Part shown: piece after piece, positions 1-64,000 of the stretch
Layout of the letters: every line of letters starts with the position of its first letter
How positions within the stretch are numbered: position 1 is the stretch's first letter
Assembly (NCBI GenBank): GCA_965205215.1
Contig: OZ242041.1
Location: forward strand, 544,001-608,000
From: Nitrosopumilus sp.
Lineage (GTDB): Archaea; Thermoproteota; Nitrososphaeria; Nitrososphaerales; Nitrosopumilaceae
Length of the DNA stretch: 64,000 nucleotides
Reading direction: 5' to 3'
Position numbers and translations under genes: made by a program
Notes under the pieces: generated by a model
The model's database searches: none
Told to the model about the DNA's origin: nothing
Seen by the model: only the letters and a program-made list of their open reading frames with translations

Positions 1-651
1 GAGATATGCTGTGCCGCTAACGGAGTTACAGTTTATGGCTACGATACTTTCAAACCACTTGTAGAATTCTGGCAATGCCTTTTGAATAATCCCCGCAAAC
101 TAGTGGAAATTGTAAGAAAACATTTTCCATTATCTAAGGAAAAATTCTACAAGTTACAAAAATCACAGCAAGATATTCGTTCAAAATATGAGCGAGCCGC
201 GGTCTTCTTTGTACTTAATAGATCCTCATTTTCTGGTACAACTATGTCTGGTGGAATGTCACCTGGCCATCCGCGCTTTACTCAATCATCTATAGAACGA
301 CTAGAAACATTTAAAATTAAGAACCTGAAGGTGAATCTAGCTGATTTCCGAGAATCCATATTACAGTCTAAGAGCAATCTACTCTATCTTGACCCCCCAT
401 ACCCTCTGAAAAACTGCAACCTATATGGTGACAGAGGTAACTTACACAGTGGTTTTGATCACAAAGGACTTGCAGATATTCTTCATAATAGAGACACATG
501 GATATTGTCTTATACTGATTCAGAGTATGTATCTAATCTCTACAAGGGTTATGCTATAATCAAACCTGCATGGAAGTATGGAATGTCTAGTAACAAAAAC
601 TCACGAGAAGTGCTAATACTGAGCCACGACTTAGCAGAGATGAGATTGTGA
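1..651 (+). CDS. Dam-like (D12 class) N6-adenine DNA methyltransferase, 5'-truncated by the window
   Basis: Frame is open from base 1 (EICCAANGVTVYGYD...). Contains LYLDPPY motif IV, FFVLNRSSFSG and a C-terminal EVLI. Low GC. Confidence 0.85.
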   Translation, partial: EICCAANGVTVYGYDTFKPLVEFWQCLLNNPRKLVEIVRKHFPLSKEKFYKLQKSQQDIRSKYERAAVFFVLNRSSFSGTTMSGGMSPGHPRFTQSSIERLETFKIKNLKVNLADFRESILQSKSNLLYLDPPYPLKNCNLYGDRGNLHSGFDHKGLADILHNRDTWILSYTDSEYVSNLYKGYAIIKPAWKYGMSSNKNSREVLILSHDLAEMRL

Positions 652-1598
652 TGCCAACTCAAACTGAATCTGGAAAGGCTTTTGAATACTCACTAGCTGT
701 TGCATTGTTTGAAAAAATAAAATCTAAGCAGGATGTAGAACTTGTATTGGATTCCTCTTATGATGCGGCCTTGTATTGTTTCAACATTTTTGATACTATC
801 GGACAAAACCAGTACGCATTGGCATCTAAATCTGCTGTGAATCACATCGTTGATCTTGAACCATATCTAGAAAATCCTATTAATTCTAATACAAAGCTCA
901 CAATTAAAATTCAGCCAGATCAGCGTGGCATTCTGGGTGATGCTAGAGACATAATTGTCACAAACTATGATAATGACTGGCAAATTGGTTTTTCCGCAAA
1001 GAACAATCATACCGCGGTCAAACATTCTAGATTGTCTGATAAGATTGACTTTGGTAAGAAGTGGTTCGGTTTGAAATGCTCGCAACGTTATATGGACGAG
1101 GTAAAACAGATCTTAGGAAACATAAGAAAACTAGTTGAAGAAGGTAGGTATGAAACATGGAATCAGCTGCTGGATAAGGAGGAAGAGTACTACAAACCTG
1201 TGTTAATGGCATTTAAGGCCGAGATAGAACATATGGCGTTAACTCATTCTGAGGTGCCGAGTCTTCTTGCAAAATATATCATAGGCAAATATGATTTTTA
1301 CAAGATAATGAAATATCATCATTATACAAAAATTCAGGGGTTTAATCTTGATGGAACACTTAATCAAAAATCAGGTAAAATAAAGGCACGTTACAAGGTA
1401 GAAAAATTAAAGCTTCCAACTAGGTTGGTAGAGAGCGGCCTGTATAACAACAATACACTTAAAATGATTTTTGACAACGGTTGGCATCTTTCATTTCGAA
1501 TACATAATGCAAGTACAATGCTAGAACCATCGCTGAAATTTGATGTGCAGTTGGTAGGCAACCCAAGCAGTATGTACACTGATCAGGAATCATGGTAG
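648..1598 (+). CDS. HaeIII-family type II restriction endonuclease
   Basis: GKAFEY, GDARDI, SAKNNHTAVKHSRLS...DFGKKW and SFRIHNAS..EPSLKFDVQ match the HaeIII-family pattern. Overlaps the MTase stop. Confidence 0.8.
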   Translation: MMPTQTESGKAFEYSLAVALFEKIKSKQDVELVLDSSYDAALYCFNIFDTIGQNQYALASKSAVNHIVDLEPYLENPINSNTKLTIKIQPDQRGILGDARDIIVTNYDNDWQIGFSAKNNHTAVKHSRLSDKIDFGKKWFGLKCSQRYMDEVKQILGNIRKLVEEGRYETWNQLLDKEEEYYKPVLMAFKAEIEHMALTHSEVPSLLAKYIIGKYDFYKIMKYHHYTKIQGFNLDGTLNQKSGKIKARYKVEKLKLPTRLVESGLYNNNTLKMIFDNGWHLSFRIHNASTMLEPSLKFDVQLVGNPSSMYTDQESW

Positions 1599-1600
1599 GA

Positions 1601-1675
1601 AGGGCTCGGAGGGCTTCGATCCCTCGACCTGGCGGTCCGAAGCCGCCCGCACTATCCAGACTGTGCTACGAGTCC
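1601..1675 (-). tRNA. tRNA-Arg(TCG)
   Basis: Reverse complement GGACTCGTAGCACAGTCTGGATAGTGCGGGCGGCTTCGGACCGCCAGGTCGAGGGATCGAAGCCCTCCGAGCCCT folds as a cloverleaf. Anticodon arm is GGCGG-CT TCG GA-CCGCC. One A:C mismatch in the acceptor stem. Confidence 0.9.
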
Positions 1676-1718
1676 GAAAAGAGAAGGCTTTTAGACGTCT
1701 AAATACCTGCCTAGCGCC

Positions 1719-2924
1719 TTGAAGGTATCGCGGAGAGTCGCAGGTGTAGAGTACGCCATCAGGGATATAGTACTGGCGGCGCGCGACGTGCAGCGCCGCG
1801 GCGTTGCCATAGACTACCTGAATATCGGCGACCCCGTGCAGTACGGGTTCCAGCCGCCCGAGAACGTCAGGCAGGCGCTCATCGACGCCGTAAACCGGGG
1901 CGAGAACTATTACGCCCCGTCAGAGGGCCTGCCGGAGCTGCGGGAGGCCATAGCCAAAAAGGAGTCCGCAAAGGGGCTGTCAGTATCGGCCGACGACGTG
2001 GTGGTTACAAACGGCGTCTCAGAGGCGCTCGACATGGTGATATCCTCCATAGTCGAGGAGGGCGACGAGGTGCTGCTGCCGGGCCCCTACTATCCCCCGT
2101 ACGCGTCCTACGTGCGGCTGCGCGGCGGCACGCCGGTGGAGTTTGCAATGAACCTAGAGGAGTCGTCAGTCGACATAGACGACATCAAGTCCAGAATCAC
2201 GCCGAGAACGGTCGCCATCTGCCTGATAAGCCCCAACAACCCCAGCGGCGTAGTGTTTGACAAGAAGAGCCTCGCCGAGATGGTCCGCATCGCAGAGGAG
2301 CACAGCCTGTACCTGATATGCGACGAGATATACGACCATATCACGTTTGACGACAGCGGCGGCGGCCGGTTCGCCGGGGTGGGCGGGGTGGCCGGCACGG
2401 CCCCCGTCATAATACTCAACGGATTCTCAAAGGTGCACCTGATGACCGGGTGGCGCATGGGGTACGTGGCGTTCAACGGCGCGTCCGCGCATCTTGACGG
2501 CATCCGGGAGAACCTGCCAAAGCTTGCAAGGGTGCGCATAACCACGAACCTGCCGTTCCAGCACGCCGCGCTAGAGTCGCTGCGCGGGCCGCAGGACTAC
2601 ATCGGCAGGTTCGTATCCGAGGTGCGCAGGCGCCGCGACTATATCATCCCGAGACTCAACGAGATTCCCGGCATATCGTGCGCCATGCCGAGGGGCGCGT
2701 TCTACGCGTTTCCAAAGATAGAGGACTGCGCCAAGAGGTTCGGCGGCGACAAGAACTTTGTCATGTCGCTGCTTGAGAAAAAGGGCGTGCTTACGGTACA
2801 CGGCTCGGGGTTCGGCGAGCAGTACGGCTCGGGGCACTTTCGCATAGTGTACCTGCCGGACATACCGGTGCTGGAATCTGCCATGTCAAAGCTAGAGGAT
2901 TTCATGGCTAGTAGCTCCAGCTAG
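1719..2924 (+). CDS. PLP-dependent class I/II aminotransferase (alanine/aspartate type)
   Basis: LNIGDP, SPNNPSG, CDEIYD and GFSKVHLMTGWRMGY PLP-lysine motif. Confidence 0.93.
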   Translation: MKVSRRVAGVEYAIRDIVLAARDVQRRGVAIDYLNIGDPVQYGFQPPENVRQALIDAVNRGENYYAPSEGLPELREAIAKKESAKGLSVSADDVVVTNGVSEALDMVISSIVEEGDEVLLPGPYYPPYASYVRLRGGTPVEFAMNLEESSVDIDDIKSRITPRTVAICLISPNNPSGVVFDKKSLAEMVRIAEEHSLYLICDEIYDHITFDDSGGGRFAGVGGVAGTAPVIILNGFSKVHLMTGWRMGYVAFNGASAHLDGIRENLPKLARVRITTNLPFQHAALESLRGPQDYIGRFVSEVRRRRDYIIPRLNEIPGISCAMPRGAFYAFPKIEDCAKRFGGDKNFVMSLLEKKGVLTVHGSGFGEQYGSGHFRIVYLPDIPVLESAMSKLEDFMASSSS

Positions 2925-3321
2925 CCATGTGGTCCGGCACTATGCGTATGATACAGTCGGTGTCTGCCAGCAATTCTTGCGCGGCCGGGTCGTCAATCGT
3001 GTCATAGTACCTTGCAAGTATCCTGGACGCGGTGGCGGCGACGCCATCCTTTAGAAGCGAGGCCCTGCCGCGCCCCGACACCCCGAATATGTCCGGGGAG
3101 TGCACCCCGACGTCGACGCAGAACGCGGCGCGTCCAGTCTTCTCCACGTTCTTGGCCTTTGCGGTCCTGGTGTGAGTACCTATGTAGAAAACCTCATTCT
3201 CGTACAGGTACCACACCGGCACGACGTGCGGTGTCCCGTCCCCGCTCACAGTCGCAAGGCGCATAGTCTGCTGCGTTTTCAGGAACCTTTCCACCTGCTC
3301 TTTGGTGTGCCGCGCAGTCAC
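2908..3321 (-). CDS. Pyridoxamine 5'-phosphate oxidase-like (split barrel, F420/FMN-binding) protein
   Basis: MRLATVSGDGTPHVVPVWY...AKAKN motif. Start reassigned to the GTG at 3321, which overlaps the upstream stop (GTGA). Confidence 0.8.
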   Translation of the reverse strand: MTARHTKEQVERFLKTQQTMRLATVSGDGTPHVVPVWYLYENEVFYIGTHTRTAKAKNVEKTGRAAFCVDVGVHSPDIFGVSGRGRASLLKDGVAATASRILARYYDTIDDPAAQELLADTDCIIRIVPDHMASWSY

Positions 3322-3572
3322 TGCGTGCCGGGCCCCCTCGTGGGCGCGTTGCGCCTGAACCCCATCGCGATCATGAATGCTCCGAACCCGAGCATGCCGG
3401 CCGACACCTTTTCGTTGGTTACCTCGGCGTTTACCAGAAAGTCTGCCACGAACTCGGGGCCCCACACCAGCAGCTGCTGCACCAGTACTATGCACGCCAT
3501 TATGACGAACAGCGCCCCGACTGCAGTATACCAGTTTCTGCCCCTGCGCTTGTACTCGCTGCCACCGCTCAT
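3318..3572 (-). CDS. Small two-TM membrane protein
   Basis: Two hydrophobic stretches. Lies in an operon between npdG and the PPOX-like gene. Start taken at MSGG. Confidence 0.6.
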   Translation of the reverse strand: MSGGSEYKRRGRNWYTAVGALFVIMACIVLVQQLLVWGPEFVADFLVNAEVTNEKVSAGMLGFGAFMIAMGFRRNAPTRGPGTQ

Positions 3573-3638
3573 GGTCCCGACATAGTCATGCGTCACGTCA
3601 TATATTATGTCATGCCAGCTTTGCGTCATGCAATTTGG

Positions 3639-4316
3639 TCATACCAGCTTTATGCCGGGGTTCCTCATCTTGTTCCGTATCATGGCGTTGAGCAGGAGCG
3701 GGGTTGCGATCTCGGCCATGTATGCCAGCTTGCCGGGGCCCAGCAGTATGGGCCGCAGCCCCTCTATCTCCGATATGAACCCGCATATCTCGTCCGTGGC
3801 CCGCTTGTCGTCGCCGCACACGAAGATGTCATAGTCAAGCTTGATTGCGGGATTGGCAAGCTTTTTCTCGGATATCACGTGGAACGCCGACACCAAACCC
3901 CTGCCGCCGTCACTCATATGGGCTGCGACTGACTCGTGCGACGTCTTTGCGCCATGTTTCATCGGGATGAACTCAAACCCCGCGTCGGTCTTCTCCATGG
4001 GGACTATGGGCGACACCACCGTGCAGCCGTCCCCGACCCGGGGCAGTATCCCCGCGCACGTGGCATCAATGTTGCCGTACGGTATGGAGAGTATCAGGAT
4101 GTCGCTGTTCTCGGCCACCTCGGGGTTGGCGCCGCCGGTTATGTCAGTCTGTACGCCGTATATGGCGTCGGCCTCCTTTTGGTATGCCGCGGCAGCCTCC
4201 GCTGCCCTTGCCGCGTCCCTCGAGCCTATTAGTATGGGGTGGTCCTGGGCCCATCTCATGGCAAACCCCTTGCCCATTCCCCCGGTGCCCCCTATGATCC
4301 CGACGGTCTTGGCCAT
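3639..4316 (-). CDS. npdG: NADPH-dependent F420 reductase
   Basis: GIIGGTGGMGKG Rossmann motif, IGSRDAARA, SAFH, DIFVCGDD. Confidence 0.9.
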   Translation of the reverse strand: MAKTVGIIGGTGGMGKGFAMRWAQDHPILIGSRDAARAAEAAAAYQKEADAIYGVQTDITGGANPEVAENSDILILSIPYGNIDATCAGILPRVGDGCTVVSPIVPMEKTDAGFEFIPMKHGAKTSHESVAAHMSDGGRGLVSAFHVISEKKLANPAIKLDYDIFVCGDDKRATDEICGFISEIEGLRPILLGPGKLAYMAEIATPLLLNAMIRNKMRNPGIKLV

Positions 4317-4370
4317 TCAACGGATGACCATATGACTTATTATTATCTCTATTCGAGGGCGGATACCTTG

Positions 4371-5039
4371 GTGCGTCATATCATTATGGTCCGGCACGGC
4401 CAGGCCCGGAACAACGTGGAGCGAAAGCTTGCCGGCCGCATGGACGGCGTCCCGCTGACGCCGGAGGGCGTGAGGCAGGCGCGGCACGCGGCCAAAATGC
4501 TCGCGTCGGCCGGCGTGTCTGCTATATACTCGAGCCCGATTGAGAGGGCGGCCGAGACCGCGCGGATGATATCAGAAGAGTGCGGCGTGCCGGTTACAAT
4601 CGACGAGCGGCTGACTGAAATCGACATGGGCAAGTTCACCGGCATGACGTTTGAGGAGGTGGTGTCGGGCCACGACGACATATTTGCAAAGTTCTACGGG
4701 GGGGACGTCGAGATTGCGCACAAGGGGGTGGAGACGTTCGAGCAGGTCAGGAGGCGCGTCACCGGGATTGTGTCGGAGGTGCTGTCAGGCGGCGGTGATG
4801 CTGATGGCAGCGGCAAAGGCGCCGCTGATGATAATGATGATGATAATGGGAACGCCGTGCTTGTCACGCACATGGACCCGATAAAGGCCATGCTAGGCGA
4901 GATAGCCGGGATATCGCCCGAGCGGCTCCTGCACGCCGAGATTGCAAACGCCGCGCTCAACGTGTTCCGAAAGGAGGCCGACGGAAGCCTGTCCCTGCTG
5001 GCGCTCAACGTGATGGACGCGTCCAGGTTCGCCGCGTGA
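4371..5039 (+). CDS. Histidine phosphatase family protein
   Basis: RHGQ, YSSPIERAAETA, LTEIDMG and LVTH motifs. Start placed near 4368-4371. Confidence 0.88.
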   Translation: MRHIIMVRHGQARNNVERKLAGRMDGVPLTPEGVRQARHAAKMLASAGVSAIYSSPIERAAETARMISEECGVPVTIDERLTEIDMGKFTGMTFEEVVSGHDDIFAKFYGGDVEIAHKGVETFEQVRRRVTGIVSEVLSGGGDADGSGKGAADDNDDDNGNAVLVTHMDPIKAMLGEIAGISPERLLHAEIANAALNVFRKEADGSLSLLALNVMDASRFAA

Positions 5040-5822
5040 TGCGGCGCGCACGACGCGTGCCAGAAAGGGGGGAGGGGCGGGAGGCGCCAAAGAAGGGCGT
5101 TCACCGACGCCATGCGCGCGGATGGCTCAGCTGCCACGTGCCTTGGGGTATGGTTGGCCTGGGCCTCCCCGTCTTGCGCCGCGCGTGCGCGGCGGCAGGG
5201 CTGCGGCACGCGTACCTTGCAGAGGCCCTCCGCTTCCACACAAGCGGCCGGTTTGTACGCTATGCTGGAATGTGCGGAGATGGGAAAAATGACGGTGGCG
5301 TCACACCGCCTACGCCGGGGCATTCGGGTATGAAGACGCCCGAACCCGAGCGGCCCTTTAGAGCCCGCCGGATCCCTACGCCTCCCTCCGAGGCATCCCC
5401 CCCGCATCCGGGCTTGCAGAAAAGGAGGCCTCTGGCGGGCGCGTGCGCGTTACCAAAGGTGCACAGCCAGAGGGACGGGATTCCCAAACCGGAAGATCCG
5501 GCCCAAGCCGGTTGGTGGAACAGCGTATCGCATCGCCGTAATTGGACTGGTGGACCCGGGTGTGGGCGCACAACGCCCCTGCCTAGACCGGCAAGGCGGC
5601 AGTTGACATGGCAGTGCGCTTGTCGGGACTCCTTAGCTGCCCCGCAAGGGATCTCCAGACACTGCTTGAGGGGGGAATAAAAAGCGGATCTACGGAAAGG
5701 CATCCTGAGGGCAGGCAGGGCGGGCGCCGCTATTGTCCCACGGCCCATCTGTGCAACAACGCCAAGACTCGCAAGAAATATTACATCCCGGCAAACATAT
5801 TCACATACAGGAACGAAACAGT

Positions 5823-6143
5823 ATGATGACCGCTGAGATCCTTTCGACCATGGTGGACCGTATAGTAGGCCAGTTCCACCCTGCTAGCATAATGCTCTTC
5901 GGATCACAGGCACGCGGCGACACCAACGAGTCAAGTGACGTGGACCTGTTAGTAGTGATGAACGAGGTTCAAGACAAACGCCAAGCCGCAATCGCAATAC
6001 GGCGGTTACTGCTGGACATTCCAATCAGCAAGGACATAGTGGTAACTACCCCGGACGAGATCGATAGGCGGAGATCCGTAGTAGGAAACGTGATCCATGA
6101 GGCGTTTAGGGAGGGTAGAATTCTATATGAGCAACAACAATAA
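5823..6143 (+). CDS. Minimal nucleotidyltransferase (MNT) antitoxin
   Basis: LFGSQARGD..SDVDLLV motif. Overlaps the HEPN gene. Confidence 0.88.
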   Translation: MMTAEILSTMVDRIVGQFHPASIMLFGSQARGDTNESSDVDLLVVMNEVQDKRQAAIAIRRLLLDIPISKDIVVTTPDEIDRRRSVVGNVIHEAFREGRILYEQQQ

Positions 6144-6540
6144 CATCATCCAAGAATCGCTTCGCTGGCTGCGCTTCGCTAACGATGACCTTGATGTGGC
6201 ATTGCACTTGATGCGTGGAACTCGGACTGCTCCTAGACACGCCTGCTGGCTCTGTCAGCAAGCTGCAGAAAAGGCACTGAAAGCAGCCCTGGTATCAGAA
6301 AGCATCCATTTTCCATTCACCCACGACTTGCACATTTTACGTGGCCTACTCCCAGAAGGTTGGGCCGTACGGGATACGTACAAGGACATGTCCAATCTTA
6401 TCGAATGGGCAGTCGATGCGCGATATCCCGGAGAATCTCCAGAGCCCACCGACGAGGATGCACTCAAGGCAGAATCTGAAGCCCGTTCAATTCTGGACTC
6501 AGTAGACGCGGAGTTCAAGCGTCGCGGTATGTCTGTCTGA
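6127..6540 (+). CDS. HEPN domain protein (MNT-HEPN pair)
   Basis: WLRFANDDL, ACWLCQQAAEKALKA, THDL and ARYP. Confidence 0.88.
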   Translation: MSNNNNIIQESLRWLRFANDDLDVALHLMRGTRTAPRHACWLCQQAAEKALKAALVSESIHFPFTHDLHILRGLLPEGWAVRDTYKDMSNLIEWAVDARYPGESPEPTDEDALKAESEARSILDSVDAEFKRRGMSV

Positions 6541-6971
6541 TAGACAATATGCGCAATCGAAGAAAAAATCTCCACAGGCGTGCGGGCTCCTGCAGATATG
6601 GGCCAGATGATCAAGCATGGCGGGCCAAGTACCCGAAGTTTGAGATTCCAGGCAGGCCCATCCACTGTCAAAGCAGGCCAGAAAGGTCGATGGGGGTCTG
6701 GCCCGCATTTGCAAGAACCCCGACGCGTTATTCGTACCGGCGGCCAAGACTGGAAACTGGTATGCCAAGCAACGGCTGAAGCGTGGCTTTAAGATAGGCG
6801 GCAAGCAATGCCGCATAATACTCGCGGAATCCGGGGCCTGTCTCGATTCGGTGGCAAAGCCGCATCTGGGTGCATCCTTCTCTGGCGCCGTCTGCCGGCG
6901 TTCAGCCCGGGTTCAGCGCGAACTTGGGCACGTCAGAGCTTTGGAAAGCCGGAGTGCTATGACGGCCGGCA

Positions 6972-8138
6972 TCAAATCCTTTCATATCTGATGTCTGCTG
7001 CAATGTCGAGGTCTACCAGGCTCTTCCCCGTGATTTTACTGACGTTCGTATAAAAGTCGTTAAACTCACGATACTGGTCCATGTCAACGCTGGCCAGCTC
7101 TCTGTAGGCGCAGATGTCTGCCAGCATGTCTGCGGATCTCCTGTTGTACACCATGAACTCTTCCGGCCGCAGTGCCATGGCAAGTCCCGTTAGGACGGCG
7201 GAACCAAAGTTCCGCCTTCCGTCGGTGAATGCCTCCAACTTCTCGTAGAGTTCGTCGGGTTCACTGCTGCGTATGTAAAAAGCCTCAACCATGTCCAAAA
7301 ATTTTCTTCTATCTGTAAGGTCATATTCACCAAGGAGCGTTCTGGCTATGCCCCAGTACCTGCCCGGCACTGACAGCCTTGCTATGTCGTTGATCCGGCG
7401 GGCGCCCAATTCGGGAAACGATTCCTTCATTATTCCCTTTAGTGTCGTTTTCTCTCCGTCTTTGTATTGTAGGATGTTGAGGTATGTGCGTATCATATCC
7501 CTGAACCGGTCTCTGTTTTCAAACCTGCCCCTGTTTGCAACTACGTATTTGTTGAATTTCTGCACGGCGGCGTGCACCCTGCTTATGTTGTCACGAGCCT
7601 CCTCAACGTATTTCCTAGCATTCGGCTTCTGTCCAAAGCGTTTTCTGAGCTTCCCTTCGACTTCTGCTTTTATCTGGCCTATCTGGTATTGCTGTACACT
7701 GTCCTTTGATATCTGGCTTGCAAGCTTTTCGCAGGCCTTCTTGTCCCCTATGCTTATTCTGGGCTGCAGGCTGCCTTTGAGGACGCTCCAAGTGCGCCCA
7801 TCGGTAGCCACACCAACGAACAGGGAGCCTTCGCAATAGTCCCTTATCTGGGGTTCGGCCGCCTCTATGTCCCCTAGTGTCTTTGCCTCGATCAGAACGC
7901 ACGGCACTCCGTGAACAAAAAGCACATAGTCCAGCGTGCCTCCGGTTCTGGCTGGATTTCTGTATTCGCGCCTTACTTCCTTGTTGTCCGCGGTATTCCA
8001 GCCTAGGGCCTCTAGCATCGGCTCAATCAGAACTGCTCTGGTGTCTGCCTCGCTATGTAGGACGTTGTCGTTTTTCTTGATTCGGCCTGCAACCTCTCTT
8101 ATGGCAACTTTCAAGCTTTTTGGGCATTGGCCGGACAT
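6972..8138 (-). CDS. HsdR N-terminal-like restriction nuclease domain protein
   Basis: SEADTRAVLIEPMLEALGW, EVRREY, DYVL, IEAK and ATDGRTW, followed by a C-terminal helical domain. Start uncertain (8138-8228). Confidence 0.75.
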   Translation of the reverse strand: MSGQCPKSLKVAIREVAGRIKKNDNVLHSEADTRAVLIEPMLEALGWNTADNKEVRREYRNPARTGGTLDYVLFVHGVPCVLIEAKTLGDIEAAEPQIRDYCEGSLFVGVATDGRTWSVLKGSLQPRISIGDKKACEKLASQISKDSVQQYQIGQIKAEVEGKLRKRFGQKPNARKYVEEARDNISRVHAAVQKFNKYVVANRGRFENRDRFRDMIRTYLNILQYKDGEKTTLKGIMKESFPELGARRINDIARLSVPGRYWGIARTLLGEYDLTDRRKFLDMVEAFYIRSSEPDELYEKLEAFTDGRRNFGSAVLTGLAMALRPEEFMVYNRRSADMLADICAYRELASVDMDQYREFNDFYTNVSKITGKSLVDLDIAADIRYERI

Positions 8139-8350
8139 GTCATTGTTGCCACCAGATAGCATGTAAGCTTTGCCGCGGGGTGCTCTTGCAAAAATGGGCC
8201 AAATGTACGGTTCGGCAACCGCCGCCACTTGGCGGCTTCCGTGGAAACTGGACCGGGCGCCGCCTCCAGCATGAATCCGGACGCCGGCTCATTTCTGCAA
8301 ACAGAACCGTCCGGCGCAATAGATAAAGTCCGCCCAATGGTACCGGCTGC

Positions 8351-9061
8351 GTGAAAAACAGAAGACCCGAACCGCGGGGGGCGTCGCGCGAGCCACTGCA
8401 GCAAGTCGTCCTGAAGCCGGGTGACATTATCGTCCCCGACACCAACGTGATGCTATCCGCCATAGGGCTCAATAACGTGTCGAACTGGGAGGGCATACTG
8501 TGGTTCCTGCTTGCAAACATCAAGTCGCTCAGGGTGCCCAAAAGGGTGCAGGAAGAGATGGAGGGCGTGATGAACTGCCAGGATATGCACTCCGAATACC
8601 ACGGGAGACTGGCAAAGGTGAGCGGATACGAGCTGATCGAGCATGAACCGGATCCCGGCGTCCTGTCGCACCTGCGCAAGGCGCACAAGCGGGTCGCAGA
8701 CGATCCCGAGTCCAACAAGGCGCTGGACTGGCTGCGCGCAAAGCAGTTCATAATCGAGTCCAAGCATGGTGGGGAAGCGGCGGATCCGCGCGGGATGGGG
8801 TATGATGAGAAGGCGGACAGACTGCGTGAGATGTACGAGGACGCGGAGAGCGACCGCGTCATAGCGGCCCAGGCGGCGGCACTTGCCTTGAAACGCGGTT
8901 CTGCAAGAGTCAGAAGGGACGGCATGCATGAAACTGGCGGCGGCGGCACGGTGTACCTTGTCACCAACGACAGTGACATTACGCTCTTTGCAGGCAAGAT
9001 TCTTGATGCAACCGATCGCATGGTCAGGCCCGTCCGGCTTGACCAGCTTGTTGATGCGTGA
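8351..9061 (+). CDS. PIN-domain protein
   Basis: VPDTNVM, VPKRVQEE, DRVIAA and LVTNDSD acidic PIN motifs. Confidence 0.7.
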   Translation: MKNRRPEPRGASREPLQQVVLKPGDIIVPDTNVMLSAIGLNNVSNWEGILWFLLANIKSLRVPKRVQEEMEGVMNCQDMHSEYHGRLAKVSGYELIEHEPDPGVLSHLRKAHKRVADDPESNKALDWLRAKQFIIESKHGGEAADPRGMGYDEKADRLREMYEDAESDRVIAAQAAALALKRGSARVRRDGMHETGGGGTVYLVTNDSDITLFAGKILDATDRMVRPVRLDQLVDA

Positions 9062-9337
9062 TCGATCTCGCTTTGCTGGGCTCCTGAGACTGTTCGGGGC
9101 ATCCTATGCTGTTGGCGCTGGCAGTGGCGCCGCGCAAACTGCCCTTCGCCAACATTGGCCTGCGTGGGAGTGCCCGTCCACTCTCCTCCCCCCCACCTGT
9201 GATGAATGGATGTATAGACATGCGGCTAGTTTGGTGGACGGCATGCCCGGATGTTTGACGGATGGGGGCGGGGAAATACTGGCATGATGGACATGTTGGG
9301 CATAAAAACAGCCGGACCTGTCAAAATTCACAGCCGG

Positions 9338-12300
9338 CTATCTGTTACGCTGTAGGCTCCTGATCTGCCTGAACCTGCTCAGCGAGCCGAACAGGTTCAG
9401 ATAGTGCTCTATGCCAAACTTTGACATGGATCTGATCTCCTCAAAGTGAGGTTCCCGGCCGCGCTCCACTGTCATCGTGTCGTAGTCGGCCATGAGATCC
9501 TCCATGGATACGTTCTTGGCTATGTTCTGGACGCGGTGGATCAGGATGGCCACCGTATCCTCAAATTCCTCCAATGATCCGAAGCATTCCTTATAGTCCT
9601 CTACGCGATACCTGCCGTATCTGTGCAGCTCCTCTGTCGGTATGGGCTCGCCAGAACCTGGCCTACGATTCGTCTTGATATACAACTCAAAGTACTCATC
9701 GTACAGGTTGTCCTCCAGCGCACGTTCTCCGCGGATTGGAATGCCCTTGGCCTTGAGATATTCTCTATACCCCCCGTACAGGCGGTCTATGGACTCGCGA
9801 ACGTCAACTCGCGCAAGTTCCCAAAACTGCCTGCTTGTGGGCACGTGTGCGTACACCTCATCCTTGAGATACCTGAACTCTTCGTCGATCTCTTCTGCCG
9901 TGGGGACGCCGCCTTCCTCTTCGGGTTCAGCCTCCTGCGGCGCATCCTCTGCAGGTAACGGCGCGGTAGTCTTGCTTCTCACCGAGGGTTCCGGGACTTG
10001 TATGTCTCCTGCACCCCTGCACGCCTGGCATTTCTGCGGAATACCCTGACGATCCTTCGACATTAGGCTGGCCGTTAGCACCTTGGGATGCCCCACTATT
10101 CCAAATATGCGCTGGATTGACTCTATTCCCACCGCCTCCACGCCGCAGACAGCGCAGGTGTGCGACAGCGCATGTTCGTGATCCTCCGACGGGGCGGGTT
10201 CTACCTTTTCCTGTGTGATGTCCTGAACCGCCCCCGGGAATCCTGATCTCTCCCTCAGATACGTCCAGTGGTCGCTAAACGCCCTCCATCCGAGATTCGC
10301 AATGTCCAGACTCTTGCCGCTTTTGAGCTGAAAGTTGTCGTTGATGTCGACTAGCATCATGTTCTCGGTTCCGCCCGTCTTGGTGCCTCGCATTCCCCTT
10401 CCTATCATCTGCGTATACAACAGCGTGCTTCTCACGGGCCTGCCCACGAACACGCAGTCTACGTTGGGTGCGTCGAACCCCGCAGTCAGTATGTTAAAGT
10501 TGCACAGTACTTCGAGATCGCCTGACTTGAACCTCTCTATGGTGTTGACACGCGCGTCTATTCCAACGTTGGCATCCACATAGTCCGACCGTATGTTGTA
10601 TTTGGTCTTGAGCAGGACGGAAATCATCCTGGAGTGTGCCACGCTGCATCCAAAAAACAGTATCTTCTTCATGCCCATCCTCTTGAGGGCATCTATCTCC
10701 CCTACGATCATTGCGTTGCGGCTGCTGTCCTCCTCGACGGACTTTAGCGTCTTCTCGGAGAACTCTCCCCACATCTCCATATGCTTGACCTCGTCCATAT
10801 CCACGCTGAACCTACGGGACTTGAGCACCCTGTGGTATACGTTGCACAAGATGTTCCTCTTTGTGAGTTTCTCGTACAGCATCCTCTGTCGCGCCCTCGT
10901 CTCCACATCTTCGGCACCGGGCTTTTCGCGGACGTGCATGCGCGCAGTGGCCGTGTCATAATCCCCTTCGTTGTCGATTACCTTGAGGGTGATTTCGTAC
11001 TCGCCGGGTTTTTCGGGCCTGAACGCGATGTTCTTACTCCTCTCGAACGTCCACTCGTCCTTGCTCTTCTCCTCATCCCCATGTTGCCGCGACTCGTCCC
11101 ACCTGACTATGCGCCAAAAGTAGTCCTTGTCGTCTATGTAGCCGTCCCTGTCGTATGATCTCTCGCCAAGTATATTGACGTATTCGCCGGCGTGGGCGTA
11201 CGTCTGGCAGTCTACTAGCGCGTGAGGCCTGAAGTTTTCTATTTCCTTGGAATAGGGTATGTCCGGGAAGTACACCCCATTAAACCACCTCTTGAGCCTC
11301 TCCGTGTCGGAGCCGCCGCCGGTCCCGCGGAAAGGAGTGGCGGTCAGTCCGATCAGAATTATCCCCCTTTCCGATATCTCGGATTTTTTGTTGTCCCAGT
11401 TGAATCCCATCTCCCTGAGGACCTTGGAGTACGATGACGCCACTGCGTGGTGGGCCTCGTCCACTACTATGCACGATGTCAGCTCTGCGAGATCCGCCAA
11501 CTGTCCCGTGCCCAGCAGCTTGTGGAGGGATTGGATCGTAGCTACGATCACGCCTTTTTCGTCAAGCAGGTCGTCCATATCCATATCGGGCAGCTTGCCG
11601 TGGGTTCCCCAGAACCTGTGCATGTGCAGAGTGGTCCCATGCCTGCCGACGGATTGGAAGACGGCTTTGAACGTGCTGAACGCCTGCTCGCACAGCTCAC
11701 TTGACTGTGCTACCCATAAGACGAACTTGGAGTCACTCTGCTGCTCGCTGTCAGAAGGCTTGCCGTCGTTGAGCCATCCTATGACTGTCTCCGCGACCAT
11801 CCGGGTCTTTCCAGCCCCGGTAGGGATTGTTATCATCTTCCTCTTTACCTTTCTCTGGTTCTCGTCAGTCTCCTCACCCCCTAACATACGGCGTATGAGC
11901 CGCCCCGTCGTGTACTGGTAGTCGTACAGCGGGTTGAGCGGAGAATGAGGCACTATCACCTCGGTCCGCGCCGGCATGTCTGCGTGCTCTGCGTCGGCTA
12001 CCTGTGTGGGCAGGCCGAGCTCCATGGCCAGCCGCCGGGCCAGCCGCGCCGTCATGGTGAGGTTTGGCACATCCCGCACGTCCCTGATTATGTCCCTCTC
12101 GTTCTTTCTGGCCGTGGATTTAGCAGCTTGCACGATGTCCTTGCTGCGCACGTCACCGCTCCCGACCGCCGCATCCAGAATGAGCTCTAGAAATGTACGG
12201 CGCTTTTCGTTATCGTTGTCTACGTTCTTTAGAAAGTGAGGCCCCACTATATCATAGAGCATCTCGGCGAGCCTGTCGGGGTTTATTATGTTCCCACCTG

Positions 12301-12457
12301 ATACAATCATTCTTAGTATCTCTGGATTGACCTTTGAGATGGTCGTAGAGATTGCACCGGCGTCCCACCATTCCCTGAACTTTGCGACGCAGGCTTCTTT
12401 TGTCGGATCCTTGCCAGCATGCGTACGCCTTGGTATCTTGACCATCAGGTATTGCAC
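9338..12457 (-). CDS. SF2 DEAH helicase with PKD-like insert, Zn-binding motif and C-terminal homing-endonuclease-associated-like repeats
   Basis: PTGAGKT, VDEAHH, GLTATP, GFDAP and QMIGRGMR helicase motifs. PKD-like segment SYDRDG...PGEYEITLKVIDNEG. CAVC/CQAC. Confidence 0.85.
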   Translation of the reverse strand: MQYLMVKIPRRTHAGKDPTKEACVAKFREWWDAGAISTTISKVNPEILRMIVSGGNIINPDRLAEMLYDIVGPHFLKNVDNDNEKRRTFLELILDAAVGSGDVRSKDIVQAAKSTARKNERDIIRDVRDVPNLTMTARLARRLAMELGLPTQVADAEHADMPARTEVIVPHSPLNPLYDYQYTTGRLIRRMLGGEETDENQRKVKRKMITIPTGAGKTRMVAETVIGWLNDGKPSDSEQQSDSKFVLWVAQSSELCEQAFSTFKAVFQSVGRHGTTLHMHRFWGTHGKLPDMDMDDLLDEKGVIVATIQSLHKLLGTGQLADLAELTSCIVVDEAHHAVASSYSKVLREMGFNWDNKKSEISERGIILIGLTATPFRGTGGGSDTERLKRWFNGVYFPDIPYSKEIENFRPHALVDCQTYAHAGEYVNILGERSYDRDGYIDDKDYFWRIVRWDESRQHGDEEKSKDEWTFERSKNIAFRPEKPGEYEITLKVIDNEGDYDTATARMHVREKPGAEDVETRARQRMLYEKLTKRNILCNVYHRVLKSRRFSVDMDEVKHMEMWGEFSEKTLKSVEEDSSRNAMIVGEIDALKRMGMKKILFFGCSVAHSRMISVLLKTKYNIRSDYVDANVGIDARVNTIERFKSGDLEVLCNFNILTAGFDAPNVDCVFVGRPVRSTLLYTQMIGRGMRGTKTGGTENMMLVDINDNFQLKSGKSLDIANLGWRAFSDHWTYLRERSGFPGAVQDITQEKVEPAPSEDHEHALSHTCAVCGVEAVGIESIQRIFGIVGHPKVLTASLMSKDRQGIPQKCQACRGAGDIQVPEPSVRSKTTAPLPAEDAPQEAEPEEEGGVPTAEEIDEEFRYLKDEVYAHVPTSRQFWELARVDVRESIDRLYGGYREYLKAKGIPIRGERALEDNLYDEYFELYIKTNRRPGSGEPIPTEELHRYGRYRVEDYKECFGSLEEFEDTVAILIHRVQNIAKNVSMEDLMADYDTMTVERGREPHFEEIRSMSKFGIEHYLNLFGSLSRFRQIRSLQRNR

Positions 12458-12545
12458 CTTTTCACGTCACGCTTCGATCCGACGTCATGCTTGGGCGATC
12501 TGGCTCGTGCCGCCAGTTGTCCAGACGTTTTCGTCATTCCACATA

Positions 12546-14363
12546 TCATGCTAGCTCTGCCCACTCCCTAAAGTATCCGAACTCTTTGTCAAACAGGAGC
12601 CTCCTATCAAGCAGCCTGTTGACGTTCTCGCAGCTGGTCTCGGGCAGCAGCACGCATCCATAGCACGCCGAGGCGTTGATCCTGGTGTATAGGGGGGCGC
12701 TGGCTCGCGCCATGTCGCCGGGATCGTCCTCCGCACAGAGGGGGTCTCGGGAGCAGCGCGTGGACCCCCGCACGGATGCTCTTAGCAGGCTGGCAAAATT
12801 CTCCGTCTTTCCCTGCCTGACCAATCCGCCCAGACTGCCGTCAGCTGAAGGTGTCGCGGTGTACAGCAGTATACCGTTGTGCTGCCTGCCGGAGTATATC
12901 CTCTCGCGTATGGACGCCTCGCTGTATCCAGATACGGCCGCGACTCTCCTGATCAGTACGTGGGCAAGCGTGTGCAGCAGCGTGTATCTGGGCGGCCTCC
13001 GGGGATCATCCTGACTCATATCCGAGAAGAGTTCCCTGAATGCGTCACGCATCATTCCGCAGCGCGACCGGACGGCCGGTTCACCTTCCCACCTGCGCAG
13101 CCTCTCTTCGTTCAGCGTGAACAGGAATCCCTCCCCGCGGTTCTCGATTGCAGGGTACCAATTGGTATTTCTGCCCGATATGGGGCAGTATTTCACACTC
13201 TGGCCTTCCGAAAGATACGGATCTGCAGGGGCCTCCCGCGTAAAAGCCCGCATCACCCGTATCTCGGTCAGTCTCTTGACCTGCTTTAGCGTCTTGACAT
13301 ACTCTGCAAGCTCCCCGGCTACCGCCGCCTCTGCGATCTCCAGATACTCGTCCCCCTCAAATTCACTTAGCATCAGATCGTCATACTCGCGGTTGCGCAC
13401 TTGGGCCTCAGTAGAATCCTTGCTCAGATCGGGCCTGGGACTGAACCTCTTGATCAGGTGCTCCTCTATCTCGTCTATGGTGTGCGTTTCTCGCACTTTC
13501 TCTAACAGTTCGGACTTTTCTGCCACCATCCGGGCTGTGCCTATATCCAACTGTGATCTTATCGATTCCTTGTTCTCTGTAATGCATTTTTGCACGGGGT
13601 GCAGCCACTCCGGCACGTACAGGGCAGTGACAGTAACAGGATAGTACATGCTCGTGGATCTGATGTGTATGCCGTACACGGGCGTTGGATTGCCTTGGCC
13701 GTCGGAGCACTCTGCGGTGGCATTGTGCCCGATCCACGGCATGGCGCCGCTACATCCGGATATGATGCCCTCCAGTCCGCTGCGCGACGTAGCTCCGGCA
13801 CACGACCTTGACGCCTTGCAGTCCAGGCATGTCACAAAATAGTCGGCAAGCCCCGGGCTGTTCCCGCGCTGCCTGAACTGCAGGCGCGGATGCCTGCCGC
13901 ATACGCCCCCCGGGGTTCTACTATGGGCCCATTCATTCCACGGAAACTCCTCAAGATGCCCGTTTGAGCACACCGCAGCGAACTTTGCGGCGTATATCTC
14001 CCTGCCGCAGTCCCGACAGGAAAACAACCTCTTTCCGTTGGGAGGCGCCGCCTTGTGCTTTTGCAGCATGGCACACGCTGGGTTGGAGCAGACGCCCCAC
14101 AGGGGAAACGACCTGCAGGATAGCACCCTGTGCCTGTCCACCTGGCGCGGCATCCTGAAGTGGCTCTTTTCCAAGAGTTGCTCAAGGTATGGGTGGCCAA
14201 GCCTCTTGTAGTAATCCTCGGATTTGCTCCATGTGTCTATGCCCATTACCAGCACGGAGTCGTGCTCCATCTGCACGATGGCCCCCGGCCCAAACGTGGT
14301 TATAATCTGGCTTGCACGCAGCGCGCCAGGACTCTCTGAGTACGCCTTGAATTCTTCTTGCAT
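12546..14363 (-). CDS. drmB: DISARM DrmB-like DUF1998 protein
   Basis: RASQIITTFGPGA, C.NGHL.EFPW, GEG, LLHTLAH, GSLGGL, CSRDPLC and ACYGCVLLPETSCE. Start overlaps the drmA stop (TAATG). Confidence 0.88.
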   Translation of the reverse strand: MQEEFKAYSESPGALRASQIITTFGPGAIVQMEHDSVLVMGIDTWSKSEDYYKRLGHPYLEQLLEKSHFRMPRQVDRHRVLSCRSFPLWGVCSNPACAMLQKHKAAPPNGKRLFSCRDCGREIYAAKFAAVCSNGHLEEFPWNEWAHSRTPGGVCGRHPRLQFRQRGNSPGLADYFVTCLDCKASRSCAGATSRSGLEGIISGCSGAMPWIGHNATAECSDGQGNPTPVYGIHIRSTSMYYPVTVTALYVPEWLHPVQKCITENKESIRSQLDIGTARMVAEKSELLEKVRETHTIDEIEEHLIKRFSPRPDLSKDSTEAQVRNREYDDLMLSEFEGDEYLEIAEAAVAGELAEYVKTLKQVKRLTEIRVMRAFTREAPADPYLSEGQSVKYCPISGRNTNWYPAIENRGEGFLFTLNEERLRRWEGEPAVRSRCGMMRDAFRELFSDMSQDDPRRPPRYTLLHTLAHVLIRRVAAVSGYSEASIRERIYSGRQHNGILLYTATPSADGSLGGLVRQGKTENFASLLRASVRGSTRCSRDPLCAEDDPGDMARASAPLYTRINASACYGCVLLPETSCENVNRLLDRRLLFDKEFGYFREWAELA

Positions 14364-17300
14364 TATGTCTCGCCTCCAGGCGCGTCCTCTGCGTGTCGCG
14401 GCGAGTCGTCCAGATACCACATCTTTACGGCCTCCTCTGCATCTCTTAGTGAGTTTGGTGCGGACGCCAGCTCGCCCTCTCCCGTGTAGAACGTATTCCC
14501 GAGCAGATAGTACACGTCCTCTGGCCTCTTGGCCTTTTCGTGCTGGTTGCCGCGGTATTGTAGCCTGTCTATGCTCGAGGCCCACTCATGCCACCTGTCG
14601 GCGCACTGTTCGAGTTCTGCCAGTGTTGCGTCTCTCTCCTGCGCGTCAATGTTACCCACCCTGCCCGCCAGTTCTTGGCGTATCGCATCCAGTATTTTGG
14701 AGACATGTCGTACGTTCTTGTCGAACCTGCCCGCCGCGTCGTTCTTGGCCAGCCTGCTGTCGAACAGGCGCATAAGCGCCACCAATACCCCAAACAGCGC
14801 CCTGTCCCTAGCGCGCGGCGCAAAGGGCGTCAGGTTCACCGACTCTACGTTCATGTGCAGTGTGGAGTGGTAGTATCCGAAATTTTCATAATGGGAGAGA
14901 TCCCTGGGCTTGAGCGCATTTAGACTGGTCACTACCAGTCCGGGGGACTCCCTTCCTATCCTGCCCGTGGCCTGGATGTACTCCGAATGGTTCTTGGGTT
15001 GGCCGTTTACTACCATCACTCCGAGCCTCGATATGTCCACCCCGACTGACAGCATGTTGGTGCACAATAGTAGATCTTCTGGGCGTATTGAGCCACTGAG
15101 CGTCCTCTCCAGCCCCTTGAGTATGTCCGGGATCCTGCTGGCGTCGATCCTACTTGTCAGCTCCACCTTTTCCAAGGGCTGGTTTCTGTATCTGCCGCTC
15201 CCGTTCTTCTGATCCTCAAAGTTGCTGAACAGTCTCTGGATGTATCCGGGAACCGTGTCGTCATACATCTTGCTTGCAGCCCCCAGTTCTTTGAGCGTGT
15301 TAAAGTATGACACCAGCGTATAGTACTGGTCTATGTCTTCGTGCGAGAGACCGTTCTCCGGCATGCCCTCTTCCATGCGGCGCACGCACCTGAGTATGGC
15401 TGCGGAGATCCTACCCAGGACAGTCAACCGGCTTCTTGCCGCCATGCAGACCCCGACGTACACCTTGCCCGGATCCTCGTCCAACGGAACCTCTTCTGCG
15501 AAGAATGAATGTCCAAAGTCTATTCCCTGCGGCGGGAATATGTTGCTCGCATTTCGGTTGAAGAGGCTTCGAATCTGTTCGCCAGCCCTCCTAGTGGTGG
15601 CGGTAGATGCAATAATCTTTGGACGGGCGCCGTCATGGCCCGTACACAGAATGTCTATGGCCGTCTCGTAGAGGCCCGTGAGCGTCCCGAGAGGCCCCGA
15701 TATAAGATGCAACTCATCCTGTATAATCAGCTCCGGCGGCTCCAGCCTGGGAGGCCCGAACTCGGAGAACAAGAACGACTCGTGGTTAGTGTGCGTGTTG
15801 CAGTCGTCTGACAGCTCGTCCATTACGAATCCGTGCTTTTGGCAGTACTTGTTCACCCTGCCGAATATGGCCCCCGTCTCCCACTTCCATGTGATCTGTG
15901 CAAACTTGTCAACCGTCCCTATCACCAGTGAAGGACACCTACTGTAGATGTCCTCATCCACTACCAGCACCGGAAGGTTGGTCTCGCCGTCCCCCCCTTT
16001 GGAAAACGCGCAGGATTTGTTGGGGCAGTACACCCTGCACTGTCTCGGTGTCCCGGACACCTCGTAGCAGTACTCGTTTACTGCGCTGCCGCACCACGGG
16101 CACGACACCAGTTGCAGCGGACTGCGCTCCCGCGGCACGCTCCCGCGTCTGGCGCCCTTGATTGCCTCTACGGCGCCGTATTCGCCGTCCAGAGAGTTGG
16201 GGGTGGTGCCGCTCCCCACCCAGAGTCCCACCAAGAACGGTTCGTCTCCCCACGTTTTCGGGTCCTTCCGGCGTATGTACTCGCATCCGCACATAAGCGT
16301 GGCGGCCCTGTGGAACTGCTGCAGTGTAAGCAGCCGCAGCGTATACCGCATCATGACGGCCGTTCCATACCGCATGTGTTCCGTGTCGTGCCTCAACCGC
16401 CTGTGCGCCGTCGTAAACGCGATGATTCCCAGATACGCCTCGGTCTTGCCGCCGCCCGTGGCAAACCACAGCAGATCTACCGTGGAACGATCCGTCGAGC
16501 GTGGGTTTGTGATCGACTCCACGTTTATCAGGAAAAACGCCAGCTGGAACGGCCGCCACCTCCCGGAATACTCTCTGGGCTTTGGCCCGTCCACCTTTTT
16601 TCTCTTCGCGTTATTTTGGGCCCATTTTCCATACGACATCTGGAGCCACATGGCCCTGTTGGCAAAGGAGAATGCGTCTGCGGCGCGCTTGTCCGTGGAT
16701 ATGATATCGATCCCTTTTCGCATGCGGGCTAGGGATGCCCTGCACTCCCCGATCTGAGACGCTGCCGCCTCTTGGAATTCTCCTGCAAGCGTTTCGATCT
16801 TGGCCTCCAGCTCTTGAGATATCCACCGCTCGTATTCGTCTGCTATCGGAGTAAGCAGATCGCGATATTTTGACCTGTCTGTTACCTCAAACAATACCTT
16901 CATGTCCAGTCCTTTCATGACCATCTCGCGCGGGCGAATCTTGGGGACGGCATGCACCGGGACGAACGCCGTTCTCAGCTCCGAGACCCTGTCACCCGCA
17001 CCGTCGCCATCCCATTCCACCGCGCAGCCGTGCCCTATCGCAAAGTTGCCGTTTTTGCGGAACAGCAGGCCGAACAGCGCCGAATCGTGCCTGCCGTACC
17101 CGTCCCTGTCTTCTGTGTATGGTTCCCCCTGAACCCTACTGTCAACGAATATCCGATCCCCTCCGGGCGCGGACAGGGTGAGCCTCGGCTGAAACATGCA
17201 TCGCTTGAACTCATTTTTACTGTCGCCGTCCCATACGTTGTTGTTCACCACGAACACGCTCAGCGAAAGGCCGCGCTCATGATCCTTTGTATGGTATTTG

Positions 17301-17863
17301 AGCGTAAACTTTGTGTCAGTTTCCAACGGAATGCTTGGTTTTGGCGTGGGATCGCCTAGTCGTATCTCGTGCGTCTCGGAGTGCTGCGTGCGCCTGTAAA
17401 TGTACGACTTTTCGCCTACTGGCTCTCCTGTCTTGGCTCTTCCTTCCTTGGGCTCTTCCTTGACATCTTGCCCCACAAGCGTCTCGCCGGCCGGCCCGCT
17501 CCCTTTGGCAACCTTGGGCCTCAGGTCATACGTCCCGTATTCTATGTGGGCTAGTATGCTGTTCGTGCCCCGCGGCACCGTGCACGTTATTCCGAATGAC
17601 GACTGCTTCATGTTCGTCACGCGGTTGGCGCCCCCCTCCTGCGAATCACCATTGTCGTCTTCCACCTCTATCTGTTCCCGTTCGTCCTCTTCGGGATCTG
17701 CGCCACTCATTCTGGGAAATAATATTCCCGACAGGTATGACTGGGTTGGATTCTCTCTTCTGGGCAAAACCTCCTCGGGTCCGCCCCTGGGTCCCACCAT
17801 GTCGCTCTTAATCCATTCAATCAGGCTGTTCCGCACATGTTCCCTTTTTGAACTATCGGTCAC
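14363..17863 (-). CDS. drmA: DISARM DrmA-like helicase
   Basis: WRPFQLAF, LLWFATGGGKTEAY, RYTLRLLTLQQ, GTVDKFA, QDELHLISGPLG, SVGVDISRLG and EYIQATGRIGR. Confidence 0.9.
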   Translation of the reverse strand: MTDSSKREHVRNSLIEWIKSDMVGPRGGPEEVLPRRENPTQSYLSGILFPRMSGADPEEDEREQIEVEDDNGDSQEGGANRVTNMKQSSFGITCTVPRGTNSILAHIEYGTYDLRPKVAKGSGPAGETLVGQDVKEEPKEGRAKTGEPVGEKSYIYRRTQHSETHEIRLGDPTPKPSIPLETDTKFTLKYHTKDHERGLSLSVFVVNNNVWDGDSKNEFKRCMFQPRLTLSAPGGDRIFVDSRVQGEPYTEDRDGYGRHDSALFGLLFRKNGNFAIGHGCAVEWDGDGAGDRVSELRTAFVPVHAVPKIRPREMVMKGLDMKVLFEVTDRSKYRDLLTPIADEYERWISQELEAKIETLAGEFQEAAASQIGECRASLARMRKGIDIISTDKRAADAFSFANRAMWLQMSYGKWAQNNAKRKKVDGPKPREYSGRWRPFQLAFFLINVESITNPRSTDRSTVDLLWFATGGGKTEAYLGIIAFTTAHRRLRHDTEHMRYGTAVMMRYTLRLLTLQQFHRAATLMCGCEYIRRKDPKTWGDEPFLVGLWVGSGTTPNSLDGEYGAVEAIKGARRGSVPRERSPLQLVSCPWCGSAVNEYCYEVSGTPRQCRVYCPNKSCAFSKGGDGETNLPVLVVDEDIYSRCPSLVIGTVDKFAQITWKWETGAIFGRVNKYCQKHGFVMDELSDDCNTHTNHESFLFSEFGPPRLEPPELIIQDELHLISGPLGTLTGLYETAIDILCTGHDGARPKIIASTATTRRAGEQIRSLFNRNASNIFPPQGIDFGHSFFAEEVPLDEDPGKVYVGVCMAARSRLTVLGRISAAILRCVRRMEEGMPENGLSHEDIDQYYTLVSYFNTLKELGAASKMYDDTVPGYIQRLFSNFEDQKNGSGRYRNQPLEKVELTSRIDASRIPDILKGLERTLSGSIRPEDLLLCTNMLSVGVDISRLGVMVVNGQPKNHSEYIQATGRIGRESPGLVVTSLNALKPRDLSHYENFGYYHSTLHMNVESVNLTPFAPRARDRALFGVLVALMRLFDSRLAKNDAAGRFDKNVRHVSKILDAIRQELAGRVGNIDAQERDATLAELEQCADRWHEWASSIDRLQYRGNQHEKAKRPEDVYYLLGNTFYTGEGELASAPNSLRDAEEAVKMWYLDDSPRHAEDAPGGET

Positions 17864-17975
17864 CGTACTCGGTTGGGCTTTATGTTTAAAAACTTTCCAA
17901 GCGGTTATGTTGCAAAAATGTAACAGATGCTGATTTTATTCTGGGTCTTGCTGTGGCTGTACATTTATCAGCGAC

Positions 17976-19166
17976 GTGCCGTTCGCACGATTTATCAGGA
18001 AGGTGGCCAAGGCGGCAGTAGTGACACAAGAAATGCCTGATAGTGACAGTGTGATCGCGATCGACGAGGACGAGCTTGCCGTAAGAAATCTCCGCCTCTC
18101 GGATCCTGACGTCGTGGGATATTTCAGGGATCAGAGGCCGGCGCTGAGGCAAGAAAGATTCGTGACGGCTGTCAGGACGGGCGTCATAGCTCTAAAGAGC
18201 ACTGACGTGTCGGAGAGGGTCGATTATGTGGAAAAGAAATTCCAAGAGATGGGCCGGAGATTTGACAACTCATTGAGCGACGCGTTGGACAAGATGGACG
18301 AGTACCTTGGGGACGAGGGGACGATGCGCGACATAGCCAAGGAGTATCTTGGGAAGGACGGTACACTGATCAGGGACGTCCTTAATCCAGAGGCCGAGGC
18401 CAGTCCCCTCTACAGCCTGAGACGAGCCATGACAGATGAGGTCGACCGTCTCAGGACTGATCTCGGGCTCAAAAAAGAAAGGGCGGAGGTTGCGAGTGCG
18501 ACTACACTCAAGGGACGGGTCTTTGAAGGGTACTGCGAGGAGATCCTTGAAGGTTACGCCATGGGGTACGGGGACATAGTGGAGAACACCGCCGACGTAC
18601 TGGGTTCACTGAGGGGCAAGAAGGGCGATCTGGTCGTGACGCTGAACGGATCAGACGACAGAATCGCCTTTGAGTTAAAGGACGTGGATCGCATATCCGG
18701 TCCTGAAATACGGAAAACCTTGGACGAGTCCATTAAGAACAGGGACGCGTCGTATGGAGTGCTGGTTGCAAAGTACGTCGAATCTCTTCCGGGCGATGTC
18801 TGGTTCCAGGAGATGGACAGCAACAAGCTTGTAGTCGCGCTGGGCTCAAGGGAGGGGGATAAGGAGGCTGACGCCGTTCCTCACAAGGGCCCGCTGATAG
18901 TTGCGTACCACTGGGCCAAGACCAGAGTCGTGACGGACAAACTTGCGAAAAGGGGAATAGACACTGGAGCCATAGCAGAGAAGACCGTGCTGATAAGATC
19001 CAAGATCAAGGAGATGGCGCGCATAAAATCAGAATGCACTAACATTCGGAAATCTGCGGACAATATAGAAAATCGGGTCAAAGAACTGGAGTCCGGCATA
19101 AAGGACGCGCTTGATGGCGTCACATCGTCTCTGGATTCGGTTGATACACAACAGACTGTGGCGTAA
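17976..19166 (+). CDS. Coiled-coil protein with PD-(D/E)xK-like nuclease motif (RmuC/DUF2130-like)
   Basis: KGRVFE...KGDLVV...FELKD flanked by coiled coils. Divergent from drmA. Start may be ~18033. Confidence 0.6.
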   Translation: MPFARFIRKVAKAAVVTQEMPDSDSVIAIDEDELAVRNLRLSDPDVVGYFRDQRPALRQERFVTAVRTGVIALKSTDVSERVDYVEKKFQEMGRRFDNSLSDALDKMDEYLGDEGTMRDIAKEYLGKDGTLIRDVLNPEAEASPLYSLRRAMTDEVDRLRTDLGLKKERAEVASATTLKGRVFEGYCEEILEGYAMGYGDIVENTADVLGSLRGKKGDLVVTLNGSDDRIAFELKDVDRISGPEIRKTLDESIKNRDASYGVLVAKYVESLPGDVWFQEMDSNKLVVALGSREGDKEADAVPHKGPLIVAYHWAKTRVVTDKLAKRGIDTGAIAEKTVLIRSKIKEMARIKSECTNIRKSADNIENRVKELESGIKDALDGVTSSLDSVDTQQTVA

Positions 19167-20671
19167 ACGCTTGCCGTATGACGCTGTTGCCTCAAGATTG
19201 CGTTTGCGAACGCGACTTGGATCTTGTCGCTGCAGAAACCTACGTCAGTCAAAGATGTTCTACATCCAACTTCTATGATGCGGCTCTCTTTTCAGGATAT
19301 GCAAGGTACCATTGCTGAGGCGCGCGGTGAAATGACGGGATTGGCGCCTCTTCGTATCTGTGATGTTCTGCCGATCGCTGGCAACTCCCACCGCCGTAAA
19401 TTGGCCCCAGAAATCTTACTGGCTGATCAGAGCTCGCTGTATGGAGAATCTCAAAGTCGCGGATTTGTCGGCTGGCTTGGCTGCACGGTGGTGATTTACG
19501 ACTTGTCCCTGTCGGGTTGCGCAGGTACTTCCAACTTTGCAGTATTGGAAACAGCCGCGGAATCATTACCGGTGCCGGATCACGAGTCTCGGTGTACGTG
19601 GCAGGCGAGGCTTCTTGGAGAATCATGATTATGACTACTTATTAGTTGTAGAGTGGGACGATAGCCTCGTTCGAACCACTACTCTTACGTCCCGGCCTGA
19701 GATAAAGCGGGAGCCAGCTTGGCTTGGCAGGGAGTGGCGACTCTGACTGTGAAAGACCGTCCAGAGTAGCCGTGCCGCTGCTATGCAGCGTACATGGAAG
19801 TCCACGCGGGGCTAGCAGTGCACTGCATGCAGTCTGGTTGGGGGTCGTCGTGGAGCATGGCAGGGCCGTGCCTCTGGACGCGTGTCCGGCCCAACTTGAC
19901 AGTCCTGCACGTATCTTACTGTCTGTCAACGCTGTTGCCTGCCTGCAGTCCAAGGAAGGCAGCCCGCCTGCACGGGCCGGTTTGGCGAACGCTTTCTGAG
20001 AATTTCGGCATTATTCCAGTTATAACATTGCATTCAACCTTATGATTTTACGAGCAAAGACAGAGAAAATACACAATATTCTCACATCTTGGTCGTAATC
20101 ATCGTACGGACGATTCCCGTGGACATCGTCCCTGGCAAGAGCCTGATCAAGAAGCTGGGCCCCGTCGGGGCGGCCTTGCGTCGGAGGAAAAGCTCCAGTC
20201 GATTGCAAGGCGCAGAACGCTGCTGGACGGCATCGACGAATATCTGGGAGGCGGACGCGCTGGCAGCCCTGAATACTCCGCGTTGTCTGTCGAGAAGGGC
20301 ATCATCCCATAGCCGAACGGTACGGGTTCGGGAACGAGCCGTAGTTGAAAAGTTCATCATGGACTCTGGGGCGCTCGCACATAACGCGGAGGGCGGACTG
20401 CGTCACGAGGGGAGGCGTGTGCATGCTCTTCCACGCGGCCGGAGACGCGGACTGCGCATGTCCGACGACCCCGCACCGCCTGATATCCTGGCCTGCATGT
20501 GGCATGCTCGAGGCGCGAGAGCGGCCACATCAACAGCAATTTGGTGACCGCGTATGTCCGTGTTAACACCATGCCGTCGAACGGGGTTTTCTAGCCACCG
20601 GGCACAGCCGCATCGACATACAAAGCTTATAATGCTTTTTTGCAATTGTAGACACAGCAAGGCGTCTGCTA

Positions 20672-21961
20672 ATGAAGGAATCCCTCACCAAACTCAAGAT
20701 TGATAATTTTAAAAGTCTCAAAGACCTTGAAATCTCGCTGAACCAGTTTAACGTGCTGATTGGGCCAAACGGCTCGGGCAAGACAAACGTACTCGAGTCG
20801 ATCCAGCTTGCGGTATTGTGCATGTCCCCGCAACGGGCTCCGGCATATCCGTTTGCAGACTGGGGTGGATACAGGAACATAGTATGGTCAGGCAACGAGC
20901 ATGAGCCAATCTCGTTACGGATTGGATACTCCATAGACGGATACGACGTTGAATACGCTTCTACGATTGCAAGCCAAAACAACAACCGGCTGGACATACT
21001 CGAGGAGGGGCTTTACATCAAGGACTATCTGGACGTGACACTCAAACTAGACGGGGTTCATTACGACGTCGGCCAGTCTTTTATGTCAAGTATTAACCGC
21101 CTTGATGAGAATAAGAAGATTACAGATGTGCTCGCAAGCCACTTTGTGGTTCCTCATCCCAACAGCAGCGTATCAATCGTGAGATCTGTCTGCTGGAGAA
21201 AGACTGTAATGAACTATGGAAATTTTGTCGTACTGCAATCGGACGCGACTGTTGATGACTCCGGGAGAGGCCACTACCTGCTTGCCTCACCGCGTCTTGA
21301 AGGAAGGAAACGCAACCACGATTCCCTGTATAACGCAGCACTTGATTACCTGACCGATGAAAACAGCGTTATCATGCTAAAACAACTTGACTACGACAAC
21401 CTGCGTCACTCCGTTCCCATTAATTATTACGAAGATCTGGGGGAGGACGGGGACGGACTGATTAATCTGTTATATCAGTGGTATGTCAAAAACCACCAGT
21501 TGCCGGAGGGGATCACATTGGCCCTTGAGGCGCTGTTCCCGAACTGGCAGGTCTCTTTTCAGGTCATACCGGGAAGCGACGTAATAATGACGGTACACGA
21601 CGGGAGGACGGAGCTGGCACCCGCGTCCATACCTGACGGCTTTTACAAGCTGCTGGCAATCCTTGCCGCCGTGGAGCTCGGTCCAAAAATTTTGCTGATT
21701 GACGAGATAGAGAACTCGTTGCACGGAAGAATCATAGAGTACGTCGTGGATCTGCTGCGAACCATTGATTCCACGGTGATTGTTACGACCCACTCGCCCC
21801 TTGTCATAGACTATGTCGACATTGCCAGTCTGGTAATTCTGGAGCGAGACAGTCGTGGAACCGCCTGTCGCAGAACCAAGGATCCGGACCGGCTCAGAGA
21901 GGACTTGGCAGACAAGGGCATTACCCCAAGCGAGTCGTGGCTGTATGGTGACCTACGATGA
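20672..21961 (+). CDS. ABC-type (AAA_21/AbiEii-like) ATPase
   Basis: IDNFKSL, GPNGSGKTN, PDG signature, LLIDEIENSLH and TTHSP. Confidence 0.9.
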   Translation: MKESLTKLKIDNFKSLKDLEISLNQFNVLIGPNGSGKTNVLESIQLAVLCMSPQRAPAYPFADWGGYRNIVWSGNEHEPISLRIGYSIDGYDVEYASTIASQNNNRLDILEEGLYIKDYLDVTLKLDGVHYDVGQSFMSSINRLDENKKITDVLASHFVVPHPNSSVSIVRSVCWRKTVMNYGNFVVLQSDATVDDSGRGHYLLASPRLEGRKRNHDSLYNAALDYLTDENSVIMLKQLDYDNLRHSVPINYYEDLGEDGDGLINLLYQWYVKNHQLPEGITLALEALFPNWQVSFQVIPGSDVIMTVHDGRTELAPASIPDGFYKLLAILAAVELGPKILLIDEIENSLHGRIIEYVVDLLRTIDSTVIVTTHSPLVIDYVDIASLVILERDSRGTACRRTKDPDRLREDLADKGITPSESWLYGDLR

Positions 21962-22428
21962 GGTTTGTATTTCTGGTAGAGGATTATTTTGGCCGTGACT
22001 TCTTCAAAAAGTTCTTTTCTAAAAAAGCATCGGAGAATGTCTTTTCAGGACGGTTAAAGGATTCATACACCTACAATCTTGGGGCAAAGATGGGCCGAAT
22101 AATCGGCGCAAACTTGGGCGACGCTGATCGCGTTATAGTAATTGCGGACGCCGACGGACAAGACCCTGAAGAGAAGAAACAGCGTATTCGCAAATATGTT
22201 GGAAGCAGACACGCAAATCGTGTCAGAATAGTAATGCTGGATTATGAGATAGAGGAGTGGATATGCTATTCCCAAGGCCTCAAGTTCGGTGACCAGAAGC
22301 CTTCTGCCATCCTCAAACATAAAGAAGGATACCAGAAAAGGCAACTGCCGACATATGCGGAGCGTTTGGATTGCGACAAGCTGCAAAACTGCACCAGCTT
22401 CAGACGCCTCCTGTCTGCGCTTGAGTAA
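21958..22428 (+). CDS. TOPRIM-like (DUF4276/RloB-type) partner of the ATPase
   Basis: FLVED, IADAD and EIEEW acidic motifs. ATGA overlap with the ATPase. Confidence 0.7.
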   Translation: MRFVFLVEDYFGRDFFKKFFSKKASENVFSGRLKDSYTYNLGAKMGRIIGANLGDADRVIVIADADGQDPEEKKQRIRKYVGSRHANRVRIVMLDYEIEEWICYSQGLKFGDQKPSAILKHKEGYQKRQLPTYAERLDCDKLQNCTSFRRLLSALE

Positions 22429-22563
22429 ACCATGCAAGCTGGCGTTCTACCGGAGGACTTGTCGATATCCCAACCTCCGCAATGACCGAGACTTGTGTGC
22501 TGCGCACACGGGATCGCCCAAACGGTGTGCTGCTGCTGAGTTGCAAAAGAACGCCGGATCCCG

Positions 22564-23466
22564 TCAGCTGCCCGGCAGCCTGTACGCGGTGCGCGAGTCG
22601 ATCTCCGTTGCCTTGGCCTTGTAACCGTCCGGGTACAGGTTGCGCAAATACTCCAGTTCCTCGTCCGCGCCGTCCTTGGTGCTGGTCCACCAGTACCTCT
22701 CTGACTGGTTCCACTTGTACCCGCGGCTTTTTAGCTCGTCCTTGACGTCAAAGCTGTTGCCGTGGGCGACCACCTTTACGGACGGCTCCAGCATGAGGTT
22801 CAGGCTGCCCGGCACCACGCCCAGCAGCCACGCGGTCGCAAGGCAGTCGGCGTGCGCCCTGTGGTGGTCAAAGAACCACCCCTCGCGCATCAGCAGCTCG
22901 CCCAGCCCCCGCGTGCCGTGTCCCAGTTCCCACCACGGTATCTCCTCCATGGTGCACTTCCACCTGCAGTCGTTTGGGACGATGCGATCAAAGAACGGGC
23001 GGTCGAACTTTGCGTTGTGGGCCGCCATTACGGGATCGCCGCGGATCATGTCGCGCACCTTGTCCGCGTCGATGTGCTTGCCGCGCACCATGTCGTCCGT
23101 TATCCCGGTCAGCTTGGTTATCTTGTCGGATATGGGCTCGCCGGGATCCTCGAACATGTCGAGCGCCTCGTCTACTCCCGCAAGCCTCCCCTCCGAGTCG
23201 TAACGGCACCGCACCATGCCGATCTCTATGACCTTGTCCGTGTCGTGGCTGAGCCCCGTGGTCTCAAAGTCCACTATTACGACGGTGGTGTCGTCGTGGC
23301 GCGGCTCTGCAAGCCTTATCGGGATGTCGTCGTAACGCAGGGGGACCTTTTCCAGCACGCGGTAGTCCTCCGGGTTCCTTGCGATGCCCTCGGCGTGCGC
23401 GCCGGACGGCTTTTTCTGCGTTCCCGTCGGGGTGCGCCACATGGCGTCGCGCCGACGTGCGGTCAA
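22564..23466 (-). CDS. DnaQ-like DEDDh 3'-5' exonuclease, bacterial type
   Basis: VDFETTG, AHNAKFDR and HRAHADC. Start uncertain. Confidence 0.88.
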   Translation of the reverse strand: MTARRRDAMWRTPTGTQKKPSGAHAEGIARNPEDYRVLEKVPLRYDDIPIRLAEPRHDDTTVVIVDFETTGLSHDTDKVIEIGMVRCRYDSEGRLAGVDEALDMFEDPGEPISDKITKLTGITDDMVRGKHIDADKVRDMIRGDPVMAAHNAKFDRPFFDRIVPNDCRWKCTMEEIPWWELGHGTRGLGELLMREGWFFDHHRAHADCLATAWLLGVVPGSLNLMLEPSVKVVAHGNSFDVKDELKSRGYKWNQSERYWWTSTKDGADEELEYLRNLYPDGYKAKATEIDSRTAYRLPGS

Positions 23467-23550
23467 AAAAAGTCTTTGCGGCCCGCACGGCGGCAGCAGC
23501 CGGTGCCGGGCCGCCGCCTGTGTCGCGCGCCGGCTTGCAGGCCGCGGTAG

Positions 23551-24294
23551 TCAAGTGGTGGGCCCGCCATCCATATCCTGCGGGCCGTGTTCTCCCTCGC
23601 TTTGCTGCTGACGCCTCCTCTGCATCTCCCCTATGGCCTCCTTCAGCCTCCCGGCGGACACCATGCCCCCCTTTTTCATCCGCGCAAACAGTTCCGCGTA
23701 CCGGAATTCCCTCTCCGAGTACTCTAGTATCTTTTCGTACTCGCCGTCAAAGTAGTGCTGTATCTCGTCGCCTCCGGAGGTCTCCTTGACGGGCAGTCCG
23801 TACGCGTGCATCAGCGTGTCGTGCCTGAGCCCTGCAATGTCATAGCCGTTGAGCGGCAGATGCATCTGTAGCGTGTCGCATACCACCACCCCCTCCACCA
23901 GCCTGCGGTATACCTCGCGCCCGCCGTCTATGTTGTGGCGCAGCATCCTGGTGTACAGGAACGGCAGGTCAAATCTAGTCAGGTTGTGCCCTATGATTCT
24001 AAAGCCCCTGATCCTCTGGAACCTTGAGAGCATCCCGTAGAACTCGGCGAGTATGGCTCTCTCGTCCGACTCCCACTCCGCGAGGCGGCGCACGGGCCCG
24101 TGCTCGCCGAGCTGGTATGTAATCAGTATGACCTTGCCGTCTGCCGCGCTGAGGGCCCCCTTTCTCACCTTCCAGTATGTGTCGGGATCCGACTGTTTCG
24201 TGAGAGTGCCCTGCCCTATGCGCATGTTCGCGTCCGCGTACTCTGGCGCGGACATGTCCGGCGCGGTCTCGATGTCCAGGAAGAGGTCCATCAA
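23551..24294 (-). CDS. RNase H-like 3'-5' exonuclease (PolB exonuclease-like)
   Basis: FLDIETAP, IIGHNLTRFDLPFL and ILEYS. Confidence 0.8.
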   Translation of the reverse strand: MMDLFLDIETAPDMSAPEYADANMRIGQGTLTKQSDPDTYWKVRKGALSAADGKVILITYQLGEHGPVRRLAEWESDERAILAEFYGMLSRFQRIRGFRIIGHNLTRFDLPFLYTRMLRHNIDGGREVYRRLVEGVVVCDTLQMHLPLNGYDIAGLRHDTLMHAYGLPVKETSGGDEIQHYFDGEYEKILEYSEREFRYAELFARMKKGGMVSAGRLKEAIGEMQRRRQQQSEGEHGPQDMDGGPTT

Positions 24295-24589
24295 ACGCCT
24301 GTACGGTGCTGTACTCTAAAACATTGTGGGCTTAGCCACGTGGCCGTTGGCTGCGTGCGCCGTTATGTGCCAAGTCGCATCCGTGTCTCGGGTAATCTTG
24401 ACTGGGGACCCAGTGTGCGCGGACGCCCTGAAACATCTCCCAACCAGGTCAGAGCTTGGACAAGGTTCCGGGGCGCGCATGAGCATGATACCTGCCAGCT
24501 GAGACCGGTACGTAAAATCGACATGTCGCGTCTGCGGATCTGAATCAGACGCCGCCCTCCCGAATGTATATTTTTATACCAATAATTGA

Positions 24590-25969
24590 GTGACAAGCGC
24601 GTTGTGTCCAACGCAGAAAGTCATGGTGGCGGCGGTAGTGGCATTCTGTGCTGTTGTGGGCGCCACTCTGGCAATTCCGGCTCATGCGCAAACCCTGGGC
24701 GAAATCCCGGCAGAGGGAATACTGGTGTACAAGAACGGAACGCACATCACCGTCGATTGGCAGGATGCAGAGCACGCCACAAAGTATCTGGTGCAAATAT
24801 ACCTTGGTATACGTGTTGCAGACGGACTATTTGTCACAGACTCGATTTTGGTAAACAAGGAGTTGACACCGAACATGGAACACACCATAAAGGCCACTCC
24901 ATACAGGGATTTCAGAGCGGGTGTGGAGACAGAGTTGGCGGTAGTTACACTCGATGGTGTGTCGACAACTCCATTGCCTCCGCCCCCTACAACCCCGACT
25001 ACTCCCACAACGCCTACCACACCCACTACACCGACAACCCCTACAACCCCGACTACTCCCACAACGCCTACCACACCCACTACACCGACAACCCCGACTA
25101 CGCCTACCACGCCTACAAACCTGGTCACCGCCATTACGATCCTGACAGGTATCATAGAAGAGCTCGCACTGAAAATAGCAGCACTGGAGGCAGAGATTGC
25201 GGGGCTGAAGGGAACCTTGGGAGGGCAGATCGTGGTGCCAGTCACTGATTCGGGCGACTTTATCCCCGTCTATCATGGTGCAACGGGTAGAAGCAACCTG
25301 GAGCAGAAATCATATTATGAGAATCAGTTGTTTCTTGAGGGTTTCACGGGACGCCTGACCCAGACGCTTGCCCTGCCCTACAACGTTTATCTCACAATGG
25401 ATGAATGTGACGAACCCGAGGCGGTTTATTATCCGGATTACAAGCGCATAGTCATCTGCTACGAATTCGTCACATTTCTTGAAGAACGGCTGGCACCGTA
25501 CTACAACACGGATGCGGAACTGTCCCGGGGTGTCAACGGTTTCGTTACGTGGGTCATGCTGCACGAGCTGGGGCATGCCCTGATTGACGTGTATGACCTG
25601 CCGGTTACAGGAAATGAGGAGGACGCGGTGGATCAATTCGCCACGATAATCGCGCTGGAATACATCCCGCCTGATCAGGCCGGCAACGTTCTCCGCTCGA
25701 CTCTGCTCGCGTGGTCCCTAGGCCAAAGCAGTATCCTTACTGAAGGGCAGCTTGCGGGCCCCCACTCGCTGGCTTCCCAGAGATTCTACAACGTGGCGTG
25801 CTGGATGTATGGAAGCAACGTACATGCATATTCGAACTTTGTCGACAACGGCTTTCTTACGGAGGCGAGGGCCAGTCAGTGCCAGTCCGAGTACGAGCGC
25901 ATGAGCGAGAGCTGGTACAGGCTGGTCAGTCCGTTTCTGATCAACCCGGGATCAGTGCAGCCGCCCTGA
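24590..25969 (+). CDS. Secreted DUF4344-like zinc metallopeptidase with FN3-like domain and Pro/Thr linker
   Basis: Signal peptide ending AHA, (PTT)n linker, IVICYE, LHELGHALI, GNEEDAVD and QRFYNVACWMYG. Confidence 0.8.
   Translation: MTSALCPTQKVMVAAVVAFCAVVGATLAIPAHAQTLGEIPAEGILVYKNGTHITVDWQDAEHATKYLVQIYLGIRVADGLFVTDSILVNKELTPNMEHTIKATPYRDFRAGVETELAVVTLDGVSTTPLPPPPTTPTTPTTPTTPTTPTTPTTPTTPTTPTTPTTPTTPTTPTTPTNLVTAITILTGIIEELALKIAALEAEIAGLKGTLGGQIVVPVTDSGDFIPVYHGATGRSNLEQKSYYENQLFLEGFTGRLTQTLALPYNVYLTMDECDEPEAVYYPDYKRIVICYEFVTFLEERLAPYYNTDAELSRGVNGFVTWVMLHELGHALIDVYDLPVTGNEEDAVDQFATIIALEYIPPDQAGNVLRSTLLAWSLGQSSILTEGQLAGPHSLASQRFYNVACWMYGSNVHAYSNFVDNGFLTEARASQCQSEYERMSESWYRLVSPFLINPGSVQPP
24986..25118 (+). 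repeat. (PTT)n coding tandem repeat containing an exact 54-bp duplication
   Basis: cctacaaccccgactactcccacaacgcctaccacacccactacaccgacaacc occurs at 24986 and 25040. Confidence 0.9.
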
Positions 25970-26298
25970 TCCAACGATTGCCGGGCCGCCCCTTGAGGTG
26001 GGCAGACGTGTGGGCGTGACACGGCATGCCGTATCCCCCCTCCCCCGCAAAAGGCGGAGCCGCCAAACTGCAAGTCTGAGTGGCGGCGTGCCCGGCTCTC
26101 CCCGCAGTGATCGGTAGGCGGCCCGCGGAGCGGTACCTGGCGCGGCGGATGGATGTCTGGCCGGCCGCTGCGCGGCAGCATGGCCGTCCTGCCCCCAATC
26201 CTCCGGCGACCGCCATATTGGTACAAACATAAAACAGCCGTGCAGCGTGATACAGTGGCGTCCCGTGCCTAGATCTATGAATCAATCGTCCATCACGC

Positions 26299-26321
26299 TT
26301 ATAAGTAAATTTTTTTGACAG
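26299..26321 (+). promoter_or_regulatory. Archaeal TATA promoter of S-layer copy A
   Basis: TTATAA at 26299-26304, ~30 bp upstream of the ATG at 26334, followed by TAAATTTTTTTGACAG. Confidence 0.65.
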
Positions 26322-26333
26322 GCCATCAATAAC

Positions 26334-29300
26334 ATGCAAAACGAAATCTACAGAAAATATACTAGCATAACGCTAATGGCAATCATGGTCGCCGGAGGGC
26401 TGACCTTTGCGATACCAGGCGTGGACCCCGTGTTTGCGGAAGTGAGCACGTCCAACCCGCACCTGTACGTGTCTGCAGAGGGCCAGGACCCCGACAACAT
26501 CTTTGCCGAAGGAAACATAATCGAAGTAATCATAAGAGATGATACAATAGGAGATACCGACGAGGGAGAGGCAGAGCCAGAGGTTACCGTAAACGGTGCC
26601 GACCTGAGGATGCTTCAGACTGCCAACGGCTACTGGACGGCATACTTTGCCGAGGTGGACGCTCTGGCGGGCATTGATAGCCTCCCCTACGGCGAATACT
26701 GTACCGAGACCCAGGCATCAACGGTAACCGGCCTTCAACTAAGCGACGGCAACGGCATTTACCTGCCACCCGGTTCAAACTGCGCAAACGACTCCACTAC
26801 TGCCGACGGGCACCCCCTGATAAGGGAGCCCCGAGACCTGACTAACTATGACGGCAACTCGCTTGGACAGCTTGGACTGTCCAACGCGAACCTGTGGCCC
26901 TTCATCCAAGTGTTCGACTTTACGTCACTGTCTGACGTCGAGATCGTCTACAACAGGGGCGGCACCCAAGAGAGTGTCACCCTCACGTTTGACGACCCGT
27001 CAGAGTCGCACACACTAGACAGGCAAAAGTACCCGCAGGGCGCTCACGTGCACATCGCGCTGATGGACTATGCGCTAAACATAGACCCGACAGACGAGGA
27101 CACGTGGGTGTTCGACACCCAGAACGGTGCCGCATACTACAACCTGTTTGACGAGGACGGAAACGTCCTAACCGCGATGAACCCGGTGAGCGTAGGCTCT
27201 GAGGCCGGCATCGACGAGACCGTCAGCATAAACAGGGGCGCGCAGGGCAACAACGTGATCGAGTGCCAGGTGACAAAGGACTTTGGAATACAGGAGGAAG
27301 ATGACGCAAGCAAGGATTACCTGATGGTTAACGACTACGGCGCCTGCGTGCCCAACACGCTGGGCGGCAACGCTGCCGACCTGTTCAATGACGACAGCTT
27401 CGCGATAGGATTCGTGGAGGACGGCTCGAACAACAACGTGTTCATAAACTGGGCCGAGGACCAGAGGTCCAACATCGTCGTACTGGACGACGCGCTGAGG
27501 GGCAACAGCTTCGAGGTGGACTACAGCTCTCCGGACGCAAAGTCCGGGGTCGTAGGACACTTCTTTGCCGAGCTATCCCTCGACGTGTCTGACGGCGTCT
27601 GGAACTCTGGCGAACGCATACCCATCGTACTGACCGACATGGACGCCAACGTGAATCCCCTCGCAGAGGACGACCTCACGGTGGCCAATCCGAACAGCCT
27701 GCTGGTGCCATCAATCAGGATAGGTTCACCGGTTACGCTGGCGTCGGCCACGGGCGACGTGGAATGGGTCGACCTGGCAGAGGACGACAACACGGCACCG
27801 ACCATCACGCTCAACGGCGGCGACGTTACTCTGGTGCAGGGTACGACCTACACCGAGCAGGGCGCCGTATGTGACGACGACCGCGACGCGGACAAGGATG
27901 CAACAGCATCCGGCAACGTGGATGTCGATACGGCTGGCACCTACACGGTCACATACTCCTGCATGGACAACGCTGGAAACAGCGCAACGTCCGTAACCAG
28001 GACCGTAACCGTCGTGGAGGCCGACAACACCGCACCCACAGTCACGCTGAACGGCAATGCAGCCGCTACGGCGGTGCAGGGTACGACCTACAACGATCCG
28101 GGCGCCGTATGTAGCGACAACGTCGACGCGGACAAGACGGCCACGCCGTCCGGTACCGTAGACACCGCTACGCTTGGCCCCCAGACTATAACGTACACCT
28201 GTACTGACAGCTCTGGCAACACATCAACTGCTACTAGGACAGTAACGGTCGTAGAGGCCGACGAGGAGGCGCCCACAATCACGCTGAACGGCAATGCAGC
28301 CGACACGGTGGTGCAGGGCGGAACCTACACCGACCCGGGAGCCATATGTATCGACAACGTCGACGCACAAAAGGCGGCCACGCCGTCCGGTACCGTAGAC
28401 ACCGCTACGCTTGGCCCCCAGACTATAACGTACACCTGTACTGACAGCTCTGGGAACGAAGCGACGCCGGTGACCAGGACCGTAACGGTCGAAGAGGCCG
28501 ACACCGAGGCGCCCACAGTCACGCTGAATGGTGACGCCACCATCAGGATAGTGCAGGGCGGAACCTACACCGAGCCGGGCGCCGTATGTGACGACGCGGT
28601 CGACGGACAGTCGGCGGCCACGCCATCCGGCAACGTGAATACCAACGCGGTTGGCACCTATACGGTAACGTACACCTGTACGGACAGCTCTAACAACAGC
28701 GCAACTGCAGACAGAACAATCCATGTAGGACTGCCCGTGGTACTGGCGAACATCGTCAGGGACGCCGACGGATGGACCGACGGGGTGTACGAACTCACAG
28801 TGACAGGAACCGTATCCTCAGACGAGCGGGATGTAGAACTCACCACGGACGATATCGAGGACTTTATCCCGATTTCCGTGCCCGTAGCCAACGACGGCAG
28901 CATAAACGGCACGGTGGCTCTGACCAACATCGGGGCCTCCGGAGACATCACGTTCCAGCTGGTCTCTGCGCAAGGCGCCGAGTCAAACGAGTTTACCGTG
29001 AACATACCGCCGATACTGCAACTGTTCAGCATCCAGGCCGCACCACAGTGGGTTATTGCTGATCCTACTAATCTACAAGTTCCAAACCCCCAACTCGAAC
29101 TACGACTAAGTGGTAGTCACGGGGTGGGTAATGCACCATACAGTGTGAGTCTGGTTACGGTGGACGATCCATTAACCGCAGTAATACCGGGAGTCGTATT
29201 TACCAACGACGCTACCACAAGGAATATGAGTGACACCTCTATATCCGACAGAACCCAGTTTATGCTGGCAGTCGTGGTCGGCGACGAGGTCATTGCACAG

Positions 29301-32300
29301 TCAGGTGTTAGAGCCGCAACCATCCCGACGCTGCTGAGCGCAAGTATTGAACGCGCCGCCGCGTGGGGTGAAGGTACGCTTACACTGACGATAACCGGCA
29401 AGAACAACACTCTCGTCGTCGATAACGATGCGGATCTGATATACAAGATCGATCCCGACGCCGCCGCATACACCGTCGTCGGAGTCAACCCCTTCGTTGC
29501 TAACACGACCGGAGTATTCGGCACGGCGACCCTCGATACAGACGACTTCGCAACAGCTGGTGAGACGATAGACTTCCAGCTGGCAGTTCCAGACGAAAAC
29601 GGAATAACATCACCCAAGGTATCCGTGGACGTACCACCAATACTGACCCTTGATCCCATCACGATAGCTGGTACATGGAGTGGTGGAGCTACTCCTACAC
29701 TAACCCTGCGAGTATCGGGTAGTGAGGGAGTATCTGGCACCAGTGTGGACCTGTTCGTGAACGGGGCCGACAGCGGTCTGGACGTAACCTCTAATGCCGA
29801 TGGCAGCATAGCGACCACGGCATCATTTGCCGATGTCAGCGTATCTGGAGACGCAACGTTCCAGCTGAGATCAGGCGATGCAAGATCAGAGAACCAGACC
29901 GTGAACATACCTCCGGTGCTGACACTGAGAAGTGTTGCTCCATCTGGTACGTGGGAGAATGGTGAAATCGACCTTAGGATAGAAGGAAACACACTGTTAA
30001 CGGAAGGCACGGTTAACCTCATTTCACCTGACGTAACCGGCCTAACGATTGCAGTTCCAATAACTGGAGACGACTCAATCGCTTCTAACGGTGCCATTAG
30101 TGGCACGGTAACGCTTTCCAACATAGCCGTATCTGGAGCCACAAACTTCCAGCTGACGTCAGTTGTTGGAGCGAATACCGCAACGACAGAGAACCGGACC
30201 GCGAACATACCTTCGGTGCTGACACTGACAAGTGTTGTTCCGGGCTCATGGACGGGCACTTCGCCCAGCGAAACCATCGAGCTGGTCGTGACCGGCGCTT
30301 CTGGACTGCCCACTACTGCAACTGTCACTCTGCAGCTGGTTACCGGTAATGCCTCACTAACACAACCCACGGACACTCTTCCAGTTGCTAATGACGGCAG
30401 CATATTTGGAAGCGTAACCTTTGGAAATTCAGATCTAGCCGGAGATAATGTGTCATTCAATCTGACTTCTACAGTGGCCCCCAATGCTGCCACATCAAAC
30501 GCTCGGCCGGCCACTCTGCCGGCGCTGCCTTCAACCAGCAGCGTCGACATGATACCGACGCCGATATCCTCCCAGAACAGCGGGTTCCCGCCCATAACCA
30601 GGGCGGTAATCGGCGACATCTCGGAGATACCGGCGATACACAACGTGCAGTTCACCACCGACCAGACAATGGATCGGACCGTATACACATGGTCAGACGA
30701 CGACAAGACCGTCGAGGCGTTCAGCGACAGGCTCAGACTAGCCGAGCCGTCCGACAGGTACGCCATCGAGGGCAAGTCGAAGATCATCGTATACGGATGG
30801 GAGCCACCCACGTTTGCCGACGGTGTCACCACGCTGTTCAACTGGAACTTTGGCGGTATCAACTACGACGGTATTGCACCTGACGCAGTCATAACCGACA
30901 TCAGGCTTGCAAACGCGGCTCACAACCAGAGCGTGTCCCTGGGCGACGGTGCATCCGGCCTGGTGGACATCACCAGTATGGAGGATGACATCAAGGCCCT
31001 CGGAGACACCGTGGACCTGATCATCTTCATAGGAGACACCAACCTTGGCCACGTGTGCGGCGACCTCATGCTCGTAGCCGACTTCTTCACGTTCGGACAG
31101 AACGACGATGACGGCCGCGTGAACAACGCCATATACCGCATCGAGGTTGAGGAGGCAAGCAGCAACTCTGCTGACTATGAAGGCACGATCGAGTATACAA
31201 TGCTCAACCAGCTCAACATCGACGATCCCAGCACGTACACAGATCTGAGGCCCATCAGCGACCAGATATCGATCATAGTCCACGAGGACTTTACCGACGA
31301 GGATTCGGTCCGCGTGAACTATCTTGACCTGGGAGCCGACGGAGTGTCGACGCAGATAGCCATCCAGCAGGCGGCCCCGACGCACAGCGCCGTGGTCTCA
31401 TTCGACTCGGAGAGCTACAAGATCGCCGACACCGTCACCATAACGCTGGAGGACGCCGACCTGAACGTGGACAACGACGTCATAGACATCTACACGTTCT
31501 CAAACGTACACACCGACACGATCGGCGACGACGGCGCGTTCATACTGGACGTGACGTTCGACGACGAGCTCTGGACCTCCGGAGAATGTGAGGGAGCCGA
31601 CGGATTCTCATCCACCGGCTTTACGCTGCAGGAGACTACAGCAACCTCCGGCGTCTTTACGGGCGACTTCCAGATTCCAGAGGTATACTGCCAGTCGAGC
31701 ACCACCACCATGGTCTCAGTAACCGGCGTGGACATTGAGGTCAACTATCAGGACTTCCGTGACGCGTCCGGCGAGGAGATCGAGGTCGGGGCGGGAGCAG
31801 CGGTACGCGCCAACACCGGCACAGTATCGCTTGACCGCACCGTATACCCGGTGCCGTTCGAGGCAGGAGTGTTCGAGCACACCACCGGTACGCTCGGCCA
31901 GCACGATCTGACGGTCCACGTCACCATAGACGATCCGGACTTTGACATATCGGCTGCCGGCGAGGACGTAATCACCAACGCCACCGAGTACCTGACCGTA
32001 CAGGTCATACGCGGCTCGGCATCCTACACGATCGACCTCGAATCAGCGCAGATCCTCGAGACCGCGCCCGACAGCGGCGCGTTCGAGCTTGATCTGCCGC
32101 TCGCGTACAGCGACGGTCCTGACGGTGCTATCCTGCAGGGAGACATCCTGCAGGTCGAGTACCGCGACCCGACCGACGCATCAGGCGAGGAGAACACCGT
32201 CACAGACTCTGCCACGTTCGACCTGCGCAACGGCGTGCTCCAGTCAGACAAGTCCGTCTACATCATCGGCTCAGACATGATCCTGACGCTGATAGAGCCG

Positions 32301-33737
32301 GACCTTGACCTGGAGAACGACGGCGCCGAATCCTACACGCTCGACCTGATCGAGTGGGACTCTGACGCCGCCACACTGGGCATGAACAACGCAGTATTCG
32401 ATCCAGAGCCATCAGAGCTCCGTGAGACAGGCGACTCCACCGGAATATTCCAGGTGATCGCCGAGATTCCCGCGGAGATCGACGGCGACCGCCTCGAGAG
32501 GGGCGAGGAGATCGAGCTCGAGTACGTTGACTGGGGTCCGTCAGGAGCCGACTATGTCGGCGACGAGAGCGAGGATGTCGGCCTAACGGTCTACACCTCC
32601 AACTTTGGCGCGACCATCGAGCTGGACCAGAAGGTGTACACGTGGACCGACAAGGTCTACATCACCATCGTGGCGCCAGACCACAACTTCGACTCCGCTT
32701 TGGTGGATGAGATAGGCGACTCCAACCTCGACCCGATACAGGTGTCCACGCGCAGCGCCGACATCGACAACTACAAGCTTGTCGAGACCGGTCCTGACAC
32801 GGGCATCTTCACGGGAGAGGTGATCCTTATCGGATTCGACCACAACGCGGACGGCGACACCGAGACTGGCACCGACGCGGGTTACGACAACCCGCAGCGC
32901 GACACCAGTCCAGATGGAAGCGGGCCCACAAACGGCTACCTCCAGACCGACGATGACGACGGCATCACCGTCTCATTCGAGTACTCTGAGGACGAGACCG
33001 TGGTTGGATCCGCGCTCATCAGGTGGAACATTGGCGAAGTGCAGTGGCTCGAGTCATCGTACCCGGCATCCGGCACAGGCGTGGTCAGGGTCATCGACCC
33101 AGACATGAACTGGAACCCGGAGGCAGTGAACAACTTTGTAGTTGACGTGTGGTCAGACGCCGACAACGGCGGAATCGACCTCACGGTAACTGAAACCAAC
33201 GAGGCGACCGGCATATTCGAAGGCACGGTGTTCTTCACCATCACCGACGAGTCATCCGGGCACCGCCTCCGCGTGGCAGAGGGCAACACTGTAACGGCCG
33301 AATACGAGGACAACACGCTACCAGACCCATACACGACAGCAGACGAGCTTGACATCACGGCAACAACCCTGATCGGCACCATCGTGCCTCCGCTGGAGAG
33401 GGCGCCCGCAACCAACCTAAGGATTGTGGATGCATTCGGAAACAGCCTTGACACGGTGTCCGCCGACCAGCAGGTGCAGATCGTCGCCGACCTGGCCAAC
33501 GGCCAGGACCGCTCCCAGGCCTTTGCCTATCTGGTACAGGTCCAGGACGCCAACGGCGTCACGGTCGCACTGTCATGGATATCCGGAACGCTGGAGGCAG
33601 GACAGTCACTCAGCCCGTCAACATCATGGATTCCATCCGGCGCGGGAACCTACACGGCGACCGCGTTCGTATGGGAGTCAGTTGACAACCCGACTGCCCT
33701 ATCGCCGCCGGTCACAACGGACATCACCGTAAGCTAG
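26334..33737 (+). CDS. S-layer protein, copy A (putatively expressed), SlaA/Nitrosopumilus type with inserted Ig-like repeats
   Basis: N-terminus MQNEIYRKYTSITLMAIMVAGGLTFA, repeated ETG..TGIF modules and a C-terminal FVWESVDNPTALSPP, all typical of thaumarchaeal S-layer proteins. Highly acidic. Confidence 0.9.
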   Translation: MQNEIYRKYTSITLMAIMVAGGLTFAIPGVDPVFAEVSTSNPHLYVSAEGQDPDNIFAEGNIIEVIIRDDTIGDTDEGEAEPEVTVNGADLRMLQTANGYWTAYFAEVDALAGIDSLPYGEYCTETQASTVTGLQLSDGNGIYLPPGSNCANDSTTADGHPLIREPRDLTNYDGNSLGQLGLSNANLWPFIQVFDFTSLSDVEIVYNRGGTQESVTLTFDDPSESHTLDRQKYPQGAHVHIALMDYALNIDPTDEDTWVFDTQNGAAYYNLFDEDGNVLTAMNPVSVGSEAGIDETVSINRGAQGNNVIECQVTKDFGIQEEDDASKDYLMVNDYGACVPNTLGGNAADLFNDDSFAIGFVEDGSNNNVFINWAEDQRSNIVVLDDALRGNSFEVDYSSPDAKSGVVGHFFAELSLDVSDGVWNSGERIPIVLTDMDANVNPLAEDDLTVANPNSLLVPSIRIGSPVTLASATGDVEWVDLAEDDNTAPTITLNGGDVTLVQGTTYTEQGAVCDDDRDADKDATASGNVDVDTAGTYTVTYSCMDNAGNSATSVTRTVTVVEADNTAPTVTLNGNAAATAVQGTTYNDPGAVCSDNVDADKTATPSGTVDTATLGPQTITYTCTDSSGNTSTATRTVTVVEADEEAPTITLNGNAADTVVQGGTYTDPGAICIDNVDAQKAATPSGTVDTATLGPQTITYTCTDSSGNEATPVTRTVTVEEADTEAPTVTLNGDATIRIVQGGTYTEPGAVCDDAVDGQSAATPSGNVNTNAVGTYTVTYTCTDSSNNSATADRTIHVGLPVVLANIVRDADGWTDGVYELTVTGTVSSDERDVELTTDDIEDFIPISVPVANDGSINGTVALTNIGASGDITFQLVSAQGAESNEFTVNIPPILQLFSIQAAPQWVIADPTNLQVPNPQLELRLSGSHGVGNAPYSVSLVTVDDPLTAVIPGVVFTNDATTRNMSDTSISDRTQFMLAVVVGDEVIAQSGVRAATIPTLLSASIERAAAWGEGTLTLTITGKNNTLVVDNDADLIYKIDPDAAAYTVVGVNPFVANTTGVFGTATLDTDDFATAGETIDFQLAVPDENGITSPKVSVDVPPILTLDPITIAGTWSGGATPTLTLRVSGSEGVSGTSVDLFVNGADSGLDVTSNADGSIATTASFADVSVSGDATFQLRSGDARSENQTVNIPPVLTLRSVAPSGTWENGEIDLRIEGNTLLTEGTVNLISPDVTGLTIAVPITGDDSIASNGAISGTVTLSNIAVSGATNFQLTSVVGANTATTENRTANIPSVLTLTSVVPGSWTGTSPSETIELVVTGASGLPTTATVTLQLVTGNASLTQPTDTLPVANDGSIFGSVTFGNSDLAGDNVSFNLTSTVAPNAATSNARPATLPALPSTSSVDMIPTPISSQNSGFPPITRAVIGDISEIPAIHNVQFTTDQTMDRTVYTWSDDDKTVEAFSDRLRLAEPSDRYAIEGKSKIIVYGWEPPTFADGVTTLFNWNFGGINYDGIAPDAVITDIRLANAAHNQSVSLGDGASGLVDITSMEDDIKALGDTVDLIIFIGDTNLGHVCGDLMLVADFFTFGQNDDDGRVNNAIYRIEVEEASSNSADYEGTIEYTMLNQLNIDDPSTYTDLRPISDQISIIVHEDFTDEDSVRVNYLDLGADGVSTQIAIQQAAPTHSAVVSFDSESYKIADTVTITLEDADLNVDNDVIDIYTFSNVHTDTIGDDGAFILDVTFDDELWTSGECEGADGFSSTGFTLQETTATSGVFTGDFQIPEVYCQSSTTTMVSVTGVDIEVNYQDFRDASGEEIEVGAGAAVRANTGTVSLDRTVYPVPFEAGVFEHTTGTLGQHDLTVHVTIDDPDFDISAAGEDVITNATEYLTVQVIRGSASYTIDLESAQILETAPDSGAFELDLPLAYSDGPDGAILQGDILQVEYRDPTDASGEENTVTDSATFDLRNGVLQSDKSVYIIGSDMILTLIEPDLDLENDGAESYTLDLIEWDSDAATLGMNNAVFDPEPSELRETGDSTGIFQVIAEIPAEIDGDRLERGEEIELEYVDWGPSGADYVGDESEDVGLTVYTSNFGATIELDQKVYTWTDKVYITIVAPDHNFDSALVDEIGDSNLDPIQVSTRSADIDNYKLVETGPDTGIFTGEVILIGFDHNADGDTETGTDAGYDNPQRDTSPDGSGPTNGYLQTDDDDGITVSFEYSEDETVVGSALIRWNIGEVQWLESSYPASGTGVVRVIDPDMNWNPEAVNNFVVDVWSDADNGGIDLTVTETNEATGIFEGTVFFTITDESSGHRLRVAEGNTVTAEYEDNTLPDPYTTADELDITATTLIGTIVPPLERAPATNLRIVDAFGNSLDTVSADQQVQIVADLANGQDRSQAFAYLVQVQDANGVTVALSWISGTLEAGQSLSPSTSWIPSGAGTYTATAFVWESVDNPTALSPPVTTDITVS
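26359..26450 (+). repeat. 92-bp perfect inverted repeat, arm A (pairs with 57479-57570)
   Basis: Base-by-base comparison with the reverse complement of 57479-57570 shows no mismatch. Confidence 0.92.
27786..28728 (+). repeat. Four DUF5011/HYR-like Ig repeats (~79 aa) in S-layer A
   Basis: APT.TLNG...QG.TY...GA.C.D...TY.C.D...R motif starting at ~27786, 28023, 28260 and 28500. Confidence 0.8.
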
Positions 33738-33774
33738 CTAGTATATCACAGAAAACACAGAAAAAAATTCCCCC

Positions 33775-33789
33775 TTTTTTCTTTTTTTT
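33775..33789 (+). terminator. Oligo-T terminator of S-layer A
   Basis: TTTTTTCTTTTTTTT shortly after the stop. The same flank follows copy B. Confidence 0.65.
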
Positions 33790-33909
33790 ACTTTGGAACA
33801 ACAGCGGACGCTGTGACCGTCCATGCATGACATCCTTCCCCCTGACCTACCTAAGATCATGCGTAAAGTTCAGCCGCAATGCCGCGTTTCCGGCTATGTT
33901 GTTCTTTCA

Positions 33910-34008
33910 GGGTGTTAATCTAGAACATATAAAGAAATTTAGTGTAGTCAATCTGGAATATATAAAAGAGTTTAAGGTTAAAAATTTATAATATATAAAA
34001 AAGTTCTA
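33910..34008 (+). repeat. Three degenerate AT-rich 33-bp tandem repeats upstream of the ATPase gene
   Basis: aatctagaacatataaagaaatttag (33917), aatctggaatatataaaagagtttaa (33950) and aatttataatatataaaaaagttcta (33983). Confidence 0.7.
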
Positions 34009-34020
34009 GATGAGTAGGAT

Positions 34021-35532
34021 ATGGTACAAGAAAGTGACATACGGGGCGCCAATCCGTGGTGGCGGGATCCTTCAAGCATACAGGATGATCAAAAAATCAG
34101 GGATTGGGAAGAATCAGCAGCGAGATACGTACCCAGACTACTGCACGCCATCCGGTATGATTTTGAGCCCTCCAATACGGTGGTGTACTCACTGCGGGGT
34201 CCAAGACAGGTAGGCAAGACAACGCTTGTCAAGCTGCAGATAAAGGAATTTTTGGGCAGGGGCATATGCCCGTGGAACATACTATACTATACGCTGGACC
34301 TGGTAGGCACAGCGCAGGATCTTGTAGAGGTTATAGAGAGGTATATGAAAATAAGCAGCGGACTGCGCGGGGAAGACCGCTGCTATCTGTTTCTGGACGA
34401 GATCTCATCAGTACCCAATTGGCAGAAAGGAATCAAGTGGCTGGTTGACGGCGACAAGCTCAGGAACTGCACGATCATGGTTACAGGATCACATTCAATC
34501 GACATAAGAAACGCGGCGGAGAGACTGCCGGGGCGCAGGGGGAAAATTTCTGACAATCATGACAAAGTCTTGCTTCCGATGAAATTTTCAGAATACGCAT
34601 CAACTAGAAGCGACGGGATCAGAAACGTATTAAAAAAACACTTGCTGTCAGTCCAAGACAGGAGGGCCGTATTTAAAAAGCTGTTAAGCAAGGAAATCGA
34701 CGACCGGCTCTATCAAATGAGCGCGTACCGGGACGAGTTGGACGATCTTTTGCGTGAATATATGATAACGGGAGGAATGCCAAAAATCGTCAATGAGAAG
34801 ATAGAGACAGGCGGCATAAGTGAGAATTCATACAAGGTCTATCTGGACAGCATTGTGGGGCAGTGGTCCGCATTTCACAAGAACGAGTCAAGATTAAAGC
34901 AGTTCTGCAAGGCGGCAATCAAAAGCCAAGGCAGCCACACGTCATGGAACAGCCTGTCAAAGGAGGCGGATATTGACAGTATGGACACTGCCTCAAACTA
35001 CGCATATACGCTAAAAGATCTGTTTGTCCTGTCGGTCATACACCGGTATGGGGGCGATAAAAAGATCCCAATGATCAGAAGTGATAAGAAGCTCTATTTC
35101 CACGACCCATACTTCCTTCATATATTCAACGGCCTGACAAGTGCAAAAGACAACTTTGGGACCAGCCTGGACTACGTGGATCAAGAGGATAACCAAGGCA
35201 AGATTATCGAGGGTGTGACGGCAGATCACCTGATTAGATGGGCCTTTATCCTAAGCAACAAAAAGCAGACTTTTGACTATTACAATCACGTGTTTTACTG
35301 GAAGGATAAAAACAACAGAGAAGTGGACTTCGTGCTGTATGGCGTGGATGACATAGAGGTCCCCATAGAGGTCAAGTATAGAAAGAGGATTAATTTCAGA
35401 GAACTGTCCGGACTCGTGAGCTTTCTTGGCAGCTCTAATACCAAAAGCGGGCTAGTCGTTTCAAAATACGACTTAGAGGCAAGATCCGAGTACGTAGTCA
35501 TTCCGGCCGCGGTCTTTTTGCTCCTGATGTAA
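34021..35532 (+). CDS. AAA_14 ATPase with C-terminal DUF4143 nuclease-like domain
   Basis: NPWW, GPRQVGKTT, LFLDEI, VTGS, GR, YMITGGMP, KLYFHD and EVDFV...IEVK. Confidence 0.88.
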   Translation: MVQESDIRGANPWWRDPSSIQDDQKIRDWEESAARYVPRLLHAIRYDFEPSNTVVYSLRGPRQVGKTTLVKLQIKEFLGRGICPWNILYYTLDLVGTAQDLVEVIERYMKISSGLRGEDRCYLFLDEISSVPNWQKGIKWLVDGDKLRNCTIMVTGSHSIDIRNAAERLPGRRGKISDNHDKVLLPMKFSEYASTRSDGIRNVLKKHLLSVQDRRAVFKKLLSKEIDDRLYQMSAYRDELDDLLREYMITGGMPKIVNEKIETGGISENSYKVYLDSIVGQWSAFHKNESRLKQFCKAAIKSQGSHTSWNSLSKEADIDSMDTASNYAYTLKDLFVLSVIHRYGGDKKIPMIRSDKKLYFHDPYFLHIFNGLTSAKDNFGTSLDYVDQEDNQGKIIEGVTADHLIRWAFILSNKKQTFDYYNHVFYWKDKNNREVDFVLYGVDDIEVPIEVKYRKRINFRELSGLVSFLGSSNTKSGLVVSKYDLEARSEYVVIPAAVFLLLM

Positions 35533-35736
35533 ACCCGGCCGGGTCGGGACGGACGGGCCCGCAAATGCGGATGACGCAGAGCGCACGATCACACAGTAAG
35601 AATACGCGTTTGGGGGCTTGTGGCGCCGAATCCAAAGCTCGTGCATACTCTGAAACCCTCCTGTTGAGATACCTGCGTACGCCTTGAAAACCGCGCGCCC
35701 TCTTAACTTTATAAGAACCACGGCGCACACGGACTC

Positions 35737-36213
35737 ATGCCGGGCGCAGGGGTCGACGAGCTGGACGTCTCCATACTCAGGGAGCTCTCGGAGGACTCGT
35801 CCGTCTCCGTGCCGCGCCTCTCAGAAAGGATAGGCGCAAACCCGTCGGTGGTATACTCCAGGATAAAGCGGCTCGTCAAGAACCGCCTGATCGAGGGGTA
35901 TACCATAAAGGTCAACGGCGAGGCCCTCGGGTACGGCGTCAAGGCGGTGACCGGCATAAAGATGGACACGAACCGCCGCGACCACATAATAGACGAGCTG
36001 TTCAGGATAGACGGCGTCGCCGCCGTGTCCGAGGTGACCGGCAGGTTCGACATGCTTGTAACGATGTATTCGGAGTCGCTTGACCAGATGCACAAGGTCG
36101 TCTCCGAGAGGATAGGCCGCATCGACGGGGTGCTGTCCTCCGAGTCCTTTGTGGAGATGAAGTCGCGCGCAAAGGCAATGCCATATATGAGAAGCGGCGC
36201 CGGGGATGACTGA
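35737..36213 (+). CDS. Lrp/AsnC family transcriptional regulator
   Basis: DELDVSILREL HTH, RIKRL and EVTGRFD. Confidence 0.9.
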   Translation: MPGAGVDELDVSILRELSEDSSVSVPRLSERIGANPSVVYSRIKRLVKNRLIEGYTIKVNGEALGYGVKAVTGIKMDTNRRDHIIDELFRIDGVAAVSEVTGRFDMLVTMYSESLDQMHKVVSERIGRIDGVLSSESFVEMKSRAKAMPYMRSGAGDD

Positions 36214-36218
36214 CAGAC

Positions 36219-37151
36219 ATGCAGCAGCACGAAAAGTCCCAGTCAAGGGTGGCCGTATACTATGAGCTTACAAAGCCCAAGATATGGTACCTGCTGGTGT
36301 TCACCGCGTTCGGGGCCACGCTGACGGCGTCGAACATATACGGGGTGGAGGTCTCCCCCGCCACCTGGGCCTTGGTGCTGTTCTCAGTCGCCGCCGGCTC
36401 GGCTGCGGCAAACACGCTTACAAACTACCACGACAGGGACATCGACGCCATAATGGAGCGCACAAAGAGCAGGCCGCTCCCCTCAAAGAGGATACACCCG
36501 GCCACAAAGGCCCGTAACTTTGGGCTCGTGCTGGCTGCCGCGTCCCTGGTGCTGGCAGGTGCGATCGCGCTAACCACTACCGTGGAGCAGGGGCTGTGGG
36601 CCGCGGGGTTCATCGCGTTCGGCCTGCTCAACAACGTGCTGGTGTACTCTTACGCGCTAAAGCGCACGTCCCGCACCAACATAATACTCGGCGGCCTGTG
36701 CGGGGGCGCCCCGCCCATGATAGGATGGGTGGCCGTTACAACGTCGGACCTGTGGACCATGGGCCTCGCGATGGCGGGCCTCGTGTTCATATGGATACCC
36801 ATGCACATCTGGGCGCTGACCCTGCACTTCAAGGAGGACTACAACAGGGTGGACGTCCCGATGCTGACGGCGGTGCAGTCTGAGAGGACGTCGGCCAGGG
36901 CGATTGCCGCGTCCACCGTAGTGATGGTGGCGTTCTCCATTGTGCCGTTCTTCCTTGCAATGGAGGACGGCACCGCCATGGTGGGGCCCGCGTACCTGTG
37001 GACGGCCGTGGCCTCCGGGGTTCTGATGATTGTACTGTCCGCGTGGGTGATTGCAAAACCCATGGAGAGGGCGTCGTGGACGCTCTTCAAGTTCTCAAGC
37101 CCGTACCTGGCGGTGCTGTTCATAGCGCTGATGGTCGACTCGGCCCTCTAA
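36219..37151 (+). CDS. cyoE: Protoheme IX farnesyltransferase (heme O synthase)
   Basis: ELTKPKI, DRDIDAIMERTKSRPLP, PPMIGW, WIPMHIWAL and multiple TM helices. Confidence 0.95.
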   Translation: MQQHEKSQSRVAVYYELTKPKIWYLLVFTAFGATLTASNIYGVEVSPATWALVLFSVAAGSAAANTLTNYHDRDIDAIMERTKSRPLPSKRIHPATKARNFGLVLAAASLVLAGAIALTTTVEQGLWAAGFIAFGLLNNVLVYSYALKRTSRTNIILGGLCGGAPPMIGWVAVTTSDLWTMGLAMAGLVFIWIPMHIWALTLHFKEDYNRVDVPMLTAVQSERTSARAIAASTVVMVAFSIVPFFLAMEDGTAMVGPAYLWTAVASGVLMIVLSAWVIAKPMERASWTLFKFSSPYLAVLFIALMVDSAL

Positions 37152-37276
37152 GGGTCGGCCATATTCTTCTAGCGGGCCGGCGCCGGGATTCTCATCGCGT
37201 GGGGGTTAGGCGGTGTCGCCGCCACTCAGAACACGTGCGCGCGGCCCGTCCGCGCCCTCACGCGGTGGCGCCCGGC

Positions 37277-37528
37277 TCACGCGCCTGAGTCCAGCCCGTT
37301 TATCTCCCCGGTGACCTGCGAGTGCTCCCTGACTAGGTCTGCCAGTTCGGCGCGCATCGCATCCGAGTCCCAGCCGTGCTCTGTTATCAGGCGCGTCAGT
37401 TTTGACGCAATGGCCTGTTGCAGCGTGCTTTGTTTGTCTATGAGTTCCAGAAACCGCCTGCCCTTCTCTATGTCCGCGTCGCCATCGCTGTCCACGCCGC
37501 CCATGCATGACGTGTCCGTGTCTTCCAT
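37277..37528 (-). CDS. Small helical hypothetical protein
   Basis: Plausible coiled-coil ORF (KGRRFLELIDKQ...). Start uncertain. Confidence 0.55.
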   Translation of the reverse strand: MEDTDTSCMGGVDSDGDADIEKGRRFLELIDKQSTLQQAIASKLTRLITEHGWDSDAMRAELADLVREHSQVTGEINGLDSGA

Positions 37529-37631
37529 AAGTGTCGTTCCTTGCAGGGCCATTCGGCACATATGATATCACCGCAGCCGGCAGCGCGCACCGCAGGAAAC
37601 GTTTAAGGTTCTGTGTGTGGCACCACGGGCA

Positions 37632-38099
37632 ATGGCCGGCGACAAGAAGAAAAAGGACGGCAAAAAGGCAAAGAAATCCTCGGGCAAGAAACCAGCACCA
37701 GTACGGCAGGGCGCCGCGGCAGCCGCCGCTGCCGCCGCGACAACCGAGCCGCAGCTGCCGTTCTCCATAGCCCCGGATCTTGAGCATTCGTGGAACCTAT
37801 ACCATGCGGCCCTGACGGGCTGGACCGAGTCGGCGGCCGTCCTGCAGAAATCCTCCATACGCGCGTCGGCCTCCTATCTTGAACTGTGCCGTCGGGCAGT
37901 CGACTTTGACACGGAGCTGCTCAAGGAGGCCGGCCTGTACTGGGCCGAAAAATGGCAGGACGCCTGCTCGGAGAGCGCCGTACAGCACGCGAGGGCTGCC
38001 ACGGCAGCCGCCGCGTTCCAGATACATGCCTTCAGGCGCGTGCAGGCCGGGTTACTTGCAGAGTATAACAGGCAGTGGGAGCGGGCGCTCTGGCCCTGA
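37632..38099 (+). CDS. Hypothetical helical protein with Lys/Ala-rich N-terminus
   Basis: ORF follows a TTTAA box and has an amphipathic Trp-containing C-terminal part. Confidence 0.5.
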   Translation: MAGDKKKKDGKKAKKSSGKKPAPVRQGAAAAAAAAATTEPQLPFSIAPDLEHSWNLYHAALTGWTESAAVLQKSSIRASASYLELCRRAVDFDTELLKEAGLYWAEKWQDACSESAVQHARAATAAAAFQIHAFRRVQAGLLAEYNRQWERALWP

Positions 38100-38177
38100 C
38101 GGGGAATCATGTACATTAGTTCGCTGTTGCCCACAATGTTGCCATCGCCCCCGCCGCCTGCCTGCCCGCCCGAAAAT

Positions 38178-39575
38178 GTTATTACCGTATAGTACCGTAA
38201 TAATATCATGTTTACGTACCGAAAGTACCGCGTTCCCGTCCGCCTGAGCGCGGAGCAGAAGGAGGATGTTGCCAGAATGCGGCACGGCCAGCGCCATGCG
38301 TACAACTGGGCCGTCTCCAACCTCAGGGAGGGGTGGGATCCCAGCGACGAGTACGGCCTGTACGCAAGGTTCACCACGTACAGGCGCGGCGGCGAATGGA
38401 TGCGCTCCGTGCCCCGCGCCGTCCAGAACGCCGGAATCAGGGACGCGTTTACAGCGGCCAAGTCAATGCTGAGGCGCGGCCGCAACACCATATCAGAACT
38501 GGGATACAGAACCAGAAAGTCCGGCCGCGGCGCAGCGCTCAGGTGTTCGCTGGCGCCCGCCGTCGTGGACAGGCGCCTGATAAAGCTCCCCCGGTTCGGA
38601 ACCGTCAGGTGCGACGTACCCAACGCGCTGCTTGCAGGCGAGCCTAGGTCGTACGAGTTCGTCCGGACCGCGGGCGGCAGATACGCACTGTACGTGTCCT
38701 GCCGCGTCGGGATTCCCGCCGCCCGCCCCGCGGGCCCCGGCATGACGGTCAAGGGCGTGGATCGCGGTGTAATCGAGCCCACCGTCGTGGCAACTCTGGA
38801 CCACCGCGGCAGGCCGCTGGCCGCCGACTCGTACGACACGGCCTCCGCGTTTAGGGACGGCCGCGCCTCGTACCAAAGGCACCAGCGCCGCCTCTCAAAA
38901 CAGAACAGGAGGTCCGGGCGGTACCGCGGCCACCTCCGCATGCTCAACAAAAGGCTCAGGCGCACCCTCGACCGCCGCGCGTACGCGGAGTGCGTCGCCG
39001 CAAAGGAGATCTGCCGGACCGGCCGTCCGCGCGCAATCGTCATGGAGGATCTCAAGCTGTCAGACATGACCCGCAGGGGCGGCTCACACAAGAAAGACCT
39101 GAACCGCGAGATGCGCTTTGTGCGCCACCACTCCATAGAGCAGAGGATCAGGAACCGCGCCGAGATGGAGGGGATCGTCCTGAAGCACGTCGCGCCACAC
39201 TACACGTCCCAGACGTGCCCGGGGTGCGGCCATACGGACAGGGACTCCCGCGTGACGCGGGACATGTTCAGGTGCGTGTCGTGCCATTACACTCAGCAGG
39301 CGGACGTAAGCGCCGCCATAATAGTCGGGAGGGCCGGCCTGCGCCCCGCCGACGCCACGCAGGAGGCAGGCCCTCCGGAGGCGGGAATGGCCTTCGTGAG
39401 GCGCGAACTGGACGCGCGCCGCGGCAGGTTTTTGGCCGCGGGCTCCCCCGTGGAAGAGGGGGGATGCGAAAACCAAGCATCGGCTCGTCACCACTCCAAA
39501 ACGGAGCGGAGAAACAACGCCCAAAATATGCTCGGTTCGGAGTCGTCATTACAGCGGTAATGACTGCGATGAACC
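38178..39575 (+). mobile_element. IS1341-like solo tnpB element (approximate ends)
   Basis: Imperfect palindrome ttattaccg...cgtaataa at ~38179-38203. Hairpin gtcattac-agcg-gtaatgac at 39545-39564. Confidence 0.5.
38208..39560 (+). CDS. tnpB: TnpB RNA-guided endonuclease (IS200/IS605 family), no tnpA nearby
   Basis: RuvC motifs GVDRG, VMEDLK and QADVSAA. Zn finger YTSQTCPGCG...CVSC. N-terminal YNWA. Confidence 0.9.
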   Translation: MFTYRKYRVPVRLSAEQKEDVARMRHGQRHAYNWAVSNLREGWDPSDEYGLYARFTTYRRGGEWMRSVPRAVQNAGIRDAFTAAKSMLRRGRNTISELGYRTRKSGRGAALRCSLAPAVVDRRLIKLPRFGTVRCDVPNALLAGEPRSYEFVRTAGGRYALYVSCRVGIPAARPAGPGMTVKGVDRGVIEPTVVATLDHRGRPLAADSYDTASAFRDGRASYQRHQRRLSKQNRRSGRYRGHLRMLNKRLRRTLDRRAYAECVAAKEICRTGRPRAIVMEDLKLSDMTRRGGSHKKDLNREMRFVRHHSIEQRIRNRAEMEGIVLKHVAPHYTSQTCPGCGHTDRDSRVTRDMFRCVSCHYTQQADVSAAIIVGRAGLRPADATQEAGPPEAGMAFVRRELDARRGRFLAAGSPVEEGGCENQASARHHSKTERRNNAQNMLGSESSLQR

Positions 39576-39627
39576 AATGTGTATAATTCCTTCTGACGGA
39601 TATCCATATACGTGCCTGCAGCGTCAT

Positions 39628-40356
39628 ATGGTCGTGCACGCGACCCAGTCCGACGCAATGCAGGAATGCCGCATGCGCGCCAAACAGATCCGGTTGTACA
39701 ACCCGGATCCGTACTCTACCGGGCATCACTTTGAGCAGTACCTGAGGGCCGCGAACGCCGCGGTCGACGGCATATTCCATACGGCGGGCATCGACTTTGG
39801 GCTGCTGCCGTGCATGGGCAGGCACGCCGCGCGCGACTCCTTTGAGGCCGCCATACGTGCAAGGGGGGGACGGGACGCGTCGGCCTCCGAGTTCCTCGGA
39901 TGGTTCGACGCGCAGCATTCCGGCCCATGGCACTCCGCGGTGTACACGCGCGCGGTGGGGGCGGCGCGCCGCATGGTGCGGGCGCACGGGCGGGCCCCCG
40001 GGGTCCGGATAATGATCGGCGTGTCGGACGGGTATGCAGACGACCCCTCGTATGAGGTTGACATAGCAGGGCTCACCTCGCGTGGCAGGCTGCGCTCCCG
40101 CGACGAGCTGTCAGTGGAGGTCAAGAGGCGGCTTCCCGCGTTCCTCGACATGGTGAATGACAAGAGGCGCCGCAGCGGCGAGCCGGCCGTGTCGGCCAAG
40201 GACGTGGGGGCGCTCTGCTTTGCAGTGGTCCGGCACGAGGGGGGAGAGACGCATACGGTGGAGATGGCCCGCGCGGCGGACGTGTACGTGCAGACCCTGC
40301 AGCGCATGATATCCGAGTCCGAGGCCCGCATCCGGGACCTGGCCGCGCCGTCATAG
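39628..40356 (+). CDS. Hypothetical protein
   Basis: Long ORF with normal composition. Start uncertain (39628-39673). Confidence 0.6.
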   Translation: MVVHATQSDAMQECRMRAKQIRLYNPDPYSTGHHFEQYLRAANAAVDGIFHTAGIDFGLLPCMGRHAARDSFEAAIRARGGRDASASEFLGWFDAQHSGPWHSAVYTRAVGAARRMVRAHGRAPGVRIMIGVSDGYADDPSYEVDIAGLTSRGRLRSRDELSVEVKRRLPAFLDMVNDKRRRSGEPAVSAKDVGALCFAVVRHEGGETHTVEMARAADVYVQTLQRMISESEARIRDLAAPS

Positions 40357-40377
40357 GCAGTCAGGCAGTCAGGCAGG

Positions 40378-41151
40378 TCACCGGCTGTGCGCGTCAAAGC
40401 CGAAGATGGGATGCTGGTCCCTGACGGTCACTATAGGCATGTACACGTACCCGTGCTCTATCCTGTCGGACAGCTCGGGCTCCTGCGCCCTGTCGTGCCC
40501 GTACCTCAGGAACGGCTTGTCGGGCTTTGCGTCGCGCATCACGTGGTAGAACACGTAGTGGGACTCCTCCATGTCGTAGGCCACCACGTACCCCAGGGCC
40601 CACAGCCCGCCCACCGGCACCGCGTATATGACGGGATCCGGCTCGTCTGGAAAGTCCGGATCGTACGTGAGCCTCGCCAGGCTGCCCAGGTCGGCAAGCT
40701 CTATCGGGTGGAGCACGTCGGGTATGTCGTCTGCCGGCGGGTCGGCCTCCATATGCGTCAGGCACGGCTCGCTGTTTACGTGTATTATGGGCGCATAGCT
40801 TGCGGAATTTGACGCCGCGTCCACCACGTCGGTGCGCTCCCTTCCTCCGTCGATTACATATGATACGTACCTGCCGTCCTTTGGAAGCGGGGCGTACATG
40901 ACTACGAGGGTGTTTGCTAGGTTGAACACGGTCGCCGCGACGCGGGTGCCGCCCCCGTCGCCATTACTGTCGTTGCCGATGCCGTTACCGTCCTCGCCGC
41001 CTACGTCCGCATCATTCCCGCCCCCGTCGCCATCGTCATCCCTTACGAAACTGAAGATCCTCCTCGGGTGGGCCTGGTACGAGCATGCAAGCCTTGCCAG
41101 GTCCTCGAAACTCTCAAGCTCTATGTGGCACTCCGCCGGTTCCTCGCTCAC
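40378..41151 (-). CDS. Hypothetical archaeal protein with internal duplication
   Basis: Two related halves (IELESFEDLARL / IELADLGSLARL) and a Gly/Asp low-complexity insert. Confidence 0.7.
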   Translation of the reverse strand: MSEEPAECHIELESFEDLARLACSYQAHPRRIFSFVRDDDGDGGGNDADVGGEDGNGIGNDSNGDGGGTRVAATVFNLANTLVVMYAPLPKDGRYVSYVIDGGRERTDVVDAASNSASYAPIIHVNSEPCLTHMEADPPADDIPDVLHPIELADLGSLARLTYDPDFPDEPDPVIYAVPVGGLWALGYVVAYDMEESHYVFYHVMRDAKPDKPFLRYGHDRAQEPELSDRIEHGYVYMPIVTVRDQHPIFGFDAHSR

Positions 41152-41185
41152 GGCGGGCGTACCATGGTGGTGCTTTTATTCTTGT

Positions 41186-41614
41186 CTAATAGTTCGTCTT
41201 GGGCCACATCGCGTTCCATGTCTCGGCAAACCGCTTGAGCATCTCGCCGTACGAGTTCATCTGCTCCAGGCCCGCCGTGCCCAGGGACTTTTGCCAGTTC
41301 TCTGCAAACTGCGCGAACCCGCCGGTTCCCGACTCGCTGAGGGCCCTCTGCCATCCCTCGCTGAACTCCCTGAACGACTTTATGCCCGCGTCGCGCATGG
41401 CGTCCTGCCAGTTCTCCGCAAAGAGCTTCATCGTGTCGGAGCTGGTATCCACGGTCGTCTTCTTCCAGACGTCGTTGAACCTGGACTGCATCTCGGTGCT
41501 TGCGGCCTGCGCCTGCTCGTACATCCTCTTCCAGTTCTCAAGGGACCTCGAGTACTCCCCCCACAGCTCGTCCCACTCCTTGGCTGCGGCGCCGGACTCG
41601 TCACCGTCTGACAT
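41186..41614 (-). CDS. Trp-rich amphipathic helical hypothetical protein
   Basis: Repeating F.E.W motifs. Co-oriented with the downstream gene. Confidence 0.7.
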   Translation of the reverse strand: MSDGDESGAAAKEWDELWGEYSRSLENWKRMYEQAQAASTEMQSRFNDVWKKTTVDTSSDTMKLFAENWQDAMRDAGIKSFREFSEGWQRALSESGTGGFAQFAENWQKSLGTAGLEQMNSYGEMLKRFAETWNAMWPKTNY

Positions 41615-41755
41615 GAACAGAGCCCCATCCTCTCACAATTAAAGCTTGATTTCGGGCGCGGCGGCTCCGGCGGGATCGCCTGCGGCTGCTGCTACCACCA
41701 CTACCGCCGCCGCCCCGCGTGGATGGTTATTATTTGGAGGCACCGGGTGACTCCC

Positions 41756-42130
41756 ATGGGCGACATATCCCTGGAGATCGATCCCGCGGAGATACGGCCG
41801 AACGCGGAGATCAGGGGCGTCATTACGGTCTCGTACCCCGGCAAGTACGACGGGGTGGTCGTCAGCGCCCAGATATCGGACTCCAACGAGCACATCACGT
41901 ACAAGTCCTCAAACGGCAGGCCGATCTCCCAGAACGTGGCCAGGCTGTTCATCAGTAGGGACTCGATGAAGGAGGGGGGCCGCACGGCCGAGTTCACGGC
42001 CGCAATCGAGTTTGAGCCCGAGTCCGAGCACGAGGTAAAGTTCAGGGCGTCGGCAATAGAGCAGCACAAGGAGATTGACAGCCGCATCGTCTTTGCGCGG
42101 TATGTGGCTGCGGCGTCAAAAGAAGACTAG
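41756..42130 (+). CDS. Hypothetical beta-rich protein
   Basis: ORF MGDISLEID... with normal composition. Confidence 0.6.
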   Translation: MGDISLEIDPAEIRPNAEIRGVITVSYPGKYDGVVVSAQISDSNEHITYKSSNGRPISQNVARLFISRDSMKEGGRTAEFTAAIEFEPESEHEVKFRASAIEQHKEIDSRIVFARYVAAASKED

Positions 42131-42196
42131 CCTCGCTCCCTGCAGTCGTGATGATGATAATGATGATGATCCGGCGGCCGCCTCGGTCCCGCGTGG

Positions 42197-43867
42197 CTAT
42201 TCCGTCTTGTCCTTTTGCGCCGCCGTAGCCGGGTCGGGCGCGGCGCCGTCAGCACCTGCCTTTTTGGCCGCCGCTGCCGCTGGCGTTGACGCCGTCGCCG
42301 TCGTTGATGATGACGACGACGCCCCCGCAGCCGGTATCTCCGGCGGGGCCTCCAGCTCCTTCTTCTTCTGCTGCGGCTCAGAGCCGAGCTTTTCGGCGCC
42401 GTCCACGCCGTCCCCGATCTCCGCGGCGCCCGCCGGCGCCTCCAGCTGCGGCGCGCTCTCCGGCACCGGGGTCGGCATCGGCGGCGGCGCGGCCTTCTCC
42501 TGGCTCATCCCGTACCTGTACACGTGGAAGAACCCGGCAAACACGATGAGTATCAGCCCTATGAAGAAGAGCGAGATGTTGTTCATGCCCGTCAGGGCCG
42601 CGTTGTACGCCGCAATGTTGAGGAACACCTGGAACGCGAGCAGGGCCACCAGCACCCAGTTGATCCACCTCTCTGAGAGGCTTATGGCGGCCACCTTTTG
42701 CGGGCCCGAGCTCTTTGCGAGCTTTGCCTTGCGCTCGGCCTCGTTTGCGAGCTTTATCATCATGTACGTGAACCCGAATCCGAGCGGCACGAGCAGTATC
42801 ATCGTACCGTAGAAGAAGATCGGGTCGATGACGAGCCTCTCGACCAGCGGGATCGAGATGTCCGGCGTGATGTAGAACCCCCAGTAGGTGGTCACCATTA
42901 TCTGGGCCAGGCTGGTGATGCCAAACGCCGTAATTATGGGGCGGTCCCGCCACGAGAACTTTTTGTACCTGTCTATGAACGGTATGAGCACGAACGACAT
43001 TATGAACAGCAGGGGCCACAGGAGCCCCGTCACGAACTTGTCGTACTGTGTGCGCATGAACGCGTAGATGCCGGTCAGGTACCACTCGGGGACCGTCACG
43101 CCGGGCGGCACGTCGGGCTGGAACTTGAAGCCCAAATCAATCGGGAAGACCCCCCCCGTAATCAGTATGGCCCCGCCGATGGCCATGACCATCGGCACGT
43201 CGAACACCAGAAACCTCGGAAAGTGGACGGCCATGAGCCCGAGCATCACGACCGGCAGGATGAACACGTGCTGCGCGTAAAACCGCAGCACAAAGTCCGA
43301 GAACCCGCTGCCGAGCGCGGCGTCGCGTATCAGCGGCCCCACCACGGGTATCGAGGTCGTCAGCGAGGCCGCTATGCTGATTGCCAGCTCCGCCCTCTCG
43401 CTGAATATCACGTCATACCCGGTGAACGCCTCCAGTATCGTGACCACGCCCAGTATGACGCCGGTCATCCAGAGCACCTCGTTCCTTATCTTGTAGCGGC
43501 CGCTAAAGTACTGGTAGTACATGTGCAGGACCGCAAGCAGCACCATGGCATTAGAGCCGTGGTAGTGTATGTTGCGTATGTGGAACCCGAAGGGGACCTC
43601 GTCGTTTATGAACTGGACGCTGTCCCACGCCCTGTCGAGTATGGGCTGGTAGTAGAACATAAGCAGGGCGCCCGAGACGCCCAGTATGATGAACGTGATG
43701 AACGTGAGCATCCCGAGGAACCCGAACGGGCTGACGAACCTGGCCGGAAAGGAGAACTTTATCGCGGTGAATATGGTGCGGTCCACCCCCTCCCACAGCC
43801 AGTAGAAGAAGGCGACGGCGCCCGTCCTTCTCGGGAAGAGCGTCACTCCCTCAGGCGAAGCGGCCAT
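42197..43867 (-). CDS. petB: Cytochrome b subunit of the Rieske/cytochrome b complex
   Basis: Heme ligands IHYHG, LHM, QHV and VHF, a PEWY motif and multiple TM helices. Confidence 0.93.
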   Translation of the reverse strand: MAASPEGVTLFPRRTGAVAFFYWLWEGVDRTIFTAIKFSFPARFVSPFGFLGMLTFITFIILGVSGALLMFYYQPILDRAWDSVQFINDEVPFGFHIRNIHYHGSNAMVLLAVLHMYYQYFSGRYKIRNEVLWMTGVILGVVTILEAFTGYDVIFSERAELAISIAASLTTSIPVVGPLIRDAALGSGFSDFVLRFYAQHVFILPVVMLGLMAVHFPRFLVFDVPMVMAIGGAILITGGVFPIDLGFKFQPDVPPGVTVPEWYLTGIYAFMRTQYDKFVTGLLWPLLFIMSFVLIPFIDRYKKFSWRDRPIITAFGITSLAQIMVTTYWGFYITPDISIPLVERLVIDPIFFYGTMILLVPLGFGFTYMMIKLANEAERKAKLAKSSGPQKVAAISLSERWINWVLVALLAFQVFLNIAAYNAALTGMNNISLFFIGLILIVFAGFFHVYRYGMSQEKAAPPPMPTPVPESAPQLEAPAGAAEIGDGVDGAEKLGSEPQQKKKELEAPPEIPAAGASSSSSTTATASTPAAAAAKKAGADGAAPDPATAAQKDKTE

Positions 43868-44456
43868 ATCCTATTACTCCGTTCTCGTTGGCGGTAAACT
43901 TGGGGGGAAGTATGTACACGAGCCCGTCGGCGTCAAGGTCAAGCGTCAGCTTTGGCAGCGTGTTTGACGGCGAGGCCTGCACGGAGGCGGGCCCTATGTA
44001 CGCGATCCCCGTCGACGCGTCGTACATGGTCCCGTGGCACGGGCACTCGCCCCTCTTCCTGCCGTCGTCGGGCCAGTACTTCCAGAGGCACCACAAATGC
44101 AGGCATATCATGCTGAACGCCCGCAGCGCCGAGACGTCGTTGCTCTCGCCGCCCATCTCAGCAGGCAGCCTTATGAGCTGCCACTTGCGGAACGCCTCCG
44201 CGTCCAGCGCCGGGTCGCCTGTCGCCGGGTACGTGATCACCTCCGAGTGGTTCACCGGGAACGTGTTGATGTTTGCCTGGGTGCCGTCCGGCAGCATGGC
44301 CGGCACCCTCTCAAGGGAGGCCTGGTTGGGGTTGGGCATAAAGTTGCCAAACGGCACGAACGGCGCGAACGCGAGCCCGGTCCCCGCCGCTCCTATAAGC
44401 TTCAAAAAGTCCCTGCGTGATAAGCCGTCAGATCTGCGCTTTATGGTCTCTGACAT
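43851..44456 (-). CDS. Rieske 2Fe-2S protein with Tat signal
   Basis: SRRDFLK Tat motif, CLHLWC and CPCHG. Start reassigned to MSETIK. Confidence 0.93.
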   Translation of the reverse strand: MSETIKRRSDGLSRRDFLKLIGAAGTGLAFAPFVPFGNFMPNPNQASLERVPAMLPDGTQANINTFPVNHSEVITYPATGDPALDAEAFRKWQLIRLPAEMGGESNDVSALRAFSMICLHLWCLWKYWPDDGRKRGECPCHGTMYDASTGIAYIGPASVQASPSNTLPKLTLDLDADGLVYILPPKFTANENGVIGYGRFA

Positions 44457-44605
44457 CCTCAAGTCTAATACCGTAATTTCGCTTATAAACCTTCTAAAAC
44501 GCGCCGCCATCCGAGGGTAAAAAGTGTTCACTTTTGACGGAGCCGCGGGACCGGCGGCGCGCCGTCTGGTTTTAAATTGTCCATACTGTGTATAACCTGC
44601 ACAGT

Positions 44606-45373
44606 ATGGAGACAGAGTCAAAGCTGCGGATGCATATCGCCCCGCTGGGCTTCGAGGTCGACAGGATAGTGCTGCCCGCCATACGCCTGAGGGCCGACGC
44701 GGTGTGGCTGCTCGTGCACAGCAACCGCTCCGAGGACAAGGCGGAGCCCTTCGAGGCCGAGATCAGGGAGCGCCTCGGGGGGGAGGGGATAGAGGTCAGG
44801 GCCGAGTACGCCGACAGGAAGAACCTCTTTGGCATGCTAAAGGCAGTCAGGGGGATAATAGCGGGGGAGGGGGGAGGCAACGACATATACGTAAACGTCT
44901 CGTCCGGCTCCAAGATACAGTCCATAGCGTGCATGATGGCGTGCATGATGTGGAACGACACGGCGAGCATCACGCCGTACTATGCGGAGCCGGAGGGGTA
45001 CACGTCGTCGGCCGAATCCACGGGGCGGGCGCCCGAGCAGATGTCCAGCGGCCTCAAGTCCATCACCACGCTCCCAAAGTACAGGATACAGACGCCGCGG
45101 CAGGAGCTCGTAAGGGCCCTTGCGATAGTCAGTACGGCCGAGGGGGGCCGCATAAGGAAGGGCGAGATGGCCGAGAGGGCCGAGGAGCTCGGGATAATCA
45201 CGGTCAACTCGCGCGAGGAGAACAGGGAGTCGGCGAGGTTTGCTAGCCTGGCAAAGAACATCGTGGAGCCGCTTACCGACGAGTGGAACTTTCTGCACGT
45301 GGAGAAGGTGGGCAGGACTAGGTGGGTCTCGCTTACCGAGGAGGGCAGGAACGCGGCCGAGTTCCTGCTGTGA
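44606..45373 (+). CDS. DUF6293/HFX_2341-like regulator (CARF-like Rossmann domain plus wHTH)
   Basis: HIAPLGFEVDRIV, YVNVSSGSKI, PYYAEPE and a C-terminal wHTH ...VSLTEEG. Confidence 0.75.
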   Translation: METESKLRMHIAPLGFEVDRIVLPAIRLRADAVWLLVHSNRSEDKAEPFEAEIRERLGGEGIEVRAEYADRKNLFGMLKAVRGIIAGEGGGNDIYVNVSSGSKIQSIACMMACMMWNDTASITPYYAEPEGYTSSAESTGRAPEQMSSGLKSITTLPKYRIQTPRQELVRALAIVSTAEGGRIRKGEMAERAEELGIITVNSREENRESARFASLAKNIVEPLTDEWNFLHVEKVGRTRWVSLTEEGRNAAEFLL

Positions 45374-45441
45374 CGCGCGCGGCGCGGATTCGTACTGTGT
45401 GTAGTGCCTGTGACTCGCGCAGGCCGCGGCCCTTGCCGGCC

Positions 45442-46896
45442 TTATCGGTTTTCGCGCCCCAGCAGCTCGTTGTACAGCTTGGCGGCCCCCGCCTCGTCCT
45501 CTGTCCCGACCACGACGGCCGAGCCCTTCTTCATTATGCTGACGGACAGCTCGTCTGTGCGCAGCGACAGCCCCAGGTCCCCCTGGTTCTCCACGGTGAA
45601 CCCCTCCTGGCGCGCCGCGTCTGATATGGCGCCAAGGTCCACGTCGAGCGCGGCAGGCGGCGTTATTGCAAACGTGCGCTTGCCCCTGTTGCGGCCGCAC
45701 AGCTCCTCGAGTACGAGGCCGCCGGGATCTTTTCTCTGCTGCAACTGCTGCTCCGATGTCCCGGGATCCGTCTTCCCGGCGTCGGCGTCGCCGCATACGG
45801 GGCACTCCGGCGCCCTGAACGTCCGGGTCTTGTGAAACTCCATCTCCTCCAGGTCTATGTGCAGTACCCGCTCTGAGAGCGACGGCCCCCTGCCCAGAAC
45901 TATCTTGACTGCCTCTGCCACCTCTATGCCGCCGACAATCGAGAGTATCGACGGGTGGACCCCCTCCACGCTGCAGGTCGGCATCGAGTCCTCGTCCAGG
46001 TCGGGAAAGATGCAGTGGTAGCACGCCGAGCTTCCGGGCATGACGGTGAATGCCTGCCCCGAGACGCCGACTGCCGCCCCCGTAACGAACGGTATGCCAA
46101 GCCTGACGCACGCCGCGTTGAGCGCGTACCTGGCGTCCACGCTGTCGAGCGCGTCGACCACCACGTCGCACCCCGCCACGGCATCGGCCGCGTTGGCCGC
46201 GCCCACCGACATGGGGACCGGCTCGATCTTGCAGTGGGGGGCCAGCTTGCGCAGCTTGCGCGCGGCTACCTCCACCTTTACCTGCCCCACGTCGTCCTCG
46301 TCAAATAACGTCTGCCTGTGCAGGTTTGTCAGCTCTATCGTGTCGCGGTCGATTATCCTGAGCGCCCCCACGCCCATGGCGGCCAGCCTGGTGGCGATGG
46401 GGTTCCCGAGCCCGCCGGATCCGACTATGCATATCTTGGCCTGCCTCATCTTTATCTGCCCGTTGTATCCTATCTCCTCGAGCATCACCTGGCGCGAGAA
46501 GCGCTCCAGCTCCCGCGGGGTCAGCCCCTCTGACACTGTCGCCTGCGCGGCCGCGGTGCTGTTGCTGATGTTCTCGGTGCCGCCGTCGCTGCTGCTGCCC
46601 CCCGCGACTGCCGGCAGTATGTACACCTCGTCCCCGCCCCCGAGCTTGGCGTCCATGCCGCCGGAGAACTTTGCGTTCTTGCCGTTGATGTACACGTTGA
46701 TCAGCTGCCGCGGCGTCTTGCCGTCCGGCTCCATGACGCGCCTTGCAAAGTCGGGTCCCTTGGCCTCGACTGCCTTTGCAAACGCGTCGGCAAGCGACGT
46801 TACACCCATCTCAATCCTCTGCTCGCCGCCCCCTCCCGGGTTCAGCACGGACGGTACCACGAACGTTATGGCAGTAGCCGCAGGCTCTGGCGCCAT
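45442..46896 (-). CDS. MoaD/ThiS-like sulfur carrier fused to a ThiF/MoeB adenylyltransferase
   Basis: Beta-grasp domain ending PAVAGG, then RFSRQ, GSGGLG, NLHRQ, CYHC and CPVC. Start overlaps the thrC stop. Confidence 0.88.
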   Translation of the reverse strand: MAPEPAATAITFVVPSVLNPGGGGEQRIEMGVTSLADAFAKAVEAKGPDFARRVMEPDGKTPRQLINVYINGKNAKFSGGMDAKLGGGDEVYILPAVAGGSSSDGGTENISNSTAAAQATVSEGLTPRELERFSRQVMLEEIGYNGQIKMRQAKICIVGSGGLGNPIATRLAAMGVGALRIIDRDTIELTNLHRQTLFDEDDVGQVKVEVAARKLRKLAPHCKIEPVPMSVGAANAADAVAGCDVVVDALDSVDARYALNAACVRLGIPFVTGAAVGVSGQAFTVMPGSSACYHCIFPDLDEDSMPTCSVEGVHPSILSIVGGIEVAEAVKIVLGRGPSLSERVLHIDLEEMEFHKTRTFRAPECPVCGDADAGKTDPGTSEQQLQQRKDPGGLVLEELCGRNRGKRTFAITPPAALDVDLGAISDAARQEGFTVENQGDLGLSLRTDELSVSIMKKGSAVVVGTEDEAGAAKLYNELLGRENR

Positions 46897-48125
46897 TACC
46901 TGCCTGCAACCTCCGCTATTATGGCCTGCGCGTCGGCCTTTACGGTCTCCGGTTTCTTGAGCGACCGCATCACGGCCTCCGTCGCCTTGAGCCCGTTGCC
47001 GGTCACATAGCACACCACGGAGTCGCCGGGATCAATCATTTTTTGCTCTGCCATCTTCTGCAGCGTGGCGACTGCCACCCCGCCGGCCGGCTCCGTGAAT
47101 ATGCCCTCGGTCTTTGCAAGCAGCAGTATGGCGTCTATGATCTCGCTGTCTGACGTCTCCACCGCCGTGCCGTCGTACTGCTTTAGCCGCTTGAGGACGT
47201 ACCTGCCGTCGCCCGGGTCGCCTATCGCCAGGCTCTTTGCTATGGTGTCGGGGGACTCGACTGGCACGACTGCGTCCTGGTTGTTTGCAAACGCGCCTAC
47301 CACGGGCGCGCACCCAGTCGGCTGGGCCGCGTGCACCCTCATGCCCTGCACGCCCCCGCCCGGCACGAGCGACGCGGACTCCAGCTCCTCGAACCCCTTG
47401 CATATGGCGTTGAGCATGGCCCCGCTTCCGACCGGCACCACAAGGTTGTCCGGCACGCGCCATCCCATCTGCTCGGCCACCTCGTATGCCAGGGTCTTTG
47501 AGCCCTCCACGTAGTATGATCTCATGTTGATGTTGACCACGCCGATGCCCAGCCTGTCCCCGGCCTGGGCCGCTATCCTGTTCGCGTCGTCGTACGTGCC
47601 GTCCACCGATATGTAGTCGGCCCCGTAGGAGAGCGCCTGGGCGATCTTTGCCATCTCTATGTTGCTTGGCGCGAATATGTGGCACGGCATGCCGCCCCTT
47701 GCCGCGTGCGCGGCAGTCGCTGACGCCAGGTTGCCCGTCGAGGCGCACCCCACCCTGGACATCCCGAACTCCTTTGCCTTTGAGACCGCGACCCCCGCCG
47801 GCCTGTCCTTGAAGGAGAACGTCGGGTTCACCGAGTCGTTTTTTATGTAGACGTTCCTGAGGCCCAGCCGCTCGGCCAGCGCGTCGGCCTTGATCAGCGG
47901 GGTCATGCCGGCCCCTATGCTTATGATGTTTGACGCGTCCTCGACGGGCAGCAGCTCCCTGTACCTCCAGTATGTCTGCTCGCGCCCCTCAAACGTCCCT
48001 GGCTCGAGCCTCGGCAGCCCCTCGTACCTCACGTCGAGCGGCCCAAAGCACTCGTCGCACACGTAGCGGAACTCCGTGCCGTACCTCTTCTTGCACTCGC
48101 GGCACTCCAGCACCATTGCGGTCAT
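46896..48125 (-). CDS. thrC: Threonine synthase
   Basis: NPTFSFKDR, CASTGN, EGSKT, PVGSG, EGIFTEP and VTGNGLK. Confidence 0.9.
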   Translation of the reverse strand: MTAMVLECRECKKRYGTEFRYVCDECFGPLDVRYEGLPRLEPGTFEGREQTYWRYRELLPVEDASNIISIGAGMTPLIKADALAERLGLRNVYIKNDSVNPTFSFKDRPAGVAVSKAKEFGMSRVGCASTGNLASATAAHAARGGMPCHIFAPSNIEMAKIAQALSYGADYISVDGTYDDANRIAAQAGDRLGIGVVNINMRSYYVEGSKTLAYEVAEQMGWRVPDNLVVPVGSGAMLNAICKGFEELESASLVPGGGVQGMRVHAAQPTGCAPVVGAFANNQDAVVPVESPDTIAKSLAIGDPGDGRYVLKRLKQYDGTAVETSDSEIIDAILLLAKTEGIFTEPAGGVAVATLQKMAEQKMIDPGDSVVCYVTGNGLKATEAVMRSLKKPETVKADAQAIIAEVAGR

Positions 48126-48188
48126 GGAGGGAGTTCATGCAAGGGATACTTAAAACATCCTGATGTTACATCAAGCAATAGTGGATTT

Positions 48189-49544
48189 TCAGCGGCATAT
48201 TTTGGCCTTGGCGGGCACCCACGGGCTGTCGGGGTTCGTGGTGGCCTTTAGCACCGTGTACGTGGCGGGCTCCTCAAGGTCGCCTGCCGCGTTGAGCGTG
48301 TATTCTCCCAGCGCGCCGTCGCCTATGGTTCTTCCCTCGTACACGAGGTGGTGGACTCCCCTGCCACTGGCCACGTCGAGTATCAGGTCCCTGGCTGTGC
48401 TCTCGTCGCCCGGGATGCTGCCGTCTGCCAGCCCGTCGCGCGTTACGATGGCGTCTACCAGGAGGTGTATCGCGTCGTATGCGGCAAACGGCCCGTACTC
48501 GTACCGGTCGCAGACCACACCCTCCTGCTGCAGCGTGTTGCAGATCCCGATGTTGACGGGGTTGTCAAGCACGGTGTAGCGGGTTCCGGAGAGCTCCACC
48601 TTTTTTGCAAACTCCGCCACGTCCGCGTCGCGTACGGCGGCGGACTCCCCCGTGATGGTGGCCGTGCTGTACCACTTTACGCCATGTAGGTTTGCGAGGC
48701 CGTCGCCGGCCGACAGCACGCCCTTTACGTGGTATTCAAAGTCAAGCGGGAATCCTATGAACATCACCGCCACCTTGTCGGCGCCCTCGGTAGCTGCGAG
48801 GCGGCCCACGATTCCGTCGACGGTCTGCGCTACTGCCGCGTGGCTGGATGCGGCAGCTGCCGGATCGGAGAACCTTTCGGCCTCCGTGTACGGTATCAGG
48901 TGCTCAAAGGAGTCGGCGACCTCCGGCGGTATGAGGAAGCTGACGATCGGGAGCCATGACTGGCGGACAACTATTACGCCCTTTGTATTGCCGTCCTTGT
49001 TCAGTACGAGGTCGATCACGCTCGCCGCTTGGTGCGAGTCGTTTGGAATCAGCCTGAACAGGCTGTCTCCGGCCTCCGTGAGGTTGATGACGCCGCCGGG
49101 AAGCGGGATTATCGGGGCCGACGACCCGTATGATACGATGGCCGCGTCGGGTATCGTGTCGAGCACCTGCTTGGCAGGCGTGACAGTCGAGCTGGAGTGG
49201 CCCACGAAGTGGGTTATTCCCTGGGTCTGGACCGCGCTCTGGACCACCCCGGCGATCTCCGTCGAGCTGAGGCCCGTGACGTCCAGCGGCACGAGCGTCA
49301 CGCTGTATTTGGTGCCTATGACTGGATCGTCGTTGATGTCCTGTATGGACAGATCCATGGCCCTTTTGCTGCTGGTGTCGTCGTAGCTCGGACCGTACTC
49401 CAGCAGCGCCCCTATCTTTATCTCAGTCAGCCCCTGGGTCTGGGCGTAGGCGGCCGTTCCGGCAGCAGCAGCAGTAGGATCAAGCGGCATGGAGAGTGCG
49501 GCCGCTGTCGCGGCGACTATTACGGATGCCAGCACCAGTGTCAT
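48189..49544 (-). CDS. Secreted type I periplasmic-binding-protein fold protein (branched-chain amino acid SBP-like)
   Basis: Signal peptide, IKIGAL, FRLIPND, AAYDAI and GALGEYTLNAAGDL. Confidence 0.8.
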   Translation of the reverse strand: MTLVLASVIVAATAAALSMPLDPTAAAAGTAAYAQTQGLTEIKIGALLEYGPSYDDTSSKRAMDLSIQDINDDPVIGTKYSVTLVPLDVTGLSSTEIAGVVQSAVQTQGITHFVGHSSSTVTPAKQVLDTIPDAAIVSYGSSAPIIPLPGGVINLTEAGDSLFRLIPNDSHQAASVIDLVLNKDGNTKGVIVVRQSWLPIVSFLIPPEVADSFEHLIPYTEAERFSDPAAAASSHAAVAQTVDGIVGRLAATEGADKVAVMFIGFPLDFEYHVKGVLSAGDGLANLHGVKWYSTATITGESAAVRDADVAEFAKKVELSGTRYTVLDNPVNIGICNTLQQEGVVCDRYEYGPFAAYDAIHLLVDAIVTRDGLADGSIPGDESTARDLILDVASGRGVHHLVYEGRTIGDGALGEYTLNAAGDLEEPATYTVLKATTNPDSPWVPAKAKICR

Positions 49545-49822
49545 GCGTATATTGTAATTCACAGTTGACACTACGTCACGGGATAGGCTAAAAAGACTTA
49601 CGGTCAAGCGGCCGGTTCTGGCATACACAAAGTTGTTCACTCCTGTATCGGAGCCCGGGCAGGCTGCGTGTCAGGCCAACGGCAGGATAGAACGCCCGCA
49701 GCGAGATACCGGGCAAGCCGTACGAGTTCGAGACAGTAATGACAAGGAAGAGCGATCCGACGGGCCTGTTTATGATGGTACAACTATCGCCGGACGTACA
49801 TGTCACTGAATGACGGCGAGCT

Positions 49823-49950
49823 ACTGCAGAGGTGTTTGAGGGAGATAGCGTCCAAGGAGGGAAGGGATCATAGGTGAGCAGACGGGGGGGGGGGAGCACG
49901 ATTCCAGATAGTGAGGAAGCGTTTGTCATCTGTAGCCTCCGTACTTCCAC
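49823..49950 (+). pseudogene. Possible DNA methyltransferase relic
   Basis: EVFEGDS...(stop)...IPDSEEAFVICS plus a frameshifted PYF gives an SPPY-like motif IV. Confidence 0.3.
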
Positions 49951-50091
49951 ACATCGCATGCCGCCACGCTTTCGCATCGGGGTGAGTTTCAGCCGCATGG
50001 CCACATCACGGTAGACATGGCCGGACGGCGACATATCAGTGAAAGATCATGTATGGACGGTCACAGCGTCCGCCGCTGTTCCAAAGTAAAT

Positions 50092-50106
50092 AAAAAAAAG
50101 AAAAAA
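50092..50106 (-). terminator. Oligo-T terminator of S-layer B
   Basis: Reverse complement of the copy A terminator. Flank 50047-50143 is homologous to 33738-33830. Confidence 0.6.
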
Positions 50107-50143
50107 GGGGGAATTTTTTTCTGTGTTTTCTGTGATATACTAG

Positions 50144-53100
50144 CTAGCTTACGGTGATGTCGGTTGTGACCGGTGGTGACAGTGCAGTCGGGTTGTCAAC
50201 TGACTCCCATACGAACGCGGTTGCCGTGTAGGTTCCCGCGTCGGATGGAATCCATGACGTTGACGGACTTAGGGACTGTCCTGCCTCCAGCGTTCCGGAT
50301 ATCCAGGAGAGTGCGACCGTGACTCCGTTGGAGTCCTGGACCTGTACCAGATAGGCAAAGGCCTGGGAGCGGTCCTGGCCGTTGGCCAAGTCTGCCACGA
50401 TCTGCACCTGCTGGTCGGCGGACACCGTGTCAAGGCTGTTTCCGAATGCATCCACAATCCTTAGGTTGGTTGCGGGCGCCCTCTCCAGCGGAGGCACGAT
50501 GGTGCCGATCAGGGTTGTTGCCGTGATGTCAAGCTCGTCTGCTGTCGTGTATGGGTCTGGTAGCGTGTTGTCCTCGTATTCGGCCGTTACAGTGTTGCCC
50601 TCTGCCACGCGGAGACGGTGTCCGGAAGACTCGTCGGTGATGGTGAAGAACACCGTGCCTTCGAATATGCCGGTCGCCTCGTTGGTTTCCGTTACCGTGA
50701 GGTCGATTCCGCCGTTGTCGGCGTCTGACCACACGTCAACTACAAAGTTGTTCACTGCCTCCGGGTTCCAGTTCATGTCTGGGTCGATGACCCTGACGAC
50801 GCCTGTGCCGGATGCCGGGTACGATGACTCGAGCCACTGCACTTCGCCGATGTTCCACCTGATGAGCGCGGATCCAACCACGGTCTCGTCCTCAGAGTAC
50901 TCGAATGAGACGGTGATGCCGTCGTCATCGTCGGTCTGGAGGTAGCCGTTGGTGGGCCCGCTTCCATCCTCGCTGGTGTCGCGCTGCGGGTTGTCGTAAC
51001 CCGCGTCGGTGCCAGTCTCGGTGTCGCCGTCCGCGTTGTGGTCGAATCCGATAAGGATCACCTCGCCTGTAAAGATGCCCGTGTCAGGACCGGTCTCGAC
51101 AAGCTTGTAGTTGTCGATGTCGGCGCTGCGCGTGGACACCTGTATCGGGTCGAGGTTGGAGTCGCCTATCTCGTCCACCAGTGCGGAGTCGAAGTTGTGG
51201 TCTGGCGCCACGATGGTGATGTAGACCTTGTCGGTCCACGTGTACACCTTCTGGTCCAGCTCGATGGTCGCGCCAAAGTTGGAGGTGTAGACCGTTAGGC
51301 CGACGTCCTCGCTCTCGTCGCCGACATAGTCGGCTCCTGACGGACCCCAGTCCACGTACTCGAGCTCGATCTCCTCGCCCCTCTCGAGGCGGTCGCCGTC
51401 GATCTCCGCGGGAATCTCGGCGATCACCTGGAATATTCCGGTGGAGTCGCCCGTCTCACGGAGCTCGGATGGCTCTGGATCGAATACCGCGTTGTTCATG
51501 CCCAGTGTGGCGGCGTCAGAGTCCCACTCGATCAGGTCGAGCGTGTAGGACTCGGCGCCGTCGTTCTCCAGGTCAAGGTCCGGCTCTATCAGCGTCAGGA
51601 TCATGTCTGAGCCGATGATGTAGACTGACTTGTCTGACTGGAGCACGCCGTTGCGCAGGTCGAACGTGGCAGAGTCTGTTACCGTGTTCTCCTCGCCTGA
51701 TGCGTCAGTCGGGTCGCGGTACTCGACCTGCAGGATGTCTCCTTGCAGTATCGAATCGTCCGGACCGTCGTCATATGCGAGGCCAAGGTCAAGCTCGAAC
51801 GCGCCGCTGTCGGGCGCGGTCTCGAGGATCTGCGCGGACTCTAGGTCGATCGTGTGAGTCGCCGAGCCGCGTATGACCTGTACGGTCAGGTATTCAGTGG
51901 CGTTCGTAATTACGTCCTCGCCGGCAGCCGATATGTCAAAGTCCGGATCGTCTATGGTGACGTGGACCGTCAGATCGTGCTGGCCGAGGAAGCCTGTCGT
52001 GTGCTCGAATACGTCAGCTGCGAACGGCACCGGGTATACGGTGCGGTCAAGCGATACGGTACCAGTGTTGGCACGTACTGCTGCTCCCGCTCCGACCTCG
52101 ATCTCCTCGCCGGACGCGTCACGGAAGTCCTGATAGTTGACCTCTATGTCCACGCCGGTGACTGACACGACGGTGCCTGTGGCGCCGCCCTGGCAGTAGT
52201 ACTCGGGAATCTGGAAGTCGCCCGTAAAGACGCCGGAGGTTGCTGTAGTCTCCTGCAGCGTAAAGCCGGTGGATGAGAATCCGTCGACTCCGCAGCCGCC
52301 CGTCCAGAGCTCGTCATCAAACGTCACGTCCAGGATGTAGGCCTGGTCGTCACCGATGTAGTCCGCGAGTTCGCTTGAGAACGTGTAGATGTCGATGACA
52401 TCGTTGTCCACGTTCAGGTCGGCGTCCTCCAGTGTGATCGTGACCGTGTCGGCGACCTTGTAGCTCTCAGCGTCGAAGGAGACCACGGCGCTGTGCGTCG
52501 GGGCCGCCTGCTGGATCGCTATCTGGGTCGAGACTCCGTCGGCTCCCAGGTCAAGATAGTTCACGCGGACTGAATCCTCGTCGGTAAAGTCCTCGTGGAC
52601 TATGATGGATATCTGGTCGCTGATGGGCCTCAGGTCGGTGTACGTGCTTGGATCGTCGATGTTGAGCTGGTTGAGCATGGTATACTCCACGGTACCCTCA
52701 TAGTCAGCAGAGTTGCTGCTGGCCTCCTCCACCTCGATGCGGTATATGGCGTCGTTCACGCGGCCGTTCTCGTTCTGTCCGAACGTGAAGAAGTCGGCTA
52801 CGAGCATGAGGTCGCCGCACACGTGGCCAAGGTCGGTGTTACCTATGAAGATGATCAGGTCCACGGTGTCTCCGAGGGCCTCGATGTCATCCTCCATGGC
52901 GGTGATGTCCACCAGGCCGGATGCACCGTTGCCCAGGGACACGCTCTGGTTGTGGTGTACGTTTGCAAGCCTGATGTCGGTTATGACCGCGTCAGGTGCA
53001 ATGCCGTCGTAGTTGATACCGCCAAAGTTCCAGTTGAACAGCGTGGTGACGCCGTCGGCAAACGTGGGTGGCTCCCATCCGTATACGATGATCTTCGACT

Positions 53101-56100
53101 TGCCCTCGATGGCGTACCTGTCGGACGGCTCGGCTAGTCTGAGCCTGTCGCTGAACGCCTCGACGGTCTTGTCGTCGTCGGACCATGTGTATACGACGCG
53201 ATCCATTGTCTGGTCGGTTGCGAGCTGCACGTTGTGTACGGCCGGTATCTCCGCCATATTGCCGATTACGGCCCTGGTTATGGGCGGGAATCCGCTGTTC
53301 TGGGAGGATATCGGCGTGGGTGTCATGTCGACGCTGTTGCTGCTAGAGGGTGCCTGTGGCACTGTCACAGTAACGTTGTTTGAATACGCGGTGTTGGTAC
53401 CATCGTTTACTGTCAGTCGTACTTTGACAGGATTGCTCAGATCTACGGTATCAAGGGCAGAAATTGTCGCCGTGGTGAATATGCTACCGTCAGCTCCGGA
53501 TGTGACCGCTCCAACAGTAGCAACAGATGCCGTCGTGTGATCGGGCATCTCCAGGTTAACAGTCTGACCTGACGCTACCAACTCCGTACCGACTATTGCA
53601 AAGGTGAGCGCAGGGTCGTCAGAGTCTCCCGTAGTTACAGTGGCGCTGTCCAGGGTCAGTATAGGCGGTATGTTTGCCGTCACGTTGCCTGAGGTGGCGA
53701 TGTTGTCACCACTTCCTGCCTGTAGCCTGAATGTGGTAATACCGGACAGTGAGATGTCAGTGAGCTGTGCTGCGGTGGATATGGAAGCGTCCGCAGTGGT
53801 TGCGGACACAACATCACCTGGAACCAGTACAAATGCACCTTCTTTCAGTACGAACAGTTGAACAGCGTCACCACCTACCATTTCCGAACCGGTTACGTTC
53901 AACGTCAGTTGACCGTCCGTAACAGCGCCCCACGTTCTAAATGGAACGACACTGTCCAGAGTCAGCGCAGGTGGTATGTTTACCGTCATGTTGTCTGAAT
54001 AGGCAACGTTAGTACCAGTTCCTGCCTGCAGCCTAAAGTCGGTAGGACCGGACAGCGCGATGTGGCTTGTGGTCACGGTACCGAAAATGGTGCCGTCACC
54101 GGCAGTTGCAGTGCTAACATCAACATTTGCGAAGCCAGCTACAGCCTCGGATGGAACCAGATTGACGGTTCCACTAGCGAGTTCGCTGCCTGACAATCTC
54201 AGACTGAGAGAGCCCTCAGACCACGTACCTGGCAGTGATAGGCTGTCCAGCGTCACCACTGCGGGTATCGGCACGGAGACGCTGGGCGATGTGATGGTCG
54301 AACTTCCAAGCGCCAGCTTGAAGTCTACTGTCTTGCCGGATGTCGTGATGTCCACTAGGTCCGCGTCGCCGAATATTCCGGTCGAATTGACCACGAAGTT
54401 GGCCACTGTGACTGTGGCTGCGTTGGGATCGTCAGAATCGTACGTCAGGGTTGCAGCGCTTGTGATGGCACTCGGCAGCACGGTGTTGTTCGTGCCGGTT
54501 ATCACCAAGTCGAGTGAGCTGTCAGCCCACGTTCCATCTATGGCGATGTCTACATCCAGCAATACCGGAACGGTTGTGGATCTAGCGCCTGACTGTGCGA
54601 TGACCTCCCCATCTTCCACAACTACCAGTACAAACTGGGTGTTGCCGGTTATGGAGGCGTCAGTCATATTCCTTGTGGTACTGCCGTCGGTGGCGTCAAA
54701 TTCGATTTCGCTCAGACCTCTTAATGGGGATGCGGGATCGTCTAGTGTAGCCAGCTCCACGGTGTATCCTGGTGCCATACCCACTCCCTCACTACCTATC
54801 ATTCGTAGTTCGAGGTAGGGGGTCTGGGTGGTGTCAGTTGAACTTGCATCATCAATAACCCACTGTTGTGCAGCCTGTATGCTGAACAGTTCCAGTATCG
54901 GCGGGATGTTCACGGTAAACTCGTTTGACTCGGCTCCCTGCGGAGAGACCAGCTGGAACGTGATGGATCCAGAGGCTCCGATGTTGGTCAGGGCCACCGT
55001 GCCGTTTATGCTGCCGTCGTTGGCTACGGGTACGGAAACCGGGGCAAAGCCCTCGATGTCATCCGTGGTGAGCTGTATGTTCCGCTCAGATGAGGATACG
55101 GTTCCCGTCACTGTCAGCTCGTACACTCCGTTGTCCCACCCGTCGGCGTCCCTGACGATGTTCGACAGTACCACGGGCAGTCCTACGATGACTGATCTTT
55201 CTGCAGTTGCACTGTTGTTAGAGCTGTCCGTACAGGTGTACAGTACAGTGTAGGTGTTGACTATGCGGGTGTTTACGGTATCACCGGATACATCGGCCGC
55301 CTTGTCTGCGTCGACGTTGTCTTCACAGACGGCGCCCTGCTCGGTGTAGGTTCCACCCTGCACTATCCTGACGGTGGCATCACCGTTCAGCGTGACTGTG
55401 GGTGCCTCGGTGTCGGCCTCTTCGACCGTTACCGTCCTGTCTACCGGTGTTGCGTCGTTGTTAGAGCTGTCCGTACAGGTGTACGTTATCGTCTGGGGGC
55501 CAAGCGTGCTGGTGTCTACGGTACCTGACGGCGTGGCCGCCTTGTCTGCGTCGACGTTGTCTTCACAGATGGCTCCCGGATCGGTATAGGTTCCGCCCTC
55601 CATCACCGTGTCGGCTGCATTGCCGTTCAGCGTGATCGTGGGTGCCGTGGTGTCGGCCTCTATGACCTCTACGGTCCTGGATACGGACGTTGCTGGGTTT
55701 CCAGCGTCGTCCGTACAGGCGTACGTTATGGTGTATGTGCCAGTCGTAGCGGTATTTACGGTACCGGACGGCGTGGCCGCCTTGTCCGCGTCGACGTTGT
55801 CGTCACAGACGGCGCCCTGCTCGTTGTAGGTTCCGCCCTGCACTATTGTGACAGTGGCATCACCGTTCAGCGTGATTGTGGGTGCCGTGGTGTCGGCCTC
55901 CACGACGGTTACGGTCCTGGATACGGACGTTGCGCTGTTTCCAGAGCTGTCCGCACAGGAGTACGTTACCGTGTAGGTGCCAACCGTATTGACGTCTACG
56001 TTGCCGGACGGCGTGGCCGCCTTGTCCGCGTCGCGGTCGTCGTCACAGACGGCGCCCTGCTCGGTGTAGGCTGTGCCCTGCACCAGAGTAACGTCGCCGC

Positions 56101-57553
56101 CGTTGAGCGTGATTGTGGGTGCCGTGTTGTCGTCCTCTGCCAGGTCGACCCATTCCACGTCGCCCGTGGCCGACGCCAGCGTAACCGGTGAACCTATCCT
56201 GATTGATGGCACCAGCAGGCTGTTCGGATTGGCCACCGTGAGATCGTCCTCTGCGAGGGGATTCACGTTGGCATCCATGTCGGTCAGTACGATGGGTATG
56301 CGCTCGCCAGAGTTCCAGACGCCGTCAGACACGTCGAGGGATAGCTCGGCAAAGAAGTGTCCTATGACCCCGGACTTTGCGTCCGGAGAGCTGTAGTCCA
56401 CCTCGAAGCTGTTGCCCCTCAGCGCGTCGTCAAGTACGACGATGTTGGACCTCTGGTCCTCGGCCCAGTTTATGAACACGTTGTTGTTGGAGCCGTCCTC
56501 CACGAATCCGATGGCAAAGTTGCCGGGAGTGAATACCGTAGAAGCGCCGGCTTCCAGCTTGCCCTGATTGGGCACGCAGGCGCCGTAGTCGTCAACCACG
56601 AGATAGTCCTGGCTTGCATCATCTTCATTCTGGATTCCAAAGTCCTTTGTCACCTGGCACTCGATCACGTCGTTGCCCTGTCCGCCCCTGACGATACTTA
56701 CTGTCTCGTCAATGCCGGCCTCAGAGCCAACGCTGCTGATCTCGGAGTTCATCGCGTTTACCGGATTTCCGTCCTCGTCAAACAGGTTGTAGTACGCCGC
56801 ACCGTTCTGGGTGTCGAACACCCACGTGTCCTCGTCCGTCGGGTCTATGTTTAGCGCATAGTCCATCAGGGCGATGTGCACGTGAGCGCTCTGCGGGTAC
56901 TTTTGCCTGTCAAGTGAGTGTGACTCTGACGGGTCGTCAAACGTGAGGGTGACACTCTCTTGGGTGCCGCCCCTGTTGTAGACGATTTCCACGTCAGACA
57001 GTGACGTAAAGTCGTACACCTGGATGAACGGCCACAGGTCCGCGTTGGACAGACCAAGCTGTCCAAGCGAGTTGCCGTCATAGTTGGTCAGGTCGCGGGG
57101 CTCCCTTATCAGGGGGTGGCCTCCGTCGCCTACGTCTGCATTGGTACAGCTCGAGCCTGGCGGCAGGTAAATGCCGTTGCCGTCGCTTAGTTCAAGGCCA
57201 GTCACCGATGATGCCTGAGCCTCTGTACAGTATTCGCCGTAGGGGAGGCTGTCAATGCCCGCCAGTGCGTCTTCCTCGGCAAAGTATGCCGTCCAGTAGC
57301 CGTTGGCAGTCTGAAGCATCCTCAGGTCCGCACCATTTACGGTAACCTCTGGCTCTGCCTCTCCCTCGTCGGTATCTCCTATTGTATCATCTCTTATGAT
57401 TACTTCAATGATGTTTCCTTCGGCAAACATGTTGTCGGGATCCTGGCCCTCTGCAGACACGTACAGGTGCGGGTTACTCGTGCTCACTTCCGCAAACACG
57501 GGGTCCACGCCTGGTATCGCAAAGGTCAGCCCTCCGGCGACCATGATTGCCAT
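50144..57553 (-). CDS. S-layer protein, copy B (putatively silent; lacks the original start codon and an in-frame signal-peptide n-region)
   Basis: Near-identical to copy A in the N- and C-terminal parts but divergent in the centre. The ORF begins at the equivalent of copy A Met15, with an in-frame TGA 13 codons upstream. Confidence 0.88.
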   Translation of the reverse strand: MAIMVAGGLTFAIPGVDPVFAEVSTSNPHLYVSAEGQDPDNMFAEGNIIEVIIRDDTIGDTDEGEAEPEVTVNGADLRMLQTANGYWTAYFAEEDALAGIDSLPYGEYCTEAQASSVTGLELSDGNGIYLPPGSSCTNADVGDGGHPLIREPRDLTNYDGNSLGQLGLSNADLWPFIQVYDFTSLSDVEIVYNRGGTQESVTLTFDDPSESHSLDRQKYPQSAHVHIALMDYALNIDPTDEDTWVFDTQNGAAYYNLFDEDGNPVNAMNSEISSVGSEAGIDETVSIVRGGQGNDVIECQVTKDFGIQNEDDASQDYLVVDDYGACVPNQGKLEAGASTVFTPGNFAIGFVEDGSNNNVFINWAEDQRSNIVVLDDALRGNSFEVDYSSPDAKSGVIGHFFAELSLDVSDGVWNSGERIPIVLTDMDANVNPLAEDDLTVANPNSLLVPSIRIGSPVTLASATGDVEWVDLAEDDNTAPTITLNGGDVTLVQGTAYTEQGAVCDDDRDADKAATPSGNVDVNTVGTYTVTYSCADSSGNSATSVSRTVTVVEADTTAPTITLNGDATVTIVQGGTYNEQGAVCDDNVDADKAATPSGTVNTATTGTYTITYACTDDAGNPATSVSRTVEVIEADTTAPTITLNGNAADTVMEGGTYTDPGAICEDNVDADKAATPSGTVDTSTLGPQTITYTCTDSSNNDATPVDRTVTVEEADTEAPTVTLNGDATVRIVQGGTYTEQGAVCEDNVDADKAADVSGDTVNTRIVNTYTVLYTCTDSSNNSATAERSVIVGLPVVLSNIVRDADGWDNGVYELTVTGTVSSSERNIQLTTDDIEGFAPVSVPVANDGSINGTVALTNIGASGSITFQLVSPQGAESNEFTVNIPPILELFSIQAAQQWVIDDASSTDTTQTPYLELRMIGSEGVGMAPGYTVELATLDDPASPLRGLSEIEFDATDGSTTRNMTDASITGNTQFVLVVVEDGEVIAQSGARSTTVPVLLDVDIAIDGTWADSSLDLVITGTNNTVLPSAITSAATLTYDSDDPNAATVTVANFVVNSTGIFGDADLVDITTSGKTVDFKLALGSSTITSPSVSVPIPAVVTLDSLSLPGTWSEGSLSLRLSGSELASGTVNLVPSEAVAGFANVDVSTATAGDGTIFGTVTTSHIALSGPTDFRLQAGTGTNVAYSDNMTVNIPPALTLDSVVPFRTWGAVTDGQLTLNVTGSEMVGGDAVQLFVLKEGAFVLVPGDVVSATTADASISTAAQLTDISLSGITTFRLQAGSGDNIATSGNVTANIPPILTLDSATVTTGDSDDPALTFAIVGTELVASGQTVNLEMPDHTTASVATVGAVTSGADGSIFTTATISALDTVDLSNPVKVRLTVNDGTNTAYSNNVTVTVPQAPSSSNSVDMTPTPISSQNSGFPPITRAVIGNMAEIPAVHNVQLATDQTMDRVVYTWSDDDKTVEAFSDRLRLAEPSDRYAIEGKSKIIVYGWEPPTFADGVTTLFNWNFGGINYDGIAPDAVITDIRLANVHHNQSVSLGNGASGLVDITAMEDDIEALGDTVDLIIFIGNTDLGHVCGDLMLVADFFTFGQNENGRVNDAIYRIEVEEASSNSADYEGTVEYTMLNQLNIDDPSTYTDLRPISDQISIIVHEDFTDEDSVRVNYLDLGADGVSTQIAIQQAAPTHSAVVSFDAESYKVADTVTITLEDADLNVDNDVIDIYTFSSELADYIGDDQAYILDVTFDDELWTGGCGVDGFSSTGFTLQETTATSGVFTGDFQIPEYYCQGGATGTVVSVTGVDIEVNYQDFRDASGEEIEVGAGAAVRANTGTVSLDRTVYPVPFAADVFEHTTGFLGQHDLTVHVTIDDPDFDISAAGEDVITNATEYLTVQVIRGSATHTIDLESAQILETAPDSGAFELDLGLAYDDGPDDSILQGDILQVEYRDPTDASGEENTVTDSATFDLRNGVLQSDKSVYIIGSDMILTLIEPDLDLENDGAESYTLDLIEWDSDAATLGMNNAVFDPEPSELRETGDSTGIFQVIAEIPAEIDGDRLERGEEIELEYVDWGPSGADYVGDESEDVGLTVYTSNFGATIELDQKVYTWTDKVYITIVAPDHNFDSALVDEIGDSNLDPIQVSTRSADIDNYKLVETGPDTGIFTGEVILIGFDHNADGDTETGTDAGYDNPQRDTSEDGSGPTNGYLQTDDDDGITVSFEYSEDETVVGSALIRWNIGEVQWLESSYPASGTGVVRVIDPDMNWNPEAVNNFVVDVWSDADNGGIDLTVTETNEATGIFEGTVFFTITDESSGHRLRVAEGNTVTAEYEDNTLPDPYTTADELDITATTLIGTIVPPLERAPATNLRIVDAFGNSLDTVSADQQVQIVADLANGQDRSQAFAYLVQVQDSNGVTVALSWISGTLEAGQSLSPSTSWIPSDAGTYTATAFVWESVDNPTALSPPVTTDITVS
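55187..56135 (-). repeat. Four DUF5011/HYR-like Ig repeats in S-layer B
   Basis: Same APT.TLNG repeat motif as in copy A. Confidence 0.8.
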
Positions 57554-57570
57554 TAGCGTTATGCTAGTAT
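57479..57570 (-). repeat. 92-bp perfect inverted repeat, arm B
   Basis: Identical to 26359-26450 on the opposite strand. Confidence 0.92.
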
Positions 57571-57719
57571 GTTTTTGTAATTTTCGTTCTCACCCGCTGC
57601 CCCCGAGCACAAATCCTGCACCGCGGGCGTCTTTTACGCACGGCAGGCGGCCGTGCGGCGGACTGTCAAGAAAATTTATCTAGTTACGGATGTTTTTTGA
57701 CACGGCGCATTAAGTAAGA

Positions 57720-59366
57720 TTGGCACGCGTATGGTGTATGAACGGCAGGCCCGAGATCATGTATGCGGTCATGCGCAAGCCGACTGCCGCCGACTGTGAG
57801 CGGGCCAAGGTCCCGAAGAGGTTGGTGGGCATATTCGAGTCCTTTGAGCCCGGCAGGAGGTTCACCTGCAGGGAGATCTACAGCGAGCACAGGCCCCGCC
57901 TGCCGGAAAACGACTCCACTGCCATCTCGGTGGTGAGCCGCGGGCTTGCCGCGGTCGCAAAGACCGGCGCCCTTGACAGGGTGGAGGACGGGCACATACC
58001 CGACGAGTTTCTGGGCCTGAGGACCGTCTCGTTCTGGCTGGGACAGCTCCGCGGCAGCGCGAGGACCAACGTCGGCGGCTCCGGCAACACCACGCGCTCG
58101 TCATACGCGAGGCACCTGTGGCGCTTCAACAGGTGGCTTACAAGCGGCACGCACGAGATCCACGTGGCAAGGTACAGGGCCGGCAGGAGGAGGTGCTCCG
58201 GGGGGTGCACGGTGGCAGGCGGCTCCACCGCGCGCGTGAGCCAGGCCGCCTTTGGGAGCGTCGAGGACCTGATAGAGCTGCTGGCAAGGCCGCTGGCAGT
58301 ACGCTCGGACGTTGCCGTCATAGTAAAGCGGTACCTGATGGATCCGGCGCACCGGGGAAAGAGGGCGTCGACAATGACCTCTACCAGAAACGCCATCCTG
58401 TCATACTTCAAGCGCAACGAGCAGCGTCTCGAGGTCGCATTTGATCCCGCCGCCACATACGACACCACGGAGACGGTCCAGACGCTCACGCTCGGGGACG
58501 TGCGCGAGATGCTGACCGCAGCGGGCCCCACCATAGTGGAAAAGGCCGTAATGCTCTGCAAGCTGCACAGGGGGCTTGACGTCTCCACGCTGATAGACCG
58601 GTTCAACTTTGAGGCCTGGGGGCAGATGGCGCGCCACTTTGGATCGGAGGATCATCATATGTGGGACCTAGGCAGGTGCCCCGTGCCCATCACGCTGACG
58701 CGCCTGAAGACGGGGTACACGCACCTGGGATTCCTGGAGCGGGACGCGGTGGCCGCCGTGCAGGAATACCTGGACTGGCGCCGCTCAAGGACGGGGCGCG
58801 ACATGAGCGGGGACCTCCCACTGTTCCTGTCGAACGCGCTAAAGCCCATCGGGAGCGGGTGGGTGACAAACGCGTTCTCGAGGCTGGCCTGGGGCTCCGG
58901 CGTGCAGCAGAAGACCGGCAAGAACTCGTGGCGCGTGGACTCGCACGAGATGCGCTCCCTCCTAAAGTCCACGCTCATAGAGTGCGGCTGCCGGATGGAC
59001 GTGGCAGACCACGTGATTGGGCACAAGCCAAAGGACACGTATGAAAAGCAGTTCATCCTTTACGGGGAGACCGTGAGGGCCGAGTACGCAAAGGCGGCCC
59101 ACCTGCTCAACATATTCAGCGGGCCACGGGGAGAGGGCGGAGGAGGCGCCGGCGGTTTGGGCAAAGACGACCAGGCCGATATGCGCGCAGTCCGCGACAG
59201 GCTGCAGCAGATGATGCGTGCGGGGGGCTCCCCGGATCCCGACGCGCTGATCGGCGAGGTCGCAAGGATCATCTGCATGAGCAACAGGCACGCAAGGGAG
59301 ATCCGGGACGCGATCGGGGCCCTGTGCGTCGGCATAAAAGATGGTGCATACGCGCGCGGCACATGA
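57720..59366 (+). CDS. Tyrosine recombinase with extra N-terminal wHTH-like region
   Basis: TRSSYARHL core-binding region, HRGLDVSTL box I variant, RLKT, SHEMRSLL (HxxR), DHVIGH and Tyr in DTYE. Start uncertain (57720-57771). Confidence 0.8.
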   Translation: MARVWCMNGRPEIMYAVMRKPTAADCERAKVPKRLVGIFESFEPGRRFTCREIYSEHRPRLPENDSTAISVVSRGLAAVAKTGALDRVEDGHIPDEFLGLRTVSFWLGQLRGSARTNVGGSGNTTRSSYARHLWRFNRWLTSGTHEIHVARYRAGRRRCSGGCTVAGGSTARVSQAAFGSVEDLIELLARPLAVRSDVAVIVKRYLMDPAHRGKRASTMTSTRNAILSYFKRNEQRLEVAFDPAATYDTTETVQTLTLGDVREMLTAAGPTIVEKAVMLCKLHRGLDVSTLIDRFNFEAWGQMARHFGSEDHHMWDLGRCPVPITLTRLKTGYTHLGFLERDAVAAVQEYLDWRRSRTGRDMSGDLPLFLSNALKPIGSGWVTNAFSRLAWGSGVQQKTGKNSWRVDSHEMRSLLKSTLIECGCRMDVADHVIGHKPKDTYEKQFILYGETVRAEYAKAAHLLNIFSGPRGEGGGGAGGLGKDDQADMRAVRDRLQQMMRAGGSPDPDALIGEVARIICMSNRHAREIRDAIGALCVGIKDGAYARGT

Positions 59367-59686
59367 AAAAGAAAGTACTGGGAAGAATACGGTGCGATCA
59401 TACCTTTCAAGCGTCTCGGCACCGGATCCCGACGGTGCCTGGAGCCAATTCTGTAATCGTGTTCGAGATGTAGCAGCATGGGCCCGTCAAGGAAGGATGG
59501 CTGCAAAACAATGACGTGTAGGATGATCCCAGTCTATTTTGTAAAAGATCTTGTATGGAAATCTACAGATTCCTGTATCGCTCCCTGGGACGAAATTTTT
59601 AATGATCGTCACTCTGGCTTGTAATTCTGATGTGAATTGTTTTAGGACGCTTCAGTAAAGGGGCTGCAGATTGGGAAGCGCAGCGA

Positions 59687-59986
59687 CTATTTTGGAGTGT
59701 TTAATCCGGGCATTTTAGTCATTTTCTCAAGCCTGCCTCTGAGGTATCTCATGCGCTCCTCTTCTGGCATGTATCGGGCGTGCTCGTGCATGTCTGAGAC
59801 ATACTTTGAGAGCATCCTGTCAAAGTTCCTGTCGATTATCTTGGTGGCCTTGTACAGGTTGTCCAGGTGCAGGTTATCCAGGTCGTCCTTTCTGCCAATG
59901 TAATACTGGGACTTGCCTGCCAGCAGGTAGATGTACTCGATCCCCTGCCGCTTCCTTATGTAGATGGTCATTATGCTTTGTATCAT
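59687..59986 (-). CDS. Small basic hypothetical protein divergent from the integrase
   Basis: IRKRQGIEYIYL...YYIG resembles small DNA-binding proteins of archaeal mobile elements. Confidence 0.55.
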   Translation of the reverse strand: MIQSIMTIYIRKRQGIEYIYLLAGKSQYYIGRKDDLDNLHLDNLYKATKIIDRNFDRMLSKYVSDMHEHARYMPEEERMRYLRGRLEKMTKMPGLNTPK

Positions 59987-60038
59987 CCTAAATGGTATAA
60001 CTTAAATAAAGCTATGTATCATCTAAGATTGTACAAAA

Positions 60039-61301
60039 ATGGCATCTGGGAATATGCTCAAAGGTAAAATCGCTGCAGGGCCCTTCATACGCAAGGGTAA
60101 AGTCGCCGAGAGGCTGACCGGTATGGGAAAAGAGCAGCCGCACGCAAGGGACGGCAACGCTGCCAAACAGACAAAACGATCCAGACTGCTTGCAAACCCC
60201 GACATCAAGCGATGGTATGACAACCTGGCACGGGGCAGCCCGCACACCGCAGAGGGCCGCCTCAGGCGTCTGGGACGGTTCTGCGAGATCCACCAGATGA
60301 CGCCGATGCAGATGGCGGATTTGGCAACAAGGGATCTGAGGACTGCAACCGACCTGCTGGAGGACCACATCACCATGATGGAGTCGCAGGGCTACTCGCC
60401 CGGGTATGTGGAGGAACAGGTCAAGACCGTAAAGTCGTGGCTGAGGCACTTTGATGTAGAGATACGGCGCAAGATCAGGGTGGCGTCTGCAAACTACACG
60501 CCCACCCTCCAGAACGAGCGGGTGCCGGACGCCTCGGAGATGTCCGAGATATACGACAGGGCCGGCCTGCGCCAGTCAGTCATCATATCGCTGATGGCAA
60601 AGTCCGGCCTGAGGCCAGAGGTAATCGGGAACCACAACGGGACGGACGGGCTGCAGATCAGGGACCTACCCGATCTGGTGATCCACCAGGGTGTCGTGAA
60701 GTGCATGAGGATGCCAAGCCGCATAACGGTGAGGCGCGAGCTGTCAAAGGCGCGCCACCAGTACCTTACATTCTCTACCGCGTCCGCGGCAAAGCAGATC
60801 GTGTCATACCTGAACGACAGGCTCGCGCACGGCGAGCCGCTCCACGCAAATTCGCCGATTGTGGCGCCCGACTACATCTACAGGACATACAGGGGAAGAA
60901 ACTCCGCAAAGACGTTCCTGCCCACCGCGCAGATAAGTAAGCAGGTCCGCAATACGTTTCGTCCGCGATTCACGTGGAGGCCGTACGTACTGCGGGCGTA
61001 CTTTGACACCCAGCTCCTCATAGCGGAGGCAAAGGGCGTGATGGTGCACGACTTTCGGGTCTTCTTCATGGGCCACAAGGGCTCGATGGAGTCCCGATAT
61101 ACGACAAACAAGGGCATGCTACCAGACGTGCTGCTAGACGCGATGCGGGACGCGTTTGCAAGGTCTGAGGAATACCTAGACCAGAACGGCAAGACCGCCG
61201 ACCCCATGCTGGAGCAGAAGCAGCAGATCCAGACGATGGTGGAGAACGCAACGCCGCAGCAGCTTGGCCGCGTACTAGAGGCACTTGCAACGTGCCGGTA
61301 A
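60039..61301 (+). CDS. Archaeal site-specific integrase (tyrosine recombinase)
   Basis: WYDNLARGS, KSGLRPE, ELSK, RPYVLRAYF, FFMGH and RYT catalytic set. Start may be 60122. Confidence 0.9.
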   Translation: MASGNMLKGKIAAGPFIRKGKVAERLTGMGKEQPHARDGNAAKQTKRSRLLANPDIKRWYDNLARGSPHTAEGRLRRLGRFCEIHQMTPMQMADLATRDLRTATDLLEDHITMMESQGYSPGYVEEQVKTVKSWLRHFDVEIRRKIRVASANYTPTLQNERVPDASEMSEIYDRAGLRQSVIISLMAKSGLRPEVIGNHNGTDGLQIRDLPDLVIHQGVVKCMRMPSRITVRRELSKARHQYLTFSTASAAKQIVSYLNDRLAHGEPLHANSPIVAPDYIYRTYRGRNSAKTFLPTAQISKQVRNTFRPRFTWRPYVLRAYFDTQLLIAEAKGVMVHDFRVFFMGHKGSMESRYTTNKGMLPDVLLDAMRDAFARSEEYLDQNGKTADPMLEQKQQIQTMVENATPQQLGRVLEALATCR

Positions 61302-61685
61302 GACGGGCCGGGAGCAACAGCGGGCAGCTGGCTGCGGATCCCGATGAGGCCGAAGAACTGATAACTCTGGCTGCAGGTTAGTATGATGCCTGTCTATGGC
61401 AAGGTCGTGCTGGAACGAGCGGATAAGGGGAACCCGAATCCACAGTGGAAGCGGGTCTAGAGGGAACAGTCCCTATACGGTACTACTTCTAAGCTCTTAG
61501 TTATAGTACGGTAATACCATTAATTAAGGTTTTGAATCAAGAATTTTTCCAGCTTTACATTCGAGTCATTTTAAGATGCTTTGAAACGTATCTTTAATCG
61601 ACCATATTCACAATCAGTTAAGATTTGAGCTCATCTTTGCTCTAACACGTACTGTCACTCATTGATAATAAAAAATCACTAAGTA

Positions 61686-63071
61686 TTACGCCAAGCTTCT
61701 AGATCTGGATTTATCTGTGCCTATGTTTAGATTTGCAGAATCCCCACATGCGGTGAGTTGTCTATACGTGCATTTTTTTATGCAATTGAATTGTTTTGGA
61801 ATGATCTCGCCACTGGCATAATCATATGTCTGTTGTTTCATGTCTCCAACTCTAGCTATGTTTGTCACCATTTCTACAAACTGAATTGTTTCCATACTCG
61901 CAAGGCCTAAAGAGAATGGAATTATGTTATATCTAGTGTTTTTACCTGATGCTTCTTGTTTCCTGATGTATTCTGGGTCATCAAACATTCCCTGTCTATC
62001 TCTTTCTATTTGTTCTAATCGCAACTCACCTGAGCAGTCTAGACACGCCCGTTCAACTCCTATGGTTTGAGCCCTGTAAACACCGTGTTGCATTTTATCA
62101 TCTGCGAAATCAAAACTAATCCCGCCATTAATTACTGGGATTAGACTAGAGTATGCAATCTGATTTAACACAAGTCGTGGCCATGGTCTGTCTACACAGC
62201 AAAATATAACATCACAGTCGAGTGCTTCTTTCATCCCCGCTTTTTCTACTATGGAGTTGTTTGATGTTGTGCATGCAAAACGTTTGGACGTGGCTACTTT
62301 TATTACGTTTTTTCTTACAGCATCTTTCTTCAACATTCCTACATTTGTTTTGTCAGCACCGATCATTCTGTCAAGATTGTGAATCTCAACACTGTCATAG
62401 TCCATCAAGAAAATTGTTCCTATTCCCATTCTGGCTAGAATCTCGCTTACTGCCGATCCGACGCTGCCAACTCCTATGATGCCAACTTTCATTCGCGCTA
62501 GGTTGTTTTGGGTGTTATTGCCCCACAGACTAACAGTTCTCACCTGCATTGGATTTAAATCAGTTTGTGACGTCACTGGAGGATTAAAGTCAATGGCAAG
62601 GTTCTTGCCCACAATTCTAACGGATTGGCACCACCTAATCTTAAAGGGTTTTGGATATATCCTGCCACTCCATACCTTGTCTCCAGAGAGTGTTATGCCT
62701 ACGAATGGCTGCCCTGTTATCCCAAACACTTCTTTAGCAAGTATGTCTTGCTCCGAATGCAGATCTACTTTTGAGACGTGTTGAATTCCTACTCCAAAAG
62801 GATGCGTATGGATCATGGCAAGTCCAGCACCTTTCATTACCGCAAATTCTTCACATCTTTTTACATATGAGGGCTGTGCAGACACTGTTCCATGCTTTTT
62901 GCGCTCATTTTTTTCTGGATAGATTGCTTCGTTTAACAGAATATTGCATCTTTGGGAGCCCTGAGACGGTTGCCATGTTACAAAACATACCTCTTCTTCT
63001 GTAGCGTCTTTTAGCAAAAAAGCCTGCATATGTCGACTTAGTGTTTCCGTCATAGCTATGCTATAATCCAT
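61686..63071 (-). CDS. JAB/MPN peptidase fused to a ThiF/E1 adenylyltransferase (BubCD-like)
   Basis: N-terminal E...IHTHP...SKVD JAB motif. C-terminal IGVGSVGS, D.D.VEIHNLDR, CCVD and CLDC. Confidence 0.82.
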   Translation of the reverse strand: MDYSIAMTETLSRHMQAFLLKDATEEEVCFVTWQPSQGSQRCNILLNEAIYPEKNERKKHGTVSAQPSYVKRCEEFAVMKGAGLAMIHTHPFGVGIQHVSKVDLHSEQDILAKEVFGITGQPFVGITLSGDKVWSGRIYPKPFKIRWCQSVRIVGKNLAIDFNPPVTSQTDLNPMQVRTVSLWGNNTQNNLARMKVGIIGVGSVGSAVSEILARMGIGTIFLMDYDSVEIHNLDRMIGADKTNVGMLKKDAVRKNVIKVATSKRFACTTSNNSIVEKAGMKEALDCDVIFCCVDRPWPRLVLNQIAYSSLIPVINGGISFDFADDKMQHGVYRAQTIGVERACLDCSGELRLEQIERDRQGMFDDPEYIRKQEASGKNTRYNIIPFSLGLASMETIQFVEMVTNIARVGDMKQQTYDYASGEIIPKQFNCIKKCTYRQLTACGDSANLNIGTDKSRSRSLA

Positions 63072-63072
63072 T

Positions 63073-63435
63073 TCAATCCAGCTCCAGGCATCTGTTTATC
63101 TGATCCATATAGTATCTCGGAGTTCGTTGTTCTGGATCATCCCACCGTATCTCTCTGCTCCAGAACTCCCAATCTGAACCTAGATCACTGGTGTTACGAC
63201 TGGGAATCTCATCTGAGAACCCATGATTGCATCTTACGTGAAACCCATACGGTGGAACATTTGGAAAATCGCTAGGAATCGGCAAGCCTATGCCTATGAC
63301 TCGGCCGGAATACTTTCCATGTGGTATTTTGTATTCATGTATAACAAATATTGTCATATTGCTTATGGATTTTTCAACATAGTTCATACCTAGTTCTTTT
63401 AAAAATTTAGAAAAAATAAGGTTGGAGGTGCTCAT
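63073..63435 (-). CDS. Prokaryotic E2-like protein (family E / BubB-like)
   Basis: YKIPHG.Y...IPSDFPNVPP..F...WEFWSR..W pattern. ATGA overlap with the Ubl gene. Confidence 0.72.
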   Translation of the reverse strand: MSTSNLIFSKFLKELGMNYVEKSISNMTIFVIHEYKIPHGKYSGRVIGIGLPIPSDFPNVPPYGFHVRCNHGFSDEIPSRNTSDLGSDWEFWSREIRWDDPEQRTPRYYMDQINRCLELD

Positions 63436-63665
63436 GCGTTGTTTACAGCTCCTGTGTACCTTACGGTGAAGCAGTCTCCATCCTTCAGATCGATGATCTC
63501 TTTTGGATCGTCGTATGTTTTCTCCAAGGAATTTGTCTTGCAATCTCTTTTTTGCACCTCGTAATCATCGATTTTGCGCTTGGCAAGTCTGATGATATCT
63601 TCAACAGAGATCTTGTCGTCTTCGATCTTGAACTCTTCCTTGTCGATCGTTATGTCTTTAGTCAT
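63432..63665 (-). CDS. Ubiquitin-like (multiubiquitin-type beta-grasp) protein, BubA-like
   Basis: 77 aa with ITID.EEF...ISVEDI..LA...Y.V...IDLKDGDCF. First gene of the E2/E1 operon. Confidence 0.72.
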   Translation of the reverse strand: MTKDITIDKEEFKIEDDKISVEDIIRLAKRKIDDYEVQKRDCKTNSLEKTYDDPKEIIDLKDGDCFTVRYTGAVNNA

Positions 63666-64000
63666 GTCGGGACTATTCGTTCTATGATTATAAAGTCATT
63701 TTTCTCTAATAGTGGAAAACGCATCTAGAGTATTTTTTAGATCGTGCCTGATTTTTTGGTAAATATAGTATAATCAGGCACGTTCGGACGCAGCGCATGA
63801 ACAAATGTCATCTAGATCAAGTACGAACAAGTACATACTTTTCTCCAAACTGAGAAAAATACCTTAAAACCCAGATCGCCATGATTATTAGTATGGGTGC
63901 TTGCGTCGTTTTGATGGATACGAAGCCGGGATGGTCAGACACATATACTCGACTTCTCTCTAAGTATGGCGGTAGTTTGCTGGCGATAGGGCTTGGCAGC

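Follow-up and report, generated by a model that had tools for sequence, protein, structure and literature searches.

The window, that is the whole stretch of 64,000 nucleotides analysed here (Nitrosopumilus sp., contig OZ242041.1), carries two long genes that face each other. The source organism is a sponge-associated ammonia-oxidising archaeon. Copy A (26334–33737, plus strand) is an ORF of 2467 aa and copy B (50144–57553, minus strand), inverted relative to A and 16 kb apart from it, an ORF of 2469 aa counted from an internal ATG. Their products are 80% identical (1995 of 2495 aligned positions, BLASTP), share a pI of 4.05 and both match the Nitrosopumilus maritimus S-layer protein family (PDB 8c8k, E = 0), in agreement with the earlier note, which had described a facing pair of S-layer genes of ~2,470 aa. 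The match of copy A to 8c8k (‘Cell surface protein’) reached 1370 bits; the N-terminal part corresponds to chain residues 162–619 and the C-terminal part to residues 1194–1734. Four PF16403 domains were found in copy A.

The two genes differ mainly in a central block of ~1.4 kb, located at 29121–30473 (plus strand) in A and at 53340–54847 (minus strand), between repeat arms I3 and I6, in B. The block of A, an array of modules of ~95–105 aa, is only 39–65% identical to B at the nucleotide level with many gaps, as expected from the differing central cassettes claimed previously. Module motifs in A are spaced by 92–100 aa, with one additional interval of 209 aa, and 8 of the 14 N-X-S/T sequons of A fall within the block. 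Windows covering gene positions 3001–4200 of A had no BLASTN match among the other S-layer genes examined, and residues 801–1520 matched no PDB sequence at E ≤ 1. The central block of B is 80–85% identical at the nucleotide level to the body of the expression-site gene L041 from a sister genome; the two align over 495 codons without a stop (dS 0.29). There is no conversion donor for this block of B in the present genome (G000).

Outside the central block, A and B share long inverted repeats: a 5′ block (26354–26782 with 57147–57575, 429 nt, 94% identity), a 3′ block (31706–33793 with 50088–52175, 2088 nt, 95%) and an extra 56-nt pair (33775–33830 with 50047–50102), by which homology extends ~93 nt beyond the stop codon, close to the ~95 bp of shared 3′ flank noted before. 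With this flank, the 3′ arm of A covers 31706–33830, and positions 32268–33467 are 98–99% identical to B. The perfect 92-bp repeat, encoding part of the signal peptide, was found exactly as claimed (26359–26450 in A, 57479–57570 in B). Its presumed role as a special recombination site did not hold up: it is the joint ninth longest exact A/B run, and no dyad symmetry of at least 8 nt was detected in 26290–26470, which spans the A-side repeat. Other exact runs reach 125 bp (27675–27799) and, at most, 218 bp (33267–33484). The longest ones sit in the 3′ block, where a crossover would leave the expressed variable block unchanged. As predicted, a virtual crossover inside the 92-bp repeat that joins the A start to the B body is in frame and gives an open product of 2483 aa before a stop is reached. 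The opposite product (B start with A body) terminates at codon 9 and has no usable start.

The promoter region of copy A (26293–26333, plus strand) contains the motif TTATAAG at 26299–26305, which from its position is presumably a TATA box. Its distance of 35 nt to the ATG (26334) fits a leaderless or very short-leader mRNA, and the N-terminus of A is complete (MQNEIYRK...). Promoter and start are near-identical in copy A, L041, L047 and the S1 gene of the related genome G073 (both haplotypes), and the TTATAAG core is kept also in the more distant L044 and L046. When four expression-side copies were aligned relative to the MAIMV ATG, 2–7 columns per 30 were variable from −110 to −21 and none from −20 to +9. 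Even L044, which at 58% aa identity is the most distant of the full-length copies compared, retains the MQNE(I/N)YRKYTS(I/L)TL extension. The left flank of the expression-site gene is likewise conserved: a putative DUF4344 metallopeptidase gene (24590–25969, plus strand; Pfam PF14247, E 4e-57) adjoins the promoter-bearing copy in L041 (92% aa identity) and in both G073 haplotypes (61%).

Copy B lacks both the TTATAAG motif and the starting ATG. Its leader (57554–57680, minus strand) is composed, in minus-strand order, of a promoter remnant, a GC-rich insertion, a GTG (57593–57591) and an A5 tract (57576–57572). The remnant, GATAAATTTTCTTGACAG (57680–57663, minus strand), is homologous to the A promoter and stands 127 nt upstream of copy B. 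Thus, the claim that only A has a TATA box and a full start is right as regards motif and ATG, but B is not wholly promoterless. The GTG is out of frame and meets a stop after 9 codons, and no in-frame ATG, GTG or TTG occurs between the upstream stop and 57553. Read from the internal in-frame ATG, B begins MAIMVAGG..., without a charged N-terminal region, and continues into the hydrophobic signal core. Weak or conditional expression of B in place is therefore possible, since remnant and internal ATG are retained.

The corresponding start-less gene of G073, S2, lost its ATG differently: by ATG to GCG plus a 1-nt insertion, compared with ATG to GTG plus two 1-nt deletions in copy B. The S2 frame is open upstream as far as two GTG codons. 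From the shared internal ATG, B is open for 2469 codons and S2 for 2328. Between the two, dN/dS is 0.05 for the C-terminal part and 0.23 for the N-terminal part; the C-terminal value for A against G073 S1 is 0.036. As judged by these ratios, the recombinase-side copies are as constrained as the expression-side copies despite the lost start. Gene conversion from A could nevertheless hold the conserved parts of B open without selection on B.

A gene for a tyrosine recombinase (57720–59366, plus strand; 548 aa from a TTG) lies divergent to copy B. Its start is more probably the ATG at 57738, giving 542 aa; it begins 145 bp (TTG) to 163 bp (ATG) beyond the 5′ repeat of B, matching the ~150 bp given in the earlier note. 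Pfam PF00589 scored 19.6 bits (E 8e-4), below the cut-off of 27.1 bits, and was present in 66 of 94 homologs among the matches listed. In the AF2 model (pLDDT 76.4) the protein is predicted to have a tyrosine-recombinase fold, with XerA (5hxy, 9e-8) as best Foldseek match, followed by lambda Int, Tn1549 Int, XerH and Cre. The homologs, the model and the Foldseek matches support the assignment as a tyrosine recombinase. R328, H409, R412, H435 and Y441 do not vary across the 22 sequences aligned. The gene is intact and under purifying selection (dN/dS 0.25–0.29 against G073). The family is patchy (16 of 61 genus genomes), multi-copy (up to 7 matching places per genome) and contains decayed copies; close orthologs occur in only 3 of 151 genus genomes. 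One homolog carries the name integrase, and the family as a whole looks integrase-like.

We compared this arrangement with related genomes. G073 carries a recombinase 87–89% identical to the present one and divergent to the start-less S2, with the paired architecture on one long contig. A G058 contig carries a B-type leader, the recombinase (92%) and an AAA_14 gene. These genomes show the unit of start-less copy and divergent recombinase to be conserved across two or more species and give partial support for one more. In G073 the unit lies directly against the 3′ end of the resident gene, with a matching recombinase–AAA_14 junction in G058. In G000 it is 16 kb off, across a same-orientation block from the resident gene, and its right-hand neighbour is ~100 kb non-syntenic with G073 at this place. 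Both neighbourhoods have changed around an intact unit, and copy B and recombinase have moved as a whole. The difference between G000 and G073/G058 is a translocation of the unit and not an inversion, which suggests mobility.

Recombination between the paired copies is evident from homogenised tracts in G000 and G073, as read from the alignments: S1 and S2 of G073 show no difference from codon 1400 to the end, with a pS of 0.03 in the N-terminal part. A candidate cassette ‘swap’ between the G073 haplotypes proved to be a weak mosaic. At sites distinguishing A and B, the expression-site gene L041 is itself a mosaic. It is A-like in the flank and the first 400–800 nt of the gene (121 A versus 14 B sites in 26000–26400), B-like through the body (172 B versus 20 A sites in 30000–30400) and A-like again at the 3′ end (9 A versus 0 B sites from 33200). 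Replacement of the body of A by a foreign allele would explain this mosaic equally well. The genome of L041 (G075), an incomplete metagenome-assembled genome, shows only one main S-layer gene and no recombinase.

Taken together, these results make a recombinational S-layer variation locus plausible but unproven, and no switching has been seen. We put the chances at about even that the locus is a two-copy system in which a reserve copy is linked to an expression site. Copy A, behind the conserved promoter and leaderless-type ATG, would make the coat protein. Copy B has the same architecture with a different array of ~100-aa modules, the array holding most glycosylation sequons, and has lost TATA motif and start codon while keeping an intact, constrained 7.4-kb frame. 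We infer that B is silent in place and that A/B exchange switches expression on a physiological timescale. Recombination between the long inverted homology blocks would bring the central block of B behind the promoter and start of A. This could occur either by a crossover in the 5′ block (26354 to ~29100), flipping ~24–31 kb and fusing the genes in frame, or by gene conversion, with the tract ending in the 5′ and 3′ blocks and the same outcome without inversion. By either route the exposed face of the S-layer would change and the lattice-forming ends would not. The divergent tyrosine recombinase travelling with B may catalyse or stimulate the exchange; we regard this part, taken on its own, as doubtful. 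The earlier note had read the locus as an S-layer switch, an interpretation that is partly supported. Geometry, in-frame fusion, the conserved unit, the homogenised copies and the B-type body of L041 are in line with this reading; the integrase-like family and the translocation of the unit speak against it. If the reading is true, an archaeal cell could swap its outer coat. The conserved unit of start-less copy and recombinase, the different ATG losses, the homogenised tracts and the B-type body of L041 are new.

In bacteria, Campylobacter fetus sap and Lactobacillus acidophilus slpA/slpB switch S-layers by DNA inversion. As in these systems, S-layer homologs here face in opposite directions and share conserved 5′ sequence, a copy with working promoter and start is paired with a start-less reserve that is otherwise complete, and a crossover in the shared 5′ sequence would swap the expressed body. 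In contrast, the host is an archaeon, the genes are ~7.4 kb long with homology at both ends, and the segment that would flip is 24–31 kb of housekeeping genes and not a 6-kb segment or a small promoter cassette. Moreover, the reserve copy has a tyrosine recombinase gene attached to it, unlike in sap and slpA/slpB. The Mycoplasma surface-antigen inversion loci, M. pulmonis vsa with HvsR and M. agalactiae vpma with Xer1, do have an adjacent tyrosine recombinase. They resemble the present locus in having one expression site, start-less variable surface genes and a neighbouring recombinase gene. However, they use short defined sites at the 5′ end of each gene, whereas no dyad-symmetric site was found here, and only two copies are present. 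With kilobases of A/B homology, ordinary homologous recombination would be sufficient.

Among archaea, the N. maritimus paralogs Nmar_1547 (NmSLP) and Nmar_1201 belong to the same family. According to the available text of PMC11153153, they are 91% identical and differ in a central segment (residues 911–977), one being highly expressed and the other low. They thus resemble A and B in differing mainly centrally, with one copy dominant there. The minor paralog Nmar_1201 is upregulated in biofilms, by transcriptional regulation (PMC12448741). No recombination is invoked, and no inverted linkage, start loss or recombinase described, in the available text of PMC11153153 and PMC12448741. The A and B proteins are ~730 aa longer than those of N. 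maritimus and carry a lineage-specific central module array. An archaeal tyrosine integrase, Int-pTN3 of Thermococcus nautili, can invert chromosome segments between identical stretches of at least 104 bp (PMC8371274, available text), compared with exact runs of 92–218 bp here. Inversions between integrated elements of Thermococcales are a related case. Int-pTN3 is plasmid-borne, rearranges the genome without a benefit known from that text and is unattached to a surface-protein gene pair.

That A and B are instead ordinary paralogs, with one S-layer protein dominant and the other minor as for Nmar_1547 and Nmar_1201, is quite possible, though we hold it to be less than probable. Transcription of B would start at a distal promoter of its own and pass through a long GC-rich leader with a regulatory function. 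Translation would begin at the internal ATG (in G073, at a GTG further upstream), and the protein would serve under particular conditions, for example when cells are attached within the host. Structural constraint and occasional gene conversion would account for the similar ends, and the recombinase would be an unrelated neighbouring integrase. The unequal expression of the N. maritimus pair (PMC11153153) and the biofilm response of its minor copy (PMC12448741) fit such a division, and sponge-associated ammonia oxidisers are described, in the available text of PMC6790972, as encoding and expressing several S-layer-like proteins; multiple S-layer gene copies are also common in the genus. So do the promoter remnant of B and its in-frame ATG ahead of the signal core. 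The same holds for RNA library X17, in which parts of the B variable block were covered at depth 2–8; X18 gave no cover there. In favour of the two-copy locus, a contig from X18 continues out of the shared 5′ block into the A-type start codons and not into the B leader. No RNA contig lies over the B leader, although absence from contigs is weak evidence. This leader, regulatory on the paralog reading, has no significant RNA fold (z-score −1.65) and no Rfam family match, and B is without the TTATAAG core. Moreover, the conserved N-terminal extension was lost in both recombinase-side copies by different mutations, and the persistence of the recombinase beside the start-less copy in G073 and G058 amid changed neighbours is left unexplained.

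The mobility of the unit raises another, in our view unlikely, explanation, in which copy B and recombinase form a small mobile cassette with the recombinase as integrase and the S-layer gene as cargo. It would insert near or recombine with the resident gene and so spread S-layer alleles between strains, the inverted pairing being a by-product. The differing position of the unit in G073 and G000, the non-syntenic ~100 kb to its right, the patchy, multi-copy recombinase family with pseudogenes and the scarcity of close orthologs argue for it, as does the description, in the available text of PMC6563490, of integrated elements in this phylum that can carry S-layer-type genes. On the other hand, the unit contains no other mobile-element genes, its recombinase has no PHROGs match, no tRNA gene is close by (the only one lies at 1601–1675), and a cargo gene would be expected to bring its own working start. 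Direct repeats of at least 11 nt at the unit ends in G000 numbered zero (at least one was seen in 20 of 200 shuffles); 8 bp can, however, suffice for an attachment site in this phylum (PMC8371274, available text). It is highly improbable that the pair arose in assembly, with the alleles of one gene from two strains joined as an inverted duplication. The sequencing runs all consisted of k-mer contigs, unable to bridge the repeat or show an alternative junction, and no inversion isomer or recombinant junction was seen in them. In run X1, S-layer-specific depth was 32–47 against 88–120 in the flanks, which indicates that several strains with other alleles coexist, and the G073 assembly is disturbed at the locus, with a second haplotype on a separate contig and a duplicated contig end. 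Nevertheless, A- and B-specific sequences were both present in X1, each with distinct upstream sequence, and the A and B flanks are different and independently conserved. One X1 contig connects the B repeat to the recombinase gene as in the reference, the leader–recombinase junction lying inside a single 4052-nt contig with no difference. Cover over 57541–59500 was free of differences and gaps, which places the A5 tract in those reads, and X1 contigs span the B variable block (53287–55022) with no difference. The paired architecture on one long G073 contig and the B-type leader–recombinase join in G058 point in the same direction.

Any A/B crossover, as envisaged for the two-copy variation locus, would invert the interior block (33881–50034). 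By Pfam, this block encodes an AAA_14/DUF4143 ATPase, an Lrp/AsnC regulator, a UbiA prenyltransferase, a TnpB element, cytochrome b, a Rieske protein, an HFX_2341-like protein, ThiF and a PLP enzyme, together with ORFs of 483 and 148 aa. Positions 33881–49612 are syntenic and in the same orientation in G073, where they lie outside the S-layer gene pair. The TnpB-only insertion element (38102–39590, plus strand; NCBIfam guided_TnpB, E 3e-36) is no part of the switch: its site is empty in G073, where a 92%-identical copy adjoins the recombinase.

Two giant S-layer genes face each other in convergent orientation, copy A (26334..33737, plus strand, an ORF of 2467 aa) and copy B (50144..57553, minus strand, an ORF of 2469 aa), and they are 80% identical along their whole length. 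As DNA, the two copies form a set of inverted repeats, including a 5′ block of 429 nt (94% identity), a 3′ block of 2088 nt (95% identity) and a 56-nt repeat pairing 33775-33830 with 50047-50102, with homology reaching ~93 nt beyond the stop codon. In windowed alignments, identity was 81-94% across 26442-29120, 39-65% with many gaps across 29121-30473 (the variable block) and 82-99% across 30474-33767, including 98-99% at 32268-33467. The perfect 92-bp repeat (26359-26450 and 57479-57570) on which an earlier note had centred its model is real. It is nevertheless no singular feature, since it ranks only joint 9th by length among the exact runs shared by A and B, the longer ones including 218 bp at 33267-33484 and 125 bp at 27675-27799.

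By homology, an Ig-like array and acidity, both products are S-layer proteins of the thaumarchaeal NmSLP type (the S-layer protein of N. maritimus), and they are predicted to form a coat. Copy A aligned in three stretches with NmSLP (PDB 8c8k, 1734 aa; E=0, 1370 bits), among them residues 129-567 with chain residues 162-619 and residues 1927-2467 with chain residues 1194-1734; its central residues 801-1520 gave no PDB match at E up to 1. The PF16403 Ig-like domain was found in four stretches of each copy. The pI is 4.05 in both, and the numbers of D+E and K+R residues are 388 and 80 in A, and 400 and 77 in B, strong acidity being an NmSLP criterion (PMC11153153). Modules of ~95-105 aa, arrayed in equal register in A and B, make up the variable block. 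It carries 8 of the 14 N-X-S/T sequons of A and 7 of the 11 of B. Since most NmSLP glycans are borne by the outermost domains (PMC11153153), this concentration of sequons makes an exposed position of the block plausible.

At its 5′ end, copy A has the motif TTATAAG (26299-26305), 35 nt upstream of the ATG. This promoter stretch is near-identical in two related S-layer loci (L041 and L047) and in both haplotypes of S1, the expression-side copy of the related genome G073, and the TTATAAG core is retained even in the more distant loci L044 and L046. The leader of copy B is composed of an 18-nt remnant (57680-57663), homologous to the stretch just downstream of the TATA motif of A, then a GC-rich insertion and degenerate first codons. 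Its ATG is replaced by GTG, and two 1-nt deletions shift the reading frame, which ends at a stop after 9 codons; no other in-frame start occurs upstream of the internal ATG at 57553. The proposal that only copy A has a TATA box and a full start thus holds in that B is devoid of TTATAAG and ATG, but needs amending in that B keeps the remnant and the internal ATG. The frameshift is not an obvious assembly error, since one contig of sequencing run X1 spans 57541-59500 with no difference or gap. The recombinase-side copy of G073, S2, is laid out like copy B, with the remnant, a longer GC-rich insertion and no ATG. Its start was lost in another way, by a change of ATG to GCG plus a 1-nt insertion, and its frame is open upstream as far as two GTG codons. 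The predicted RNA fold of the copy B leader was not significant. An Rfam scan of the whole window at the gathering threshold returned no family; ARAGORN placed a tRNA-Arg (TCG) at 1601-1675.

Divergent to copy B lies an ORF of 548 aa (57720-59366, plus strand, probable start ATG 57738). Its product scored 19.6 bits against Pfam PF00589, under the 27.1-bit cut-off, PF00589 being carried by homologs found at E 1e-124 and weaker, one of which is named integrase in Cenarchaeum symbiosum A. It is a divergent member of this family, not a non-member. Searches of PHROGs and NCBIfam gave no match, nor did a profile of 22 homologs retrieve any PDB sequence at E up to 0.01. With an AF2 model (pLDDT 76.4), Foldseek returned 34 PDB matches at E up to 0.001, headed by XerA, lambda Int, Tn1549 Int, XerH, IntI and Cre. 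Tyrosine recombinases share the catalytic pattern R...HxxR...H/W...Y. All 22 aligned homologs share R328, H409, R412, H435 and Y441, a set that does not include the catalytic lysine, and we infer that Y441 is the nucleophile. On modelled fold and catalytic residues the protein is a tyrosine recombinase of predicted activity, as the earlier note had described it. Its dN/dS of 0.25-0.29 indicates purifying selection.

The host genome (G000), one contig of 2,098,239 bp, contains four further paralogs at 42-46% identity, all outside the window (C1:84613, 1223450, 1225497 and 1974282) and bordering arrays of giant, repetitive genes. All five copies, representing four independent loci, lie at most 2.6 kb from an ORF of at least 1200 aa, compared with 14.5% of random positions, and three (paralogs R3 and R4 and the window copy) lie head to head with a giant gene, in divergent orientation. 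Near the other paralogs, no giant gene was found to have an inverted counterpart of the sort that A and B represent. The family is present in 16 of 61 sampled genomes of the genus, with up to 7 matching places per genome and some copies decayed, and close orthologs occur in only 3 of 151 genus genomes. Orthologs among the homologs listed (P0002-P0008) are 83-95% identical to the window copy. Such a patchy, multi-copy and decaying pattern is typical of mobile-element integrases. Elsewhere in the host genome, three giant plus-strand genes (about 1228008, 1110690 and 982311) are 79-88% identical over ~300-650 nt covering the upstream region and first codons, a common 5′ sequence that may be a promoter and signal module for giant surface proteins.

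Related loci were found by scanning genome contigs with copy A residues 1-489; in metagenomes, the same query gave only four distant loci (30-34% identity). Hits were retained at tblastn >60 bits or, for G073, at megablast ≥400 nt and tblastn >150 bits, and the synteny comparison of the host genome with G073 used hits ≥500 nt. The order in G073 is the DUF4344 gene (the left flank of copy A in the window), S1 with promoter and ATG, the convergent start-less S2, the divergent recombinase gene (87-89% identical to the window copy), a TnpB element and AAA_14, followed by the remainder of the block situated between A and B in our genome. A short contig of G058 carries a B-type leader, the recombinase gene (92%) and AAA_14, and no main S-layer gene is assembled in that genome. 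As a unit, start-less copy and recombinase are conserved in G073, with the leader-recombinase part also seen in G058. The position of the unit directly against the 3′ end of the resident gene is probably the ancestral arrangement. In the host genome, the unit lies beyond most of the interior block (33881-49612) and is followed by ~100 kb without synteny to G073 at this place. Since the interior block keeps its orientation, the change of position is a translocation, not an inversion; as judged by reasoning through the gene orders, no single inversion, nor a pair ending in the S-layer genes, was found that converts the G073 order into the present one. The incomplete genome carrying L041 (G075) has one main S-layer gene, and no recombinase was found in it.

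The G073 assembly contains two strain haplotypes of the S-layer locus. Its contig_1, considered as an inversion isomer, was rejected as such and is the second haplotype. The partner gene on this contig is only mosaically closer to S1 of the first haplotype: two of its five variable windows gave 90 and 81%, compared with 78 and 68%, and the others were similar. It was dropped as evidence. The convergent-gene spacers of the two haplotypes have no common asymmetric sequence, so that their orientations are incomparable. L046, the second copy of G074, was rejected as a contrast, being merely a 510-aa N-terminal paralog. One G073 spacer (C2:40471-41587) holds a ~1.1-kb repeated element, with copies at 83-91% in the host genome at about 997771, 1760801 and 2015379. 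The end of G073 contig 2 (L056), after a second recombinase copy, consists of ~5.5 kb at 69% GC without similarity to G073 contig 1, the first 80 kb of contig 2 or the host genome; it may stem from a chimeric join or from insertion of foreign DNA. A TnpB-only element at window positions 38102-39590 (NCBIfam guided_TnpB, E 3e-36) is a recent insertion. The corresponding G073 site is uninterrupted, a 92%-identical TnpB copy directly follows the G073 recombinase gene, and further copies of the element were found at 67% identity.

Near-identical tracts in both gene pairs show ongoing homogenisation. S1 and S2 of G073 are identical from codon 1400 to the end, with a pS of 0.03 in the N-terminal part. 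The expression-site gene of L041, whose DUF4344 flank is 92% identical to that of our genome, was scored at 1300 sites where A and B differ. It was A-like in the flank and over the initial 400-800 nt of the gene (121 A, 14 B and 18 neither at 26000-26400), B-like in the body (136 B vs 19 A at 29600-30000 and 172 B vs 20 A at 30000-30400) and A-like again at the 3′ end (9 A, 0 B and 1 neither from 33200). By BLASTN, the variable windows of copy B matched L041 at 80-85%, and those of A matched nothing. Together, the site scoring and the BLASTN matches place a B-type body at the expression site of a sister lineage, with an exchange point on either side. Such a mosaic fits a swap between positions, via two crossovers or a conversion tract. 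It fits equally well a foreign allele replacing the body of A in the host lineage.

As judged by substitution ratios, recombinase-side copies are constrained as much as expression-side ones. In the C-terminal part, dN/dS was 0.05 for B vs S2 and 0.036 for A vs S1; the respective N-terminal values were 0.23 and 0.255, and the variable block gave 0.38-0.71 (six pairs compared). The variable block of copy B has no donor in the host genome and aligns to L041 over 495 codons with no stop, at a dS of 0.29. By a rough estimate, neutral drift over this distance would be expected to introduce several stops. An intact and selected body, combined with a start that decayed independently in two species, is the strongest sequence argument that copy B is used, and not from its own start.

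Sequencing runs holding the locus are mostly labelled sponge metagenome. They were searched as Logan k-mer contigs (24 runs), and runs X1 and X3 and RNA libraries X17 and X18 were compared over 49500-59500. Contigs of this kind are interrupted within the 92-bp repeat and give no reading of linkage from one side to the other, nor therefore of inversion. Where contigs carried other letters than the reference, 39 of 40 were copy-A bases among the differences listed. X1 seems to contain several S-layer alleles from a single host sample, since depth was 32-47 over A- or B-specific S-layer sequence vs 88-120 in single-copy flanks; it was ~148 in the shared 5′ block, and one contig over 56118-57192 was unlike both reference copies. 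The RNA patterns are weak hints on expression, since the libraries derive from other strains. One X18 contig leads out of the shared 5′ block into codons of the A type, after which adapter sequence follows. RNA depth over B-type variable sequence was 0 in X18 and 2-8 in X17, and about 40-270 in conserved parts (47 and 103 for two 3′ contigs in X17, 33-268 per bin in X18). RNA contigs did not cover the B leader, the recombinase gene and 49500-50167, plus 53508-54843 in X18, a gap in cover not being equivalent to absence. Both libraries run off into a third variable sequence, absent from the host genome.

In bacteria, S-layer genes are switched by recombination between inverted homologs. In sequence, the present locus resembles C. 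fetus sap and L. acidophilus slp in its inverted S-layer homologs, common 5′ sequence and in-frame exchange. With a crossover in the 5′ block, 24-31 kb would be inverted and the body of B would come to lie behind the start of A. The in-frame fusion anticipated in the earlier note was recovered on joining the sequences, giving an open 2483-aa product; the reciprocal product is without a start. A conversion tract would give a like exchange of bodies without inversion, and homologous recombination could by itself suffice. We consider the chances evenly balanced that the locus is a recombinational system of an expression site and a reserve copy. Participation of the recombinase is a tentative proposal, less likely than not, prompted by its conserved linkage, purifying selection and the precedent of Int-pTN3 (PMC8371274). 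No inverted repeat of at least 8 nt within 40 nt was found in the 5′ repeat region (26290-26470), and the missing dyad site lowers the case for a classical invertase system, not for one working by recombination.

The main rival is an ordinary paralog pair with one dominant and one minor gene, a serious contender to which we give a smaller share of belief than to the two-site system. N. maritimus offers a model for it: its S-layer paralogs are 91% identical and differ centrally (PMC11153153), and the minor one is induced in biofilm (PMC12448741). It is improbable, in our view, that copy B and the recombinase form a mobile cassette of an S-layer gene plus integrase. The distribution of the recombinase family recalls such elements, but the unit did not show the marks of an integrated one: its ends have no att-like direct repeats (no shared 11-mer, a search that shorter att sites escape), PHROGs gave no match and the nearest tRNA is that at 1601-1675. 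Misassembly of the locus is very improbable.

A further-reaching form of the two-site system, in which a dedicated recombinase, co-inherited with the start-less reserve gene, drives programmed exchange of the exposed central modules between reserve and expression site, appears rather unlikely. If true, a sponge-dwelling archaeon would vary its entire coat against viruses or host recognition, Archaea would gain their first described system of programmed surface variation, and the four paralogs beside giant surface-protein genes would hint that such switches form a larger family. As judged by titles and abstracts, the literature search found no description of recombinational S-layer switching in Archaea, and matching work on the N. 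maritimus S-layer concerned structure or expression only. In these archaea the S-layer makes up the entire exposed surface, and that of N. maritimus doubles as an ammonium-gathering device (PMC11153153). Exchange of a glycosylated centre with the lattice-forming ends kept would explain how ammonia-oxidising archaea persist in a virus-rich, filter-feeding host. The locus also offers a concrete candidate function for a divergent archaeal recombinase family. Even if the genes are ordinary paralogs, the S-layer paralogs of this clade evolve in concert, as a pair whose centre is hypervariable, and their locus is a hotspot at which assemblies break.

Several features were observed in the surroundings of the pair. 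GC content goes down to 42% in window positions 1-2000 and 62001-64000, compared with 55-65% elsewhere. The stretch 5046-22563 is missing from the G073 region, which is syntenic otherwise, and it includes three large minus-strand ORFs (1039, 679 and 1166 aa) at 9338-17863, where GC and AT skew are both strongly negative. On the right-hand side of the recombinase gene (59380-64000), there is no synteny with G073 and only short scattered matches were obtained. Within the DUF4344 metallopeptidase gene, a 9-nt tandem repeat (14 registers, 24966-25136) encodes a Thr/Pro-rich linker. Two ThiF-family genes lie in the window, at 45442-47013, fused to a ThiS-like domain, and at 61686-63071.
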